A stretch of 64,000 nucleotides of DNA from the IMG/VR virus record IMGVR_UViG_3300009068_000023. The stretch is one strand, 5' to 3'. Made by a program: the position numbers and the translations under genes. The DNA comes from a virus. Positions 1-64,000 of the stretch are shown here, piece after piece (the first letter of the stretch is position 1; each line of letters begins with the position of its first letter). Below the pieces are notes generated by a model. It saw nothing but the letters and a program-made list of their open reading frames with translations, was not told the DNA's origin and did no database searches.

Positions 1-1
1 T

Positions 2-805
2 CTATCCGGAAACACAACACTAGAAGTTAATCACTTACTTACACAGAGTAATGGTACTGCTATTATAGCATCTGGGGAGGTTTATAGTTATTCAACTAAT
101 GCAACTTCAAATTCAGTTACTATAACTGTAGTTAACTTAGACGGGACATTTAATACTAGCTATAACATCACAGATACTCAAACAGGAGGAGTCTTTAAAT
201 TTAATACTAAGACAACCTCTACTTTAGGACAGATAGCAAAGGGAAAAATAAAAACTTCCAACTCTACTGTCATAACTGTAAGCCGTAGATCCTTGTTTAA
301 TAATTTTGTTCCTAGTGCTTCTAACAATCTGATAGGACAGGTTACTTTATCTAACTGTTCCATTGTAAGTGTAACTCCAGACACACTTTCAACTGCTGCA
401 GGAGATAATGCAGTAGTTACATCAAACGTTGTGTATCAAGCAGGCTCATTGACTAGCATACAGGTAATAGACTCAGGTTTTGGGTATGAGCAGGATGAAG
501 GGGTTTCTATGACTTCTGCTGCTGGGGAAATTGCTACCGGTAAGAGCAATGTCACTAGATACGGTATAGGTTCCGGATATTATGCATCTAAGGATGGATT
601 TTTAAGCGATGTCAAAAAGATTCATGACGGCGAATACTATCAAGAATATTCCTATGAAGTACAGAGCCCTATCCCGCTAGATAAGTATACTAACATCCTT
701 AGAGAAATTCTGCATGTTGCGGGTACTAAGCTTTTTGGTAAAGTAAAACTTAGCAGCACTGTTAACAATAATATTATATCAACTTCAAGCATAACCATAT
801 TATAA
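2..805 (+). CDS. gp7: Baseplate wedge initiator gp7-like, C-terminal part (5'-truncated by window)
   Basis: Frame is open from nt 2. The C-terminal motif DGEYYQEYSYEV...LHVAGTKLFG resembles gp7 C-termini of T4-like phages. TAATG overlap with gp8. Confidence 0.7.
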   Translation, partial: LSGNTTLEVNHLLTQSNGTAIIASGEVYSYSTNATSNSVTITVVNLDGTFNTSYNITDTQTGGVFKFNTKTTSTLGQIAKGKIKTSNSTVITVSRRSLFNNFVPSASNNLIGQVTLSNCSIVSVTPDTLSTAAGDNAVVTSNVVYQAGSLTSIQVIDSGFGYEQDEGVSMTSAAGEIATGKSNVTRYGIGSGYYASKDGFLSDVKKIHDGEYYQEYSYEVQSPIPLDKYTNILREILHVAGTKLFGKVKLSSTVNNNIISTSSITIL

Positions 806-2820
806 TGTCAAGATTAGTAACTAGTTATTTTAAAAATCATATCGCAGCTCAGATATCAGAATCTTTTATCGAGCCTGCTAATAACGTATATTATATGTTG
901 GCTTCTAGACATATGCCTTATCCTCAAGGCGATGATAATATATTAGCTGCGAATAATAGCACCGCAGCAGTCTTTATAGAGCCTTACGAGCAAGGAATAT
1001 TCGCTAAAAAAATTCAAGCTACTGATACTGCGCGCATGGCTAGTAGATACGACTGGGTATCTAATACAATATACGAAAGCTATGATAGCGACGCTGACTT
1101 AACCAACAAACAATTTTATGTAAGTACTACTGATGGGTCAACTTATTTCATATACAAATGCTTAGATAATAACGGTAATACCGCATCAACATATAGCCCA
1201 GCAGATACAGTAGAAAGTGCTTGTAGCTTTTCTACTAGTGACGGATATGTTTGGAAGCTTATGTATAAAATGGCAAACAATGATTTCCTAAAGTTTGCTT
1301 CAGATGATTATATGCCAGTAGTTACTAGTGCCAACGTTGCAGGAAATACAGTAGCAGGTGCCATTGACGTTATTAGAGTTACTAACCCTGGATCGGCCTA
1401 TATTTCTACATTTACTGGTACGTTTAACTCTGATGATTTAAGAGATTCAATTCCTACGATTATAGGGAGCAGTACTACCTATAGACTTGCTAATACCGCG
1501 TCTGCTAATGCAAACTTCTATATTAATAGTGCAATGTATATTACCGGCGGCACCGGTATGGGCGGACTAAGAAAAATAACTGAATATGATCATGTTAAGA
1601 AAGTAGTAGTGGTAGAAACTCCTTTTAGCACCCAACCTTCCGCAGGATCCACATATTTAATTGCCCCTAATGTAGTTGTAGCTGGTGATGGTACTACAAA
1701 TGTTACAGGGTATGCTACAGTTTCTTCTAACGCTACTGTAAATAATTTTATTAGCAAGATTAATTTAGTAGAAAGAGGCGCCGGGTTTACATATGGTACG
1801 GCAGAGGTTCAAGGCAATACGGGTGGGGTGTCTAATAGCGCCGTATTAAAGGTCATTATACCACCACAGGGCGGTCATGGGGCGGATGCAGAGAATGAGC
1901 TTGGTGCAACTAATTTTGGTATAGGAATTGAGTTTACGGGAGATGAAAACGGTTATGTCACAACTCAAAATGATTATAGATCCATCTACATTCTTAAAGA
2001 CCCATTGCTTAACAATGTAACCCTAGAGCTTGCTAACAGTGTAGGTACGTTCTTGGGCACAGAAGAAATAGTACAATTAAACTACAAGACCCTTGCTGGT
2101 ATTGCCGTGGTAAATACGACTAATAGTATTATTTCAGGTATTTCTACAGAATTTAATAGCGCGTTAAAGATAGGTGATGAGGTTATAATATACGACACAG
2201 TTAACAATACAAGATGTTTGAGAACTGTAGCGTCTATTGCTAATTCAACATCCGTTACCTTAAGTAGCGCTCCTACATTTAACTCTACTATTGCAAGCGT
2301 ACAATTCATAGAGCGGATTAGTACAGGTACTAGAGCAGGTGGCTCATTGCCCTACCTAAATATGAATAGTGTTGAGCCTAAATTTCAGATCGGTAAGAAT
2401 GTAATAGGAGTAGTATCAGGTGCATGGGGTAATGTTTCAGCAATAACTATTAACGATGTGGATTATAATAATTTTAATACACTAGATAATAGAACTCGCG
2501 TACCTTATGATAGTATAGTAGGAACATTAAATGAAGATGCTGAGGTTTATCAAGTTGATCTCTCAGTTGCTAATGCCTACGTACATTCTACTAACAATAC
2601 TTACCTGTTCTTGACTAATGAAAGAGGGGTTATAAATCCTGATTTGGTAGATACAGTTAAGGTAGTAGATAGTAATACAACAATTATACCCGGAATAGGC
2701 ACTAGATACTCACCAGATATTGTTAAAGGTAGCGGCAATATATTATACGTTGAGAACCTAGACCCTATTGCAAGAAATGACGAACAGTCCGAAGCAGTCA
2801 GAGTTATATTGAATTTTTAA
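805..2820 (+). CDS. gp8: Baseplate wedge subunit gp8
   Basis: Motifs RYDW, FYV, IYKCLDN, TSDGYVWKLMY, PQGGHG, and C-terminal SGNILYVEN..PI.R...Q.E....L.F typical of gp8. Confidence 0.85.
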   Translation: MSRLVTSYFKNHIAAQISESFIEPANNVYYMLASRHMPYPQGDDNILAANNSTAAVFIEPYEQGIFAKKIQATDTARMASRYDWVSNTIYESYDSDADLTNKQFYVSTTDGSTYFIYKCLDNNGNTASTYSPADTVESACSFSTSDGYVWKLMYKMANNDFLKFASDDYMPVVTSANVAGNTVAGAIDVIRVTNPGSAYISTFTGTFNSDDLRDSIPTIIGSSTTYRLANTASANANFYINSAMYITGGTGMGGLRKITEYDHVKKVVVVETPFSTQPSAGSTYLIAPNVVVAGDGTTNVTGYATVSSNATVNNFISKINLVERGAGFTYGTAEVQGNTGGVSNSAVLKVIIPPQGGHGADAENELGATNFGIGIEFTGDENGYVTTQNDYRSIYILKDPLLNNVTLELANSVGTFLGTEEIVQLNYKTLAGIAVVNTTNSIISGISTEFNSALKIGDEVIIYDTVNNTRCLRTVASIANSTSVTLSSAPTFNSTIASVQFIERISTGTRAGGSLPYLNMNSVEPKFQIGKNVIGVVSGAWGNVSAITINDVDYNNFNTLDNRTRVPYDSIVGTLNEDAEVYQVDLSVANAYVHSTNNTYLFLTNERGVINPDLVDTVKVVDSNTTIIPGIGTRYSPDIVKGSGNILYVENLDPIARNDEQSEAVRVILNF

Positions 2821-2829
2821 GAGGGAAGT

Positions 2830-5800
2830 ATGTCTATAGAGACTAATTTAAACGTTGCTCCTTATTTTGATGACTATACTGATAACAGTAACTACTACAA
2901 GATATTGTTTAGACCAGGTGTGTCAGTCCAGGCTCGCGAGCTCACTCAAATTCAGGACATACTACAAACCCAAGTAGAAAGATTCGGTAATCACGTTTTT
3001 AAAAGTGGCACCATAGTAAGTGGAGTTAACTTTCAGTTTTATCCAGCTTATAGTTATGTAAAGCTTCTGGATAATCAAGCAGATGGTCAACCTGCTATAC
3101 CTACAGAATATGTAAACTACTATGCTAAGAACACAGCGAACGTTCAAGCAAAAATTATTAATGCTAAACAAGGCTTGCAATCTACAGACCCTGATACAAA
3201 TTATTTGTATTTAAACTATATTAATTCAGGTGACTCAGCGTTAGAGACTAGTTTTGCCAATAGCAACGTACTAACAATTTTCAGCAAAAATTACGAAATA
3301 TTTGACTTTAATGTCGTTAATGGTGGTACCTCATTCTCAAACTCTGATACAGTTCAGATTACTAGCGCTTTATTAGTAAGTAACAGCTCCATCAATTCCA
3401 GCGCCGGTATATCTCAGGTAAACGGTACAACTGTAGCTAATGTATATGTTTATGAAGCTAATAATAATTTTAGTATTACTCTTGATAATGTAACATATAG
3501 TAGCAATGATGGATACACTCTTCTTAAAATTAAACCCCATACTAATGATCTAGCTAATAGTGCAGTAGGTGCAGAAAAGTGGACAATTACAAGTGAAGGC
3601 TTCGTAGTACAGGGATCAAATAGCGCATATGTTGTCGGCCTAGTTGGTACAGGTGCGTCTGCAGTGCTCACTACTGACTCATCGGGTGTTGTTACAGATG
3701 TATCTCTAACAAATCCTGGAACTAACTATATTGAAGCACCTTACGTTACAGTAAGAAGTAGCACTGGTACCTTTAACAACCTAGAAATTACACCTCAGAT
3801 GTTTAAGGCGCAGGTGTTAGTTGCTGATTCGTCTTATACTGGTGGCAATTCTACTCCAGTTGGTAACGCATATGCATTTGGGGTTACTGAGGGCATAATT
3901 TATCAGAAGGGTTTCTTCTTAGGCGTTAATTCACAAATCACGGTAGTTAATTCATATTCTACCAATGTTAATAGCGTGTCTGTTGGGTTTGTTACTCAAG
4001 AGGCTATAGTTAATACAAATGTGGATTCCACCCTATTAGACAATGCTACAGGCACTCCAAACTTTGCCGCACCTGGTGCAAATAGATTAAAGTTTATTCC
4101 TACTCTATCTGTAGTAGATACTGCTAATGCAGAATCAAATAATACATTCTTCCCGCTAGTAGAATTTAGAGAAGGTCAACCTTACAAGCAATACAAGAAT
4201 ACTCTCTATAATATTCTATCAAAAGAATTTGAAAGAAGAACAACAGAAACTAGTGGCAACTTTGTAGTTGATCCTTTTATTGTTTCTACAAAAGATCAAA
4301 CAACTTGGAGCAACTCTTACTTTAATGCAGTATCTGATCCTGGTATTCTTTACATTGATGGTGTAAGAGTAGACACTCAACGTAATACATTTGTTCCAGT
4401 TAGACGATCTAACGACACTTATATACTAGAAGATCAGATTACCAGTATTAATTATGGTAGCTATGTTCTAGTAAAAGAGCTAGCAGGGTTTGTAGACACC
4501 GACGCAGCACCTGAGGTTTCTATCTACGGTGTTCCATATCAGTATTATACAAAAAACAAGAGTAGTATATCATTTACTGATACTGTGATAGGCACAGCTA
4601 AAGTTAGATCGATAGTATATGATTCGGGTACTCCTGGCACCTCATCTGCAAACTATAGAATGTACCTATTTGATGTGTCCATGAGACAAGGGTACAGCTT
4701 TAGTCAAGCTAGATCAGTTTATTATAATGGAGTTAGTTACGATGGTGTAGCAGATCTAGTTTTAGAGAGAAATAACCTAAACAAAGAAATAGCAGTTCTT
4801 AAGGATCCAAAGAATAGCTCACTATTGTTTGATCTATCTGTAGAGGGTGTTAAGTCAGTAAATTCGGTCACATATGGATATAGATCTGCTGTATCATCTG
4901 CTAATATTAGCTCTAACGGCGTTGCATCACTCACCATAAGCGATCAGTTCATCTACGGCAATAACGCTACTCTCAGCGCAAATCAACGCAAGGAAGTAAT
5001 CCTTGTACCTCTTGCCAATGCAATTTCTACTAATACTGCAACAGCAGAGTTGACTAGAAATAATAAGTTTGTAATTGGTGATTTACTAGACACATACTTT
5101 AAACCCGGTGACAGTGTTTATCTAGAAAATTCGGCTAATGATAGTATCTACTTGTACAGCTCGGTTGCATCGGTTTCTAATAATACCTACATGGTGCTTA
5201 ATGATGCATGGCCGTTTAATTCCAATACATCTATTAATGTAAGCAGATATTTGCCTGGCAACGTCCCAGTTCCTCTAGACGATACGCGTGTAAGCGTAAA
5301 CACAAACAGCACGGGTACTACTCTTTACGTTAATCTTAACGGGGTATCTCCTAACACATTCAGTCTCTCTTCATCTGTACCAGCGGCTATCACATACAAT
5401 GCTATCAAGACCAACTTTCAAAAGCTAGCCAAGCTTGTAAGTAGAAATAACTATGTTAAGATTTGCTTAGCAAATAACGTTGCAACAACTAAGGGACCAT
5501 GGTGTTTAGGTATACCGGACGCTTTTAGATTAAACAGAGTCTTTATTGCAAATTCAAGCACCGTTAATACTAACAGTACCGTGATTACAGATAACTTCTA
5601 TATTGACAATGGTCAAACATCAGACTACTACGGTCACGCCCATCTAGCTAAGAGAAATTCTATAGCTCGTAATCTCAGCGAAGATCAATGGCTGCTAGTA
5701 GAGTTTGATGCATTCTATCTAGGAACACCATCAGCTGCTGGCTTCTTTAGCGTGTTAAGCTACCCATTAAACTCTAATAATAGCACACGCACCGCAATGG

Positions 5801-8800
5801 GTAACACATCTATCAACATAGTTGAAATTCCTGAGTTTAAATTGCCTAGCGGGAAAGTCTTAGGTCTAGAAAATGCTTTGGACTTTAGACCCAGAATTCA
5901 ATCTCAAGCAAACTACACCTCTAATCCTAGTACGGCATCCGTTAATCCAGCGAATACTAGAACCTTCTATACGTCGGATAAATTATTCCCTATTCCAGAT
6001 AGCAATGCAATTTTTAACTACGAAGCGTATCTGAAGAGAAAAGATAGAGTAGTAGTTTCTAAAGCTGGTAATATAAAGGTAGTAGAAGGTACTCCTGCCT
6101 ATGTCCCCGTGCCTACTGAAGCACCTGCAGATAGCATTACAATTTCTATACTTGAAATACCTTCATACCCATCCTTGCCAAAGGTGCCTGATAGTAACGT
6201 AGTAGACTTGTTTACTAAGCGTACTGGTACAGCTTCTGGGCTTTATTCGCGTCATGTAAACTACACTGTAAAAGATGTTTATGATGTTACTGAAGCTTCC
6301 AAGACACCTAAGAGATATACCATGGGTGAAATTGGTAATCTTGAAAGCAGAATTAAAAATCTTGAATACTATACTTCTCTTAATTTACTAGACAAGAAAA
6401 CAAAAGATATTAATATTCCTAGTTCTATTAACCCTTCTCTTGATAGAACTAAGTATGGATATTTTGTTGATAACTTTAATGACTACTTAAGTTCAGATAT
6501 CAACAATAAGGAAATGACCGCTTATATAGATCAGGAAGCAGGTCGATTAATTCCGCAAATTAAGAGCTTTAACCTGCAGGCCAGATTTAATTATGATGAT
6601 AGTACTACTCTTAACAGCTTAAGATATAGCGGCAACGTTGTTAGTGAACCAGCGCCTGGTAAGTGGTCAGAGCATGTGTTAATGTTGCCGTCTAATGGTG
6701 AAATTAATATTATTTCTCAAAACAGATTTACCTCTGCTGTTAATGGTACTGGCGGAGACACTAAGTTTGTAGGGGACATGATTACCGAGCCAGGCAACTT
6801 AAGAGTTGCTTTTAAGGTAGCGGTTAAACAGACAGACACAACATTAATTCAAGAAAGCCCTGCAATAGATGTTACTCCTGATGACATTGTTAGTAATACT
6901 GATCCTAGATATGTGCTTTCAGCATCTAAGAGAGAAGTAACGGAAGGTAGCAACGTGTCTATTAGCTTTATAACAGTTAATGTTGCTAATGGAACTAGTT
7001 TTAATTATACAATTACTGGTAACAATATAACCTCTGGTGATATTAGTGCAGCACTTACTGGTACCCTAACAGTAGAAGGTAACACCGACGTTGCTTATGC
7101 TAATTTGCAAATTAACATTTTAAATGACTTTACTACCGAGTCTTTAGAGACCATGGTATTTACTGTTAATACTTCTCCTACTACTTCTATCAACGTTAAT
7201 ATTGTAAGCACTTCAAGCAATACTGAATATCGTACTGTATTTACTTCCCCAACAGGTACTGATAGTGTGGGCGAAGGACAGAACTGCTACTTTACGTTTA
7301 CTGTTAGTAGCCCGCAAGTTAATACGTATCCTTATAGCATCACTGGTATTGGTATCACTAATAGCGATATTACTATTAGAACTTCAAGTAATTCTACAAG
7401 CAACGTAACAGTTGATTCTACCGGGCTTGGTGGAACGCTTACAATTAATTCAACAGGGTCGTGTGCTGTATACTTGTCTGTTGCAAACGATGCGGTTGTT
7501 GAGGGGTCAGAGCCTGCCACGTTTACAATAGCTCACCCTGCATACTCAAGTTACAGTTTCGTGCTTACAGATAGCACTGTGGTTAACTTCCCGTTAAGTG
7601 TAAGTAATTCTAGTATAACTGATGGTGGTAGCGCAACCTTTGTATTAACATCTACCGGTTCTATTTCTAACGGAACTACGGCAAGCTACACTTTAAGTGG
7701 GGTAGAACCAACAGACATTAATGTGCCTATGGCCGGTAGCGTAACATTTGGTAATAACTATGCTAATTTAACATTTACTGCAAATTCAAGCAGCCTGTCT
7801 AACGGCATTAAGACGCTAGTATATACTGTAACCCCACCAAGCGGCACTAACTATAATACAACACCTGCATCAGTTAGTACTAATATTAGATTTGAGAGAG
7901 ATGATAGCGCCAGCTTAACTTGTAATACCTTTAGAATTGCAGAAACAAGCACTGCCGGATTTACCCTAACTTATGCTAATGGATATTCTGGTAGCGTCCC
8001 ATACACTATTACTGGCACTAGTGGATTTACAAGTGGAGATATAAGCGTAGGGTTAACTGGAAATATTACAGTTACCTCAGGCTCTGGAACACTTTCTGTA
8101 ACTGCGGCTAATAATGCAAGCGGGGAAAGTGACGAGACCTTTACATTGTCAATTCCTAGTGTTGCTGATATGACTACAGGTCAAGCATTATCCCGCTCAG
8201 TAACAATTACTGCTGACTCTGGTCCTCCTCCTATATCTTACAGGCTGGAGAGCTCAGGGCGGGAAGTTCAAGAAGGCGGCAACATAGTGTATACACTAGT
8301 AACTACTGGTATAGGAGCTGGAACTTATAATTATAATATTACTCCTTCTACTACCAATGGAAGCGGTATTACTCAAACCGACTTTGTTACTCCATTATCT
8401 GGTACTATAACAGTAACAGGTAACACTACTTTAGCCACAGGCAGCGTAACAGTAACGGTTGCTAACGATATCATTAATGAAGCTGACGAGACTTTCGCAT
8501 TTACAGTTTCAGGTACAACGGCTGCAGTGACTGGATCACCATCGTTTGTAACTATTAAAAATACTCAAGTTGCTACTCCAACTCTAACGTGTGATAAGAG
8601 AGTGGTGTATGCAAAGACGGAGTCTGAATCAACTGAAGCCACAGTTACATATACGTTACAAGTACCGGGTGCGGCTGACGGTACAGTATACCCTTACCAG
8701 ATTATGAATGTCGGGGGCTCAGTTGAACCGTTTAGATACAAAAACGACGGGGTTTTAATTGATTCCGGTAGTGTTGATGAAGATAACAATCCAATTTATG

Positions 8801-9924
8801 TTTTAGATAAATCTAAAGCTGCTACAGGGTCTGTTATTAACATATTTGCTGCCTACAAATGGAATCTTAAAAAAATTAACGCTACAGGTAATTTAACTAT
8901 AAGCGGCGGAAAAGCTACCAAGCAAATACCATATTTTAGAGATGATAATGATGGTTCTGGAGAAGAATATTATTTAATGAGAGTACAGCTAGGATCAGTA
9001 ACAGATGATAAGACTAGAGGAACTAACGATGTACTGTCACCTGCTACATTCATAGCTGCTAGTAGTTTTTCAACATCTTCAATAGGCGCATTGACCTGTA
9101 ACTTTGATAAAACATCAGTAGCGGCAGGTAATACATTTACATACAAAGCCAGTGTCGCTAAAGGTATAGATGCAGTTGTGTTAAATTACAATATTACTGG
9201 TGTTGTATCAGATGATATTTGTGGCGCGCCGCTTTCTGGTCAATTAATTACACAAAGAGCTAACACTGCGGATGTTTCTGGATCTGTTGATACCTTCGCT
9301 ACACTTAGCTTTACTTCTAATGCAGCGCTTGCAACTAATAAAAACATTATCGTTACTGCTACCGCGCTTAATAATCAACTAGTATCGCCTGCTATAGTAG
9401 CTGCAGATACATTGTTGATAGCAGCAAGCGCTCCTGCTACACCTCTATATAACTTAACTTGTCAGACTATAGTAGGTACTTATTCGGCAGACTCTATATA
9501 CAATAATACTAGCGCAAAGACTTACGGGTATATAAAATGCTATTTTAATACCTCTAATATAGCAAAAAATGCTAGTCTTACAGTTAAACTATTTAACGAG
9601 ACTCAAAATAAATATGTCATAACAAACGGGCCTAAATCAATTGCTGCTAAATCCCTTAACAATGATTTTAGTATAGCTCTTACCAATAATACCCCTACTG
9701 AAGGGTCACCGTACCTAACTACTAACGGTACTAGTTTAGGTAGTATAGTAGTAACGTATGGCACAACAATAACATATACTGGATATAAGACGGGTGATAT
9801 ATTGAGGGTGGAGATTTATAGTGGTAGTACTAAATTAGCTGAAGCGCGCACCGTAGCTCCTAATCCAACTATCACAGGTACACAGCCTTCCGGTGTTCTC
9901 TTTCAAAAGATAGGATATGCATAA
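2830..9924 (+). CDS. Giant virion structural protein, DUF4815/VrlC-like N-terminal part with C-terminal Calx-beta/Ig-like repeats
   Basis: N-terminus NLNVAPYFDDY..YYKILFRPGVSVQARELTQIQ, plus APGANRLK, DFRP, RYTMGEIGNLESRIKNLEYYTSL and GYFVDNF motifs. 2364 aa. Confidence 0.8.
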   Translation: MSIETNLNVAPYFDDYTDNSNYYKILFRPGVSVQARELTQIQDILQTQVERFGNHVFKSGTIVSGVNFQFYPAYSYVKLLDNQADGQPAIPTEYVNYYAKNTANVQAKIINAKQGLQSTDPDTNYLYLNYINSGDSALETSFANSNVLTIFSKNYEIFDFNVVNGGTSFSNSDTVQITSALLVSNSSINSSAGISQVNGTTVANVYVYEANNNFSITLDNVTYSSNDGYTLLKIKPHTNDLANSAVGAEKWTITSEGFVVQGSNSAYVVGLVGTGASAVLTTDSSGVVTDVSLTNPGTNYIEAPYVTVRSSTGTFNNLEITPQMFKAQVLVADSSYTGGNSTPVGNAYAFGVTEGIIYQKGFFLGVNSQITVVNSYSTNVNSVSVGFVTQEAIVNTNVDSTLLDNATGTPNFAAPGANRLKFIPTLSVVDTANAESNNTFFPLVEFREGQPYKQYKNTLYNILSKEFERRTTETSGNFVVDPFIVSTKDQTTWSNSYFNAVSDPGILYIDGVRVDTQRNTFVPVRRSNDTYILEDQITSINYGSYVLVKELAGFVDTDAAPEVSIYGVPYQYYTKNKSSISFTDTVIGTAKVRSIVYDSGTPGTSSANYRMYLFDVSMRQGYSFSQARSVYYNGVSYDGVADLVLERNNLNKEIAVLKDPKNSSLLFDLSVEGVKSVNSVTYGYRSAVSSANISSNGVASLTISDQFIYGNNATLSANQRKEVILVPLANAISTNTATAELTRNNKFVIGDLLDTYFKPGDSVYLENSANDSIYLYSSVASVSNNTYMVLNDAWPFNSNTSINVSRYLPGNVPVPLDDTRVSVNTNSTGTTLYVNLNGVSPNTFSLSSSVPAAITYNAIKTNFQKLAKLVSRNNYVKICLANNVATTKGPWCLGIPDAFRLNRVFIANSSTVNTNSTVITDNFYIDNGQTSDYYGHAHLAKRNSIARNLSEDQWLLVEFDAFYLGTPSAAGFFSVLSYPLNSNNSTRTAMGNTSINIVEIPEFKLPSGKVLGLENALDFRPRIQSQANYTSNPSTASVNPANTRTFYTSDKLFPIPDSNAIFNYEAYLKRKDRVVVSKAGNIKVVEGTPAYVPVPTEAPADSITISILEIPSYPSLPKVPDSNVVDLFTKRTGTASGLYSRHVNYTVKDVYDVTEASKTPKRYTMGEIGNLESRIKNLEYYTSLNLLDKKTKDINIPSSINPSLDRTKYGYFVDNFNDYLSSDINNKEMTAYIDQEAGRLIPQIKSFNLQARFNYDDSTTLNSLRYSGNVVSEPAPGKWSEHVLMLPSNGEINIISQNRFTSAVNGTGGDTKFVGDMITEPGNLRVAFKVAVKQTDTTLIQESPAIDVTPDDIVSNTDPRYVLSASKREVTEGSNVSISFITVNVANGTSFNYTITGNNITSGDISAALTGTLTVEGNTDVAYANLQINILNDFTTESLETMVFTVNTSPTTSINVNIVSTSSNTEYRTVFTSPTGTDSVGEGQNCYFTFTVSSPQVNTYPYSITGIGITNSDITIRTSSNSTSNVTVDSTGLGGTLTINSTGSCAVYLSVANDAVVEGSEPATFTIAHPAYSSYSFVLTDSTVVNFPLSVSNSSITDGGSATFVLTSTGSISNGTTASYTLSGVEPTDINVPMAGSVTFGNNYANLTFTANSSSLSNGIKTLVYTVTPPSGTNYNTTPASVSTNIRFERDDSASLTCNTFRIAETSTAGFTLTYANGYSGSVPYTITGTSGFTSGDISVGLTGNITVTSGSGTLSVTAANNASGESDETFTLSIPSVADMTTGQALSRSVTITADSGPPPISYRLESSGREVQEGGNIVYTLVTTGIGAGTYNYNITPSTTNGSGITQTDFVTPLSGTITVTGNTTLATGSVTVTVANDIINEADETFAFTVSGTTAAVTGSPSFVTIKNTQVATPTLTCDKRVVYAKTESESTEATVTYTLQVPGAADGTVYPYQIMNVGGSVEPFRYKNDGVLIDSGSVDEDNNPIYVLDKSKAATGSVINIFAAYKWNLKKINATGNLTISGGKATKQIPYFRDDNDGSGEEYYLMRVQLGSVTDDKTRGTNDVLSPATFIAASSFSTSSIGALTCNFDKTSVAAGNTFTYKASVAKGIDAVVLNYNITGVVSDDICGAPLSGQLITQRANTADVSGSVDTFATLSFTSNAALATNKNIIVTATALNNQLVSPAIVAADTLLIAASAPATPLYNLTCQTIVGTYSADSIYNNTSAKTYGYIKCYFNTSNIAKNASLTVKLFNETQNKYVITNGPKSIAAKSLNNDFSIALTNNTPTEGSPYLTTNGTSLGSIVVTYGTTITYTGYKTGDILRVEIYSGSTKLAEARTVAPNPTITGTQPSGVLFQKIGYA

Positions 9925-10427
9925 TGCCTAGTACTACTAATTCTTTAGGATTTACGACCGAAGTAGAAAAAACTACTAGTCGCAATATAAGCTATATTGA
10001 TGCAGTTGCAGAGCAAAGCTTTAAAGTGCGTGTATACGGTTTAAACATTAACACCAAGCTTAATATGTACTCTAATAATAAGAAGGTTAGCTCTAATAAT
10101 ATTATTATGGAAGGTGGTGGCGACTTTAAAACAGATTTCAAAGGTGATGTTGAATTTGTCTATTACTATAAAGAAGCTCTTTCCGAGCTAACAAACGTAT
10201 CTGAAACAGCATATCTAGATTATTTAAATAGAAACTCTGGCAGTCTAACTTTAGTAGCTGTTGATTCTGCATCAATTAGTAGTAATACATTGCCTGTTAA
10301 TTACAGAGATATTGCTAGATGCTATTCTGAATGCATAATAAATAAAACATACGACCCTCAAGTAACAACTAATTACTACGTGGAAATTAAAGAAGTGGGT
10401 AACACTTCTCCCACAACAAATGGTTAA
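9924..10427 (+). CDS. Structural protein, probably a detached middle segment of the DUF4815/VrlC-like protein
   Basis: FKVRVYGLNINTKL...FKTDFKGDVEF resembles the GLKPNT...TD..G segment of such proteins. TAATG coupling. Confidence 0.55.
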   Translation: MPSTTNSLGFTTEVEKTTSRNISYIDAVAEQSFKVRVYGLNINTKLNMYSNNKKVSSNNIIMEGGGDFKTDFKGDVEFVYYYKEALSELTNVSETAYLDYLNRNSGSLTLVAVDSASISSNTLPVNYRDIARCYSECIINKTYDPQVTTNYYVEIKEVGNTSPTTNG

Positions 10428-10435
10428 AGGTTCAC

Positions 10436-12607
10436 ATGACTATAGTAGCTGATTTTGCACAAACGTTTCTAGTTGACAGTAATGCGGTTCTCAAGTCACC
10501 ATACGTTTTCCTTTCTAAAATCGATTTGTATTTTAAAAATAAACCAAGTGCTGCGTCTTCGTCTCAGACAAGCACTGGTGGTGTTTCTGTACAGCCTGGT
10601 GCAACTGTTTATATTTGTGAAACAGAAAACATAAACAATATCGCTACTCCAAAGCTTAACACATATATTAAATACGGACGCGCCCGTGTTGAATATGCAA
10701 ATATTAACACATCAACTACTGGACAATCTGCTACAACGTTTAGATTTGATATTCCTGTACCTATTTCAACAGACAAGTTTTATGCATTCGTAATTAAATT
10801 AGATAGCGGCGATTCGCAATTTGCATTGTGGCGAAACAAGGCAGGAGAAACATACAACGAAACACAAAGCTCCCCTGTTACAAAAGGGGCATTAGATGGC
10901 CAGTTCTTTGTTCTTACTAACGGCACATCCTTAACACCTCTAACAGATACAGATTTAAAATTTAATATCTCATCAGCAGTATTTCAACAGACACCCACAT
11001 TATACAATGCTGTTAACAGAGATATGGAATATGTAACATTCTTTAAAGATTTCTCTACTGGTAGGTTAATAGGTGGGGAATCAGTGTTTTGTAATACCGG
11101 ATATGTCACTGCTCAAACTGTTGCCATTGTTGCAGGTAACAATATAGTTCGCGGAGTTAGTACTGTATTTACTACTAACTTTACTGCCGGCGATACTATC
11201 GTATTAAACTCTGGCAACACGAATATTATTCGTAGAATTAATAGTATTTCAAACAACACAACACTATCACTTTCATCACCCGTACCAGTAACTAATTCGT
11301 CGGCTAATTATTTAATAGCACCTACTGCAAGAGTAGTAGATTTTAACAAGCAAAAAGGATTTGTTATTTTAGGCGGCTCGAGTGCTAATTCTACCTATAA
11401 TTTTGCTGCTAATAGCACCAGCAATACTATAGTAGGGGAGCTTTCTGGTTCTTCAGTTAAAATTTCATCAGTTGAAAATTATCCAGTAAATCAATTTTTA
11501 TCTGAATTTAAAATTCTTGCTCCAGTAGACACTACTACCAATACGTACGTTAATTTTTCTAACTCGACATATGTAACAGTAGACAGCGATATAGAAGTTA
11601 GACAATTTAAAAAGACTAATGTAGTAGAATACAAAGCCTATTGCAGCTCAAGATCTAATGAAGTAAGCAATCCTGCGTTTCTTAATAATGATAAATCAGT
11701 TAATTTTTATCTACTATTTGATACTGATAATCCATTTCTTACCCCGGTACTCGACGAAGAAGATATGTTGTTTCATGCAACATCCGTCTATGCTGATGCT
11801 AATTACACAGACGAAGAATTACCAGGAAAAGGTAAATCAGCTGCAAAGTATATTGGTCGCGATGTAAGCTTAGCAAAGGGCGTTGTTGCGGAAGATATAA
11901 AAGTATATTTAACCGCACATCAACCAGCAGGCACTGAACTACAAGTATATGTAAGCTTCTATAATGATAACGATGGTGACATAAAAGATAATAAACTTTG
12001 GACCAGATTAAAGAATGTGTCTCCAGATAATCTGTTTAGCGCTGTAGATAATGAAAATGACTTAGTGGAACTAGAGTATGATCTGTCATATTATCCATTA
12101 TCTAGTTATGACAATACAGTCTCAGGTAGAGCAGTCACTGGTACATTCACTATTAATTTTGACGGCAAAGATAGCTATGCAGCTAGAACCTTGATAGGCA
12201 CTAGCGGGTTTATTAATGATGTGGTTAGTCCAGGTAATCTAGTAAGAATTTACAACCCGCTATTCCCGGATCAATCAGTTATTTCCGAAGTAGAAGGGGT
12301 GTATGAAAATAGAATTAGAATTACTAGAGATATAAATTATTATGTTAACGGTGATAGTGAACAAGATGCTATTAATCTTAAGCTTGCTTCATTTGCTTCA
12401 GGGGGCCTAGTAGTAGAAGTTCTAGACTACCCTGGCACTGCATTCAAAGACTATTTAAATTCTGGTAAACTAACTTATCACTCTAGTGAGCTGAGTGTTG
12501 TAGAAGGATATACAGCCTTTAAAGTTAAAATAATTTTAGTATCAGATTCTACTACTGGTTATTATCCGTCAGTAAGTGACGTTAGAGCAATCGCGCTATC
12601 CGTATAA
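10436..12607 (+). CDS. Structural protein, C-terminal segment of the DUF4815/VrlC-like protein
   Basis: AQTFLV..FLSKIDLYFK, DLKF and terminal FKVKIIL...YPSVSDVRAIAL motifs. Confidence 0.7.
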   Translation: MTIVADFAQTFLVDSNAVLKSPYVFLSKIDLYFKNKPSAASSSQTSTGGVSVQPGATVYICETENINNIATPKLNTYIKYGRARVEYANINTSTTGQSATTFRFDIPVPISTDKFYAFVIKLDSGDSQFALWRNKAGETYNETQSSPVTKGALDGQFFVLTNGTSLTPLTDTDLKFNISSAVFQQTPTLYNAVNRDMEYVTFFKDFSTGRLIGGESVFCNTGYVTAQTVAIVAGNNIVRGVSTVFTTNFTAGDTIVLNSGNTNIIRRINSISNNTTLSLSSPVPVTNSSANYLIAPTARVVDFNKQKGFVILGGSSANSTYNFAANSTSNTIVGELSGSSVKISSVENYPVNQFLSEFKILAPVDTTTNTYVNFSNSTYVTVDSDIEVRQFKKTNVVEYKAYCSSRSNEVSNPAFLNNDKSVNFYLLFDTDNPFLTPVLDEEDMLFHATSVYADANYTDEELPGKGKSAAKYIGRDVSLAKGVVAEDIKVYLTAHQPAGTELQVYVSFYNDNDGDIKDNKLWTRLKNVSPDNLFSAVDNENDLVELEYDLSYYPLSSYDNTVSGRAVTGTFTINFDGKDSYAARTLIGTSGFINDVVSPGNLVRIYNPLFPDQSVISEVEGVYENRIRITRDINYYVNGDSEQDAINLKLASFASGGLVVEVLDYPGTAFKDYLNSGKLTYHSSELSVVEGYTAFKVKIILVSDSTTGYYPSVSDVRAIALSV

Positions 12608-12615
12608 GGTAAAAA

Positions 12616-14154
12616 ATGTCTAGACCTATTTCTAATTTGCAAATTGCTACAGATACATTTTATGGTTTATATAATAAAACCAATCAACTACTAGGTGCGC
12701 TAACTTATGAAATAGTTACTACAAGTAACACTATTAATGGGGCGAATACTTCTGGCAATGCTAGTGTTATAGGTACGTTATCAGCGAATGTATTATCTAC
12801 CTCTGTTTTAAGAGGTGGTACTAGCGGCAACACTGCTAATATATCAACAATAACTGTAGGCTTAGCTAATTCTACAACATCATCGAATGTTAGTATTTCC
12901 GGATATGCTGCCAATATAGTAGCAAACACTCTTAACATTACTTCCAACGTAAGTATCTCTTCATCTAACACTTACATAATTGCTGATAGTGTGCAAGTAT
13001 TAAGCAACACTCAGATATGGGGTAATAGCACGGTAAATGTGCTACAGGTATACGGCAACAGCACAACAACCTTTATGACTGTTACTGGAGTCAATACAAA
13101 TATTAGAACTACTGGTTTTAATGTTAATAGTGTTTCTAACGTTACTGGTAATACTAATCTTAAAGCCAATACCACTGTTACTAATATATCCGTTAACGGA
13201 AATAATACCACATCTAACGTTACACTAACAGGTAATCTTGTTACTATTTCTAGCAATGCAACGTTTAGTGGCGGCTTAACATCAATTACAGGCAACTTAG
13301 CAGTCGATACCAGCACCCTATTTGTTGACGCGGTTACTAATTATGTTGGTATCGCAACATCAACACCACAGCACCCGCTACACGTAATTGGTACTGGTAC
13401 AACAGAAATATTTACCGTAGAGAATACAACAGACAACTCAGCCGTACACGTAACGTCAACAAATTCGTATGCAGGCGGTAATACAATTACTATTTACGCT
13501 GACACTGGAAATCAGTTAAGACTTGCATCCAATAACAATTCTGGTTCGGGTTATATTTTCCTTGCAGCAAACGGTAACGTAGGTTTGTCTAACAATGCAC
13601 CAGCTGCATTACTTTCTATTAGTAATACTAAAGTATATGCTAATGGTACTATTCAAACCGGCGGGGACCTGATCTGCTCAGGCGACTTATATGCAAATAT
13701 TGTATTCATGGGCGGCACTGATCAAAATACTGTTACTGCAACTGTATGCCCTATCGTGCCACCAAATACCATATACAGTTCTAATTCAGCCTTTGGCGGG
13801 TTAACTGGTCCTTATTCTTTCTTGCAGTTCTCTAATACTGACCCTCAAATTATAGATGCTATTAATAGCGAGCAGGGTACTGGATACCAAGCTGTTAAGT
13901 TTACTATTCAAGTGCAAGATAATGAGCAAATTAACGAAGTAGTAATGACAGAGGTCAATGTAGTTTATGGTTATGGCAATGTGCATTCAACCCAGTTTGG
14001 TACGATATATACAAATACAAATTTTATAGAAGTAGGTACCAGTGCTAATTCAACTGCTATCCTTCTAGTTGCTAATCCAACATCTGCATATCTTGCATCT
14101 AAGGGTGGAACGGCAAATCTTCAATTCAGAGGCGTAAGACAGAAAGTACGTTAA
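12616..14154 (+). CDS. Putative tail fibre/baseplate-associated beta-rich protein
   Basis: Asn/Ser/Thr-rich beta-repeat shaft, fibre motifs VGIATSTP and GNVGL..NAP, and a C-terminal globular domain. Confidence 0.6.
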   Translation: MSRPISNLQIATDTFYGLYNKTNQLLGALTYEIVTTSNTINGANTSGNASVIGTLSANVLSTSVLRGGTSGNTANISTITVGLANSTTSSNVSISGYAANIVANTLNITSNVSISSSNTYIIADSVQVLSNTQIWGNSTVNVLQVYGNSTTTFMTVTGVNTNIRTTGFNVNSVSNVTGNTNLKANTTVTNISVNGNNTTSNVTLTGNLVTISSNATFSGGLTSITGNLAVDTSTLFVDAVTNYVGIATSTPQHPLHVIGTGTTEIFTVENTTDNSAVHVTSTNSYAGGNTITIYADTGNQLRLASNNNSGSGYIFLAANGNVGLSNNAPAALLSISNTKVYANGTIQTGGDLICSGDLYANIVFMGGTDQNTVTATVCPIVPPNTIYSSNSAFGGLTGPYSFLQFSNTDPQIIDAINSEQGTGYQAVKFTIQVQDNEQINEVVMTEVNVVYGYGNVHSTQFGTIYTNTNFIEVGTSANSTAILLVANPTSAYLASKGGTANLQFRGVRQKVR

Positions 14155-14175
14155 TACGGCGGAAAGGGAAGCTAA

Positions 14176-16605
14176 ATGGCTGCAAATACTCAAGACTTTA
14201 GAGTTAAAAACGGTATTGTTGTTAATAATACTGCAACTATTGGAAATACTGTAAGTATATCTGGTAATGTAACTATTAACGGAAAGTCACTTATCATAGA
14301 TAATCCAACAGGGCTATCTATCAACGCCACAGGTCGTTCAGTCTTAGGAAACTCAGTAACCGTTTCTAAAGGTAATCTTACTGTAAGTAATGGTGCCTTC
14401 AGTGTAACGTCGGCCAATGCAACACAATCTACAGTCTTCACAGTAAACACAGAGACAGTAACAGTATCAGGGAATCTTACTGTTACTGGTATTGCAACAT
14501 TCCAATCAGCCCAAAGACTAGAGATTGGTACAGGAGACATTCTTCTCTATTCTGCTCTTACTGGCGCTCCGGCAGGTAATGCCTCTATCACAGTAAACCG
14601 CGGTACTAGTCCAGATGTTTATATTCTATGGGATGAAACTACTAGTACCTGGAAGTTTACTAACGACGGCACATACTTCTTTCCTATACGCACATACAGT
14701 GATCTAGTTTATTCGTTTGATACTTCTACTACTATGAGCACTGCTCCAGTAAGTGGAAGATTACGTCTTAACAATGCTAACTATTCTCTTGCTACTATTG
14801 TATCTTTCAGCTCTAGTGAGTTTGGAGGTAATAGTACTTCTAATATTTGGAGTGCTGTTGGAAGTAGTAGTAGTGCTAATAAAGCCCTTCTGTATATTAG
14901 ATCAAGTGAAAATACTAATGAATTTGCTGTCTACAGAATAACTAGTGCTGCAGACACAAGTGTAACTGGCGCAATTAAATTTAACATTACATATTTGGGT
15001 GGAGTTACTTCAGGCCTTACATCGTTAGAAAATGTAACTGTGCAAGTCTCTCTATCAGGCGATAAAGGTGAAGTAGGGTCAAAGGGCGATAAAGGTGATA
15101 TAGGTGTTACCGGGGCAAAAGGTGACAAGGGTGATACCGGCACAGCCGGCTCAAAAGGTGATAAAGGTGAGGTAGGTACTAAAGGTGACAAAGGCGATAA
15201 GGGCGATATAGGAACTACTGGTGGTAAAGGTGACAAGGGAGATACAGGCTCCGCAGGAAGAGAAGCTGGTATACCTTACACATTTAGTGTATCAACAACT
15301 GAAAGTGCTTCTCAACCTCCTATAGGTGGAGCTATTTTTAACTCCGCTACATTAGGATCGGTAACGTCTATTACTGTAAGAAAGGTTGACGGTAATATTA
15401 ACGACAGTAATAATTTGTTTAATGCGTTTGGTAGCTATGGCAATACTACTCTTAAAGGTTTGCTTACTGTACGTAATACAGCTAATACATCACAGACAGC
15501 ACTATTTAACGTTAGCAGCATATCAGAAGGTAGTCAAGCAACAAACAAATTATTCACAGTTTCAAATATTAATAACGGGTATACTGCAGTATTCCAGGAT
15601 ACCTCATCCCTACTATTTACATTTACTCCTAACGGGTTGGGTAGTAAAGGGGATACTGGTACGACTGGTACGGCCGGTTCCAAAGGTGATAAAGGCGACC
15701 AGGGGGCTAAAGGCGACAAAGGAGACCTAGGTTCTACTGGCACCAAGGGTGACAAAGGTGATCAGGGTGCTAAAGGTGATAAGGGAGACGCTGGGTCTAA
15801 AGGTGACTCAGGAACCAGCGGGCTTACTGCTGGTATAAACTATCTGTTTGATACAGGTACAACAGAATCCGTATCAGCTCCAGGTATTGGTTCACTTATT
15901 TTTAATAGCGCAACTCCTTCAAGTGTTACTGCAATTACCGTAAGAAATATAGACAATACTGGTGCTAACAATCAGCTCTTAATTAGTAATTACAATAACC
16001 TAGGCAATACTACGTTTAAGGGTTATCTTGAAATTACTAATATTGCTAATACTTCTCAAACCCTATTATATTCAGTAAGCAGCACTGCAGCAGGTAGCCA
16101 GGCTTATAATTCTAAATTTAATGTAACTAATATTACTGGCAGCTATAATTCACCATTTTTAACTGGTGCTAATCTTGCAGTACAATTTTCCGGAACTGGA
16201 TTGAGTATTAAGGGCGATAATGGTACTACCGGTGCAAAAGGTGACAAGGGAGATGCATTCACTACCCTTACAGCTTACACCGAAACAGTTAATACAGCTA
16301 CAGTCTCCACATCAACCTATAATATAGATTTAAGTCTATCCAATATCTTTAATTTAACTCTTGCTACTAGTGTAACGTTTACATTTACTAACCCACCAAC
16401 GGTAGGGTTTACAAAACCAGTAACAGTTATCTTAAAACAAGATGGTACTGGTTCAAGAACGGCATCATTTACAGGTGCTAAGTATACTGATGCAGTTAGC
16501 CCGGTGCTAACTACAACTGCTAATAGGTCTGATGTTCTTACATTCTTTACATTAGATGGTGGAACATCATATTTTGGTACTTTTGCTATGGCCAACGTCG
16601 CTTAA
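14176..16605 (+). CDS. Collagen-like tail fibre protein (GDK repeats separated by duplicated globular domains)
   Basis: Two long Gly-X-Y tracts (about 15058-15258 and 15640-15822) plus a short one. Duplicated AGI.Y.F...TTES domain. C-terminal LKQDGTGSRT...DVLTF domain common in fibres. Confidence 0.75.
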   Translation: MAANTQDFRVKNGIVVNNTATIGNTVSISGNVTINGKSLIIDNPTGLSINATGRSVLGNSVTVSKGNLTVSNGAFSVTSANATQSTVFTVNTETVTVSGNLTVTGIATFQSAQRLEIGTGDILLYSALTGAPAGNASITVNRGTSPDVYILWDETTSTWKFTNDGTYFFPIRTYSDLVYSFDTSTTMSTAPVSGRLRLNNANYSLATIVSFSSSEFGGNSTSNIWSAVGSSSSANKALLYIRSSENTNEFAVYRITSAADTSVTGAIKFNITYLGGVTSGLTSLENVTVQVSLSGDKGEVGSKGDKGDIGVTGAKGDKGDTGTAGSKGDKGEVGTKGDKGDKGDIGTTGGKGDKGDTGSAGREAGIPYTFSVSTTESASQPPIGGAIFNSATLGSVTSITVRKVDGNINDSNNLFNAFGSYGNTTLKGLLTVRNTANTSQTALFNVSSISEGSQATNKLFTVSNINNGYTAVFQDTSSLLFTFTPNGLGSKGDTGTTGTAGSKGDKGDQGAKGDKGDLGSTGTKGDKGDQGAKGDKGDAGSKGDSGTSGLTAGINYLFDTGTTESVSAPGIGSLIFNSATPSSVTAITVRNIDNTGANNQLLISNYNNLGNTTFKGYLEITNIANTSQTLLYSVSSTAAGSQAYNSKFNVTNITGSYNSPFLTGANLAVQFSGTGLSIKGDNGTTGAKGDKGDAFTTLTAYTETVNTATVSTSTYNIDLSLSNIFNLTLATSVTFTFTNPPTVGFTKPVTVILKQDGTGSRTASFTGAKYTDAVSPVLTTTANRSDVLTFFTLDGGTSYFGTFAMANVA

Positions 16606-16618
16606 GGAGGAAGGTAAA

Positions 16619-16942
16619 ATGGCTGTCGTAAAAATTCACGAAATTATTTTATATACTTGTGATTCAGTTAATTCGCTAGATGGACACGATCTTGCCGCAT
16701 GGTTAGATCATACAGATATCAAGTATGTTAGAATGCATTATAATAATACAGCAGTTTTAGATACAGTAATAAACAATCTTAACACGTGGTGGAAAGATAA
16801 ACAACTAACTGCTAGTTCCTGGCCATTCGTGACCTACAAAGAGGAGCATGACGATGGCAGACCTTCATACGCACTTACATCAAACTTTATTGAAGGTTTA
16901 CAGAACGTTAAAGATCAATTACCTGCTTTAGTGGCATTATAA
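16619..16942 (+). CDS. Small glutaredoxin/thioredoxin-fold-like protein lacking CXXC
   Basis: Strong SD AAGGAGG before ATG 16619. Pattern IILYT...WL....IKY...WPFV...FIEG follows Grx topology. Confidence 0.45.
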   Translation: MAVVKIHEIILYTCDSVNSLDGHDLAAWLDHTDIKYVRMHYNNTAVLDTVINNLNTWWKDKQLTASSWPFVTYKEEHDDGRPSYALTSNFIEGLQNVKDQLPALVAL

Positions 16943-16943
16943 A

Positions 16944-18518
16944 ATGCCTTTAGGTTTAAGAACAACACTCCGCCGAACTCTAGTTAACGCTGGATCAATT
17001 ACCTTAAACTCTGGTACAGGCAATCTTACATTACCTTTTGGGGTTGTAAGTATAAGTGGCACAGGTAGAGGAGGGGCAGGTACTGCAGGTACTGGCGGCA
17101 CAGGGGGCACAGCAGGCACAGCCGGTTCAGCAGGTAATCCTGGTAGTGCAGGTAACCAAGGCAACCCTGGTAATAATGGTTCGGGGGGTCCAGGCGGACC
17201 TGGAGGCCCTGCTGGAAATCCAGGTACTGCAGGCAACGCAGGAAATCCAGGGAATGCTGGTGGCGGCGGTGCTGGAGGTGCTGCAGCAAGCTCATCTACT
17301 AATTTGCAATATATGTCAGGTGGTTATGCGTATTACTATCAAATAGACTCTAAGGGTCGACCTGTAATAAACGGGTGGGGTAAAGCTGGAGAAACTTCTA
17401 ACCCAGGCCCTGGCGTATCTACAACCCCATTTAAGTGGCCATATAGTGACGGCGGGCCTGGTCTACCTGGAACAGCAGGCAACCCAGGCAGCGATGGGTC
17501 CGGCGCCGGCGCCGGTGGTGCTGGTGGTGCAGGTTCAAGTGGTGGTAGTGGTACTGCTGGCACACCAGGCTCAGCAGGTAATGGTGCTGGATCAGGAGGG
17601 CTAGGTAATGATGGCTCTCCAGGTAATTCTGGTACTTCGGGTAATTCAACCACGTTTAGCAATTATACTTTTCCTGGCACTTCTGGAAATAGTGGCACTA
17701 AAGGTAGCAAGGGTACTGATGGCACTGCTGGAAATAATGGTACTGGTGGTAACGGAGGTACAGCGGGATCTGCTGGTAACCCAGGAAATTCAGGGTCATC
17801 TGGCAACCCAGGTAACAATGGGACAGGAGGTTCCGGAGGGTCAGCAGGAACAGGGGGTGCTGGTGGTGGCGGTGGATATGGATATGTTTTTGGTAGTACT
17901 ACGGGCCTTTTTGGTGGGGCTGGTGGCGCCGGTGGTAGCGCAGACCCTATAGTAGGATCATCATATAGTGGCGGACCAGGTAATGCGGGAGTTTCTACAG
18001 CTACACCAGGTACCGGACAGGTCGTTGCCGGTAACGGTGGTACTGCATATGGGTTAGCTACTTTTGGTGCTGGTGCTATACGAAACGGTAATGGAAACTC
18101 TACAGGAGGTAGCGGCACACCGGCTAATTATACATGGGGTGGTGGGTCGGGATCAGGTGGAGCAGCTAGATGGGTAAATACTAATTCTAAAGCTGCTGGT
18201 GGTGGCGGTGGCGGTGGGGGCGCTGCATCAGCTAATCCAATTTCTGGTAATCCAGGAAATTCTGGTAATCCAGGTAATACAGGGAGTAGCGGAAATTCCG
18301 GTTCCGGTGCTAATCCAGGCAATCCTGGTAATAGCGGAAACCCTGGAGTTGCTGGTAGCGCTGGCATCCCTGGTACTAAAGGGGCTGATGGTACGATAAG
18401 TAGTGTTACCACTTCAAATTGGTCAGGTAAATTTAATTTAAAGCAGAATGTTCCTTACTCAGTGGGTAGTGGTCCGGGCGGCGCCGGTCAAATAACTATT
18501 ACATGGACTAGACAATGA
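16944..18518 (+). CDS. Glycine-rich (G-X-X, GNP/GTA/GSA) putative adhesin, polyglycine-II type
   Basis: Mostly Gly-X-X triplets with aromatic-rich inserts. Termini LTLPFGVVSI...GRGG and GGAGQITITW resemble glycine-rich adhesin domains. Confidence 0.65.
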   Translation: MPLGLRTTLRRTLVNAGSITLNSGTGNLTLPFGVVSISGTGRGGAGTAGTGGTGGTAGTAGSAGNPGSAGNQGNPGNNGSGGPGGPGGPAGNPGTAGNAGNPGNAGGGGAGGAAASSSTNLQYMSGGYAYYYQIDSKGRPVINGWGKAGETSNPGPGVSTTPFKWPYSDGGPGLPGTAGNPGSDGSGAGAGGAGGAGSSGGSGTAGTPGSAGNGAGSGGLGNDGSPGNSGTSGNSTTFSNYTFPGTSGNSGTKGSKGTDGTAGNNGTGGNGGTAGSAGNPGNSGSSGNPGNNGTGGSGGSAGTGGAGGGGGYGYVFGSTTGLFGGAGGAGGSADPIVGSSYSGGPGNAGVSTATPGTGQVVAGNGGTAYGLATFGAGAIRNGNGNSTGGSGTPANYTWGGGSGSGGAARWVNTNSKAAGGGGGGGGAASANPISGNPGNSGNPGNTGSSGNSGSGANPGNPGNSGNPGVAGSAGIPGTKGADGTISSVTTSNWSGKFNLKQNVPYSVGSGPGGAGQITITWTRQ

Positions 18519-18778
18519 ATTATACGTTCACATATAAAATTATAAAAGCAGATGTTACTTCAGGTAATATGCTTGTTAAGTACACCCCGCTTGATGGTGA
18601 ATTAACTGCGATTACTCTTAACATCAGTGTTGTTTTTGATGAAAACAACAATCCTATTCCTTTGGAGCAATTAATAGAAATGTATGCACCACAGGCTCAA
18701 TGGGCTGCTCAAGCATATATCAAAGATAATTATGAAGATTTAATTAATAAAACTGGAAATATAACCCCTACTCTGTGA
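18515..18778 (+). CDS. Hypothetical protein
   Basis: 87-aa ORF with ATGA overlap to the upstream gene. Confidence 0.65.
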   Translation: MNYTFTYKIIKADVTSGNMLVKYTPLDGELTAITLNISVVFDENNNPIPLEQLIEMYAPQAQWAAQAYIKDNYEDLINKTGNITPTL

Positions 18779-18785
18779 GATTTTT

Positions 18786-19367
18786 ATGAATGATTTTATT
18801 GGTGTATATGATGATGTGGTAACCCCAGAATACTGTGATAGTCTTATAAACTATTTTAAATGGTGTAAGGATAATAATAGGACTTGGAATAGGGATGAAT
18901 GTAGTACCCTGTCCAAAGAGGATGTTTCTACCACTCTTAATCCTATGAAGCAGACCGAAATTAATTTTAGTTATGATAATTTAGGGGGGTTTATAGCTGA
19001 ATTTAATGAAGTATTTTGGAAAAATAGCTATAAACAGTATACTACAAAGTATGATATTCTTAATACGTTTAATAATCATACTATTTATTCTTATAAATTA
19101 CAAGAAACAGAACCGTCTCAAGGGTATCATGTGTGGCATAGCGAGCAAGGATCGCTAGAATATAGTAGAAGAATAGCAGCGTACATTTTGTATTTGAATG
19201 ATGTTATTGAAGGTGGGGAAACAGAATTTTTATATTTAAGTAAGCGTATTGCAGCGAAAAGAGGAAGACTAGTTATATTCCCTGCAGGTTATACCCACAC
19301 CCATCGTGGCAATCCCCCCTTATCTGGCACAAAGTATATTATGACAGGATGGGTGGAGTATTCATAA
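18786..19367 (+). CDS. 2OG-Fe(II) oxygenase (prolyl-4-hydroxylase-like superfamily)
   Basis: Motifs HVWHSE, YLNDVIEGGETEF and FPAGYTHTHRGNPPLSGTKYIMTGW. Confidence 0.9.
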   Translation: MNDFIGVYDDVVTPEYCDSLINYFKWCKDNNRTWNRDECSTLSKEDVSTTLNPMKQTEINFSYDNLGGFIAEFNEVFWKNSYKQYTTKYDILNTFNNHTIYSYKLQETEPSQGYHVWHSEQGSLEYSRRIAAYILYLNDVIEGGETEFLYLSKRIAAKRGRLVIFPAGYTHTHRGNPPLSGTKYIMTGWVEYS

Positions 19368-19966
19368 TGTCTCTTTATAGCTTCTTACCGGCATCAGCTA
19401 GAAAAACTGCATATGAGCCATTTATTACCTGGAGAGAAGCTTTTGATGCAAGACAGGTCTCAGATATAATTAACATGTGCGAAAAGCTACCTGCATCAGA
19501 TGGTATTGTGGGAGGGCTTAAAGGTGATGTTAATACTCAAATTAGAGTCTCAAAAACTGCGTGGTTAGACAATTCAGAGCCTCATCAGTGGATATATGAA
19601 AAAATGGCTTTTTTGGCCAGAAGTATTAATAGTGATTTCTACAGATTTAATCTCTACGGGTTTGTAGAAGATATGCAGTATACGATATATACTGGAGATG
19701 AGGAAAGCCATTATACCTGGCATATAGACGCTGGTAAAAATACTGATTGTGCTAGAAAGCTTTCTTTGGTATTACAGCTTTCAGATCCTGAAGAGTACGA
19801 AGGTGGCGATTTAGAGATATTAACTGGTCCAGAACCTCTTACAGTGGATAAAGAAAAAGGAATGCTGGCTGCCTTTCCTAGTTATGTCCTGCATAGAGTG
19901 ACGCCAGTAACAAAAGGAATAAGAAGATCTTTGGTAGTATGGGTTGCAGGACCTGACTTTATATAG
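19367..19966 (+). CDS. 2OG-Fe(II) oxygenase (PKHD/P4H-like)
   Basis: Motifs YTWHID, KLSLVLQLSDPEEYEGGDL and FPSYVLHRVTPVTKGIRRSLVVW. Start placed at the TAATG overlap (19367). Confidence 0.9.
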   Translation: MSLYSFLPASARKTAYEPFITWREAFDARQVSDIINMCEKLPASDGIVGGLKGDVNTQIRVSKTAWLDNSEPHQWIYEKMAFLARSINSDFYRFNLYGFVEDMQYTIYTGDEESHYTWHIDAGKNTDCARKLSLVLQLSDPEEYEGGDLEILTGPEPLTVDKEKGMLAAFPSYVLHRVTPVTKGIRRSLVVWVAGPDFI

Positions 19967-19969
19967 TCT

Positions 19970-19977
19970 TATAAATA
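19970..19977 (+). promoter_or_regulatory. T4-type late promoter TATAAATA
   Basis: Exact consensus, intergenic, about 22 nt before ATG 20000. gp55 is present in the window. Confidence 0.8.
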
Positions 19978-19999
19978 AGAAAAACAACACTCTACCATC

Positions 20000-20329
20000 A
20001 TGGCCACTAAAGCAAATCTTATAATAGATCAGGGAGCATCATACAGCACCAATATCGATATTCTCGATGAAAATGGTGTTGCTATAGATTTGACTAATTA
20101 TACTGGTGCTGCTCAGATGAGAAAGCATTATACATCGTCAAACTCAATTAGTTTTAGCGTTAGTTTAGATGGTGCTGACGGCACGGTTACATTATCGTTA
20201 TCTGCAAATGCTACTGCTAATATAGCATCTGGTAGATATGTTTATGACGTAGAATTAACATCCAGCTCTGGTGTAGTCTCTAGAGTACTAGAAGGTATAG
20301 TTACAGTAACCCCTAACGTTACGAGATAA
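20000..20329 (+). CDS. Small Ig-like virion structural protein
   Basis: NLIIDQGA...DLTNYTGAAQMRK...GRYVYDVEL...RVLEGIVTVTPNVTR, a type common in T4-like phage tail regions. Confidence 0.7.
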   Translation: MATKANLIIDQGASYSTNIDILDENGVAIDLTNYTGAAQMRKHYTSSNSISFSVSLDGADGTVTLSLSANATANIASGRYVYDVELTSSSGVVSRVLEGIVTVTPNVTR

Positions 20330-20330
20330 T

Positions 20331-20567
20331 ATGACTACCAATATTAAAGCTGTAGTTAAGCAGAACAACCAGCTTCTAACGCAGCAATCAACACTTACTT
20401 TAAAAAACACGCTTAAGGACCAAATTACCATTCGCGAATTAGCTAACGTTGTAGAGGGAACTCCACAAGACGGTGATGCAATAGTCTACAATTCAAGTTT
20501 AAATAAATATGAGGTAAAACCGGTTACAACAATTTCAATATCAGGATTGGACGGGGGAACCTTCTAA
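20331..20567 (+). CDS. Small virion protein ending in LDGGTF
   Basis: 78 aa; L.NV...PQDGDAIVYNS...Y fibre motif. Confidence 0.6.
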   Translation: MTTNIKAVVKQNNQLLTQQSTLTLKNTLKDQITIRELANVVEGTPQDGDAIVYNSSLNKYEVKPVTTISISGLDGGTF

Positions 20568-22637
20568 ATGTCAAATACAATCATTCAAATCAGACGCAGT
20601 ACTGAAACTGCGGTACCTAGTAGTTTACAGCCAGGTGAATTAGCCTATACCTCGAATGGTGAGGTACTATTTATTGGTAGTGTGAAAGGCACAGATACCG
20701 CTAACGTTGTTGCGATTGGGGGCATTAGAAACCCAGGTACTCTTACTGCAAATCAGGCCCTAGTAGCCAACTCTACTTCTGGTATTGATAAGGTAATCGT
20801 TGCTAACTTAGTAGCTACGCAAGTATATGCTAACGGTGCGCATGGTACAAATGGTCAACTTCTAGTATCTGGCGGCTCGGGTAATGTACACTGGATTAAT
20901 GCAAGCGCTCTCTCAACCAGCGCTGGTGGTTCTAATTCACAAGTTCAGTTTAATAATAATAGTCTATTCGCCGGTGACGTAGATTTTACCTTTGATACGG
21001 CTACTAATAAATTAAGTGTTGGTGGTGGGGTACTTGCTGGCAGCGGCGGCTCATTTGTAGTAGGCTCTAATGCAGCAGTAATTAATTCAACTGGTGTATT
21101 TACAACCGGCACAGTTAATACAGACATCCTAAGCGTTGCTAATACCACTGATAGTTCAAACACTACTACTGGTGCTGTAACTATAGCGGGTGGCTTAGGA
21201 GTTGCAAAGAGAGTTGCTGCTAAAGAAGTTTATGTTGGTAATAATGACACATATACTACAGTTAACGGCACAGTAATTACTACTGGTAACGTTCTTGCTA
21301 CTAACACTGTTAATGCAGCAGTATTAAGTATTGGGTCTAACGTAGTAGCTAATTCAACAGGGCTGTATACTACAGGTAGCGTTATTGCTACTAACACTGT
21401 TAACGCAGCGATATTAAGTGTTGGTTCAAATGTAGTAGCTAACACGTCAGGATTATTTACTACTGGTGTAGTAAATGCATCTTCGCTCACAGTTGGATCA
21501 TACATTTCTGCAAATACAACCCAGTTGTTTATTGCGAATGGTGTTACTCTTTCGGTTAATGGGTCGGTAGGTACAGCTAACCAAGTACTAGCATCGAATG
21601 GCTCTGGATTGTATTGGAGAGGGGTTGATGCTGATATTACCGAAGTTGTCGCCGGGGATGGTCTTACAGGCGGCGGTTTAAGCGGAAGCGTAACACTTGA
21701 TGTAGGGGCAGGTAACGGTATATCGGTTAGCGCTAATGCCGTTTCAGTTAATGCTAACGACGGTATAGTTGCGAACACCTCTGGTGTTTTTGTCAAAGCA
21801 GGCACTGGTGTAACGGTTAATTCCACTGGTGTACACATTGGCCAGGATGTTGGCACTACAAGCAATGTTACTTTTAACTCTATAGATGTTACAGGCAACG
21901 TTGTACTGGGTAGTAATTCTTCTGATGTTGTATCTATTAATGGGCTAGTTAACACCAACATAGTACCTTCAGCTAACGTTACTTATAACCTTGGCTCATC
22001 TGCATTAAATTATTCAACAGTATATGCAAATAATATACTTGCTAAGTATGCAACGTTTGATCATAACGTAACTATCGCTGGTAACTTATCTGTTACTGGT
22101 ACCCTCGTTACAATTAACGTTTCAACCTTATCGGTATCTGATTCTCTAATTCAACTAGCAGCTAACAACACATCGTCAGACGTATTAGATCTAGGTTTTT
22201 ACGGTAATTATAACAACACCGGTGGTGCGTCTCAACACGCTGGTCTGTTTAGAGATGCATCGGACGGGGTATTCAAGCTATTTGATAGTCTGACTGCCGC
22301 ACCAGGTACAACTGTCGATACATCGAATGCTACGTTTAATATATCGACCTTAGTTGCTTACCTTTCATCTGGCGGGTTAACCACTAATTCAACATCAGTA
22401 GCACTAACTGCTAATGGTACTGTAAATGTAGCGATAGTAGCTAATACATTAAGCCTATCAACCGCATTAGCAGGTAATAGCGGTGGTACAGGTCTTAACA
22501 GCTATACAGCAGAAGATATACTAGTTGCTAATTCAACTAACGGATTTAGAAAATTAGGGATAGGCACCAAAGGGTATGTTTTACAATCTAATGGTACAGC
22601 ATTGGTATATGCTTCATTAGATGGCGGCAGTTTCTAA
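20568..22637 (+). CDS. Tail fibre-like protein
   Basis: N-terminal IQIRRST..PSSLQPGELAY anchor, beta repeats, C-terminal LDGGSF. Confidence 0.7.
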   Translation: MSNTIIQIRRSTETAVPSSLQPGELAYTSNGEVLFIGSVKGTDTANVVAIGGIRNPGTLTANQALVANSTSGIDKVIVANLVATQVYANGAHGTNGQLLVSGGSGNVHWINASALSTSAGGSNSQVQFNNNSLFAGDVDFTFDTATNKLSVGGGVLAGSGGSFVVGSNAAVINSTGVFTTGTVNTDILSVANTTDSSNTTTGAVTIAGGLGVAKRVAAKEVYVGNNDTYTTVNGTVITTGNVLATNTVNAAVLSIGSNVVANSTGLYTTGSVIATNTVNAAILSVGSNVVANTSGLFTTGVVNASSLTVGSYISANTTQLFIANGVTLSVNGSVGTANQVLASNGSGLYWRGVDADITEVVAGDGLTGGGLSGSVTLDVGAGNGISVSANAVSVNANDGIVANTSGVFVKAGTGVTVNSTGVHIGQDVGTTSNVTFNSIDVTGNVVLGSNSSDVVSINGLVNTNIVPSANVTYNLGSSALNYSTVYANNILAKYATFDHNVTIAGNLSVTGTLVTINVSTLSVSDSLIQLAANNTSSDVLDLGFYGNYNNTGGASQHAGLFRDASDGVFKLFDSLTAAPGTTVDTSNATFNISTLVAYLSSGGLTTNSTSVALTANGTVNVAIVANTLSLSTALAGNSGGTGLNSYTAEDILVANSTNGFRKLGIGTKGYVLQSNGTALVYASLDGGSF

Positions 22638-22639
22638 TA

Positions 22640-22831
22640 ATGGAAGTTGATTTTGTTAATGCCTACATAAACAGGCAGAAGCAGTATATTGAAGATTTAA
22701 CAAATAAACTTATACTGGCGGAAGCTAAGATCGTTACTTTAGAAAAAACAATTAACGATCTTAGCAATAAAATAGTTGATTATGAAAGCAAGACGGTGAA
22801 GCCAAGTGAAAATAGTCGTACTAAATCTTGA
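22640..22831 (+). CDS. Small coiled-coil protein
   Basis: 63 aa with a heptad pattern; overlaps the next gene's start. Confidence 0.6.
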   Translation: MEVDFVNAYINRQKQYIEDLTNKLILAEAKIVTLEKTINDLSNKIVDYESKTVKPSENSRTKS

Positions 22832-24770
22832 TACAAGAAAAGACAGATTAGATTTTATTTCAGAGCAGCTTAGCGAGTACGAATGGACCAGATTACCGGC
22901 CATAAACGGACACTCGTTAAGCTTATCTAATATAAGAGCATTAGGGTTTAAGCCTTACCTTAGGTGGCAGGACCCAATGCTACATCGACACGCAACTATA
23001 ACAGAAGTTGCAACCAGCATATCGCATTATAACGCGTGGATGCTTTGTGCTGAGCTCAATCACAACCTATTGATTCTTGAAGATGATTCAAGACTAGTAG
23101 GGCATATTGACTCAGAAGAAATCGATAGACTTCTTGAAACACAAGATGTAGTATACCTGGATCACAAAGAGATGTTTCCAGGTCATGTGCAGAATATAGA
23201 TGATAAATTTATACGGCCATATTACCCTTATTGGAATAATGCTTACGCTATAAGCCCAAGGCTTGCTAAGAAGCTAGTTAATTCCAAGTTTAAGGAAAAC
23301 ATTATACCGGTTGATGAGTTCTTTCCGCTTATCAGTGGTGTTAACTATCTACACACCTGTCTGACAGATAAGCCAGGCATACTTAATAATTTTACTGCAT
23401 TAGTAGATATTTTTAAAGATCTTATACCTACTAACCCTATAGCCTATAAAACTAGTATATTTAATCAAGTATCTAGATCGGTACTTGGCTCTGATATTGA
23501 AAGTGGAGAATCCATAATGACTCAAGAAGCAATCGTTGTCACCGTTGCTACAGACTCTGAAAAATACAAATACCTTAGTAAGTCAAGTGCGGCTAAAGAG
23601 GTACCGATTATAAACATCGGCGATGGTGTAGAATGGAAGGGTGGTACAATGCAAGGACCGGGCGGTGGTCAAAAGATTAATTTAGTTAAAGATTATCTTA
23701 AGAGCATTGACGGTAATAAGATTGTATTGTTCTGCGATGGTCATGATGTCATCATTAATGATTCATTAGAGACTATCGTGAATAGATTCTTAGGGTTTGA
23801 ATGTGACGTGCTTTTTGCAGCTGAAAAGATCTGCTGGCCTGATCGTTCCATGGAACAGTATTTTACTGAATCACATACCGCATACAAGTATCTAAACAGT
23901 GGAGTATACATTGGATACAAGGACTCTATCCTTTCCATCATAGATGATTATATACAGGATTCGGATGATGATCAACTATTTTTACAGAAGAAGTATGTAG
24001 AGAATAAGAGTAATAATAAGGTTAATATCAAATTAGATTATGAGAATTATATCTTTCAATGCTTAAGCTCTATTGAAGATGATTTAGTATTAAAGCCAAC
24101 AAAGCAATTTGTTAATATTGCTACTAGATGCTGCCCATGCATCTTACATGGTAATGGCGGGCCAAATGATAAGATTGTTTTTAATAACATCTTCCAACAG
24201 CTCTATCCAGATATTATAGAATTTATTGATGCTACAGAGCTTACAGTAGTAGCACCAGACATCCTAGAGATGGATTTTCTTACCCCAGAGATGTGTAAGA
24301 AAATTATAGACATGGCTGAAGCACATGGTAAATGGGAATCGATGTACGGTGATAAGTTTCCAGGACAAGAATTAAGAATCAGAGAGTTTAGTATGGAGCT
24401 CTGGAATACTTTAGAAAAGCATTTTAAAGAGTCGATCAACCCGGTGATAGAAAAGTATTGGTTTCCGCTATTAATGAATGGTTTGCGGGATGCTTTCATT
24501 ATTAAGTATTCACCAGAAACCCAAAAGAGTCTTAACTGTCACCATGATGCCTCTTTAGTTTCAGGAAACGTAAAGCTGAATGATGATTACGAAGGCGGAG
24601 ATACTTATTTTTATAGGCAAAACTTCTCTAATATAAATACTCAAATAGGTAAGATTATTTTATGGCCTGGCCAAGTGACACATGGACACGAAGGTCGAGA
24701 AGTAACCAAAGGCACTAAATATAATCTAGTAATATGGACAAGTAGAAAGCAGGGCGACATTAATTATTAA
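22806..24770 (+). CDS. Three-domain fusion: GT25 (COLGALT-like) + PLOD/LH3-type glycosyltransferase + 2OG-Fe(II) lysyl-hydroxylase-like domain
   Basis: GT25 motifs: NLDTRKDR, SHYNAW, ILEDD, YW..AYAIS, IPVDEF. PLOD GT motifs: TVAT, GGGQK, FCDGHDV, FAAEKICWP, YLNSGVYIG, DDDQLF, HGNG. Hydroxylase motifs: FIIKYSPETQKSLNCHHDAS, DYEGG, PGQVTHGHEG, GTKY. GTG start. Confidence 0.85.
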   Translation: MKIVVLNLDTRKDRLDFISEQLSEYEWTRLPAINGHSLSLSNIRALGFKPYLRWQDPMLHRHATITEVATSISHYNAWMLCAELNHNLLILEDDSRLVGHIDSEEIDRLLETQDVVYLDHKEMFPGHVQNIDDKFIRPYYPYWNNAYAISPRLAKKLVNSKFKENIIPVDEFFPLISGVNYLHTCLTDKPGILNNFTALVDIFKDLIPTNPIAYKTSIFNQVSRSVLGSDIESGESIMTQEAIVVTVATDSEKYKYLSKSSAAKEVPIINIGDGVEWKGGTMQGPGGGQKINLVKDYLKSIDGNKIVLFCDGHDVIINDSLETIVNRFLGFECDVLFAAEKICWPDRSMEQYFTESHTAYKYLNSGVYIGYKDSILSIIDDYIQDSDDDQLFLQKKYVENKSNNKVNIKLDYENYIFQCLSSIEDDLVLKPTKQFVNIATRCCPCILHGNGGPNDKIVFNNIFQQLYPDIIEFIDATELTVVAPDILEMDFLTPEMCKKIIDMAEAHGKWESMYGDKFPGQELRIREFSMELWNTLEKHFKESINPVIEKYWFPLLMNGLRDAFIIKYSPETQKSLNCHHDASLVSGNVKLNDDYEGGDTYFYRQNFSNINTQIGKIILWPGQVTHGHEGREVTKGTKYNLVIWTSRKQGDINY

Positions 24771-24786
24771 CACTGTATATACAGTG
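24771..24786. repeat. Perfect 16-bp palindrome CACTGTATATACAGTG
   Basis: Directly visible between the enzyme stop codon and the RBS of the collagen gene. Confidence 0.85.
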
Positions 24787-24799
24787 ATTACGGAGCCAA

Positions 24800-27816
<3,017 letters not shown>

Positions 27817-27817
<1 letters not shown>

Positions 27818-29112
27818 TGTCATTTGGAGTATTTCAGTTTAGAAGAGGTAGCGCCTCAGATTGGTCAACTGCTAATACAGTACTAGCAGCCGGTGAGCTT
27901 GGTATAGAAACAAATACTAGCCTGTTTAAAATAGGTGATGGTTCTACTGCCTGGACAAATCTACCTTATGGCGGTATACAAGGTATTAAAGGTGATAAGG
28001 GTTACGGAGACAAAGGCGAAAAAGGTGATGTAGGGCCTAAAGGTGATATCGGCAACAAAGGCGACAAAGGTGATACCGGTAATAAGGGTGACACCGGCCT
28101 AACCGCAACTCTTCTCTATGAAGAGTTTACAGCTACTAGCGATCAAACTACTTTCTATCCTTCTACATTCACAGCAAACACCGGCGGTGTACGAGTATTT
28201 TATAATGGTGTTTTATTAAGTAATACTGAGTACACATCAAACACAACTGCAATTGTTCTTTCTTCAGGTGCAACTGCTAGTGACTTGGTTGCTGTATACG
28301 GTTACGATCGAATAAGCCCTAAAGGTGATAAGGGTGAGACACCTGCTGTAAGCAACTTTAATTTTACAGCAGCAAACAATCAATCAGTGTTCTTAATGTC
28401 AGGGATTACCACCCTAGGTAATATATTAGTACACTTAAATGGCATATTCCTTTCTAATACAGAATATACCGCAAACACTTCAAGAGTAACTCTCAACTTA
28501 CCTGCAGCAAATAACGATATACTTGACGTAGTAGTATTTGATAGTGCAGGTGTCAAAGGTGAAAAAGGCAGCAATGCGGCAGGCCCCTGGTTTGAGAATA
28601 TTAGATTTGTTACTACAGACAGCACTATCACAAACACAGCTATTTCATTCACAGAAGGAATAGCGCCTCTACAGGTAAACAACTATACTACAATTACAGT
28701 TGATCGCGCAGCTACTTGGACAGTTGCAGATAATCTAGCAGTAGATTATACTAAAGGCTTACCAAATTATGTTGTAGATAATCTTTCTAATGTATTTGAC
28801 GGGCAGACAAGATCGTTTAAACTGTCATCAAATGGTGTTTCTATAACGCCATTTAACGGTGCAAGCTTAGATTTGTATATAAACGGAACTAAGCAATTGC
28901 CGGCTAGATATATAAATGATTACTACAATTTACCAGAAGTTTCAGTGTTTAGTTCGGGATACTATGTTAATGGGTCTACTTTATATCTGTCCTCAGCGCC
29001 CACATTTGGGACCGCTTTCTATTGCACAGCCAAAGTAGCTGACACTGTGAAAAACTTTAACAATTACCAAAAACAAACACCATTTAAACCATTAAGTATA
29101 ATGCTTGATTAA
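27817..29112 (+). CDS. Collagen-containing fibre protein with Mtd/hyaluronidase-type N-terminal anchor
   Basis: FQFRRGSASDW..AN.VLA.GELGIET....FKIGDG...W..LPY, then a GXK tract and FTA domains. Confidence 0.75.
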
Positions 29113-29121
29113 GAGGACAAC

Positions 29122-32100
29122 ATGGCAAAACGTGTTATTTTAGATACTCAGTATACATTTACCCCTTCTACAAAGACAATAGTAATCCCTAGAGTCGTTC
29201 TAAGAGAAAGACTATTACTAATTACTAACGTTACTACTAACGCTGTAATTTACAACTTTAGCGATCCAGCACTTACCGCTACAAGCTATACGGTTACGCA
29301 AGGAACGGTTACCACAAACCCAACTACTACAATCGTATTAAATTATAATACCGGTAGTATGTCGGCCACTGATAAGTTGCAGATTGTAGTTGATGAAATT
29401 AGTGAATCATTTATTCCTGACGAGTCTATTATTGACCCAGTAGGTAAGATGAGAATTTCTTCTCCTCAAGCTTTGATTGATACTGACTTTGAATACGGGT
29501 TGCAACCTACAAAGTGGGAAACCCTCTCGCTACTTAACATGCAGCCAAGCTTTTTTGTCAACACACAAACCCCTATTGTAATTACAGATATTCAAGCAAC
29601 AAATGGTTCAACTACGGTTACAGTATCGACAACTACCCCACCTGCGGTTGGCACACCAGTTCTTATTCAAGATAGCTTGTTTACCGGTGGCAACGGGCCT
29701 TTCGTAGTAGATTCAGTATCAGCTGGTACTAATTTCACATATACTGCAAGAACGCCATTTACAGGTTCATCTGGCTCAGTATATAACTCAACATTATCGT
29801 TTGTATTCGCTGGTAGCTTTTATTCAAATGCAAGTATGCCACAAGCAACTGCTATGACTAATAGTGGTGTTGTAGTTACAGTAACTACAACCAACCCTCA
29901 CGGTCTTCAGATAGGCGATGGTATCTATGTAACAGGTTCAACCGCATCATCTAATGCACCTAACGGTACATGGCAGGTTAGTTCGGTACTAAGCAGCACA
30001 TCTTTTAACTTTGTTGTAGTAAATGCGCCATCCGGATCAATTTCCGGTGGCACAATTTACCCCAGACCAGACGGTGTATATCAACATAGAGCATTTGACG
30101 GCGGTGTTCAGTTTACTACAGGCAATCAAGCGCACAATATTCAAACTATTCGTCAAACAAGAAGATACTTTAGATATCAATCTGGCAAAGGCATTCAAGT
30201 TAGTACAGGTACAAGCTTAAAGCCAAACATTAACGTAGATAAGATTACATCGTCTGGAACAGTAGCAACCGTTACTACAAAAGCACCTCACTACATTAGT
30301 TTTGGTACAACTTTTATTATTTCAGGCTGTAATGAAACAGCATATAATGGTACCTTTACAGTAACTTCAGTAGTCAGTGATAACCAATTCACATATAGTA
30401 CATTAACAACCCCCACTGCAACGCCTGCAACTGGTATACCCGCTCTGTCAGTATCTAGCTGGTATGGCGCAACAACCAGAACCGGATTATTCGATTTCCA
30501 GAATGGTGTATTTTTTGAATTTGATGGTCAAACTCTTTACTGTGTAAGAAGAAGCTCAACTACACAATTGTCCGGCTTCTTTAACGTTACTAACGGCTCG
30601 TCAACAGTAACTGGCGCAACCGTTAACGGGGTATCACCTTCACTATCGTCACAACTAGTGCCTGGTGACTTTATAGTTATTAGAGGGATGTCATTCAGAG
30701 TTCTAAATATTGCAAGTGACACCTCTATGACAGTTTCGCCTCCTTATAGAGGAGCAACTCTATCAGGTACGAACGTCTGTATTATTTCTAAGACTATCGA
30801 TACAAGAGTTCCGCAAAACTTATGGAACATTGATAAGATGGACGGTACTGGCCCATCTGGTATGAACCTTGATCTTACTAAGATGCAAATGTTCTATCTT
30901 GACTATAGCTGGTACGGCGCTGGTACAGTAAGATATGGATTCAGAGATACACAAGGTAGAGTAGTTTACGTCCATAGGTTTGTTAACAATAACCAGAATA
31001 CTGAAGCGTACATGCGTTCTGGTAACTTGCCTGCCAGATACGAAACCAATACTATTGCACCATTTACGAATCTTGCAGCAACGTTGGCATCAAGCGCAAC
31101 AACAATGTCGGTTGGTAACACTACTGCATTCCCAACAACTGGTACAGTTTATATTGATAACCCAAGCAATCCTGAGTATGTGTTTTATTCAGGCAAGACA
31201 GCTACAACACTTACCGGTCTTACAAGAGGTAAGGCAGCCACAACCGTAACAATGACAAGAACGAGCGGCAGCTCAACCTTAACATCAACAAACTCAGTAG
31301 CTGGTCTGCAAGTAGGCATGTTAATTTACGGTACAGGTATTCCAAATAATACCTATGTTGCGTCTATTACCACCGGGGCATTTAATACAGTGGTCATGTC
31401 CAGAGCTGCATCAAGCTCAGGCTCCTCTACTTACAGCTTTGCTAATATGGGTAATGCAACGGGAGATGTAACTCATACATTCTCTGCTACTGCTCCTATA
31501 TCAGTGTATCTACATTCACCACAATTCTCACCGACGATTAGCCACTGGGGTACGTCAGTAATTATGGACGGACAGTACGATAACGATAAGTCGTTGCAAT
31601 TTACCTACGGTGAAACAACAACTACCACTGCAATTGCTGGTAACGTTGCTTCAGTAACTATTGGTTCAGGCTCAAATACATTTAGCGTTGTTAATACTAC
31701 ACCGATCTTCCCTGGTATGTTAGTGGCAGGTAGCAATATTCCTTCCGGCGCAATAGTTACAGCCGTGTCCGGCGGCAACCCAAACAACACTATTACAATG
31801 AATAGACAGGGGTCAGGCTCCGGTTCTACAACAGTAACGTACAATAGTGCTGTTGCTCTTGCAACTCTAAGAGTTACGCCTTCAGTTGATTCTGGTGTTA
31901 CTGGTGTACTTGGCTCAAAGGAAATTGTTAACCGTATGCAGCTCACGTTGCAAAACTTGGACGTGCTAGTTAACGGGGTGTTCTTGATTCAGCTAATTCT
32001 AAATGGCGCGCCGATTGCACCAACAACTAGCACAACAACAAGCTATACCGGTGCCACAGCAGCATTAAGCACCTTCGGTCCTATTGCTACTGGTACATCA

Positions 32101-32397
32101 AGTCTTGCCCAGATTGCTGACCATACAGGCCCTGTATATGTCTCAGGCGGTGAAGCGATGTTTAGCTTCTATGCTGTGAACAACGCCGGTTCTACTAACT
32201 ACTCCGTAGCAGCTGCTGCTCTTAACATGCTACGAGATCTAGGTAATAGTATTCTTGGTGGTGGTACAACTAACACACCAGGTGCTGCAGGTGTTTACCC
32301 AGACGGTCCAGATACGCTTACGATTGTTGGTATTAACATCGGTAGCTCGAATGCTCAAATTCAAACACGTCTATCCTGGACAGAAGCACAAGCTTAA
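29122..32397 (+). CDS. Large virion structural protein
   Basis: 1091 aa, Thr/Ser-rich beta domains; motifs IDTDFEYG, QTRRYFRYQSGKG and YSWYGAG; SD GAGGA. Confidence 0.7.
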   Translation: MAKRVILDTQYTFTPSTKTIVIPRVVLRERLLLITNVTTNAVIYNFSDPALTATSYTVTQGTVTTNPTTTIVLNYNTGSMSATDKLQIVVDEISESFIPDESIIDPVGKMRISSPQALIDTDFEYGLQPTKWETLSLLNMQPSFFVNTQTPIVITDIQATNGSTTVTVSTTTPPAVGTPVLIQDSLFTGGNGPFVVDSVSAGTNFTYTARTPFTGSSGSVYNSTLSFVFAGSFYSNASMPQATAMTNSGVVVTVTTTNPHGLQIGDGIYVTGSTASSNAPNGTWQVSSVLSSTSFNFVVVNAPSGSISGGTIYPRPDGVYQHRAFDGGVQFTTGNQAHNIQTIRQTRRYFRYQSGKGIQVSTGTSLKPNINVDKITSSGTVATVTTKAPHYISFGTTFIISGCNETAYNGTFTVTSVVSDNQFTYSTLTTPTATPATGIPALSVSSWYGATTRTGLFDFQNGVFFEFDGQTLYCVRRSSTTQLSGFFNVTNGSSTVTGATVNGVSPSLSSQLVPGDFIVIRGMSFRVLNIASDTSMTVSPPYRGATLSGTNVCIISKTIDTRVPQNLWNIDKMDGTGPSGMNLDLTKMQMFYLDYSWYGAGTVRYGFRDTQGRVVYVHRFVNNNQNTEAYMRSGNLPARYETNTIAPFTNLAATLASSATTMSVGNTTAFPTTGTVYIDNPSNPEYVFYSGKTATTLTGLTRGKAATTVTMTRTSGSSTLTSTNSVAGLQVGMLIYGTGIPNNTYVASITTGAFNTVVMSRAASSSGSSTYSFANMGNATGDVTHTFSATAPISVYLHSPQFSPTISHWGTSVIMDGQYDNDKSLQFTYGETTTTTAIAGNVASVTIGSGSNTFSVVNTTPIFPGMLVAGSNIPSGAIVTAVSGGNPNNTITMNRQGSGSGSTTVTYNSAVALATLRVTPSVDSGVTGVLGSKEIVNRMQLTLQNLDVLVNGVFLIQLILNGAPIAPTTSTTTSYTGATAALSTFGPIATGTSSLAQIADHTGPVYVSGGEAMFSFYAVNNAGSTNYSVAAAALNMLRDLGNSILGGGTTNTPGAAGVYPDGPDTLTIVGINIGSSNAQIQTRLSWTEAQA

Positions 32398-32406
32398 GAG
32401 GATAAT

Positions 32407-32859
32407 ATGGCATCTATTAAACTAAACGGTACCACTTCTAATTCGGTAACTATTTCAGCACCAGACAATCCTAATACTACAGTATATGTGTTGCCGGTGG
32501 CTGATGGATCAAACGGACAGGTACTGACTACCAACGGTGCCGGTTACATGTCATGGACGACAGTAGGGGTAGCAGGCGCTAATACTCAGATACAGTTTAA
32601 TGATAGTGGTGTTAGTAATGGTTCAGCCAACCTAGCATTCTACAAGTCTAATTCAACTATTGCTGTTAATAATGCAGTTATTAATGCGTCTCTAACAGTT
32701 AATACTATCGCAGTAGGCGCTAACATAAATATTAACACGGCTACCGTATCAGTAGGAAACGCCACTAACAACGTGCAGATTAACTCAACCGGAGTTTTCT
32801 TAAGTAACGTTGCATATCCTACAACCACCACTATACTGACTTATAGCTTAGCTTTCTAG
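32407..32859 (+). CDS. Short fibre-like protein
   Basis: LP.ADGSNGQVLTTNG.G..SW and QIQFND motifs; ends TYSLAF. Confidence 0.65.
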   Translation: MASIKLNGTTSNSVTISAPDNPNTTVYVLPVADGSNGQVLTTNGAGYMSWTTVGVAGANTQIQFNDSGVSNGSANLAFYKSNSTIAVNNAVINASLTVNTIAVGANININTATVSVGNATNNVQINSTGVFLSNVAYPTTTTILTYSLAF

Positions 32860-32867
32860 GAAAAAAT

Positions 32868-33314
32868 ATGAAACAATTAACTATCTATAAACCAACGTTT
32901 AGTACTGCTAATAACACATTAGATTTTTCAACACTGCCAAACTTTAAGTTTAGCAAGCTGTATGCTGTTATTAACACCACTCAAAACGTACCTTTGTACA
33001 TTGCAGGCGCACCCAACCTAGGAGCTACAAATCCAGGCGGTGGTCCTCTTGTTACATTAAGTGTTAACACTACAACATACAATCCATCTGATAACCTCAA
33101 CATTTATTATGATGATTTAGATGGATTTGATTCTTTCTCTCAGTATAATGTACGATACTCTAATCAAAAAATTATAGAGGTATTAGAACAATTACTAATA
33201 GAAACGAAAGTGACCAACTTGATCCTTTCAGAAGGATTAAATGGCTCGCCATTTATTACCGAAGTTACACAACTTCGCAAAGATATAAATAGTAACGTAA
33301 CCGATGAAGGTTAA
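32868..33314 (+). CDS. Hypothetical virion protein, paralogous to the N-terminal domain of 29122..32397
   Basis: Shared pattern TF...T...L..I.N.T.N..Y ... L..NT.....D.L.I..D. Confidence 0.6.
   Translation: MKQLTIYKPTFSTANNTLDFSTLPNFKFSKLYAVINTTQNVPLYIAGAPNLGATNPGGGPLVTLSVNTTTYNPSDNLNIYYDDLDGFDSFSQYNVRYSNQKIIEVLEQLLIETKVTNLILSEGLNGSPFITEVTQLRKDINSNVTDEG
33284..33291 (+). promoter_or_regulatory. T4-type late promoter TATAAATA for gene 33340
   Basis: Exact consensus about 48 nt upstream of ATG 33340, inside the 3' end of the previous ORF. Confidence 0.6.
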
Positions 33315-33339
33315 TTTTAACTAAGTAAAGGAGACTCAC

Positions 33340-33969
33340 ATGCTTATTCAAGGACAAGTAGGCCCAATTTCTGCACAATCACTTGGTGCCGGTTCTAACC
33401 CAAACGTACGTCTTGGTCAACAAGGCGATCTTATCGCAACTGAGCTACACGGTCGTTATTATGAGACCAACTATCGTAGAGCTCTTTTCAACGCTGCTTC
33501 GACGGCTGCTGCTACAACCTCGGCTGGTACAACCACATCGTTCACCGGTCTAATGGTTTACAACCCACTTAACAGCCCAGTTAACCTAGTCATCAACAAG
33601 GTTGGCTATGCATTCATCGTTGCCTTCGGTTCTGCCGCTGCTTACGGTGTTATGACTGGCTTCAGCACATCACCAATCGCTACATTCTCGACTTCGAACA
33701 CCTCGACCAAGTCGCAGTATGTTGGTGGTGCTCAAGGTTACGGTGTTGCTTATGCATCAGCCACTCTAACAGCAACCCCAGTCGTTAACACCATCTTCGG
33801 TTCAGGCCTAACTGGTGCTATCACAACAGTCCCATCAGTGCCTCTTCTATATGATCTAGAAGGCAGCGTTATTGTTCCTCCTGGTGGCTACGTTTGCTCG
33901 TACACCACATCAGCATCTGGTGCCAGCGCATTCTTTGGCTCGTTCCAATGGGAAGAAATCCCAGTCTAA
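33340..33969 (+). CDS. Probably abundant virion protein of unknown function
   Basis: SD AAGGAG; codon usage (TTC/AAC/ATC/CGT/GCT) resembling gp23; own promoter and terminator. Confidence 0.7.
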   Translation: MLIQGQVGPISAQSLGAGSNPNVRLGQQGDLIATELHGRYYETNYRRALFNAASTAAATTSAGTTTSFTGLMVYNPLNSPVNLVINKVGYAFIVAFGSAAAYGVMTGFSTSPIATFSTSNTSTKSQYVGGAQGYGVAYASATLTATPVVNTIFGSGLTGAITTVPSVPLLYDLEGSVIVPPGGYVCSYTTSASGASAFFGSFQWEEIPV

Positions 33970-33988
33970 TTTTAGACGGTATTTCAAG

Positions 33989-34021
33989 AAAGAAAGCACC
34001 CTTGAGGTGCTTTCTTTTTTT
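33989..34021 (+). terminator. Rho-independent terminator
   Basis: Stem AAAGAAAGCACC / GGTGCTTTCTTT followed by a T-run. Confidence 0.85.
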
Positions 34022-34022
34022 G

Positions 34023-34030
34023 TATAAATA
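34023..34030 (+). promoter_or_regulatory. T4-type late promoter TATAAATA
   Basis: Exact consensus right after the terminator, upstream of ATG 34058. Confidence 0.8.
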
Positions 34031-34057
34031 GATAGTGTTCCACTATTCTATATCGCC

Positions 34058-34693
34058 ATGGGTAAGACTAGAGACTTCTCAAGACTGCTATCTGAAAATC
34101 TAAACAATAACATCAAAATTGCTAATGCGCAGATGTATATTGGAGACGGTGGCGGCAATGCATACTTAAACTCAACAAGTATTGCAGTATCATCAGTTAA
34201 CGCAACTACGCTTACTGTTACATCCATCTATTCTAATGGATCACTAGGCACATCAGGCCAGGTATTAACATCTAATGGTTCTGGTGCATACTGGTCAAGC
34301 TACACATCTCAGGCGTTAGGATTATTCAGCACAGTACAATTTAATGATGCTGGATACGCCAACGGCGCACAATACGTGTCGTACGACAAACCTACCGGTG
34401 CATTCATAGTCGGTAGTAGCACCGCAAATACAAGAGTAGCTTTTAGCAATGTCAGTCTGAATGGTGACAGTGCAACGCTATTTACTGGCAATGCAACCAT
34501 TACTGGAACCTATAGTTCTAATGGTGTGGTGCTTTCTAATACAGCCTCATCTGGCAACGTAAACATTAATATGAGCGGTGTGCAAATAGGAAACTCAACA
34601 GTTAATTCTCAACTGACGTCTGCAGGGTTATCTGTTAACGGTGGTGCACCACTTAACATAACAACAGTATTAACATACAGCTTGGCTTTTTAA
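34058..34693 (+). CDS. Short fibre-like protein
   Basis: NGSLGTSGQVLTSNGSGAYW and VQFND motifs; ends TYSLAF like 32407..32859. Confidence 0.65.
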   Translation: MGKTRDFSRLLSENLNNNIKIANAQMYIGDGGGNAYLNSTSIAVSSVNATTLTVTSIYSNGSLGTSGQVLTSNGSGAYWSSYTSQALGLFSTVQFNDAGYANGAQYVSYDKPTGAFIVGSSTANTRVAFSNVSLNGDSATLFTGNATITGTYSSNGVVLSNTASSGNVNINMSGVQIGNSTVNSQLTSAGLSVNGGAPLNITTVLTYSLAF

Positions 34694-34704
34694 CAGGTTA
34701 AAAA

Positions 34705-35574
34705 ATGGGCATAATTAGAAACTTAGCAAGTCGTGCATCAGACAGCTTAGTACTAGAAACTACTGTTGCAACAGAAGGCCAGACCTATTTCCCATACTCA
34801 TCTACAAAGAGTAATTTCAATAATTTTTTAATCTATATTAACGGTGTATTGCAATCCAATACTGGTGACTATACTGCAAACTCTCTAGGGGTTACTCTTA
34901 CCCTTGCTGCCAACAGTAGCGATATTATTACCATAGGCATTATAAACAATGTTTTCTCCAAAGGAGAAAAGGGAGAGAAGGTTTCTAGTGCATTATACAC
35001 AGATGCTAACAACACAATAGTTTTCACCAATTCAGACTCAACTGTTTTCCCGGTCACTGGTGTTAAAGGTCAAAAAGGCGATCAAGGCAGCAAAGGTGCA
35101 GATGGCAATGTCTATGCTGCTGGTGCAAAGGGAGATAAGGGTGACAAGGGTGAAGTAGGACCGACTGGTTCAACTGGTAGTACTGGTGCAAAGGGCGATA
35201 AGGGTAGTCAGCTTTACGCCGCAACTTATATAGATGAATTAAATACCATAACATTTACAAATTCTGATCTAACTACATTTTCAGCAGCAGGTATGAAAGG
35301 ACAAAAAGGTGAGACAGGTAATACTGGTAATAATGGAGCAAAAGGAGATGCAGGGGCCATATCATACACAACTAACATAGGGGATGGTACTAACACTTCT
35401 TTTACTATTAATCATAACCTAGCTAAAGCAGATGTGTCAGTGGTAGTTTTTGAGAATGCCACTAATAACCAAGTGTACCCTGATGTATCAGTTACAAACA
35501 ATAATACGTGTGTAGTTAGTTTTGTTATAGCACCTACCTCAAGCCAATATAGAGTCAGAGTTCTAGGGTTCTAA
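34705..35574 (+). CDS. Collagen-containing fibre protein
   Basis: GXK tracts, [12 protein letters not shown] module shared with the 24800 gene, C-terminal GDG...F.I.HNL domain. Confidence 0.7.
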   Translation: MGIIRNLASRASDSLVLETTVATEGQTYFPYSSTKSNFNNFLIYINGVLQSNTGDYTANSLGVTLTLAANSSDIITIGIINNVFSKGEKGEKVSSALYTDANNTIVFTNSDSTVFPVTGVKGQKGDQGSKGADGNVYAAGAKGDKGDKGEVGPTGSTGSTGAKGDKGSQLYAATYIDELNTITFTNSDLTTFSAAGMKGQKGETGNTGNNGAKGDAGAISYTTNIGDGTNTSFTINHNLAKADVSVVVFENATNNQVYPDVSVTNNNTCVVSFVIAPTSSQYRVRVLGF

Positions 35575-36712
35575 TGGCCAATAACTATATTATTTCCCCT
35601 TCGTGGCAAAACGACGTTACTGAAGCAGCCGCCGGTACATTGCCTACAGGTGATAATAGCAGCATGGGAAGTAATACAGTACCCGGTATGCAAAGATTAC
35701 TTCAAAGAAACGCAAACGCAGGACAAACATTTCAGAATGGAATAGTATCTACATATAGTCTGGTGTATACTTATTTTGTTGGTATATATGCTGGAGGGGT
35801 ATTAGCTCCTAATGGAGATATTCATTTTGTTCCTTTAGGTGCAAACCGAGGACAAAAAATATCAGCCTCCGGGGTTGTATCAACTTATAGTTTAGTGTAT
35901 ACTAATAGTAATGGTGCATATGTTGGGGAGTATTATCACTTAATGGTGATATTCATTTCGTACCTTATTCTGCACTAGTAGGTCAAAAAATATCAGTATC
36001 CGGGGTTGTATCAACTTATAGTTTAGTCTATACTAATAGTAATGGAGCATATCTAGGTGGAGTTCTAGCACCTAATGGAGATATACATTTTATACCTAAT
36101 AATGCAAATAGAGGACAAAAAGTATCCGCTTCAGGAGTAGTGTCAACTTATAGTTTGGTGTATACTACTACTAGTGCATATTGGGGTGGTGTTTTAGCTA
36201 CTAATGGAGATATTCATTTTGTACCCGTTGCAGCAGAAGTTGGACAAAAAATATCCGCATCTGGAGTAGTATCAACTTATAGTTTAGTGTATACTAATAG
36301 TAATGGTGCATATGTTGGGGGAGTTCTAGCTCCTAATGGAGATATACATTTTATACCTAATAATGCAAATAGAGGACAAAAAGTATCCGCTTCAGGAGTA
36401 GTGTCAACTTATAGTTTAGTATATACTAGTGGTGGACAATACTGGGGAGGGGTAATAGCACCTAATGGAGATATTCATTTCGTTCCATTTAACACACCAG
36501 TAGGCCAAAAAATAAACACTAATACTGGAGTAGTATCAACTTATAGTTTAATATATACTGTTTCTGCTTCATATACCGGAGGAGTATTAGTACCTAATGG
36601 AGATATTCATTTTGTACCCTATACTGCTTCCCAGGGTCAAAAAATTTCAACAAATCCTGCTGAACCATTCAGTCTAGGCGTCTGTTGCTCTCCATTCTTT
36701 AATAAGTTCTAA
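35574..36712 (+). pseudogene. 7-repeat beta-propeller-like protein interrupted by a 1-nt frameshift near 35925 (real or sequence error)
   Basis: ORFs 35574..35978 and 36140..36712 join if G4 at 35925-35928 is read as G5, as in the sister repeat at about 36317. The reconstructed gene has 7 repeats and ends SPFFNKF. Confidence 0.75.
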
Positions 36713-36714
36713 TC

Positions 36715-37827
36715 ATGCCAACATATTCCTTAGCACCTGGGTGGGTTTCAGAAGTTAAACAAAGAGCCTGGGGAACCATTAATACAGCAGATAATAGCAC
36801 CACCACATCTGATAGCTGGTTCTTTGGTATGAAAGGTATGTTAGATGCAAGCGTAAATGCAGGACAAGCATTTCAGAACGGGATAGTATCCACTTATAGT
36901 TTGGTGTATACTGCGGCTAATGCATATTCTGGCGGTGTTCTAGCACCTAATGGAGACATTCATTTTGTGCCATATGCGGCTACTGTAGGGCAAAAAGTAT
37001 CAGCATCTGGTGTAGTGTCCACATATAGTTTAGTATATACTAGTTCTGTTGCATATCTAGGAGGAGTTTTAGCTCCTAATGGTGATATACATTTTGTACC
37101 AAATGGTGCTACTGTTGGCCAAAAAGTATCTGCGTCAGGGGTAGTGTCAACTTATAGTATAATTGCCAGCGGCTATGTTGGCGGAGTACTAATGCCAAAT
37201 GGAGATATTTTTTTTATAGCCAGTAGCAATATTCAAAAAGTATCTTCTTCAGGGGTAGTTTCAACATTTAGTATAATTAATGCACACGTTAATGTGAGCG
37301 GAGGGGTACTAGCTCCTAATGGCGAGCTTCACACAATACCTTTTTACTCTTACCTTAGAGGTCTGAAGGTATCAGCAGCAGGTGTATCATCTACTTATTC
37401 AATTGTTTATACTGATTATTATCCACACTTTGGAGGAGTTCTAGCACCTAATGGAGACATTCATTTTGTACCAGCCTATGCAAGCCGAGGGCAAAAGGTA
37501 TCAGCCACAGGGGTAGTATCAACTTATAGTTTAGTGTACACAGGCAATGCATTATATTACGGTGGTGTTCTAGCGCCTAATGGAGATATTCATTTTATAC
37601 CAGGTAATTCAGCTGTTGTGGGGCAAAAAGTGTCTGCATCAGGAGTAGTATCAACCTATAGTTTAGCGTATACTGTTACGAATGGATACAAAGGTGGGGT
37701 CTTAGCGCCTAACGGAGATATTCATTTTATACCTCAAAGTGCAGCTGTTGGTCAAAAAATATCAACACTACCAGCCATACCTTTTAATCAATCCATATGC
37801 CAGTCACCATTCTTTAATAAGTTATAA
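36715..37827 (+). CDS. 7-repeat beta-propeller-like protein
   Basis: Seven ~43-aa repeats VVSTYSLVYT..Y.GGVLAPNGDIHF.P....GQK; ends SPFFNKL. Confidence 0.8.
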   Translation: MPTYSLAPGWVSEVKQRAWGTINTADNSTTTSDSWFFGMKGMLDASVNAGQAFQNGIVSTYSLVYTAANAYSGGVLAPNGDIHFVPYAATVGQKVSASGVVSTYSLVYTSSVAYLGGVLAPNGDIHFVPNGATVGQKVSASGVVSTYSIIASGYVGGVLMPNGDIFFIASSNIQKVSSSGVVSTFSIINAHVNVSGGVLAPNGELHTIPFYSYLRGLKVSAAGVSSTYSIVYTDYYPHFGGVLAPNGDIHFVPAYASRGQKVSATGVVSTYSLVYTGNALYYGGVLAPNGDIHFIPGNSAVVGQKVSASGVVSTYSLAYTVTNGYKGGVLAPNGDIHFIPQSAAVGQKISTLPAIPFNQSICQSPFFNKL

Positions 37828-37829
37828 TA

Positions 37830-38993
37830 ATGGCTATACTGAACCGTAATTCTAACACATTTATTTCAGAGGTACAAAGCACAACACAAGGCACTGTACC
37901 GGCTGCGGATAATAGTTCTATAGGTAGTGATTTAACTGCATGGAATTCATTTAAAACATTATTAAACAAATCAGTTGCAGGTGGTAGTTTGTTTAGTAGC
38001 GGGGTGGTATCAACTTATAGTTTAGTGTATACATATGGCGTCGGCTATGCTGGAGGTGTTCTTGCACCCAACGGCGATATTCATTTCGTACCTAATGCAA
38101 CACCGGTGGGGCTTAAGGTATCTGCAGCCGGGGTGGTATCAACTTATAGTTTAGTGTATACTGGGTCTTATGTGTATACGGGAGGTGTACTTGCCCCTAA
38201 TGGAGATATTCATTTTATACCTGCGCAGGCACGAGTGGGTCAAAAGATAAACACCAATACTGGTGTAGTGTCTACTTATAGCTTAGTGTATACTACAGGT
38301 ACTGGCGCATACACAGGAGGCGTTCTTGCACCCAACGGCGATATTCATTTTATACCCAATTCGGGAATAGTAGGTCAAAAGATAAACACCAATACTGGTG
38401 TAGTGTCTACTTATAGCTTAGTGTATACCTTAACAGGGTTTTATCCAAACTTATATAATGGAGGGGTATTAGCACCTAATGGAGATATTCATTTTGTACC
38501 TGCGCAGGCACAAGTAGGTCAAAAAGTATCTGCATCTGGAGTAGTATCAACTTATAGTTTAATACATACTAATGGTTCAAATTCTAATTACATAGGGGGT
38601 GTTTTATCTCATAATGGAGATATTCATTTAGTACCATTTCGTGCACGAGTAGGACAAAAAATATCAGTCTCCGGAGTTGTGTCAACTTATAGTTTAGTAT
38701 ATAGTGGGGTAAATGGTGAATATTACGGCGGAGTACTAGCACCTAACGGGGATATTCATTTTGTACCATTCTGGGCTCCATACGGTCAAAAAGTTTCTGC
38801 ATTAGGGATAGTATCAACTTATAACATATTAATTTCTTCCCCATATTTTTATGCGGGTGGAATTCTTACACCTAACGGTGAAATTCATTTTATACCTAAC
38901 AGTAATATGAAGGCAGGCCAAAAAATTTCAACAAATCCAGGAATTCCTTTTAACATAGGCACATGCCTGTCACCTTTTTTCAATAAATTTTAG
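37830..38993 (+). CDS. 7-repeat beta-propeller-like protein
   Basis: Seven repeats of the same family; ends SPFFNKF. Confidence 0.8.
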   Translation: MAILNRNSNTFISEVQSTTQGTVPAADNSSIGSDLTAWNSFKTLLNKSVAGGSLFSSGVVSTYSLVYTYGVGYAGGVLAPNGDIHFVPNATPVGLKVSAAGVVSTYSLVYTGSYVYTGGVLAPNGDIHFIPAQARVGQKINTNTGVVSTYSLVYTTGTGAYTGGVLAPNGDIHFIPNSGIVGQKINTNTGVVSTYSLVYTLTGFYPNLYNGGVLAPNGDIHFVPAQAQVGQKVSASGVVSTYSLIHTNGSNSNYIGGVLSHNGDIHLVPFRARVGQKISVSGVVSTYSLVYSGVNGEYYGGVLAPNGDIHFVPFWAPYGQKVSALGIVSTYNILISSPYFYAGGILTPNGEIHFIPNSNMKAGQKISTNPGIPFNIGTCLSPFFNKF

Positions 38994-39005
38994 TGAGGTT
39001 TAGTA

Positions 39006-40361
39006 ATGTATAATCGTGATAAGATTATTGGTATAATGCAAGAGATTTATGAAGGCTCAAAAGAAATAGCACCATATGTAATGGTAGCTCAACCAAGAAG
39101 AGATCTAAACGAAACAGCAGCACAAAATTTTGATGGCTACGATGGCCTTCATATAGACATGCTAGGTTTCTCGCATGGCTTCTGTAATATAGGTGGAGAA
39201 AAGGTAGACGTTGCTCGAAACTATCTAATAGAAAGAGCATTAGAGAGTGGCGCAAAGTATCTTTTATTCGTTGGCGAAGATACTGTTCTCCCGTACGATG
39301 CATTTAAGGTCTTACACGAAACAGCAGAAAAGAATCCAGGTACAGTAGTAACAGGCGTCTACTATATCAAATGCTCCGATGCCATGATTATGGTGCGGAA
39401 CGGCAACTGGATTACTATCCCTAATGTAGACCCTGGGCAATTAATCACTGCCTGGCAAACAGGTATGGATGTGATGCTAGTTCCTATTGATATTTTGAAG
39501 AGACTAAAAGAAGAAGATCCTGAACTACCATTCTGCTGTATTGGTAATAACATTAACGATGAGATCCCTTTTGTAGGCGAGGACAACTTCTTTGTACACA
39601 GACTACACAGATTAGGAATTAAACTTCTTGTCAACACCGATGTACAGTGTCTGCATATGGATCTTGCATCAGGCAACTATACAGCACACCCATCAGTAGA
39701 TATTAAGAAGTACTATACCAATATTCCTATTGGTAGACCTCTTACTTTAGATGATAAAGACTATATTGACAGACGCTGGATTGATAGATTGCCCGAGGGT
39801 AGCAACAGCGGCAAAAACAAGTTACAAGCAATTATTGATAGCGGCGAACCTCTCAAGCTTAATATCGGCTCAGGTCGCGACAAGCTAGAAGGATATATTG
39901 GCATTGATAAATATAACAAGATTGCAGACATCAACGAAGATATTTTTGATTTTAAGCTACCTTCAGGCTGTGTGGATGAGATTTTTGCTTCACACGTGAT
40001 TGAGCATATACCACAGCATAGAGCTCCAGAGCTGCTAAGTAAGTGGTTAGATGCTTTGAAGCCAGACGGCAAGCTTATTATGGAGATGCCTGATTTAGAG
40101 GGCCTCTGCAAAGCGTTTACTGATGCTAAGACGTTTGAAGAAAGATTTAGTTTAACGTTATGCATTTATGGTGCTTTTATTGATGAAGAAAAGCCATCAG
40201 AAGAGGCGTTGAAGAATGGAGTTAAGTCGCCGCATCTGTTTGGTTACTATCCAAAAGCTTTAACAGATCTTCTAACCGAATTAGGATATAAAAACGTTCA
40301 AGTTCTACCACCCCAGGGTCAGCATCCGGGTGTTAATTTTAGAATAGAAGCAAACAAATAG
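39006..40361 (+). CDS. GT-A (GT2-like) glycosyltransferase fused to a class I SAM methyltransferase
   Basis: N-half: VARNYLI..AL..GAKYLLFVGED, GEDNFF. C-half: LNIGSG, EIFASHVIEH, LKPDGKL. Confidence 0.75.
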   Translation: MYNRDKIIGIMQEIYEGSKEIAPYVMVAQPRRDLNETAAQNFDGYDGLHIDMLGFSHGFCNIGGEKVDVARNYLIERALESGAKYLLFVGEDTVLPYDAFKVLHETAEKNPGTVVTGVYYIKCSDAMIMVRNGNWITIPNVDPGQLITAWQTGMDVMLVPIDILKRLKEEDPELPFCCIGNNINDEIPFVGEDNFFVHRLHRLGIKLLVNTDVQCLHMDLASGNYTAHPSVDIKKYYTNIPIGRPLTLDDKDYIDRRWIDRLPEGSNSGKNKLQAIIDSGEPLKLNIGSGRDKLEGYIGIDKYNKIADINEDIFDFKLPSGCVDEIFASHVIEHIPQHRAPELLSKWLDALKPDGKLIMEMPDLEGLCKAFTDAKTFEERFSLTLCIYGAFIDEEKPSEEALKNGVKSPHLFGYYPKALTDLLTELGYKNVQVLPPQGQHPGVNFRIEANK

Positions 40362-40369
40362 GAGTAAAA

Positions 40370-40810
40370 ATGACTTGTGAAATTTCTTTAGAAGGGCTCT
40401 TGACAGTTGGTGGAAACGAAGAAAGAGCACTCGCTGATATTAGAGTAACATTTGACGATAAAGTCTACGACTGGAAGATTTTTATCCCTCCTGGTGCAAA
40501 TCTTAACGAGTTCTTAGAGAGCTCAAAAGACAAGATTGTAGCAGAAATAGAAGCCAAAGAAGCCGAATGGGAAGCATTAGATCCAAAGACAAGAACTTTG
40601 CAATCACCATTTGGTGAAGACATGGTTATAGATATCAACAAGGATGAAATTGTTAGACCATCTATTCCTGACTACTACGCACAAAGAAGAAATGAGTACC
40701 CATCGTTGAGCGAGCAGTTGGGTGCAATTTGGAAGGGTGAAAAAACTGAAGAATTCGCTGCTATGAAACAAAAAATTCTAGATGTAAAAGCCAAGTATCC
40801 AAAGGTATAA
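40370..40810 (+). CDS. Hypothetical tail-fibre-associated protein
   Basis: C-terminal Y...R..EYPS..EQL..IW...VKAKYPK motif frequent next to phage fibre genes; SD AGGAG. Confidence 0.6.
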   Translation: MTCEISLEGLLTVGGNEERALADIRVTFDDKVYDWKIFIPPGANLNEFLESSKDKIVAEIEAKEAEWEALDPKTRTLQSPFGEDMVIDINKDEIVRPSIPDYYAQRRNEYPSLSEQLGAIWKGEKTEEFAAMKQKILDVKAKYPKV

Positions 40811-40813
40811 TCC

Positions 40814-41983
40814 ATGACCAGAAGTAGAACACTTTCAACGTTTTCAGGCTTAACAACTTTAACAGCGGGTGCTAGTAATCTTGCATATGGCAGTGCTACT
40901 GTTAATACCTTTATTAACGCCACTTCTATTTCTATTAGCAACTCTACCGCTAATACTACGATTAATACATCATCGTTTGTTGTAGGTAATACTATCGTTA
41001 ATTCAGTAATTAACGCAACAAGTATTGCTATTAGAAATAGTACGTCGAATAGTGTAATTAATGCTTCTGCTTTAGTAATAGGAAATAGTACAGTAAATAC
41101 TTCTATTAGTGTTGCAAATATTTCAATAGGCAATACTACTGTTAATACTCAGATAAATTCTAGTGCCATATTCGTAGGTAATACTGTATTAGTAAACAGC
41201 ACTACAGTTTTTGTAGGAATTCCTTCTAGTTTTGCATATGCAAACAGTACTACTGCGGGAGTCAACTACTTCGGTACCTCATCTTTTATTAATTCAACAA
41301 GTCTAGTTATCGCTGGTACACTTAGAGCAAATACTACGCATATTATTCCAGGTGCGATCTATGCAAACAACTCTAATGGATCTTCAGGACAAATACTTAC
41401 ATCAAATGGTACAGGTATTTACTGGAGTACAGTAAGTAGTGGTGGTGGAGGAAGTACACTGGCTATAGGAAATCTAGTATATATGATGTGGTTTAAAAGT
41501 TCTGCATCAACGTACTACTTAGCACGAGGCTGGGTATATAAAAACAATAAAGCAACGAACCCCTCTTCTAGTACTATGTACTTTAGACTTTATGATTTCT
41601 ATACTACTTCTTCTATTAATCCGTCATTTACAACAGTTGCTTCTGCTCCTATAAGTAGTTGGTCTTCTTCAGGTTCGAGCTCGAGTTATTCTATGTTGTC
41701 GGGTAACGTTAATAGTCAACAACTATACGGTTTAGAGTTTTATAGCGGGTATAATTATGCAGGCAGTGAGTCTATAATGCCTGCCAGTGTTACTGGACCA
41801 ACAGGAGCCACCACACTAAAGTATTCGTCAGGAGGGCTCTCCAGCCATTCAAGCTCAGTAGCAGGCTTTAATACTCCATCGACTGATTTTACCTGGGGAT
41901 ATACACCTAACAACTATATTACTACTACTTATGTATTAGATGGTACTCAAGACTCTAAGATTGCTACTTTTAATTACCCCTAA
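40814..41983 (+). CDS. Tail fibre/receptor-binding-like protein (paralog A)
   Basis: Asn/Ser/Thr beta-repeat shaft, GQILTSNGTGIYW, C-terminal domain shared with the next gene. Confidence 0.65.
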   Translation: MTRSRTLSTFSGLTTLTAGASNLAYGSATVNTFINATSISISNSTANTTINTSSFVVGNTIVNSVINATSIAIRNSTSNSVINASALVIGNSTVNTSISVANISIGNTTVNTQINSSAIFVGNTVLVNSTTVFVGIPSSFAYANSTTAGVNYFGTSSFINSTSLVIAGTLRANTTHIIPGAIYANNSNGSSGQILTSNGTGIYWSTVSSGGGGSTLAIGNLVYMMWFKSSASTYYLARGWVYKNNKATNPSSSTMYFRLYDFYTTSSINPSFTTVASAPISSWSSSGSSSSYSMLSGNVNSQQLYGLEFYSGYNYAGSESIMPASVTGPTGATTLKYSSGGLSSHSSSVAGFNTPSTDFTWGYTPNNYITTTYVLDGTQDSKIATFNYP

Positions 41984-41991
41984 ACTAAATT

Positions 41992-43113
41992 ATGACAAAA
42001 AGTAGATCAGTATCTAGTGTTTTATCAAATCCAGCTTCTGCAGCTATCTTAACAGACGCAGTATCTAATACCTCTATAAATTCTATATCTATTAGTATAG
42101 GTAATACTGCAACAAACACTACTATTAATAATTTTTCTATTAGTTTAGGGGCAGATCTAGTTATAAACAATACCTCTATGTCTGTTGGGAGCAACACAAG
42201 AGTAAATACATCTACTCTTGAGTATAGCGGGGTTACTAACACTACCGTAAATTCTACATCTTTAACATCTGGCAATGTTATTCTTTTATCCGACAGTATC
42301 AGTCTAGGTTTAGTTAATACCTATTCTAATTCTTTTTCAATAGGAAACAGTTCATCTAATACATTATTTTATGGAGATTTTTTACCCTCTATTATCCCCA
42401 GTACTTACAGTGCCGGACGCGGAAATGAAAATACATCGTTAAGTTCTAGTTATCTTCGATTTAATAGCGTTTTTGGAACCTCTTTTAGTACTCGAATAGC
42501 AACACAAAACATCTTTGCAAACGGATCTAGTGGAACAGCCGGCCAAGTTTTATATTCAAACGGAACGGGTGTATATTGGGATTTACGTCCAGGAAATTTA
42601 TCCATAGGCAATTTAGTATATGTTATGTTTTTTAATGAACCGTCATACTATATGGCTAGAGGGTGGGCATATAAAAGTGGTAAAACCTCTAATATAGCTA
42701 CAATTTACATTAAATTTTTTGATTATTATAGTACTTCATCAATTAGCCCCAATTGGGGTTCGGTAGGTACAGCAAATACAAATAGTGCATGGACATTATT
42801 AGGTTCATCTTCATCTGTTAGTGCGTTTGCTACTTCAGTATCTAACAAACAACTTTATGGTTTAGATTTTTATAGTGGGTATAATTATGCAGGAAGTACT
42901 AGTATAATGCCTGCATCCCCTAGTTCAGCTTCCGGTGCAATTACACTAAAATATCCTTCTGGGGGACTAGCAGCTTATACTGTATTACCCCAATATGGCA
43001 ACTACCCTTCAACAGATAGTACTTGGGGGTATGTACCCAGCAACTATATTACCTTTTCTTATTCATTAGATGGAACTCTAGATAGTAGAATTTCTACTTT
43101 TAACTACCCTTAA
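41992..43113 (+). CDS. Tail fibre/receptor-binding-like protein (paralog B)
   Basis: Same architecture; shares IGNLVY.M.F, ARGW.YK, QLYGL.FYSGYNYAGS and TFNYP. Confidence 0.65.
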   Translation: MTKSRSVSSVLSNPASAAILTDAVSNTSINSISISIGNTATNTTINNFSISLGADLVINNTSMSVGSNTRVNTSTLEYSGVTNTTVNSTSLTSGNVILLSDSISLGLVNTYSNSFSIGNSSSNTLFYGDFLPSIIPSTYSAGRGNENTSLSSSYLRFNSVFGTSFSTRIATQNIFANGSSGTAGQVLYSNGTGVYWDLRPGNLSIGNLVYVMFFNEPSYYMARGWAYKSGKTSNIATIYIKFFDYYSTSSISPNWGSVGTANTNSAWTLLGSSSSVSAFATSVSNKQLYGLDFYSGYNYAGSTSIMPASPSSASGAITLKYPSGGLAAYTVLPQYGNYPSTDSTWGYVPSNYITFSYSLDGTLDSRISTFNYP

Positions 43114-43124
43114 TAAATACTATT

Positions 43125-43514
43125 ATGACAAAACTAGACACTCTCATAGAACAAAATCCAGATCTGGAGCTATTTCCTGATCCTGATAATATCGATCTTA
43201 CAACTAAAAAGGTTATATTATTGGATGAGCCTATAGTACAGAATGAAAGAATTGAGTGGGCCACTCTAGAAGATCTTACAGAAGAAGATATACAGCTAAG
43301 GTTAACTGACCTAAAAAGAATTGCATATCAGAGAAGAGCTTATCTTTTCTCACTGTTAAGCTGGCGTTATGAGAGACACAGCAGAGAAGTAAGATTGGAT
43401 ATTCCTACCACGGACAACTTAGATGACCTAGATAATTATGCACAAGCATTAGCAGACATCTCAAAGCAACCAGATTACCCGTATACCATTACATGGCCTC
43501 AAGAGTTAAACTAA
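43125..43514 (+). CDS. Tail fibre assembly chaperone-like protein
   Basis: C-terminal YAQALADI.KQPDYP..I.WP motif. Confidence 0.7.
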   Translation: MTKLDTLIEQNPDLELFPDPDNIDLTTKKVILLDEPIVQNERIEWATLEDLTEEDIQLRLTDLKRIAYQRRAYLFSLLSWRYERHSREVRLDIPTTDNLDDLDNYAQALADISKQPDYPYTITWPQELN

Positions 43515-43524
43515 AGGAATAAAC

Positions 43525-44268
43525 ATGGCTATCCCAACTTCAAGAAATGAATTTAAAGAATACTGCCTTAGAAAGTTAGGTAAGCCAGTCCTTGAGATTA
43601 ACGTAGATGATGATCAGATTGATGATCGAGTAGACGAATCCCTTAAGTATTATTATGATTATCATTTTGATGGATCGGAAAAAATTTACTATAAGCACCT
43701 TATTACCGAACAAGATAAGGTTAACAAGTATATTACCCTGCCGGAAAACATTATAGGAGCAGTAAGAATATTTCCTATTGGTGATCCGGTAGTTGGCCAT
43801 CAAGACTTATTCAATATCAGATATCAGATTGCTCTTAATGATTTGTATACTCTTACATCAGTAAGTTTAATACCTTTCTATATGACAATGCAGCATTTGG
43901 CACTTATACAGCAAATCATCGTTGGACAAAAGCCTATTAGATATAACCGTCATACTAACAGATTATATGTTGATATGGATTGGAACGTCCATACCGGCGT
44001 TACTTACCTTTTAGTTGAAGCATATATGGTAGTAGACCCAGCTGTGTTTACTGATGCCTGGGGTGACCGATGGCTGCAAGAATACTGCACAGCAAAAATT
44101 AAGTATCAATGGGGTACTAATCTAACTAAGTTTACTGGCTTAGAACTACCTGGTGGCGTTAAGTTTAATGGTGAAAAAATATTAGATGATGCCAAGCAGG
44201 AAATAGATAAGTTAGAACAAGAAATGATTTCTAGCTACTCGTTGCCAGTGATGGATATGATTGGGTAA
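43525..44268 (+). CDS. gp13: Neck protein gp13
   Basis: YCLRKLG.PV..INVDDDQ, YHFDG and QWG.NL.KF.G..LPGGV motifs. Confidence 0.93.
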   Translation: MAIPTSRNEFKEYCLRKLGKPVLEINVDDDQIDDRVDESLKYYYDYHFDGSEKIYYKHLITEQDKVNKYITLPENIIGAVRIFPIGDPVVGHQDLFNIRYQIALNDLYTLTSVSLIPFYMTMQHLALIQQIIVGQKPIRYNRHTNRLYVDMDWNVHTGVTYLLVEAYMVVDPAVFTDAWGDRWLQEYCTAKIKYQWGTNLTKFTGLELPGGVKFNGEKILDDAKQEIDKLEQEMISSYSLPVMDMIG

Positions 44269-44994
44269 TGGCAACCAATTTTTACTTTAATAATTTTAAA
44301 AGTAGCCAAGAGCAGCTTTTAATTGAAAACTTGATTGTAGAAGCTATTAAGATCTACGGTCATGAACTTTATTATTTGCCTAGAACAAGAGACGCATACG
44401 ATCCTATTTACGGTGAGAGTCCTTTAAGCTCCTTTAATAATGCCTACATGCTTGAAATGTATATTAAGAATGTTGAGGGATTTGCAGGAGAAGGAGACTT
44501 CTTATCTAAGTTCAATCTAGAGATAAGAGATCGAGTTACATTTACTATGGCTCGAAGAATATTTAATGATGAGGTAGGAAGTATAGAAGCCATAGTTACC
44601 AAGAGAAGGCGACCTTATATTCTTCCCTTTAAACAATAAGATATTTGAAATTAAGTTTGTCGAACACGAAGCTATTTTCTATCAACTAGGCTCACTACAA
44701 ACATTCGATATACAATGTGAACTGTTTGAATATAGCAACGAGATATTTAATACTGGTTTATTAGATGTTGATAATCTATATGACAACTATAGACTTGACG
44801 TTAATGCGTACTCTATTAAGTATCAAATAGGTGCAGATTATGGCTTCCTAACAGATGAGTCTGGCTTTAATTTAATTACAGAAGGTGAAGATATTGGTGA
44901 CCTAATAGTAGATAATACGTCTACTATACAAAATGAAGCTTTAGAGTTTATTGACTTTACTAACATTGACCCGTTTAGTGAAGGCAATCTATAA
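44268..44994 (+). CDS. gp14: Neck protein gp14 (frameshift at about 44598 in this sequence)
   Basis: N-half YYLPR..EMY..NVEGF.G.GD.LSKF. The +1 frame from 44599 continues PREGDLIFFP..KIFEIKFVEHE..FYQLG...DF...DPF to TAA 44992-44994. Confidence 0.85.
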
Positions 44995-45809
44995 TGTTCG
45001 GACAGACCTTTTATCATAAGACACTCAGAAAGTACGTAACGTACTTTGGCACACTTTTTAACGACATTTACATTAACAGAGTAAATGCAAGCAATACAAG
45101 CATACAGACACTTCGTGTACCTATCACCTACGCACCTCGCGATAAAGCTCTAGCAAGAGTGGATGCCGAACCAAACCTCAATAGACCTGCTGCGGTTATT
45201 CTACCGGTAATGTCATTTGAGATGACTGGACTATCTTATGCTGCAAGTAGAAAGCTTGCTACAATCAATAAGAGTAGAATTACTAAAGTCGAAACTAATG
45301 ATGACAATTATCTAAAGTATGCGTACAATCCAGTACCATATGATATTGACTTCACTTTAAATATCATGGTAAAGAATGCAGAAGACGGCACAAGAATTCT
45401 AGAACAAATTCTGCCGTTCTTTACTCCTGAATGGACCGCAACTTTAAATCTTATTCCAGAGTTAGATTTTAAATTAGACATACCTGTTATCATAAAGAAC
45501 ATTACATCTTCAGACACGTATGATACTAATTATGAAGAAAGAAGAGTTCTTACCTGGACCATAAACTTTACTATGCTAGGGTATCTATTTGGCCCAGTCA
45601 AGAAGTCTAATGTTATTACTCTTGCAAATACTAATTTCTACGAAAAATTTAATACTAATACTGTTGCTGAGAGTATTACTATATACCCAGGTATGTTGGC
45701 TAATGGACAACCAACAACTAATGCATCGCTAACGGTAGATAGAAGTGACATTCTACCTGATGATGATTGGGACTATATTATTATAAAGAAGAGCATAGAT
45801 GAAAACTGA
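44994..45809 (+). CDS. gp15: Tail sheath stabilizer/terminator gp15
   Basis: FGTLFNDI, VPITYAP, PVPY and EQILPFF.P motifs. Confidence 0.92.
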   Translation: MFGQTFYHKTLRKYVTYFGTLFNDIYINRVNASNTSIQTLRVPITYAPRDKALARVDAEPNLNRPAAVILPVMSFEMTGLSYAASRKLATINKSRITKVETNDDNYLKYAYNPVPYDIDFTLNIMVKNAEDGTRILEQILPFFTPEWTATLNLIPELDFKLDIPVIIKNITSSDTYDTNYEERRVLTWTINFTMLGYLFGPVKKSNVITLANTNFYEKFNTNTVAESITIYPGMLANGQPTTNASLTVDRSDILPDDDWDYIIIKKSIDEN

Positions 45810-46179
45810 TACTATTTCTGACGCATTAGGCCTCCCGCCTCTTGAAAAAGAAATACAAGTTATTAAAAAGCAGCCCGATTACGAATATGATTTTGAATAT
45901 GCAAGAGGCAATCTTCTTAATATTATAGAGAAGGGCGCAGAGGCTCTAGATGGTATTTTAGATGTTGCCGGGCAATCCCAACATCCTAGAAGCTATGAAG
46001 TCGCAGCTAATCTTATTAAAACTATGTCAGAGGTTAATAAGGATCTTTTGGAGCTTTCAAAACGAAAGCAAGAGCTATCTGGAGAAGCTGGCAATGCAAA
46101 GACTATCAACAATAATCTATTTGTTGGCAGCACAGCCGAGCTTCAAAAATTTTTAAAAGATCAAAATGAGCAACACTGA
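45799..46179 (+). CDS. gp16: Terminase small subunit gp16
   Basis: DFEYARGNL, HPRSYEV and NNLFVGSTAELQK motifs. Confidence 0.92.
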   Translation: MKTDTISDALGLPPLEKEIQVIKKQPDYEYDFEYARGNLLNIIEKGAEALDGILDVAGQSQHPRSYEVAANLIKTMSEVNKDLLELSKRKQELSGEAGNAKTINNNLFVGSTAELQKFLKDQNEQH

Positions 46180-47809
46180 GTATTATCTTGGTAATAGAAA
46201 CCTCAAACGTAGTTATGTAGAGATTGAATGGACAAAGGACAACGTCCAGGAATACATAAAGTGTTCAAGAGATCCAGTATACTTTATTGAAAATTACGTA
46301 AAGATAGTACACGTAGACAAAGGCTTAATACCTTTTCAACCTTACGACTATCAAAAAGATATTATAGAGCTTTCAGATAAAGAAAGATTTGTAATATGTA
46401 AGATGCCTAGACAGGTCGGTAAAACTACCGTAGTTGTAGGTATTATTCTGCATCGTGTACTGTTTTACGAAAACTATTCAGTAGCTATACTTGCCCACAA
46501 AGAAAAACAAGCACGGGAAATTCTAAGTAGAATTCAACTTGCTTATGAACACATGCCTAGATGGATGCAACAAGGTATAGTAGAATGGAACAAAGGTAAT
46601 GTAGAGTTAGAAAATGGCTCTAAGATACAAGCTAGTTCTACTGCATCATCAGCCATTAGAGGTACATCACAAAACTTAGTTTACCTAGATGAGTTTGCTT
46701 TCGTACCCAACAACATTCAAGAGTCGTTCTTTGCTTCTGTATACCCTACCATTTCTTCTGGCGCTACTACAAAAGTATTAATTACGTCTACTCCTAATGG
46801 TCTTAACTTATTCTATAAGATATGGGCTGATAGTGAGAATGAAAGAAATGATTATAAGCGGATTGACGTTCATTGGAGTGAAGTGCCAGGAAGAGATGAA
46901 GCCTGGAAGCAACAAACAATTAACAACACATCCGAGGAACAATTTAGGCAGGAGTTTGAGTGTGAGTTCCTAGGTTCATCATCAACCCTAATTGCAGGTG
47001 CAAAGCTTAGAACTTTAGTTTATCAGACACCTGTAAAGTCTGACGAGCATTTAAAGATATTTAAGTACCCAGAAAAGGATAGAATTTATACTATAGCAGT
47101 CGATACTGCGCGTGGACGTGAAGGGGACTATTCTGCCTTTAAAGTGTTCGATGTTACTGAGTTTCCTTATGTGGATGTTGCTTCATATCGTAATAAGGAA
47201 ATAGATCCATTAGTATATCCATCTGTCGTTTATAATCTAGCAAACTATTATAATAAAGCTTTAATTTTAGTAGAAATAAATGATGTAGGACAACAGGTAG
47301 CCGATATTCTTCAGCATGATTTAGAGTATGATAATTTAATTTTTAGTTATTCCTCACCCCTTAAAGGTGCAGTAGTATCAGCTGGATTCTCTGGCTCTTC
47401 TCATGCAGGTGTAAGAACTACTAAATTAACTAAGAAGATTGGCTGCTCTAATTTAAAATCAATGATTGAAAGTGACAAACTTATAATTAATGATTTTGAT
47501 ACTATACAAGAGCTGTACAGATTTGTAAGTAATGGTACTTCGTTTGAAGCAGAAGAAGGTAACGATGACTTAGTGATGTGTTGTGTTATTTTTGCATGGT
47601 TAACAGATCAACAGTACTTTAAAGACTATGCAAACAATAATTTTAGACGTAACTTGTATGAAAATAGTATTCAACGAATTGAGGACGAACTATTGCCTTT
47701 TGGTGTTATTGACGATAAGCAACCTATTCAAGTAGGAGATTTTGGTAAGGTTCAGATAGAAAATTTGGATGAATCAAGAATATCTTTCAATAAGTGGATG
47801 ATGACTTAA
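46166..47809 (+). CDS. gp17: Terminase large subunit gp17
   Basis: Walker A PRQVGKTT, YLDEFAF, ITSTPNG, FRQEF and nuclease DDLVM motifs. Confidence 0.96.
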   Translation: MSNTEYYLGNRNLKRSYVEIEWTKDNVQEYIKCSRDPVYFIENYVKIVHVDKGLIPFQPYDYQKDIIELSDKERFVICKMPRQVGKTTVVVGIILHRVLFYENYSVAILAHKEKQAREILSRIQLAYEHMPRWMQQGIVEWNKGNVELENGSKIQASSTASSAIRGTSQNLVYLDEFAFVPNNIQESFFASVYPTISSGATTKVLITSTPNGLNLFYKIWADSENERNDYKRIDVHWSEVPGRDEAWKQQTINNTSEEQFRQEFECEFLGSSSTLIAGAKLRTLVYQTPVKSDEHLKIFKYPEKDRIYTIAVDTARGREGDYSAFKVFDVTEFPYVDVASYRNKEIDPLVYPSVVYNLANYYNKALILVEINDVGQQVADILQHDLEYDNLIFSYSSPLKGAVVSAGFSGSSHAGVRTTKLTKKIGCSNLKSMIESDKLIINDFDTIQELYRFVSNGTSFEAEEGNDDLVMCCVIFAWLTDQQYFKDYANNNFRRNLYENSIQRIEDELLPFGVIDDKQPIQVGDFGKVQIENLDESRISFNKWMMT

Positions 47810-47823
47810 TAGGTTTGAAAATT

Positions 47824-47831
47824 TATAAATA
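47824..47831 (+). promoter_or_regulatory. T4-type late promoter TATAAATA (gp18)
   Basis: Exact consensus, intergenic. A CATAAATA variant also occurs at 47856-47863. Confidence 0.8.
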
Positions 47832-47884
47832 AAAATAATCAGTTATACTTCTTGTCATAAATAACCTTTTGAAGGAGACACAAA

Positions 47885-49999
47885 ATGGCATTTCAAGTTA
47901 GTCCAGGTGTAAATGTCACTGAAATTGACTTGACCACTGTAGTCCCAGCAGTATCAACAACAGAAGGCGCTCTAGCTGGCGTTTTTCGTTGGGGACCAGT
48001 TGGCAAAAGAATTTTAGTAGACTCAGAAACTAATCTAGTTGCCCGTTTCGGCAAACCAACCAACCACAATGCAGAAACATTCTTCACTGCAGCTAATTTC
48101 CTTGCTTACGGAAATAAGTTATATGTAGTAAGAACTGCTAATACTACCGATGCAACTGGTGCTGACGGTGTATTAACTGCTTTCGCTAATGTGTCGACAG
48201 TATCGTCAGCTACAAACCTCATTATTAAGAACGATGATGACTTTGATAGCACAACTGTACAGACCAATATCGGTAGCGAAACCAACGTTAGATACATTGC
48301 AAGATATCCAGGTGCACTAGGAAACTCGTTAAAAATCTCTGTGTGTGATACAAGCAATGCTTTCTTCTCGAACACAGTTCTTGCAGGTAACGGTTCAATT
48401 AGCGTTAACGGTAGCATCACATCAGTTCAAGCTTACAACGGTACAAACACTTTTGCTGTAGTAGTTGGTCAAAGTGGTTCAGGTACTATCGCTGATGCTG
48501 TATCACGTGCTGGTACATTACGTAGCCTTCTATCTGTCGGTGACCTAGTTGATTTAGGTAACAATACAATTGGTACACAGCTAGTCAAGGTAACATCAGT
48601 TGGCTCAGTATCGAACACAGGTACACAAGCAACGTTCACCGTTAATACAGAATCCAAGTTCACATTAGTTGACTTCGAAGGTGCTGGAATAGCAAACGTG
48701 AGCTCAACAAGCGCCGGATACCTAAAGCGTTACTGGCAATATGCCACCGCCGTAGATAAGGCTCCAGGTACATCAGACTATGTTGCAAACTTTGGTAACT
48801 CAGCAGCTGTTGACGAAGTTCACGTTATCGTAGAAGATCAAGACGGTCAGTTTACAGGCGTACCAGGCGCGGTTCTAGAAGTCTTCCAAGGCCTTTCGAG
48901 AGCTACTAACGCTAAGACAACTGATGGATCGACAAACTACGTCAAGGATGTTATTAACCAAAATTCACGTTATGTTTATTACAACAATAACAGAGTATCT
49001 GGTTATACAAATACAGCATTAAACATCGCTTCACTCGCCAATAACACACCACTAGCTCTTTCGTTCGTGGCTGGTTCAGACGGCGCCGCAGAAGACAGTG
49101 TACCTGTTAATGTTCTAACTGCTGGTTATGATATGTTCAGCTCAGCAGAAGATGTTGACATTTCTTTAGTGCTACAAGGCAAGGCAACCGGCGGTGAAAA
49201 TAATGCAACTCTTGGCAACTACATTATTAACAATGTTTGCGAATCAAGAAAAGATTGCGTTGCATTCATTTCTCCAAGCAAGGCATCAGTAGTACTAAAT
49301 GCCGGTGGCGACGAAGAAAATGATGTAGTTACATACAGAAATGCTCTTACTTCAACATCGTATGCTGTTCTTGACTCAGGTTACAAGTACCAATACGACA
49401 AGTACAATGACGTATATCGTTATGTACCTCTAAACGGTGATGTTGCTGGTCTATGCGTAAGAACTGATGATACAAGAGATCCATGGTTCTCGCCAGCCGG
49501 TTTCAACAGAGGCATTATTAAGAACTCAGTAAGACTAGCTTTCAATCCTTCGAAGGCTCAACGTGACGTTCTTTACAAGTCAGGTGTTAACCCTGTAGTA
49601 ACATTCCCAGGTCAAGGCACTCTTCTGTTCGGCGACAAGACTCTTCTTGCCAAGCCATCAGCATTCGACAGAATTAACGTTCGTAGATTGTTCATTGTGC
49701 TAGAGAAGGCCATTGCAACTGCAGCTAAGTTTACACTATTCGAATTCAACGACCCGTTCACTCGTGCACAGTTCAAGAACCTTGTTGAGCCTTTCTTGCG
49801 TGATGTACAAGGTCGTCGTGGCATCTATGATTTCAAGGTTGTTTGTGATGAATCAAACAACACCGGTGAAGTTATTGACCGCAATGAGTTTGTTGGTGAC
49901 ATCTACATTAAGCCTGCTAAGTCGATCAACTTTATCCAGTTGAACTTCGTAGCGGTCAGAACAGGTGTCGAATTCTCCGAAATCGTTGGACAGTTCTAA
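47885..49999 (+). CDS. gp18: Tail sheath protein gp18
   Basis: SPGV...E.DLT, WFSPAG.NRG, FDRINVRRLF and FEFND motifs. Confidence 0.96.
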   Translation: MAFQVSPGVNVTEIDLTTVVPAVSTTEGALAGVFRWGPVGKRILVDSETNLVARFGKPTNHNAETFFTAANFLAYGNKLYVVRTANTTDATGADGVLTAFANVSTVSSATNLIIKNDDDFDSTTVQTNIGSETNVRYIARYPGALGNSLKISVCDTSNAFFSNTVLAGNGSISVNGSITSVQAYNGTNTFAVVVGQSGSGTIADAVSRAGTLRSLLSVGDLVDLGNNTIGTQLVKVTSVGSVSNTGTQATFTVNTESKFTLVDFEGAGIANVSSTSAGYLKRYWQYATAVDKAPGTSDYVANFGNSAAVDEVHVIVEDQDGQFTGVPGAVLEVFQGLSRATNAKTTDGSTNYVKDVINQNSRYVYYNNNRVSGYTNTALNIASLANNTPLALSFVAGSDGAAEDSVPVNVLTAGYDMFSSAEDVDISLVLQGKATGGENNATLGNYIINNVCESRKDCVAFISPSKASVVLNAGGDEENDVVTYRNALTSTSYAVLDSGYKYQYDKYNDVYRYVPLNGDVAGLCVRTDDTRDPWFSPAGFNRGIIKNSVRLAFNPSKAQRDVLYKSGVNPVVTFPGQGTLLFGDKTLLAKPSAFDRINVRRLFIVLEKAIATAAKFTLFEFNDPFTRAQFKNLVEPFLRDVQGRRGIYDFKVVCDESNNTGEVIDRNEFVGDIYIKPAKSINFIQLNFVAVRTGVEFSEIVGQF

Positions 50000-50024
50000 T
50001 AAATAAAGACAAAGGAGAAAAGAC

Positions 50025-50576
50025 ATGGCTTTCAATGTAAATGAGATTAGAAGTCAGCTAACGCTAGGGGGTGCAAGACAGTCGCTATTCCAAGTGACTA
50101 TCCAGAACCCCGCTAACGGCGTTGCTGACATCAAGGTACCTTTCCTAGTTAAGGCAGCTCAAATTCCTGCCTCAACTCTAGGAACTATCGAAGTACCATA
50201 CTTTGGTCGTAAGATCAGATTAGCTGGCGATAGAACATTTGATGCTTGGACTGTTACTGTAATTAACGATGAAGACTTCCTAATCCGTAATGCTATGGAA
50301 CAGTGGTCAAATCAAATCCAATCGTTACAAGGCAACTTAAGAACGTTTGGTGGTGCTAGCCCACTTCTTTACAAGGCTCAAGCACAAGTAACACAGTTCT
50401 CGAAGACAGGTGTGCCTATCAGAACTTACAACTTTAATGGTATTTACCCATCGGATATCTCTGCTATTGATCTAGCATGGGATTCGACAGATGCAATTGA
50501 AGAATTTACTGTAACATTCCAGTATGACTATTGGGAAGTTTCAGGTGGTATTACTGGTAATGCAGGCGGAGTTTAA
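50025..50576 (+). CDS. gp19: Tail tube protein gp19
   Basis: GR...AGDRTF..WTVTV.NDEDF and IEEF.VTF.Y.YW motifs. Confidence 0.95.
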   Translation: MAFNVNEIRSQLTLGGARQSLFQVTIQNPANGVADIKVPFLVKAAQIPASTLGTIEVPYFGRKIRLAGDRTFDAWTVTVINDEDFLIRNAMEQWSNQIQSLQGNLRTFGGASPLLYKAQAQVTQFSKTGVPIRTYNFNGIYPSDISAIDLAWDSTDAIEEFTVTFQYDYWEVSGGITGNAGGV

Positions 50577-50595
50577 CTCTTAATTTGAGGCAGTT

Positions 50596-52146
50596 ATGAT
50601 ATTATTTGGTTTTGAAATTAAAAGGCCTGGGAATTCCGCCCAGGAGCAGTCAAAGGAGCCATCGTTCGTACCACAAGTATCGGACGATGGCGCCCTTGTT
50701 GTTGCAGCTGGCGGCGCGTACGGCACATATATTGACTTAGAAGGTACTGTTAAATCTGAAGCAGATTTAGTTAACAAGTATCGAATGATGTCAATGCACC
50801 CGGAAGTAGATAGCGCAATAGATGATGTAGTTAATGAAGCAATAGTATCAGATGACGATTCCCCTCCAGTAAGAATAATTCTGGATGATACAAACCTATC
50901 AGCGTCCGTTAAAAGAGCTATCACTCAAGAATTCGAAGAAATAACAACGTTATTAAATTTTAATAATCAGTGTTATGAAATTTTTAGAAGGTGGTATATT
51001 GATGGTAGACTATATCTACATGCTATCATTAATATAGACAATCCTAAACTAGGCATTCAAGAATTAAGATTCATTGACCCTAGAAGAATTAGAAAAGTAA
51101 AAGAAGTACAAAAGAAAAAAGATCCAAAGACCAATGCAACTTTAAATTCCACAAAAGCTGAATACTACATTTATTCAGAAAAGAATTTTAATGACAGCAC
51201 ATCGGTTGCAAGTTCAAGCCCTACTGCAGCTTTAAAGATTGCTAAAGATAGTATTGTGCATGTTACATCTGGTCTTTTAGATGTAAGCAATACTTTGGTA
51301 CTTTCGTATCTACACAAAGCTATCAAGCCTCTTAATCAATTAAGAACTCTAGAAGATGCAACAGTTATCTATAGAGTATCAAGAGCGCCAGAAAGAAGAA
51401 TATTCTATATTGACGTGGGTAATCTGCCAAAAATGAAGGCGGAACAATATCTTCAAGATATGATGACACGCCATAAAAATAGACTAGTATATGATGCATC
51501 GACTGGTGAGCTTAGAGATGATCGTAAGTTCATGACAATGCTTGAAGACTACTGGCTACCAAGACGTGAAGGTAACAGAGGCACAGAAATTACAACACTG
51601 CCTGGCGGTCAAAACCTAGGTGAGATGGCTGACGTAGAATACTTTCAGATGAAGTTGTATGAAAGTCTTAACGTACCAGTATCTAGACTCAAAACAGATA
51701 CCGCGTTTAATCTAGGAAGATCAACCGAAATCTCACGCGATGAAGTTAAATTCTCTAAATTTATTGATAGATTAAGATTAAGATTTTCACAAATCTTTAT
51801 TAAGTGTCTAGAGAAGCAACTTATTCTTAAAGGTATAACCACTCCAGAAGACTGGGATGAGTTCTCTAGCAAAATTAAATTTGATTATGCAAAAGACAAT
51901 TACTTTGCAGAATTAAAAGATACAGAAGTGCTTACTGAAAGATTAAACAGTCTTGCGCTAATTACACCTTATGCAGGGGTATATTATTCTAATGATTGGA
52001 TTAGAAGACATGTTCTCCGTCAAACAGATGAAGAAATTGAGATTCTAGATAAGCAGATATCTAAAGAAAAAAATAACCCTCAATTTGCATCATTAGCTTT
52101 AGGTGGAGAAGAGCCTCAAGCACCTACAGACAACACACAAGCATAA
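50596..52146 (+). CDS. gp20: Portal protein gp20
   Basis: RAPERRIFYIDVGNLPK.KAEQYL and EDYWLPRREG..GTEI.TLPGG motifs. Confidence 0.96.
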   Translation: MILFGFEIKRPGNSAQEQSKEPSFVPQVSDDGALVVAAGGAYGTYIDLEGTVKSEADLVNKYRMMSMHPEVDSAIDDVVNEAIVSDDDSPPVRIILDDTNLSASVKRAITQEFEEITTLLNFNNQCYEIFRRWYIDGRLYLHAIINIDNPKLGIQELRFIDPRRIRKVKEVQKKKDPKTNATLNSTKAEYYIYSEKNFNDSTSVASSSPTAALKIAKDSIVHVTSGLLDVSNTLVLSYLHKAIKPLNQLRTLEDATVIYRVSRAPERRIFYIDVGNLPKMKAEQYLQDMMTRHKNRLVYDASTGELRDDRKFMTMLEDYWLPRREGNRGTEITTLPGGQNLGEMADVEYFQMKLYESLNVPVSRLKTDTAFNLGRSTEISRDEVKFSKFIDRLRLRFSQIFIKCLEKQLILKGITTPEDWDEFSSKIKFDYAKDNYFAELKDTEVLTERLNSLALITPYAGVYYSNDWIRRHVLRQTDEEIEILDKQISKEKNNPQFASLALGGEEPQAPTDNTQA

Positions 52147-52160
52147 GTAATTTTAAATAG

Positions 52161-52168
52161 TATAAATA
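52161..52168 (+). promoter_or_regulatory. T4-type late promoter TATAAATA
   Basis: Exact consensus, intergenic before 52181. Confidence 0.8.
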
Positions 52169-52180
52169 AAAGGAATAATT

Positions 52181-52429
52181 ATGACTGACTTTAATATTAG
52201 TGATATGATTGATAGCGTTTTAGAGAACAACCCTTCTACATTTAAAGACGCTTTTAATAGTGTTATGGCTCAAAAGGTTGCTGCTGCTTTAGTAACTAAA
52301 AAGCAAGAAGTAGCAGCTTCTATGTATAATAATGAGCAAGAGTCAGAAGTAGAAACGGATTCAGAAGCTGTTCCCGAACAGGAAGTAGAAACAGAGGCCG
52401 AAAATGTCGATCAAACTCAAGAAGCTTAA
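52181..52429 (+). CDS. gp67: Prohead core protein gp67-like
   Basis: Position after gp20; F...M..K...AL..KK.EVA with acidic tail. Confidence 0.7.
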   Translation: MTDFNISDMIDSVLENNPSTFKDAFNSVMAQKVAAALVTKKQEVAASMYNNEQESEVETDSEAVPEQEVETEAENVDQTQEA

Positions 52430-53435
52430 AGAACTATACGTACCAAAATCAGCAGACGAAAAGAAGTTCGTTGACAAGCACGTAGTCGCTAAGACTGCTG
52501 ATGCTAACAAGAACGATGATGCTGTGTTTGATGGTTCAAAGGTAAAAACAATCAAGAGAAAAGAAACTCGTCATGGCTACGATAATGAAGAGGACGTTAA
52601 GGTCTATGAAGAACTAGAACACCTTGACGAAATTTCTCATGAAGGTGCTGTTCGTGCTGCTTCAGTATGGAAGAACAAAGGCGACTACAGACGCTCGATG
52701 CTGTATACTAAATTAGCCAAGGCATTAGAAGACGGTGATAGAACTACCGCCGCAGGATACGAAGCTCAACTACGCGCTCTAAAAGAAGAGAACATCGATG
52801 AGAAGCTAAAGCCATCGATGGGCGCCGGTGAATATGTTTCTGACTTTCAAAAGTCAAATGCTCCACAATTTGCTGGCAAGTCAAAAGAGAAGCGCAGAAT
52901 GATGGGAATTGCTGCCTACCTTTCAGCCAAGAAGGGCGTGATGAAGGAAGAAGTTGATCCTCCTTTTATTCCAGACAAGAAGAAATCATCTGCTAATGTT
53001 ACAGACAAATCTGGCGCACATCATACCGCAATGTCAAGAGTTAGACACTTGGCAAAACAAGCACTAGAAAAGCAAAAGAAGATAAAGAATGAGGAAATCG
53101 AACAAGTAGATGAACTAGACAAGTCGACAATGCGTAGCTATGTTGGTAAAGCTGCAGTAGATATTGCTCGTTCGGGTATTACACAAGGAATGCTAAAATA
53201 TCAGAGCAACAAAGAAATAATGGCTAAGCATATTAGCAAGAGACTTAAGGGTATCGATACAGCTACTAAAAAGTTAGCTTACGAAGAAGTCGATGTTTCT
53301 CTATTAGAGCTTTATATCAACCTAGACGAAGATAATAGAAATGTAATGCTTTCTATGATTGAAAAGGGTCTTAGAGAAGAGCTTTTACAATTCGCACAAA
53401 GCATAACGGAGCATCTAGATGCCAACAATAATTAA
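52404..53435 (+). CDS. Putative prohead core/internal head protein with repeated EE..xDE motifs
   Basis: Highly charged, lies between gp67 and gp21, modular segments. Confidence 0.55.
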   Translation: MSIKLKKLKELYVPKSADEKKFVDKHVVAKTADANKNDDAVFDGSKVKTIKRKETRHGYDNEEDVKVYEELEHLDEISHEGAVRAASVWKNKGDYRRSMLYTKLAKALEDGDRTTAAGYEAQLRALKEENIDEKLKPSMGAGEYVSDFQKSNAPQFAGKSKEKRRMMGIAAYLSAKKGVMKEEVDPPFIPDKKKSSANVTDKSGAHHTAMSRVRHLAKQALEKQKKIKNEEIEQVDELDKSTMRSYVGKAAVDIARSGITQGMLKYQSNKEIMAKHISKRLKGIDTATKKLAYEEVDVSLLELYINLDEDNRNVMLSMIEKGLREELLQFAQSITEHLDANNN

Positions 53436-53775
53436 TCAAAAGAATGGCAAGATAGTCATTCATGCAACAGCAAACGTTAATTCAAACGTTGCCTCATTTG
53501 CTTTGTCTGGGGAGAACTACACAGATATACAAGTATCACAAGTATTCTGGTCTGCCAATACAGACGTCTTTGTAAAGCGCGGATCAAACACCCTGCTCTA
53601 TTTTCCACCTAACTCAACTGGTGGCATAGACTTTGCAGGTGAAGGAATGGCTCTTTCTCAAGATTCTTCTGCTAATGTTGTAATTACTATTGGTAGCGGT
53701 GGCGCCGGCTTTGTACTATTAGAGCTTACCAAGATGATACAATATCCAGCCACCTACGATTACTTCGAGAACTAA
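53419..53775 (+). CDS. Hypothetical head-region protein
   Basis: 118-aa beta-rich ORF directly before gp21; SD GGAG. Confidence 0.65.
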   Translation: MPTIINQKNGKIVIHATANVNSNVASFALSGENYTDIQVSQVFWSANTDVFVKRGSNTLLYFPPNSTGGIDFAGEGMALSQDSSANVVITIGSGGAGFVLLELTKMIQYPATYDYFEN

Positions 53776-53776
53776 A

Positions 53777-54442
53777 ATGAAACTAATTAGCGAACTAGTA
53801 GAAGAAGTAAGATACGTTGTAGAAGAAAAGGAAGCAGGCAAAAAAGACTTCTACATTGAGGGTGTCTATCTTCAAGGCAACATTAAGAACAGAAATAACC
53901 GTGTCTATAAAACTGAAACTCTTGATAGAGAAGTTAATAGATACATCAAAGAATATGTTGAAAAGAATAGAGCTTTTGGAGAGCTAGGACATCCATCAGG
54001 ACCTACTCTTAATCTAGAACGCTCATCGCATATTATAAAGAGCCTTAAGAGAGAAGGCAACAATTTTATTGGTAAGGCCAAGATTCTAGATACTCCATAC
54101 GGTAATATCGTTAAGAATTTAATGCAAGAAGGAGCACAACTGGGTGTTTCTTCAAGAGGAATGGGCACAGTAAAAACAAATAAAGAAGGTATCCAAGAAG
54201 TACAAGATGACTTTTATCTTGCTACAGCAGCGGATATCGTTGCCGATCCTTCAGCACCAGATGCTTTTGTAAGAGGTATTATGGAAGGTGTTGAATGGGT
54301 AATGAATCCTGATGGCGGTTTTAAAATGATTCAAGTCACAGAAACAATGCGCACAGAAATGAAAAAAATGACTAGCCGTCAAATTCAAGAAGGTAAGATG
54401 CATTTATTCCAAAAATTCCTTGATGAATTAATAAAAAAGTAA
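53777..54442 (+). CDS. gp21: Prohead protease gp21
   Basis: NRNNRVY, GELGHP, GVSSRGMG and DIVADPSAPDAFV motifs. Confidence 0.95.
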   Translation: MKLISELVEEVRYVVEEKEAGKKDFYIEGVYLQGNIKNRNNRVYKTETLDREVNRYIKEYVEKNRAFGELGHPSGPTLNLERSSHIIKSLKREGNNFIGKAKILDTPYGNIVKNLMQEGAQLGVSSRGMGTVKTNKEGIQEVQDDFYLATAADIVADPSAPDAFVRGIMEGVEWVMNPDGGFKMIQVTETMRTEMKKMTSRQIQEGKMHLFQKFLDELIKK

Positions 54443-54456
54443 TAAAAATAAAGTTT

Positions 54457-54464
54457 TATAAATA
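54457..54464 (+). promoter_or_regulatory. T4-type late promoter TATAAATA (gp22)
   Basis: Exact consensus, intergenic. Confidence 0.8.
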
Positions 54465-54490
54465 ACTTTACCAGTTTAAGGAGTATTAAA

Positions 54491-55459
54491 ATGACACAAG
54501 AGATTAATGAGTTTATGGACGTAGGAGGCGGTGCTACAGGAGCTTCGAAGGTTCCTGAGCCAGTAGCAAAAACCGCTACACTACCCAATTCAAAGAAGCA
54601 AGGAGATACATCTCCTCAGAAGGTTGAGGGTGAGGTAGAAGATACAGATAGTGAGAATAACACAAAGCCAACTGGCGATATGTCTGCTAAGAATAGAGCT
54701 TCTATACAAACTCATGGTGGTAGTGGCGCCATGAAGGAAGATATGGAAAACCTATTCCAAGGTGAAGATCTTTCAGAAGAGTTCAAAGAAAAGGCTACGA
54801 CTATTTTTGAAGCCGCTGTCGGCGCAAAGGTAGACGAAATAACAGAACAACTTCAAGCCGAGTTTGATGCCAAGCTTGAAGAGCAAGTAGTTTCTGTTGT
54901 TGGCGAAATTTCAGAAACTCTTGACGACTATTTAAATTACATTGTGAACGGATGGCTTGAAGAGAATGAAGTAGCAATTGAGACAAGCCTACGCTCAGAA
55001 ATTACAGAAGAATTCATCGAAGGTCTCAAGAATTTATTCGTTGAGCACTACATTGATATCCCTGAAGACAAGGTTGATGTCGTCGAAGAATTGTCTGTTA
55101 AGGTTGAAGAACTTGAAGGCAAGCTTAATGAAGCTATGAATGACAATATTGAACTAAACAAGGCACTGCAAGAAAACGCCAAGAATCAAATTTTTGCAGA
55201 TGTTTGCGAAGGTCTAGCTGATACACAAGCTGACAAGTTCGCTACTCTAGCTGAAAACGTTCAATTTGAAGATGTTGATTCATACAGACGCAAGCTTGAA
55301 ATAGTCAAAGAAAATTACTTCTCTGCAAAGAAAGTAAGATCTAACATCATCCAAGAAGAAGTAGACAATGCTAGCGATGAAGCTCAAGCTCAGCCAGTAA
55401 AGATGACTGGTCCTGTTGCTAACTACGTACAAGCAATTTCTCGCTCCATAAAGAAATAA
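54491..55459 (+). CDS. gp22: Prohead scaffolding protein gp22
   Basis: LSEEFKEKA.TIFEAAV, YL.Y....W..EN and F.EHYI..P motifs; acidic coiled coil. Confidence 0.92.
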   Translation: MTQEINEFMDVGGGATGASKVPEPVAKTATLPNSKKQGDTSPQKVEGEVEDTDSENNTKPTGDMSAKNRASIQTHGGSGAMKEDMENLFQGEDLSEEFKEKATTIFEAAVGAKVDEITEQLQAEFDAKLEEQVVSVVGEISETLDDYLNYIVNGWLEENEVAIETSLRSEITEEFIEGLKNLFVEHYIDIPEDKVDVVEELSVKVEELEGKLNEAMNDNIELNKALQENAKNQIFADVCEGLADTQADKFATLAENVQFEDVDSYRRKLEIVKENYFSAKKVRSNIIQEEVDNASDEAQAQPVKMTGPVANYVQAISRSIKK

Positions 55460-55462
55460 AAA

Positions 55463-55470
55463 TATAAATA
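55463..55470 (+). promoter_or_regulatory. T4-type late promoter TATAAATA (gp23)
   Basis: Exact consensus, intergenic. Confidence 0.82.
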
Positions 55471-55507
55471 TTTAACTACCCACAATTTTAAAACAAGGGA
55501 GACTAAG

Positions 55508-56860
55508 ATGTATATCAATGAAGAAATTCAACAAAAGTGGCAGCCAGTGCTTGAGCACGCTGATCTACCAAAGATCGGTGATTCGCACAAGCGCTATGTT
55601 ACTGCTACAATCCTAGAGAACACCGAGCGCGCTCTTCGCGAAGCTGGTCAAATCTCGCGTGGTAGCCAGCATCTTTTTGAAGCTGGTCAACCAGTTAACG
55701 CAATGCAAGGTTCGTCGTCAGACGGTACAACTGGCTCGGTAGATATTTTCGATCCAGTTCTTATCAGCCTTGTTCGTCGTTCGATGCCTAACCTAATCGC
55801 TTACGATATCTGCGGCGTACAGCCAATGACAGGCCCAACAGGCTTGATCTTCGCAATGCGTGCCCGTTATGCTAACCAAGCTGGTACCGAAGCATTCTAC
55901 AACGAAGTCAACACAGCATTCTCGACAATCGTTGGTGGCGGTGCTCAGATCGGTAACGCACACGTTGGTGCTCTAGGTAGCGGTGCTAACACCACCCTTC
56001 TAGCTCAATCAGCTAACGTTAACTATGCCCAAGGTATGTCGACATCGACTTCAGAATATCTTGGCTCGAACAACACGCTAGTATTCCCAGAAATGGCTTT
56101 CTCAATCGAGAAGGTTTCGGTAACAGCTAAGACACGTGCTCTAAAGGCTGAGTACACAATGGAACTTGCACAAGATCTACGTGCTGTTCATGGTCTTGAT
56201 GCTGAAACAGAACTAAGCAACATTCTTTCGTCAGAAATTCTTGCTGAAATCAACCGCGAAGTTATCCGTACAATCTACGTAACTGCTAAGCAGGGTTCGC
56301 TAGAAGGCACAACATCTGCCGGTATTTTCGACCTAGACACCGACTCGAACGGTCGTTGGTCAGTTGAAAAGTTCAAGGGTCTAATGTTCCAACTCGAAAG
56401 AGAAGCCAACAAGATCGCCAAGGACACAAGACGTGGTAAGGGCAACGTAGTACTATGCTCGTCAGACGTTGCTTCAGCTCTTCAAATGGCTGGCGTTCTA
56501 GACTACGCTCCTGCTCTTAACAGCAACAACCTACAAGTTGATGATACCGGTGCAACATTCGCTGGTGTACTAAACGGCCGTATCCGCGTTTACATCGATC
56601 CATATTCGACAGGTAACTTCTTCATGATGGGTTACAAGGGTTCGTCGCCATTTGACGCCGGCCTCTTCTACTGCCCATACGTTCCTCTACAAATGGTTCG
56701 TGCTGTAGACCAAGACACCTTCCAACCAAAGATTGGCTTCAAGACCCGTTATGGTATGGTTGCCAACCCATTTGCTGAAGGTGCAAGCGCCCAACTAGGT
56801 CGCCTAGCAGAAAACAGCAATATATACTATCGCCGTACTATTGTTAACAACCTAATGTAA
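55508..56860 (+). CDS. gp23: Major capsid protein gp23
   Basis: GVQPMTGPTGLIFAMR, RALKAEYT.ELAQDL.A.HGLDAE.EL, FYCPYVPL and GFKTRYG motifs. Confidence 0.97.
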   Translation: MYINEEIQQKWQPVLEHADLPKIGDSHKRYVTATILENTERALREAGQISRGSQHLFEAGQPVNAMQGSSSDGTTGSVDIFDPVLISLVRRSMPNLIAYDICGVQPMTGPTGLIFAMRARYANQAGTEAFYNEVNTAFSTIVGGGAQIGNAHVGALGSGANTTLLAQSANVNYAQGMSTSTSEYLGSNNTLVFPEMAFSIEKVSVTAKTRALKAEYTMELAQDLRAVHGLDAETELSNILSSEILAEINREVIRTIYVTAKQGSLEGTTSAGIFDLDTDSNGRWSVEKFKGLMFQLEREANKIAKDTRRGKGNVVLCSSDVASALQMAGVLDYAPALNSNNLQVDDTGATFAGVLNGRIRVYIDPYSTGNFFMMGYKGSSPFDAGLFYCPYVPLQMVRAVDQDTFQPKIGFKTRYGMVANPFAEGASAQLGRLAENSNIYYRRTIVNNLM

Positions 56861-56897
56861 TATTAGACATAAAAATATAATAGTATAGCTGCATATT

Positions 56898-56925
56898 AAG
56901 CCCGCTGGAAACAGCGGGCTTTTTT
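56898..56925 (+). terminator. Rho-independent terminator after gp23
   Basis: AAGCCCGCTG-GAAA-CAGCGGGCTT followed by a T-run. Confidence 0.9.
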
Positions 56926-56928
56926 CTT

Positions 56929-56936
56929 TATAAATA
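56929..56936 (+). promoter_or_regulatory. T4-type late promoter TATAAATA (gp3)
   Basis: Exact consensus right after the terminator and only 5 nt before ATG 56942, so the transcript is possibly leaderless. Confidence 0.7.
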
Positions 56937-56941
56937 AGCAT

Positions 56942-57466
56942 ATGAGCGCAATAAACAACATTCCAAACAATCCTAATTTTCTCTCTCCTCTAGGCTTTAA
57001 GTTTAGTATAAAGAGATGTCCAGGATTTAACTACTTCGTCCAGTCAGCATCAGTGCCAGGAACTAGTATTGGTGTTGCTACAGTGTCTACCCCATTCGTA
57101 GATCTTCCATTCACTGGTGTCAAGAACACATATGAAGATCTAAGAATCACTTTCAAGGTAGACGAAGAGCTCCGCAACTACAAAGAAATATTTGACTGGA
57201 TGACAGCTATCAGCTTCCCAGACAACTTTGATCAATACGGTTCAATAGCTAATTCAAAAGCAGGCTCTGGCACAGGCATCTATTCTGATGCAACGCTTAC
57301 AATTCTAAACAGTGCCAGAAATCCTATCATGGATGTATACTTTAAGAATCTGTTTCCATACGCGCTTTCAGAACTTAAGTTCAGTACTACAGATACTGAT
57401 GTCAACTACATTGAAGTATCAGCAGACTTCAAATATCAAACCTTTACAATGGGTTACTTGACTTAA
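56942..57466 (+). CDS. gp3: Tail tube terminator/completion protein gp3
   Basis: NFLSP.GFKF, F.VDE...NY.EI..W and SDATL.IL.S motifs; position after gp23. Confidence 0.85.
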   Translation: MSAINNIPNNPNFLSPLGFKFSIKRCPGFNYFVQSASVPGTSIGVATVSTPFVDLPFTGVKNTYEDLRITFKVDEELRNYKEIFDWMTAISFPDNFDQYGSIANSKAGSGTGIYSDATLTILNSARNPIMDVYFKNLFPYALSELKFSTTDTDVNYIEVSADFKYQTFTMGYLT

Positions 57467-57486
57467 GTAACAGTATATACTATAAT
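57458..57486 (+). promoter_or_regulatory. Sigma70-type promoter TTGACT-N17-TATAAT upstream of uvsY
   Basis: -35 at 57458-57463, 17-nt spacer, perfect -10 at 57481-57486. Confidence 0.8.
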
Positions 57487-57512
57487 ACTAGCAATTAACT
57501 AAGGTAATTGCT

Positions 57513-57947
57513 ATGAAGTTAGAAGAAATACAACAGCATTGGGAACGCGATTCAACCGTCGATCGCACCGAGCTAGGTGAAGAAAGTCTTAGGATACCTC
57601 AATTACATTCGAAATACTTTAAGTTCTTTTCTGCAGAAAGACTTCTTCTTAGAAAGATGGAGTATGAGTACAAGAGTTTACATAAAGAGAAGTACGAGTA
57701 TTACGCAGGAACACTAGATGAAAATACTCTTAATGCTAACGGCTGGGAACCTTTTGCATTGAGAGTTCTTAGAGCAGATATTCCAATGTATCTAGATTCA
57801 GATACAGACATACGGAATGCTTCTCTTAAAATTAAGATGCAGGAAGAGAAGGTAGAGTTTTTAGAATCTATCCTCAAGTCACTTCCTAATAGAGGGTATC
57901 AAATTGCTCAAGCAATAGCGTGGGAGAAGTTTAAAGTTGGTGCCTGA
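57513..57947 (+). CDS. uvsY: Recombination mediator UvsY
   Basis: W..DS..D...L..ES..IP.LH.KY, YY.G and R.YQI..AI.W.KF motifs. Confidence 0.9.
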   Translation: MKLEEIQQHWERDSTVDRTELGEESLRIPQLHSKYFKFFSAERLLLRKMEYEYKSLHKEKYEYYAGTLDENTLNANGWEPFALRVLRADIPMYLDSDTDIRNASLKIKMQEEKVEFLESILKSLPNRGYQIAQAIAWEKFKVGA

Positions 57948-59412
57948 TATAGTCATAGAAAAAATTAATGATGCATATATTAAAGCTCATTGCGATCAAA
58001 GTATAGCGCAAGAGCTGAGTGACTATTTTACGTTTGTAGTACCGGGTGCAGACCATATTAAAAGAGCACGTGCAAAGAAGACTGGCAGACCTATTAGATG
58101 GGATGGCAAGATTCGTCTTTTTAGTGCGGCAACACATCGCATTCATGCAGGCTTAAGATTACATCTAGAGCTATTTGCAAGAGAAAATAACTATACAGTA
58201 GATTACGAAAATAGAGAAGATTTTCTCGAATCAGAATTTTCAGTAGACGAAGCAAACGAATTTATTTCATCTTTAAAACTAACGCTTCAGCCTAGAGACT
58301 ATCAAATAGAAGCGTTTGTTCATGCAGTGCGCAATAAAAGAGCTCTTCTATTATCTCCGACCGCATCCGGTAAATCATTAATCATATATTTACTCTCTAG
58401 ATACTTCTATGAGAGCGGTAAAGTGCTGGTGGTAGTACCTACTACTTCACTAGTACATCAGATGGCATCTGACTTCGGTGAATATAGCGGTATAAACAGC
58501 GATAAGTTCTGCCATAAGATTCTTTCTGGAGCAGAAAAAGAATCAAGCATGCCATTCGTTATATCGACCTGGCAATCAATCTACAAGATGCCAGCCGAAT
58601 GGTTTGAGCAGTTTAAGGTTGTAGTAGGGGATGAAGCGCACTTGTTTAAAGCAGACAGCCTTTCATCTATAATGAATAAGCTAGTAGATTGCCCTATACG
58701 TTTTGGCTTTACAGGTACACTAGACGGCTCACAAACACACAAGCTAGTATTAGAAGGTTTGTTTGGACCAGTCAAGAAGATCACTACAACTGCAGAACTT
58801 ATAGAACAAAAGCACCTTGCAGACTTTAAGATTAAGGCATTAATTCTTACATATCCGGAACTTATTAGACAGCAGTTTAAAGGTCTATCGTACCAAGACG
58901 AAATAGACTATATAGTTAGATGTGAGCCAAGAAATAGGTTTATAGTTAATCTAACACGCTCTCTTAAAGGCAATACGCTATTATTATTCCAATACGTTGA
59001 AAAGCATGGAGATGTGTTATACAATATGCTGAAAGGGGATAATGTATTCTTCGTCTCCGGATCGGTAAAGGGTGAAATAAGAGAAGATATTAGACGAGCA
59101 GTAGAAGAGTGTGATGATGCTATTATTATCGCTTCTTACGGTACCTTTTCAACTGGAGTAAATATTAAAAATCTGCACAACGTCGTATTCGCAAGCCCTA
59201 CAAAGTCCCGCATTAGAAACCTACAATCGATAGGGCGTGGCTTGAGAAAGGGAGATAAGAAAACATCCGCCGTGCTTTATGATATTGCTGACGATTTGTC
59301 CTGGAAGTCAAGAAAAAACTTTACTTTGTTACATTTTGCAGAAAGACTAAAGATCTATAACGAAGAAAGATTTAGTTATAAAACATATAATATAGGACTA
59401 AATTTCGTATGA
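57937..59412 (+). CDS. uvsW: RNA-DNA/DNA helicase UvsW
   Basis: WDGKIRLF, SPTASGKS, GDEAH, FTGT and LQSIGRGLR motifs; GTG start. Confidence 0.95.
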   Translation: MVPDIVIEKINDAYIKAHCDQSIAQELSDYFTFVVPGADHIKRARAKKTGRPIRWDGKIRLFSAATHRIHAGLRLHLELFARENNYTVDYENREDFLESEFSVDEANEFISSLKLTLQPRDYQIEAFVHAVRNKRALLLSPTASGKSLIIYLLSRYFYESGKVLVVVPTTSLVHQMASDFGEYSGINSDKFCHKILSGAEKESSMPFVISTWQSIYKMPAEWFEQFKVVVGDEAHLFKADSLSSIMNKLVDCPIRFGFTGTLDGSQTHKLVLEGLFGPVKKITTTAELIEQKHLADFKIKALILTYPELIRQQFKGLSYQDEIDYIVRCEPRNRFIVNLTRSLKGNTLLLFQYVEKHGDVLYNMLKGDNVFFVSGSVKGEIREDIRRAVEECDDAIIIASYGTFSTGVNIKNLHNVVFASPTKSRIRNLQSIGRGLRKGDKKTSAVLYDIADDLSWKSRKNFTLLHFAERLKIYNEERFSYKTYNIGLNFV

Positions 59413-59813
59413 ATACACTCCTTATCAAACTAGTAGACGGAACCGAAGTTATTGGTAGCATTAACAATAATTCCGACGGTGGTGTAACTATTACCGATCC
59501 GCTACAAGTAAACTACTATGTAAGAAACCCCGCATCAGCGCCTATCATTACATTGCATCGCTATATGCCTATGTCAGACCAGAAGGAGTATAGCTTTTTA
59601 CAATCTCATATTCTCTCAGTTGCTAATCCTAAGAAGGGCATGATTGAATATTATCGAGCGACATTAAAGGATATAACTAATAACTTTGATTTTGATCTTA
59701 ATAACGAACTTATGGAGAAGGCAGCATATGCTACCGAACTGACTGATAATGTCTCGAAAGAAGTAGCTGAGGCTTTGTTAGAAAAGGTGCTTAAGAAGCC
59801 GCTAATTAACTAA
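59409..59813 (+). CDS. Conserved hypothetical protein between uvsW and gp55
   Basis: IKLVDG.EVIG...I..PL Sm-like start; syntenic position. Confidence 0.7.
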   Translation: MNTLLIKLVDGTEVIGSINNNSDGGVTITDPLQVNYYVRNPASAPIITLHRYMPMSDQKEYSFLQSHILSVANPKKGMIEYYRATLKDITNNFDFDLNNELMEKAAYATELTDNVSKEVAEALLEKVLKKPLIN

Positions 59814-60388
59814 TGAAAGATAAAACGCACTATGTAGATAATAAAAAGCTTCTTGAAGCGATGGTTGAGTATAAAGCAAAGGTTGACGAAGCAAAAGCTA
59901 ATAACGTACTCAAGCCTCAGATACCGACGTATATCGGCCACTGTATGCTTATGATAGCTAGAAGGCTTTCTCACAAACCTAACTTTATTAACTATCCGTA
60001 TAGAGAAGAGATGATTAGCGATGGGGTAGAGAATTGCGTAAGTTATATTGATAACTTTGACCCTAATAAATCTAACAATCCGTTCTCATACTTTACTCAA
60101 ATTATCTACTTTGCGTTTTTGCGTAGAATTCTTAAAGAGAAGAAGCAGCTTTATATTAAGCATAAGTCCTTAGAAAATAGTATTGTATTTAATATGGCAG
60201 TAGATCAAAATGACTTCGATGATAACGACTATACATCATCAGCTGTATCAGATTTAGAAAACGAAAACATGAATGACTTTATTAAGAATTTTGAGCTTAA
60301 TCTTAGCAAGAAAAAGATCAAGCGCAAGAAGGGTGTTGAAGTTTTTATAGAGGATGAGGCTCCCATTGAAAATAGCGATAGTAACTGA
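59813..60388 (+). CDS. gp55: Late transcription sigma factor gp55
   Basis: HYVDNK, LS.KPNF.NY.YREEMI.DG.ENC and NPFSYFTQI.Y.AFLRRI..EKKQ motifs. Confidence 0.95.
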   Translation: MKDKTHYVDNKKLLEAMVEYKAKVDEAKANNVLKPQIPTYIGHCMLMIARRLSHKPNFINYPYREEMISDGVENCVSYIDNFDPNKSNNPFSYFTQIIYFAFLRRILKEKKQLYIKHKSLENSIVFNMAVDQNDFDDNDYTSSAVSDLENENMNDFIKNFELNLSKKKIKRKKGVEVFIEDEAPIENSDSN

Positions 60389-61436
60389 TACACATTATGG
60401 TGCAAGAGGCGATAGCGTACACTTTTCAAACTACTTTGAAAGATTTTATAGTAGCGTTTTCTTCCCGTACCTAGACGAAAATAATATTAGTACTGTACTA
60501 CATCTTGGTGATGTATTCGACAGACGTAAGTATATTAACTTTGCATCACTAAAAGCATGCCGTGATTATTTCTTTGAGCAGTTAAAGAAAAGAAATATCG
60601 ATACGCATATGATTGCAGGTAATCATGATACGTTCTATAAGAACACGAACGAAGTAAATGCACTAGATCTGTTGCTTGGTGAATACGATAATATTAAAGT
60701 TTACGATACACCTCAAGATGTTGCTTTTGACGGAACTGATATCCTAATGATGCCGTGGATATGCTCAGGCAACTACCAAGACTGCATGAGAGCAATCGAC
60801 AATACCAAAGCACAAATTCTATTCGGCCACCTAGAGATTAGTGGCTTTGAAATGTATAGAGGCAGTATTAATGACGGCGGTATGGATAGCGTTACGTTTA
60901 GTAAGTTCGATCTAGTATGTTCAGGGCACTTCCACCACCGCTCATCAAGAAATAATATTAACTATCTTGGTACGCCTTATGAAATTACTTGGTCTGACTT
61001 TAACGACCAAAAAGGATTTCATATATTTGATACCGATACAAGAGAGCTTAAATTTATTCCTAACCCTCTGACGATGTTTAGAAAAGTCTTCTATGATGAT
61101 TTGAATAAGAATGCTGCTGAAGTTATCGTAGATGATTTTAGCGCTTACACTAATTGTTATGTTAAGGTGATTGTTAAAAACAAAACTAACCCTATGTGGT
61201 TTGATATGTTTATTGAGAAGCTAGAAAAAGCAAACATATTAGATATCCAGGTAGTAGAAGACCACCTGAATCTAGATCTCGAAGATGACGATGATATCAT
61301 TAATGAAGCAGAAGATACTTTATCTATTCTGAACAAGTATGTGGATCAATTTGATGCAGAAGTCGACAAAGTAAAGCTTGAAAATCTACTTAGAACGCTT
61401 TATAATGAGGCAGTCTCCATTGAGTATACTATCTAA
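60366..61436 (+). CDS. gp47: Recombination endonuclease subunit gp47 (Mre11/SbcD-like)
   Basis: DTHYG, LGDVFD, GNHD, GHLE and SGHFH motifs. Likely TTG start at 60366 with GAGG SD (ATG 60354 is the alternative). Confidence 0.93.
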   Translation: MKIAIVTDTHYGARGDSVHFSNYFERFYSSVFFPYLDENNISTVLHLGDVFDRRKYINFASLKACRDYFFEQLKKRNIDTHMIAGNHDTFYKNTNEVNALDLLLGEYDNIKVYDTPQDVAFDGTDILMMPWICSGNYQDCMRAIDNTKAQILFGHLEISGFEMYRGSINDGGMDSVTFSKFDLVCSGHFHHRSSRNNINYLGTPYEITWSDFNDQKGFHIFDTDTRELKFIPNPLTMFRKVFYDDLNKNAAEVIVDDFSAYTNCYVKVIVKNKTNPMWFDMFIEKLEKANILDIQVVEDHLNLDLEDDDDIINEAEDTLSILNKYVDQFDAEVDKVKLENLLRTLYNEAVSIEYTI

Positions 61437-63151
61437 TGATTTTATTTAAAAATATACGCTGGAAAAACTTCTTATCTACTGGTAACGCGTTTACTGAGAT
61501 TGACTTTCTACGCAACCGTTCAACGCTTATTGTCGGTGAGAATGGTGCTGGAAAGTCTACTCTTCTTGACGCTCTTTGCTTTGTTCTTTACGGTCGCCCG
61601 TTTCGTAAAATTAACAAGCCACAGCTTCTTAACACTATCAATGGTAAGGGGTTAGAAGTACAGTTAGAGTTTACTATCGGTAAGCATGACTATAAAGTCG
61701 TTCGAGGCATGAAGCCCAACGTCTTTGAAATCTATCAAAACGGCAATATCATTAATCAGAATGCAGAGTCAAGAGAATATCAAGAGATGTTCGAGAAAAG
61801 CATTCTGAAGCTTAACTATAAATCTTTCTCTCAAATTGTTATTCTTGGTAGTGCATCGTTCGTACCGTTCATGCAACTACCTGCAGCTCATCGCCGAGAA
61901 GTTATTGAAGATCTGTTAGACATACAAATCTTCTCGACTATGAATACTCTGCTCAAAGATAAGATTGCAGTTAATAAAGCAGACATAGTTGATAATGATT
62001 TTAAGATAAAGAGTATTGCTGAGAAGATTGAACTGCATAAGAAGTATCTTGAGTCGTTGAAGCAAAACAACGACGAGATTATTAATGAAAAGCTAGCTAT
62101 TATAAAGACTCATGAGGAAGGCATTAATGAGTCGCAGCTTACTATTAATGAGCTCACTACACAGATTAATGAGCTGGATAGTGAAACCAGTCAGATAGAA
62201 ACCCTACGTACGGAAGATAGAGATATTCGAGAACTCTATCGTAAGATGTATGAGAAGTCAGTAACACTTATTAAAGAAAATAGTTTCTATAACGACAACG
62301 ACAATTGCCCTACTTGTAAGCAAGGCATCTCAGATAATTTTAAGTGTGAGTCGAAGCAAAAGAACGACGATGACATATCAGTTATTGGTAGAGGCTTATC
62401 AAAGCTAGACAAAAAGCTTGCTATTATCAATGAAAAGATCGCAGCATACAACGAATCGCTTACAGTTCAGAAGAACCTGCAGCAGAAGGTAAACGAGCTT
62501 AACAATAAGATATCTACGCTTAATATGTTTATTACGTCTCTTAACAATGAGATAGAACAGATTAAGTCTAATACTAAGCATATTGATGCTAGCTCAAAGG
62601 AAATTAAAACTCTAAGAGAAGATCTTAAAGTTAGAATTGACCTAAAGGAATCGTTAGTTGACGATAGGCATACGTTGAGTACTGCTGCTATTCTACTTAA
62701 AGATTCTGGTATTAAGACCAAAATTATTAAGCAGTATATTCCAGTAATTAACAAGCTGATTAATAAGTATCTTGCATCAATGGACTTTTTCGTTAACTTT
62801 GAACTTAACGAAAACTTTGAAGAATCTATTAAGTCGAGGTTTAGAGATGAATTTAGCTATGAATCGTTTAGTGAAGGCGAAAAGATGCGTATCGACTTGG
62901 CTCTACTATTTACCTGGAGAGCTATTGCAAAACTTCGCAATTCTGCTAGTACTAACCTTCTTATCCTTGATGAAGTTTTCGATAGCAGCTTAGATGTTTC
63001 GGGTACGGATGAATTCTTAAAGATTATTCAGGGCATTACAGGTGAAACGAATATCTTTATTATTAGCCATAAGGGCGATGCCTTGATGGATAAGTTCCAT
63101 TCCGTTATTAAATTTGAAAAACATAAGAACTTCTCAAGAATTGCTAATTAA
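61436..63151 (+). CDS. gp46: Recombination ATPase subunit gp46 (Rad50/SbcC-like)
   Basis: GENGAGKS, CPTC zinc hook, FSEGEK signature, LDEVFD, ISHK. Confidence 0.95.
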   Translation: MILFKNIRWKNFLSTGNAFTEIDFLRNRSTLIVGENGAGKSTLLDALCFVLYGRPFRKINKPQLLNTINGKGLEVQLEFTIGKHDYKVVRGMKPNVFEIYQNGNIINQNAESREYQEMFEKSILKLNYKSFSQIVILGSASFVPFMQLPAAHRREVIEDLLDIQIFSTMNTLLKDKIAVNKADIVDNDFKIKSIAEKIELHKKYLESLKQNNDEIINEKLAIIKTHEEGINESQLTINELTTQINELDSETSQIETLRTEDRDIRELYRKMYEKSVTLIKENSFYNDNDNCPTCKQGISDNFKCESKQKNDDDISVIGRGLSKLDKKLAIINEKIAAYNESLTVQKNLQQKVNELNNKISTLNMFITSLNNEIEQIKSNTKHIDASSKEIKTLREDLKVRIDLKESLVDDRHTLSTAAILLKDSGIKTKIIKQYIPVINKLINKYLASMDFFVNFELNENFEESIKSRFRDEFSYESFSEGEKMRIDLALLFTWRAIAKLRNSASTNLLILDEVFDSSLDVSGTDEFLKIIQGITGETNIFIISHKGDALMDKFHSVIKFEKHKNFSRIAN

Positions 63152-63155
63152 CATT

Positions 63156-63833
63156 ATGAATAATCAAAATATAGATTTAAAGTATATTAATTTAACCATT
63201 AACAACGAAGTTCACAAAAAATTTTGGCCTTCAGATGATAAAATTTGTTTAAATGTTATAAGCAAAGATCTAGACAAATTTATACCGTTTATTGAAAAAT
63301 TAAAAAATAAAAATGTAGTAGTTCAAGCAGGTGGTAATTGTGGACTATATCCTTTTATTTTATCTTTCTTTTTTAAAAAGGTAATAACATTTGAGCCTAT
63401 TTTCTTTCTTTTTCATGTATTAACTTTAAATTGCAACCGAACCAACATCTATAAATTTAATTGTGCATTAAGTGATGAAGGTGGATTTACAAATATGAGT
63501 AATCCACAAGAAATTAATGTAGGCACATTTAAACTTGATTCTTCTTCTAACAACACTACTATCATTAAAACGTCTCTGGATTCTTTAAATTTAGAAGAAG
63601 TAGATTTTTTAATGCTGGATGTAGAAGGTCATGAAATGGAAGTTCTTAAAGGAGCAGAGCAAACAATAAGCAGATGTAATCCTGTAGTATTAGTAGAAAC
63701 GTCACCAGATACACATGATCGTGTTATAGAGTATTTTAAGGCAAAAAAATATACAATTGAACACACTTTTAATCCTTATGTTTCTTCGTGCAATATTCTA
63801 TTGACACCTTCTAACTATAAAAAGAAAAAATGA
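63156..63833 (+). CDS. FkbM-family methyltransferase
   Basis: VVQAGGNCG, TFEP, LD.L....VDFLMLDVEG.E..VL.GA motifs; very AT-rich. Confidence 0.85.
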   Translation: MNNQNIDLKYINLTINNEVHKKFWPSDDKICLNVISKDLDKFIPFIEKLKNKNVVVQAGGNCGLYPFILSFFFKKVITFEPIFFLFHVLTLNCNRTNIYKFNCALSDEGGFTNMSNPQEINVGTFKLDSSSNNTTIIKTSLDSLNLEEVDFLMLDVEGHEMEVLKGAEQTISRCNPVVLVETSPDTHDRVIEYFKAKKYTIEHTFNPYVSSCNILLTPSNYKKKK

Positions 63834-64000
63834 TACTTGACTTAATTAGCCCTGATCATCCATTACTCAGAACAAAGTTAGAGAAATTTAACTTTAATAA
63901 CCCACCTATTAATCCTATAGAATTAGTCAACAATCTTATTGAGACTATGGTAAAGGAAAAGGGAATGGGGTTGTCTGCTAATCAGGTAGGTCTACCATAC
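63830..64000 (+). CDS. def: Peptide deformylase (3'-truncated by window)
   Basis: Not in the ORF track. Translates MILDLISPDHPLLRTK...LIETMVKEKGMGLSANQVGLPY, containing PDF motif 1 (GxGLxAxQ). Confidence 0.85.
   Translation, partial: MILDLISPDHPLLRTKLEKFNFNNPPINPIELVNNLIETMVKEKGMGLSANQVGLPY

Follow-up and report, generated by a model that had tools for sequence, protein, structure and literature searches.

Collagen-like genes at the locus

The window analysed here is a 64,000-nucleotide stretch of viral DNA (IMG/VR record IMGVR_UViG_3300009068_000023), which carries four genes with Gly-X-Y tracts on its + strand. The first, a collagen-like tail-fibre gene of 809 aa (14176-16605; tracts at 15058-15264, 15640-15828 and 16213-16257), has Lys at the Y position in 24 of 49 triplets and no Pro, and over its N-terminal 294 aa it is similar to the tail-fibre proteins of T4-like phages of Synechococcus. 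The main collagen-like fibre gene (24800-27817; 1005 aa, with a C-terminal DUF4183) starts 30 nt after the end of an enzyme gene at 22806-24770. Its tracts (24962-25186, 25265-25525, 25874-26134, 26213-26455, 26903-26956, 27404-27493 and 27698-27733) comprise 130 triplets, 71 with Lys and 29 with Thr at Y and none with Pro. The next gene (27817-29112; 431 aa) is fibre-like and combines an Mtd_N domain, a collagen tract at 27973-28104 and a DUF4183-like region; this tract is short, with Lys at Y in 7 of 14 triplets. The last is a small collagen-like gene (34705-35574; 289 aa; tracts at 35059-35112, 35122-35211 and 35290-35361) with Lys at Y in 11 of 24 triplets.

Matches to the Pfam Collagen family (PF01391; cut-off 27.2 bits) reached 63.3 bits for the first gene, 173.5 bits over nine stretches for the main gene and 46.2 bits for the small gene, and the first and main genes were also assigned to PHROG tail-fibre families; the match of the fibre-like gene, at 21.2 bits, lies under the cut-off. 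A fifth Gly-rich gene in the range (16944-18518) is of another type, built from GNP, GTA and GSA triplets with Pro at Y in 16 and Lys in 3. From their sequences, the four genes are predicted to encode proline-free, triple-helical collagen-like stalks of the tail fibres of a T4-like myovirus. A megablast search of the region against isolate phages gave zero matches, and tblastn of the collagen tracts against the same group, in which the low-complexity filter took out the rest, left a single match, that of a spacer to Pelagibacter phage HTVC010P.

Lysine is confined to the Y position

Pooling the tracts of at least four triplets in the four genes gave 217 triplets, of which 113 (52%) have Lys and 46 (21%) Thr at Y. 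Lys never occurs at X, so that all 113 sites are followed by Gly and read X-Lys-Gly; Asp and Glu show the opposite preference (112 at X versus 4 at Y), and Pro occurs twice in total. Elsewhere in the same proteins Lys accounts for just 2.3-3.3% of residues, which puts the bias at Y far above chance. The original prediction described tract 24962-25186 as 25 triplets with 14 Lys and 7 Thr at Y and no Pro, exactly as we counted. It further held that GDK, GSK, GQK and GEK together with GDT and GET dominate the tracts of all four genes; such tracts are indeed present in each, and GDK (55), GDT (21), GSK (17), GAK (9) and GQK (9) are the commonest triplets, but GEK (2) and GET (3) are rare.

At the DNA level, the tracts are imperfect tandem repeats (61-86% matches), and the triplets are therefore partly non-independent. 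With repeat periods of 9-81 nt found across the tracts by TRF, the composition might have arisen through recent tandem amplification of a small set of units containing GDK and GDT rather than through site-by-site selection. We regard this as scarcely credible: the copies have diverged and still keep Lys strictly at Y (113 versus 0 at X), and the same rule holds throughout the four genes as well as in 25 of 27 enzyme lineages whose X residues are unrelated (see below). We reject amplification as the sole cause.

A three-domain enzyme adjoins the main fibre gene

The + strand gene at 22806-24770 encodes 654 aa arranged as a GT25/COLGALT-like domain (~1-235), a PLOD-type glycosyltransferase domain (PLOD-GT, ~238-470) and a lysyl hydroxylase (LH)-like 2OG/Fe(II) domain (~478-654), matching Pfam PF01755, PF25342 (194 bits) and PF13640. 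Profile searches against the PDB matched COLGALT1 (1e-38), the LH3 glycosyltransferase (3e-50) and the LH domains of LH3 and mimivirus L230 (2e-17); for the GT25 domain, the COLGALT1 profile far outscored bacterial GT25 (1e-38 versus 4e-12). An AF2 model of the protein (pLDDT 90.6) aligned in Foldseek with 6wfv over the PLOD-GT domain (TM 0.86) and with the L230 LH structure 6ax6 (TM 0.76, rmsd 1.9-2.2), while the GT25 domain superposed on 9evj with an rmsd of 3-4, and mimivirus R699 gave an rmsd of 2.4 at 32% identity.

All residues for metal binding, UDP binding and catalysis are unchanged among 85 phage relatives. They include the iron triad His579, Asp581 and His628, in the HxD...H arrangement on a double-stranded beta-helix. 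The GT25 acidic motif Glu92-Asp93-Asp94, of the GT-A/DxD type, is conserved, with Asp93 replaced by Glu in two of the 85, and the PLOD-GT domain retains the PF25342 residues: Asp311/Asp314 of the DxxD Mn site, Trp277 and Trp344 (the UDP-stacking and gating Trp), the catalytic poly-Asp pair Asp388-Asp389, and His448. In this phage, His replaces the Tyr between the two Asp. The Arg that binds 2-oxoglutarate (LH3 Arg729, L230 Arg887) is absent, and the aligned position is Lys638, invariant among the relatives. Prolyl 4-hydroxylases carry Lys at the position that contacts the 2-oxoglutarate C5-carboxylate, and by this analogy LH function is probably kept. Sequence and predicted fold thus make the protein a credible lysyl hydroxylase with two glycosyltransferases, and the proposal that the adjacent enzyme is a lysyl hydroxylase with matching substrates is borne out to the extent that a credible three-domain fusion lies beside X-Lys-Gly sites.

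We saw no terminator-like site between the enzyme and collagen genes. The T4-type late-promoter-like motif TATAAATA lies on the + strand at 24632-24639, in the 3' end of the enzyme gene and 160 nt before the collagen gene. The motif has 10 copies, all on the + strand, a window-wide count not above chance, and most lie a short way ahead of structural genes (gp18, gp22, gp23); the copy before the collagen gene is a weak candidate promoter.

Lysines pair with acidic residues of the next triplet

Lys at Y is followed by Gly-Asp or Gly-Glu in 83 of 113 cases (73%), as against 24 of 89 for triplets without Lys (odds ratio 7.5, p=4e-11), while coupling of Lys to an acidic residue within one and the same triplet is absent. 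Basic and acidic residues balance in the tracts (115 versus 116), and KG[DE] makes up 41% of the junctions, compared with 3-13% in published collagens. This excess over expectation together with charge balance is the published KGD/KGE signature. Salt bridges, raised in the original prediction as an alternative reason for the bias, are thus clearly operating, covering 73% of the Lys residues. Pro-poor, charge-balanced tracts in which Lys(Y)-Gly-Asp/Glu(X) is strongly over-represented also characterise the salt-bridged, hydroxyproline-free Scl2-type collagens of Streptococcus (PMC11923368). The phage fibres differ from these in adjoining a Lys-modifying enzyme and in their denser KG[DE].

The Lys bias could accordingly be purely structural, with KGD/KGE bridges folding and stabilising a proline-free helix and the enzyme modifying few sites, none at all, or another target. 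In this window, salt bridges alone could cover most of the bias. KGD/KGE is, moreover, anomalously frequent across all collagens, with KGD accounting for 13% of viral collagen triplets (PMC11923368), and eight complete phage genomes without a PLOD-GT or LH domain have collagens with 27-46% Lys at Y, 92% of it in KGD/KGE. A GDK collagen by itself does not therefore indicate the enzyme; the signal specific to it is Lys at Y outside KGD/KGE.

The two roles need not be mutually exclusive. In adiponectin and the collectins, the glycosylated hydroxylysines sit in GXKG(E/D) motifs, so that a Lys engaged in a salt bridge could also be a substrate. LH3 modifies both adiponectin and MBL (PMC3510199, PMC4242627).

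Unpaired lysines accompany the enzyme across phages

The original prediction proposed that the Lys fraction at Y should track the PLOD-like gene, and across phage contigs it does. Among 68 dereplicated enzyme loci, 54 have a collagen open reading frame within 10 kb (53 within 5 kb), always on the strand of the enzyme; 12 of the 14 collagen-less loci are truncated, with under 2 kb of sequence upstream of the enzyme. Beside the enzyme (n=52), the median Lys fraction at Y was 0.30; for 117 viral collagen loci taken arbitrarily it was 0.016 (p=8e-16). Collapsed to 27 enzyme clusters at 70% identity, the median was 0.39, with 25 of 27 clusters at 0.15 or more (p=8e-13), kinship among loci being only roughly controlled in these statistics. 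The X residue differs from one lineage to the next (D, E, P, A, Q, S, N, T) and Lys at Y stays constant. GC content was rejected as a confounder (rho 0.006; the difference is present in every GC bin). Lys at Y is thus commoner with the enzyme, but the eight enzyme-free genomes show that GDK collagens also occur without it.

Unpaired Lys, meaning Lys at Y not followed by Gly-Asp or Gly-Glu, separates the groups further: its fraction was 0.176 in enzyme-linked collagens versus 0.000 in generic ones (p=2e-20) and 0.019 in Lys-selected controls (p=4e-11). We also searched in the reverse direction with an LH-domain alignment (A2), since PF13640 missed known positives. Strong LH-domain matches were found in 7 of 23 contigs with unpaired Lys and in none of the 26 low-Lys controls (p=0.003), the control contigs being mostly fragments in which absence of the enzyme is often uncertain; in two of the seven the domain is part of another fusion, GT4+GT25+LH. 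Phage P-SSM2, which has no such enzyme, is a matched negative, with no Lys at Y in ~250 fibre triplets. The fibre N-terminal homologues of the enzyme-free cyanophages S-MbCM7 and Sf-CH1b carry no collagen and were discarded as a composition control.

A bias of purely structural origin leaves three of these observations unexplained: an enzyme gene that almost always adjoins a same-strand collagen gene, the ten-fold higher non-KGD/KGE Lys beside the enzyme than in Lys-selected controls, and lineages with ~80% Lys at Y and no acidic partners. We consider it rather unlikely. The lineage of this window itself ranks low in unpaired Lys, with 15% for the four genes and 8% when all its collagens are counted, and one enzyme clade adjoins GAQ-type collagens with Lys at only 4-13%; in lineage L013 the figure is 2%. 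At the other extreme, the collagens of lineage L051 have 82% Lys at Y, nearly no acidic partners and a strongly cationic character, as would suit unmodified lysines that give the fibre a positively charged surface by which it adheres electrostatically to the host envelope. The tracts in this window are charge-neutral, however, and adhesion does not explain the link to a hydroxylase/glycosyltransferase, making this reading highly improbable.

Two further features named in the original prediction did not go with the enzyme. Thr at Y is common to viral collagens at large (0.13 enzyme-linked versus 0.15), and proline poverty is not a general trait of enzyme-linked collagens, X being Pro in 15% of their triplets versus 19%.

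Comparison with known systems

The closest precedent is mimivirus, in which virus-encoded enzymes, L230 (GT25 + LH; PDB 6ax6) and the PLOD-type glucosyltransferase R699 (PDB 9dyt), occur with Pro-poor collagens that often have Lys at Y (L71, R196, R239-R241, L668/L669; PMC9614988, PMC9546862). L230 hydroxylates and glycosylates mimivirus collagen Lys in vitro, and hydroxylysine was detected in virions (PMC9614988). The phage enzyme differs in joining GT25, PLOD-GT and LH, in that order and without an accessory domain, in one 654-aa chain, and in the Lys at its 2-oxoglutarate-binding position; its host is a bacterium and its candidate substrates are tailed-phage tail-fibre stalks.

In humans, LH3/PLOD3 and COLGALT1 form a non-covalent complex (PMC11897130; PDB 8zgc, 6fxk, 9evj) that acts on procollagen, adiponectin and MBL. 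The same three activities on X-Lys-Gly are implied for the phage enzyme, with the DxxD, Trp, poly-Asp and HxD...H motifs conserved, but these are fused in one chain, from which COLGALT1's non-catalytic N-terminal domain and LH3's accessory domain are both missing. The phage enzyme would be cytoplasmic instead of residing in the ER, and its substrate density is far higher, at 52% of triplets. BclA-type exosporium proteins of Bacillus (GPT/GXT repeats, Thr O-glycosylated) share the frequent Thr at Y and DUF4183 with the phage fibres; in the phage, by contrast, no enzyme for Thr glycosylation was identified, and Thr at Y is unrelated to the PLOD-like gene.

A proposed dual role for the Y-position lysines

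The comparative data, drawn from hundreds of phage contigs, point to the Y-position lysines as enzyme substrates. We favour, with a probability of roughly 0.6, a model in which they serve both in KGD/KGE salt bridges and as sites for the adjacent enzyme. In this model, Lys at Y and Asp or Glu at the next X would zip the triple helix by interchain salt bridges, a physical effect taken from published peptide work. The C-terminal domain would form 5-hydroxylysine on nascent chains not yet trimerised. To this the GT25 domain (Glu92-Asp93-Asp94) may add a first hexose, galactose by analogy with COLGALT1; because the GT25 domain of L230 adds glucose, the identity of this sugar is uncertain. The PLOD-GT domain (Asp311/Asp314/His448, Trp277, Asp388-Asp389) would then add glucose, giving fibre stalks decorated with glycans. 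That the fibres are lysine-modified we infer from homology.

More broadly, tailed phages that infect marine bacteria may build tail fibres from collagen bearing animal-type (glucosyl-galactosyl-)hydroxylysine, made in the host cytoplasm by one three-domain enzyme and recognisable by unpaired Lys at Y; we put this forward tentatively, at somewhat less than even odds. To our knowledge, collagen lysine modification has so far been known from animals and mimivirus, and no account of a tailed phage turned up when the literature was searched for PLOD, lysyl hydroxylase or hydroxylysine in phages. The split between salt-bridged and unpaired Lys offers a simple sequence measure of structural versus enzyme-linked Lys for any genome set and, if the broader reading is true, would make the modification predictable from Lys at Y outside KGD/KGE. 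A compact one-chain enzyme, probably compatible with E. coli, would then also be available with its natural substrates for modified recombinant collagens. If the fibres are truly hydroxylated and glycosylated, collagen lysine modification would extend beyond animals and giant viruses to bacteriophages, whose receptor-binding fibres would carry a new kind of post-translational decoration.

Lysine at the Y position of the collagen tracts

The window is a single plus-strand block of a T4-like myovirus (GC ~0.38-0.42) that encodes homologues of TerL, gp18 sheath, gp20 portal, gp22, gp23, UvsW and gp46. Its gp23 shares 62-68% identity with T4-like phages of Stenotrophomonas, Methylophilales, Synechococcus and Sinorhizobium, and its fibre module lies at 10-36 kb. 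The four collagen-like fibre genes (14176-16605, 24800-27817, 27817-29112 and 34705-35574) hold tracts of diverged tandem repeats that together comprise 217 Gly-X-Y triplets, with Lys at Y in 113 (52%) and Thr at Y in 46 (21%). Lys is absent from X, Pro occurs twice, and Asp/Glu occupies X in 112 triplets versus Y in 4; outside the tracts, Lys makes up only 2.3-3.3% of residues. Our recount of tract 24962-25186 reproduced the original prediction: among its 25 triplets, Y is Lys in 14 and Thr in 7, and Pro is absent. The triplets named as dominant were in part the right ones: GDK (55), GDT (21), GSK (17) and GQK (9, equalled by GAK) were recovered, while GEK and GET proved rare.

A non-collagen spacer separating collagen tracts of gene 24800 (25535-25870) shows 35% identity (4e-10) to a segment of the Pelagibacter phage HTVC010P tail fibre. 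The structural module also holds, at 36140-38993 and 39006-40361, tandem genes with weak Vgb_lyase (beta-propeller) matches and a gene for a 451-aa protein that has a methyltransferase domain.

The fifth Gly-rich gene (16944-18518) belongs to a different type (GNP/GTA/GSA), with Y=Pro in 16 of 87 triplets. Two small 2OG oxygenases come next (region 16944-19966): one resembles the collagen prolyl 4-hydroxylase of Bacillus anthracis (3itq/5hv0, 4e-7), the other PiuC/PKHD hydroxylases. This Pro-at-Y collagen beside a P4H-like gene parallels the Lys case. In Prochlorococcus phage P-SSM2 (record 18-27 kb), a piuC-like 2OG oxygenase, annotated 'ferrochelatase', probably wrongly, adjoins five Pro-rich collagen fibre genes. 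Between the oxygenases of the window and the enzyme lies a 689-aa ORF (20568-22637) with a 90-nt tandem repeat at 21277-21467 and no match in Pfam or PHROG.

A conserved three-domain enzyme adjoins the collagen genes

The putative enzyme (22806-24770, plus strand, 654 aa) stops 30 nt before collagen gene 24800. Its GT25 domain (aa ~1-235, PF01755) matches the COLGALT1 catalytic domain at 1e-38 and bacterial GT25 at only 4e-12. The PLOD-type GT domain (aa ~238-470, PF25342, 194 bits) matches the LH3 GT domain (3e-50; 6wfv, TM 0.86) and mimivirus R699 (rmsd 2.4), and the lysyl hydroxylase (LH) domain (aa ~478-654, weak PF13640) matches the LH domains of LH3 and mimivirus L230 (2e-17; 6ax6, TM 0.76). 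The AlphaFold model has a pLDDT of 90.6. Across 85 phage relatives, the catalytic residues are all invariant or nearly so: Glu92-Asp93-Asp94 in GT25, Trp277, Asp311/Asp314, Asp388-Asp389 and His448 in PLOD-GT, and His579/Asp581/His628 in LH, with the 2-oxoglutarate Arg of LH3 replaced by an invariant Lys638. At the position of the UDP-stacking Tyr (LH3 Tyr114), 75 of the 85 sequences have Tyr and 8 have Phe, and the Mn-site motif (23727-23747, aa 311-314) reads Asp-Gly-His-Asp in the window phage and its closest relative. Late-promoter-like TATAAATA motifs are present in the window and no terminator was found between the enzyme and collagen genes, which hints weakly that the two may be co-expressed late.

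The enzyme belongs to a large viral family: 803 proteins at E<=1e-10, 481 IMG/VR contigs and 11 isolate records (among them S-CAM9, S-PRM1, S-8S53/55/56, CRP-6 and the single-cell marine virus record AG-345-L05), with only 7 matches among 185,579 species genomes. The cultured bacteria Streptomyces kronopolitis and Kaistia terrae carry chromosomal relatives (48-49% identity; in Kaistia the match spans only PLOD-GT and LH) near short Pro-rich collagen-like ORFs, possibly cellular or prophage versions.

Y-Lys tracks the enzyme across viral contigs

In the comparison proposed with the original prediction, the share of triplets with Lys at Y (Y-Lys) followed enzyme presence across phage contigs. 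Its median was 0.30 (IQR 0.15-0.43) in 52 dereplicated loci with collagens <=10 kb from the enzyme versus 0.016 (IQR 0-0.09) in 117 arbitrary viral collagen loci (p=8e-16), the latter found by a generic Gly-codon periodicity pattern, many on fragmentary contigs, and relatedness being handled by clustering only. PLOD-GT was present in only 1 of 105 generic-pattern records searched. Across 27 enzyme clusters (70% identity) with collagen, median Y-Lys was 0.39, reaching >=0.15 in 25 (p=8e-13). Along the enzyme tree Y-Lys persists and X switches among D, E, P, A, Q, S, N and T, except in one clade beside GAQ collagens with only 4-13% Lys. In the T4-like cyanophage P-SSM2, which lacks the enzyme, Y-Lys is 0 in ~250 triplets (X=Pro, Y=Pro/Thr/Ala). 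GC was rejected as a confounder (rho 0.006 in controls; difference present in every GC bin). The association did not extend to Thr at Y (0.13 with the enzyme vs 0.15) or to the scarcity of Pro (X=Pro 15% vs 19%); proline poverty is a trait of the window's lineage, unlinked to the enzyme.

Synteny of enzyme and collagen is near-universal. A collagen ORF lies <=10 kb from the enzyme in 54 of 68 dereplicated loci (<=5 kb in 53), on the same strand in all; in 12 of the 14 others the contig ends just upstream of the enzyme gene. In one genome that is complete and has direct terminal repeats, the collagen is reached by wrapping round.

Salt-bridge pairing and unpaired Lys

KGD/KGE is a published code for the folding and stability of collagens in general, with KGD making up 13% of viral collagen triplets (PMC11923368), and the window shows this pattern as well. 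In the four genes, Gly-Asp/Glu follows 83 of 113 Y-Lys triplets versus 24 of 89 others (odds ratio 7.5, p=4e-11), coupling inside the same triplet is absent, and the tracts are charge-balanced (115 basic vs 116 acidic). Eight complete (>=99%) viral genomes lacking PLOD-GT and LH domains, by searches that detected the positive controls, have 27-46% Y-Lys, of which 92% is KG[DE]. Because such Lys-rich collagens occur without the enzyme, 'GDK collagen' alone is no mark of it. The Hyl sites of adiponectin and collectins lie in GXKG(E/D) motifs.

We considered unpaired Y-Lys, that is, Y-Lys without a subsequent Gly-Asp/Glu, as a fraction of triplets. Its median was 0.176 in enzyme-linked loci (n=57), 0.000 in generic controls (n=96; p=2e-20) and 0.019 in controls picked for three consecutive GxK (n=86; p=4e-11). 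Some lineages, such as L051, reach 82% Y-Lys with acidic partners all but absent. In forward tests, PF25342 was found in 3 of 5 untested contigs with such collagens, chosen partly for likeness to known types, and an LH-domain profile gave strong matches in 7 of 23 high-unpaired-Lys contigs and in none of the 26 low-Lys controls (p=0.003). Two of these seven carry a different three-domain fusion, GT4+GT25+LH-like: 754 aa at 1013-3277 of L327 (the IMG/VR contig of L153; collagens with 55% Y-Lys) and 739 aa at 2017-4236 of L328 (the IMG/VR contig of L305; 32%). Another enzyme has apparently taken the place of the second sugar transferase, and these contigs repeat the association independently of architecture. 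In the window, paired Lys accounts for 41% of junctions and unpaired Lys for 15%. Just 5 of 109 generic controls have as much unpaired Lys, and the single control of the 109 reaching 52% Y-Lys was found to carry an LH fusion.

Relation to known systems

The closest precedent is mimivirus, in which L230 unites GT25 and LH and R699 is a PLOD-type glucosyltransferase; its collagens are Pro-poor, often with Lys at Y, and its virions were found to contain hydroxylysine (PMC9614988, PMC9546862). Human LH3 associates with COLGALT1 in a complex (PMC11897130), whereas the phage activities would be fused in one chain. Hydroxylation of bacterial collagen-like proteins was predicted by Iyer et al. 2010, by other dioxygenases (PMC2938197), and we found no description in the literature of a tailed-phage version of a collagen Lys-modification system.

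Both explanations apply. The sequence statistics indicate that the Lys/Asp register would be a requirement of the proline-free helix, and we infer that the same Y-Lys residues are the only plausible substrates of the conserved, always-adjacent putative hydroxylase/glycosyltransferase.

Follow-up and report, generated by a model that had tools for sequence, protein, structure and literature searches.

A 654-residue phage enzyme that probably hydroxylates and glycosylates lysines of collagen-like tail fibres

The analyses presented here show that a marine T4-like bacteriophage encodes a single protein in which domains homologous to a COLGALT-type glycosyltransferase, a PLOD/LH3-type glycosyltransferase and a PLOD-type lysyl hydroxylase are joined. 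Its sequence, predicted fold and neighbouring genes point to a probable cytoplasmic enzyme, complete in itself, by which the collagen-like tail fibres of the phage would be hydroxylated and glycosylated. The gene (P0001) occupies positions 22806..24770 on the plus strand of the window, i.e., the whole 64,000-nt stretch of DNA that was analysed (IMG/VR record IMGVR_UViG_3300009068_000023). It opens with a GTG codon, 7 nt downstream of a Shine-Dalgarno-like GGTGA (22795..22799, +; read from the DNA), and ends with a TAA stop codon at 24768-24770. The start is consistent with an alignment in which the N-terminal VKIVVLNL pairs with MKIFVINL of full-length relatives. Glycosylation of collagen hydroxylysine is regarded as animal chemistry, and mimivirus as the only exception characterised so far. 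In this phage, all of the catalytic modules reside in one small protein that carries no signal peptide and is common in marine phages.

The three-domain organisation, first proposed in a sequence-only reading of this DNA, was confirmed by Pfam, by sequence searches of the PDB and by Foldseek comparison of an AlphaFold2 model (pLDDT 94, pTM 0.75). Glyco_transf_25 (PF01755) matched residues 2-172 (7e-12; 46 bits, cut-off 24), GT_PLOD (PF25342) matched residues 240-461 (3e-57; 194 bits, cut-off 27), and 2OG-FeII_Oxy_3 matched residues 567-645 (5e-5, under the curated cut-off); a search of NCBIfam returned no family for the enzyme. Among PDB sequences, LH3 matched at 2.5e-49, with its GT and LH domains aligning as two separate stretches, mimivirus R699 at 1e-35 and the LH domain of mimivirus L230 at 5e-10, while the C-terminal catalytic domain of COLGALT1 matched domain 1 with E = 2e-14 to 1e-13. 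The per-domain comparison with COLGALT1, LH3 and L230 that the earlier reading had suggested gave matches for all three domains in sequence and structure. All motifs that it had quoted were also found, i.e., EDD (92-94), PVDEF (168-172), DGHD (311-314), HHDAS (579-583) and THGHEG (625-630), as well as TVAT, GGGQK, CWP, LNSG, DDDQL and HGNG in domain 2. A chance origin of the domain matches can be ruled out because of the E-values and the sequence conservation over hundreds of relatives. The conservation figures given below refer to 70 relatives of 25-62% identity. These keep the residues with which human COLGALT1 and LH3 bind metal and carry out catalysis, together with most of those in contact with substrates, and almost all mapped residues are invariant or conserved in more than 90%.

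The protein is compact. The LH3 alignment skips chain residues 258 to 563 and sets nothing against the PLOD accessory (AC) domain, whose absence had been suspected, and in the model the linker between the GT and LH domains comprises only ~12 residues. The enzyme opens straight into the catalytic-type domain, with no counterpart of the N-terminal non-catalytic GT domain of COLGALT1, and no signal peptide was detected in it, which agrees with the cytoplasmic location suggested before. Domain 2 starts at M238 (in-frame ATG 23517), where one relative is divided into two genes. M238 is unconserved in distant relatives and is therefore read as a putative fusion scar and not as a conserved internal start. 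On the same grounds, a PLOD-only second isoform initiated at ATG 23517 was considered and rejected.

Domain 1 (aa 1-235; 22806..23510, +) is a GT25 domain of the COLGALT1 catalytic C-terminal type. Foldseek aligned it with COLGALT1 at 9e-15 (~235-250 residues at 3 Å), with R655 at 3e-8 and with the bacterial structure 8xlz at 1e-6; neither R655 nor the bacterial GT25 structures gave a sequence match to the domain at E ≤ 10. The roles of the COLGALT1 residues are taken from PMC12987934 and PMC11897130. In the alignment with the human protein, L8, R14, G35 and S73 correspond to L348, R354, G377 and S415. E92-D93-D94 match E435-D436-D437, which together with R354, G377 and S415 make up the Mn2+/UDP site, and D170 and E171 match the catalytic base D522 and E523; both EDD and D170-E171 are present in all 70 relatives. 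On the acceptor side, K121 corresponds to K470 of the acceptor cleft (Lys or Arg in 62 of 70), and Y142-W143 to the hydroxylysine clamp Y494-W495, with Tyr in 67 and Trp in 45 relatives, the remaining 25 having Leu, His or Met at the Trp position. The bacterial GT25 lipooligosaccharide beta-1,4-galactosyltransferase (8xlz/8xc8) shares with domain 1 the Pfam family, the GT-A fold, EDD and xDE but, unlike domain 1, lacks equivalents of K470 and Y494-W495. Aligned with a 900-residue relative, with which it has EDD and (P)xDE in common, 8xlz carries Glu at K470 and Trp-Gly at Y494-W495. The COLGALT-like rather than LPS-like nature of domain 1, as read initially, is upheld by the contrast in E-values and by this residue-level comparison. 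The HMMER alignments stop short of the COLGALT1 lid loop (Y561-E580, with S569 and T571), and the conserved S229-D230-x-E232 motif is a candidate counterpart only.

Domain 2 (aa 238-466; 23517..24203, +) is a glycosyltransferase of the PLOD/LH3 type, superimposing on the LH3 GT domain 6wfv with a TM-score of 0.88 and an rmsd of 2.1 Å, and on R699 with an rmsd of 2.3 Å. With residue roles as described for LH3 in PMC13382579, D311, D314 and H448 correspond to the Mn2+ triad D112/D115/H253, and each is present in 70 of 70 relatives. D388-D389-Q390 correspond to the poly-Asp motif D190-D191-Q192, with both aspartates invariant, and W344 to W145. Of the two uracil-stacking residues, W75 is retained as W277, and Y114, whose mutation inactivates LH3, is replaced by His313; Tyr occupies this position in 66 of 70 relatives and His in one further relative. 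An unrooted tree of PLOD-GT domains united the animal and ~900-residue forms in a supported clade, to which the phage forms did not belong.

Domain 3 (aa 478-654; 24237..24767, +) is a Fe(II)/2-oxoglutarate lysyl hydroxylase domain of the PLOD type with a double-stranded beta-helix fold, aligned with LH3 over aa 483-644 and with the LH domain of L230 (6ax6) at a TM-score of 0.76 and an rmsd of 2.2 Å over 172 residues. The Fe(II) facial triad H667/D669/H719 of LH3 is matched by H579/D581/H628 in all 70 relatives. The 2-oxoglutarate-binding R729 is replaced by Lys638, the position being basic throughout (Lys in 65 relatives, Arg in 5). LH3 also has a second Fe site without a catalytic role (H595, D597, D611, H613), which is not kept in the phage domain, where E522/R524 stand at D611/H613. 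A homodimer of this domain was predicted with a score of 0.81, compared to 0.00 for the best of three controls, with at least 96% of contacts agreeing between runs and a partner pLDDT of at least 89. The predicted interface takes in residues 621-625 and so V624, the equivalent of the LH3 dimer anchor L715. Among proteins of solved structure, 20 of 30 pairs of one chain attained the mark used, compared to 1 of 23 single chains; because like dimers have already been solved, the predicted tail-to-tail arrangement indicates only a likeness to them, and the high score may reflect such structures being familiar to the predictor.

The genes next to the enzyme point to its likely substrate. The 29-nt spacer behind the stop codon contains a 16-nt perfect palindrome, CACTGTATATACAGTG (24771..24786, +; read from the DNA), followed by GGAG (24792-24795) and the ATG of the next gene at 24800. 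This gene (24800..27817, +) encodes a collagen-like tail fibre of 1005 aa, the proposed main substrate, with 130 Gly-X-Y triplets, of which 71 have Lys at Y, 57 have Asp at X and none contains Pro. A second fibre of 431 aa (27817..29112, +) combines Mtd_N with a collagen repeat of 14 triplets, seven with Lys at Y, and a third, of 809 aa (14176..16605, +), has 49 triplets with 24 Lys at Y and 24 Asp at X. The proposal that such adjoining Gly-X-Lys fibres are the likely substrate was strengthened by a comparison of 80 enzyme-anchored IMG/VR loci with 80 related fibre-module loci devoid of the enzyme. Collagen-like ORFs were present in 60 of the 80 enzyme-anchored loci, and Lys occupied 26.1% of Y and 0.05% of X positions in their 8848 triplets. 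In the 2830 triplets of the enzyme-free loci, Lys at Y amounted to 0.4%, all within one locus (L175), whose contig encodes no enzyme elsewhere but is just 23% complete. The association gave a Fisher p of ~1e-9 after removal of duplicates, a value that overstates the evidence because the two sets of loci are not phylogenetically independent. The pairing of the enzyme with Lys-bearing fibres was also seen in phages S-CAM9 and CRP-6. Triple helices are also stabilised by salt bridges where a Y-position Lys precedes Gly-Asp, and this pattern could partly account for the Gly-Asp-Lys repeats without any modification. In a separate check of five phages, a sample too small to carry weight by itself, collagen Pfam matches were found in S-CAM9 only, with none in DSL-LC03, S-BM3 and Melnitz.

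We infer what the enzyme does, in which order and to which substrate, as follows; the sugars would be either Gal followed by Glc, the animal scheme adopted in the sequence-only reading, or Glc and Glc-Glc, as has been proposed for mimivirus. The fibres would be modified in the cytoplasm, ahead of triple-helix folding. Domain 3, probably as a tail-to-tail dimer, would hydroxylate the Y-position lysines of Gly-X-Lys-Gly repeats; domain 1 would add the first hexose to the new hydroxyl, with D170 acting as the base and E92/D94 holding the Mn2+-UDP-sugar; and domain 2 would attach the second hexose.

The same enzyme and substrate might instead follow the chemistry of mimivirus, in which the GT25 domain adds Glc and the PLOD-GT domain a second Glc to yield Glc-Hyl and Glc-Glc-Hyl. 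Such chemistry is plausible although on the unlikely side: in L230, the GLT25D1-like domain, which is the only viral GT25-like domain of this kind to have been characterised, uses UDP-Glc and adds glucose to hydroxylysine (PMC9614988 section 3.3.3), and R699, an LH3-GT homologue that ranks second among the PDB relatives of domain 2, may prefer Glc-Hyl as the acceptor (PMC12279948), but the PLOD-GT tree does not bring the phage domain nearer to giant-virus-like forms than to animal ones. The sequence yields no residue diagnostic of donor specificity, Met282 standing at LH3 position V80. It is improbable that only two steps take place, with one GT domain serving as a non-catalytic scaffold or a sugar-nucleotide-binding module. 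Degenerate GT-A domains do occur in the animal enzymes (at the N-terminus of COLGALT1 and as the LH3 accessory domain; PMC12987934), His313 replaces the uracil-stacking Tyr in the examined phage, and natural two-domain GT_PLOD-LH relatives of 417-444 aa exist; nevertheless, the invariance of E92/D94/D170 and of D311/D314/H448/D388/D389 would be needless in a scaffold. It is very improbable that the enzyme bypasses the fibres and acts on lipopolysaccharide or another molecule of the host, or on some other phage molecule, despite the JGI/GenBank names of relatives ('GR25 family glycosyltransferase involved in LPS biosynthesis', '2OG-Fe(II) oxygenase') and a chromosomal two-domain homologue of Kaistia terrae amid polysaccharide glycosyltransferase genes, as domain 1 retains the peptide-acceptor residues of COLGALT1 and has no sequence match to bacterial GT25 structures, the gene is tightly linked with Y-position Lys in adjoining collagen-like genes, and the Kaistia locus also bears a collagen-like ORF.

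Modification of the fibres by all three domains would have its nearest parallels in animals and giant viruses. The catalytic modules of human LH3/PLOD3 (6fxk) and COLGALT1/GLT25D1 (9evj) are matched in their metal, donor and acceptor residues, and the X-Lys-Gly target motif would be the same. In humans, the modules belong to two proteins associated in the KOGG complex (8zgc), whereas in the phage they are covalently joined, so that the fusion mirrors the non-covalent assembly of animals. The phage enzyme differs from the human pair in having no accessory domain, COLGALT1 N-terminal domain, signal peptide or ER setting, and from LH3 in the R729-to-Lys and Y114-to-His replacements and the missing second Fe site. 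R699 (9dyt), a collagen glucosyltransferase whose catalytic domain resembles domain 2, is a stand-alone GT and accessory-domain protein that dimerises, whereas domain 2 sits between two catalytic domains.

L230 of Acanthamoeba polyphaga mimivirus (895 aa) had been taken in the sequence-only reading for a PLOD-like hydroxylase/glucosyltransferase, which was not borne out: its glycosyltransferase is a GLT25D1-like N-terminal domain, and both this and the LH activity, borne on one chain, were demonstrated on collagen (PMC9614988). A GT25-hydroxylase fusion was therefore already known and characterised. Like the phage enzyme, L230 is a viral single chain of GT25 (with EDD) and LH, and it acts on the Pro-poor collagen-like proteins of its own virus, the neighbours of the phage enzyme being Lys-bearing collagen-like fibres. 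Its LH fold and tail-to-tail dimer, the latter predicted in the phage, match domain 3 despite modest sequence similarity. In contrast, L230 comes from a giant virus of amoebae and not from a virus infecting bacteria, and is 240 residues longer, with a long central region. Proteins of ~900 residues combining GT25 with a full LH3-like PLOD chain also exist, presumably of giant-virus origin, as suggested solely by the HSP70 and EI24 genes that lie near one of them; they hold the PLOD-GT and an accessory domain, absent from the phage form, in the region that is central in L230. In view of these proteins and the L230 fusion, the 654-aa enzyme represents a compact form, encoded by a phage, of an already known kind of GT25 and PLOD/hydroxylase protein. 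Literature searches, which covered few subscription journals, turned up no report of a lysyl hydroxylase or a COLGALT-like enzyme in a phage.

The enzyme family spans at least 560 IMG/VR loci and 241 clusters at 50% identity (E ≤ 1e-30). It is conceivable, at somewhat less than an even chance, that all three domains are active in sequence in the bacterial cytoplasm, that the virions of many abundant marine phages, T4-like and others, carry fibres with disaccharide-hydroxylysine, and that the enzyme passes from phage to phage in a cassette with its Lys-bearing fibre genes. If true, this would represent an animal-type collagen modification performed by a 654-residue enzyme without the accessory domain. 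Cultured carriers, i.e., Synechococcus phages S-CAM9, S-PRM1 and S-8S53/55/56 and Roseobacter phage CRP-6, make the glycosylation of fibre hydroxylysine, its role in fibre stability or host recognition and the use of such a cytoplasmic bacterial-cell enzyme for producing modified recombinant collagen testable. The annotation of their copies of the gene goes no further than 'hypothetical protein' or '2OG-Fe(II) oxygenase'.

The three-domain enzyme is real and well conserved. Its 654 residues are encoded on the + strand by ORF 22806-24770, which begins with a GTG codon; this start is backed by alignment of the N-terminus with full-length relatives, and a GGTGA site lies 7 nt 5′ of it. Pfam matched GT25 at residues 2-172 (7e-12), the PLOD glycosyltransferase (GT) domain PF25342 at residues 240-461 (3e-57) and, under the curated cut-off, a 2OG-Fe(II) oxygenase at residues 567-645 (5e-5). 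In the PDB sequence search, human LH3 was matched at 2.5e-49 in two separate stretches, its GT and lysyl hydroxylase (LH) domains, with no counterpart of the LH3 accessory domain between them, and the whole enzyme also matched mimivirus R699 (1e-35), the C-terminal catalytic domain of human COLGALT1 (1e-13) and the LH domain of mimivirus L230 (5e-10). The AlphaFold2 model, for which 70 relatives served as input, is confident (pLDDT 94, pTM 0.75) and joins domain 2 directly to domain 3 by about a dozen residues. Foldseek searches with each domain recovered the same proteins: the GT domain of LH3 (6wfv; TM 0.88, rmsd 2.1 Å), R699, COLGALT1 (9e-15) and the LH domain of L230 (6ax6; TM 0.76, rmsd 2.2 Å). 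The spacer to the next gene is 29 nt. The domain matches, the model, the Foldseek results and the spacer therefore confirm in every detail what the sequence-only reading had seen, namely GT25, PLOD-GT and LH domains in one chain encoded 29 nt upstream of a collagen-like gene. The enzyme lacks a signal peptide, because the chain opens with the first strand of a Rossmann-like fold.

The residues of the second and third domains were mapped using LH3 numbering from the PDB-search alignment, with roles from PMC13382579. D311, D314 and H448 correspond to the Mn2+ triad (LH3 D112, D115 and H253), W277 to W75 of the glycoloop, H579, D581 and H628 to the Fe(II) triad (H667, D669 and H719), and V624 to the dimer anchor L715. 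None of the metal-binding or catalytic residues varies among 70 relatives of 25-62% identity. By alignment, W344 pairs with LH3 W145, presumably a conserved Trp, and D388-D389-Q390 with D190-D191-Q192, which we take to be the poly-Asp stretch. The uracil-stacking Y114 of LH3 is replaced by His313 in the window's enzyme (Tyr in 66 of 70 relatives), the 2-oxoglutarate-binding R729 by Lys638 throughout the family, and the phage enzyme does not retain LH3's second, non-catalytic Fe site (E522/R524). The homodimer prediction for the LH domain passed (0.81; the highest-scoring of three controls reached 0.00), with contact agreement of at least 96% among runs, partner pLDDT of at least 89 and an interface that takes in residues 621-625; of 30 proteins solved as one-chain pairs 20 attained the mark, compared with 1 among 23 single-chain structures. 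Since similar L230 and LH3 dimers have already been solved, the predicted pairing shows likeness, not binding.

A GT25 domain of the LPS type, which the sequence-only reading had itself named as a refuting outcome, would share with a COLGALT-type one the EDD and xDE motifs, which are common to all compared GT25 domains, the bacterial enzyme included. Sequence scores, structure scores and acceptor residues all favour COLGALT1. The sole PDB sequence match of the isolated domain was COLGALT1 (2e-14); the bacterial GT25 galactosyltransferase 8xlz/8xc8 and mimivirus R655, both in the searched set, gave no match at E<=10. By structure, COLGALT1 (9e-15) ranked ahead of R655 (3e-8) and 8xlz (1e-6). 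In the HMMER alignment, which leaves the COLGALT1 lid loop outside, phage L8, R14, G35 and S73 correspond to the UDP contacts L348, R354, G377 and S415; E92-D93-D94 to E435-D436-D437 (Mn2+ and ribose); K121 to K470 of the acceptor cleft; Y142-W143 to the hydroxylysine clamp Y494-W495; D170 to the catalytic base D522; and E171 to the adjoining E523, mutation of which lowers COLGALT1 activity (roles from PMC12987934 and PMC11897130). Aligned with a 900-residue relative, the bacterial GT25 has Glu at K470 and Trp-Gly at Y494-W495. Judged from these alignments, the acceptor residues discriminate the COLGALT1-type domain from this bacterial GT25.

The window, from a T4-like myovirus, covers its structural region (sheath, portal, terminase, major head protein); the major head protein is 68% identical to that of Stenotrophomonas phage DLP_6, 64% to that of Methylophilales phage Melnitz and about 62% to those of cyanophages. 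The fibre gene that follows the enzyme (24800-27817) has 130 Gly-X-Y triplets, with Lys at 71 Y and Asp at 57 X positions and no Pro. A short way ahead of its GGAG ribosome-binding site, a perfect 16-nt palindrome, CACTGTATATACAGTG (24771-24786), takes up the spacer behind the enzyme gene. Lys occupies Y in 7 of 14 triplets in the collagen-like gene 27817-29112 and in 24 of 49 in 14176-16605, the latter with Asp at 24 X positions. The product of 16944-18518 is of another repeat type (X, Asn/Thr/Ser; Y, Ala/Gly/Pro), with Lys at 3 and Pro at 16 of 87 Y positions. Downstream of it lie two stand-alone 2OG-Fe(II) oxygenase genes, 18786-19367, with Bacillus anthracis collagen prolyl 4-hydroxylase as top match (4e-7), and 19349-19966, closest to PKHD/PiuC-type hydroxylases. 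A second modification cassette, this one directed at proline, may occupy 16944-19966. In cultured phage S-CAM9, the same two oxygenases lie directly upstream of the three-domain enzyme.

The link between enzyme and substrate was followed across 80 IMG/VR loci with the enzyme as anchor and 80 anchored on homologues of the neighbouring virion protein 29122-32397, the latter 80 all lacking the enzyme. Collagen-like ORFs occurred in 60 enzyme-bearing loci (8848 triplets; Lys 26.1% at Y, 0.05% at X) and in 20 enzyme-free loci (2830 triplets; 0.4% and 0.2%), where every Y-position Lys came from a single locus on a contig estimated to be 23% complete. After removal of duplicate signatures, at least 10% Lys at Y was found in 44 of 52 enzyme-bearing versus 1 of 19 enzyme-free collagen-bearing loci (Fisher p ~1e-9, which ignores kinship and overstates independence because the loci are related). 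The contrast is near-absolute. Two cultured phages fit the pattern: S-CAM9, with Lys at 22 of 59 Y positions of a tail fibre encoded two genes upstream of the oxygenase pair and the enzyme, and CRP-6, with Lys at 26 of 99. X-Lys-Gly is the consensus of lysyl hydroxylases and COLGALT1 alike (PMC12987934). We consider it probable that the enzyme acts on the collagen-like fibres of the phage, hydroxylating and glycosylating their lysines at Y. Six enzyme-free modules (L113, L127, L135, L150, L169, L170) of related phages encode collagen-like fibres with zero Lys and other vocabularies, either rich in Gln at Y (as many as 314 of 327 triplets) or with Pro occupying X (326 of 360).

That a virus can fuse GT25 to a lysyl hydroxylase in one chain for its own collagen is already established, because mimivirus L230 (895 aa) has a GLT25D1-like glycosyltransferase bearing an EDD motif at its N-terminus and a PLOD-like hydroxylase at its C-terminus, and on collagen substrates both hydroxylates Lys and transfers glucose onto hydroxylysine (PMC9614988 section 3.3.3; PMC9546862). 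The sequence-only reading, which cited L230 as a PLOD-like hydroxylase/glucosyltransferase, overlooked the GT25-type identity of its glycosyltransferase. L230 probably has the architecture of the ~900-residue type, in which GT25 is joined to an entire LH3-like chain with its accessory domain. The animal enzymes LH3 and COLGALT1 assemble non-covalently into a complex (PMC11897130). The phage form differs from these systems in being a bacteriophage protein, in having neither an accessory domain nor the N-terminal domain of COLGALT1, and in carrying both glycosyltransferase types intact; among such combinations in our analysis it is the smallest. No paper describing it in phages was found in the literature searched. 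The phage enzyme is a new, compact form of a known type of system.

At 90% clustering the family yielded 631 matches, most of those listed having all three domains, and at 50% clustering 3906, of which 241 were below 1e-30. The enzyme is encoded in at least 560 IMG/VR loci and in only 11 GenBank phage records, labelled 'hypothetical protein' or '2OG-Fe(II) oxygenase'. One relative with 57% identity (L043 10001-11937, IMGVR_UViG_3300047284_000558) has the enzyme split into two genes overlapping by 7 nt, one for GT25 (229 aa) and one for PLOD-GT and LH (417 aa). The break falls exactly at the domain boundary matching an in-frame ATG of the window (M238, nt 23517), and this coincidence supports the view that the fusion point would once have been the junction of two genes.

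A search of 185,579 prokaryote genomes matched the enzyme on just six contigs, most of which are short and MAG-derived. The one exception is from the cultured alphaproteobacterium Kaistia terrae DSM 21341, whose 1.13-Mb chromosome contig NZ_JAPKNH010000001.1 bears a two-domain PLOD-GT and LH gene (L177 7902-9236; 444 aa, 48% identical to enzyme residues 244-654). Autotransporter, LtrA, RgpF, methyltransferase and polysaccharide/multi-glycosyltransferase genes surround it, a partial collagen-like ORF opens the locus, and no phage gene was recognised among the nine ORFs scanned. Metagenomic proteins of ~900 residues (P0162, P0171 and relatives) join a COLGALT-like GT25 to a full LH3-like chain, accessory domain included; the 82-kb contig encoding one of them (L182) may belong to a giant virus, as its genes for HSP70 and EI24 suggest. 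In the PLOD-GT tree, which is unrooted and gives no direction of transfer, animal and 900-residue forms make up one supported group (SH-aLRT 96), with phage forms outside it in several clades and two-domain forms interspersed among three-domain ones. Longer phage-type variants also occur (P0124, 942 aa; P0127, 875 aa), one with two GT25 matches ahead of PLOD-GT and LH, the other with an N-terminal TylF/Methyltransf_24 methyltransferase fused ahead of GT25 and PLOD-GT.
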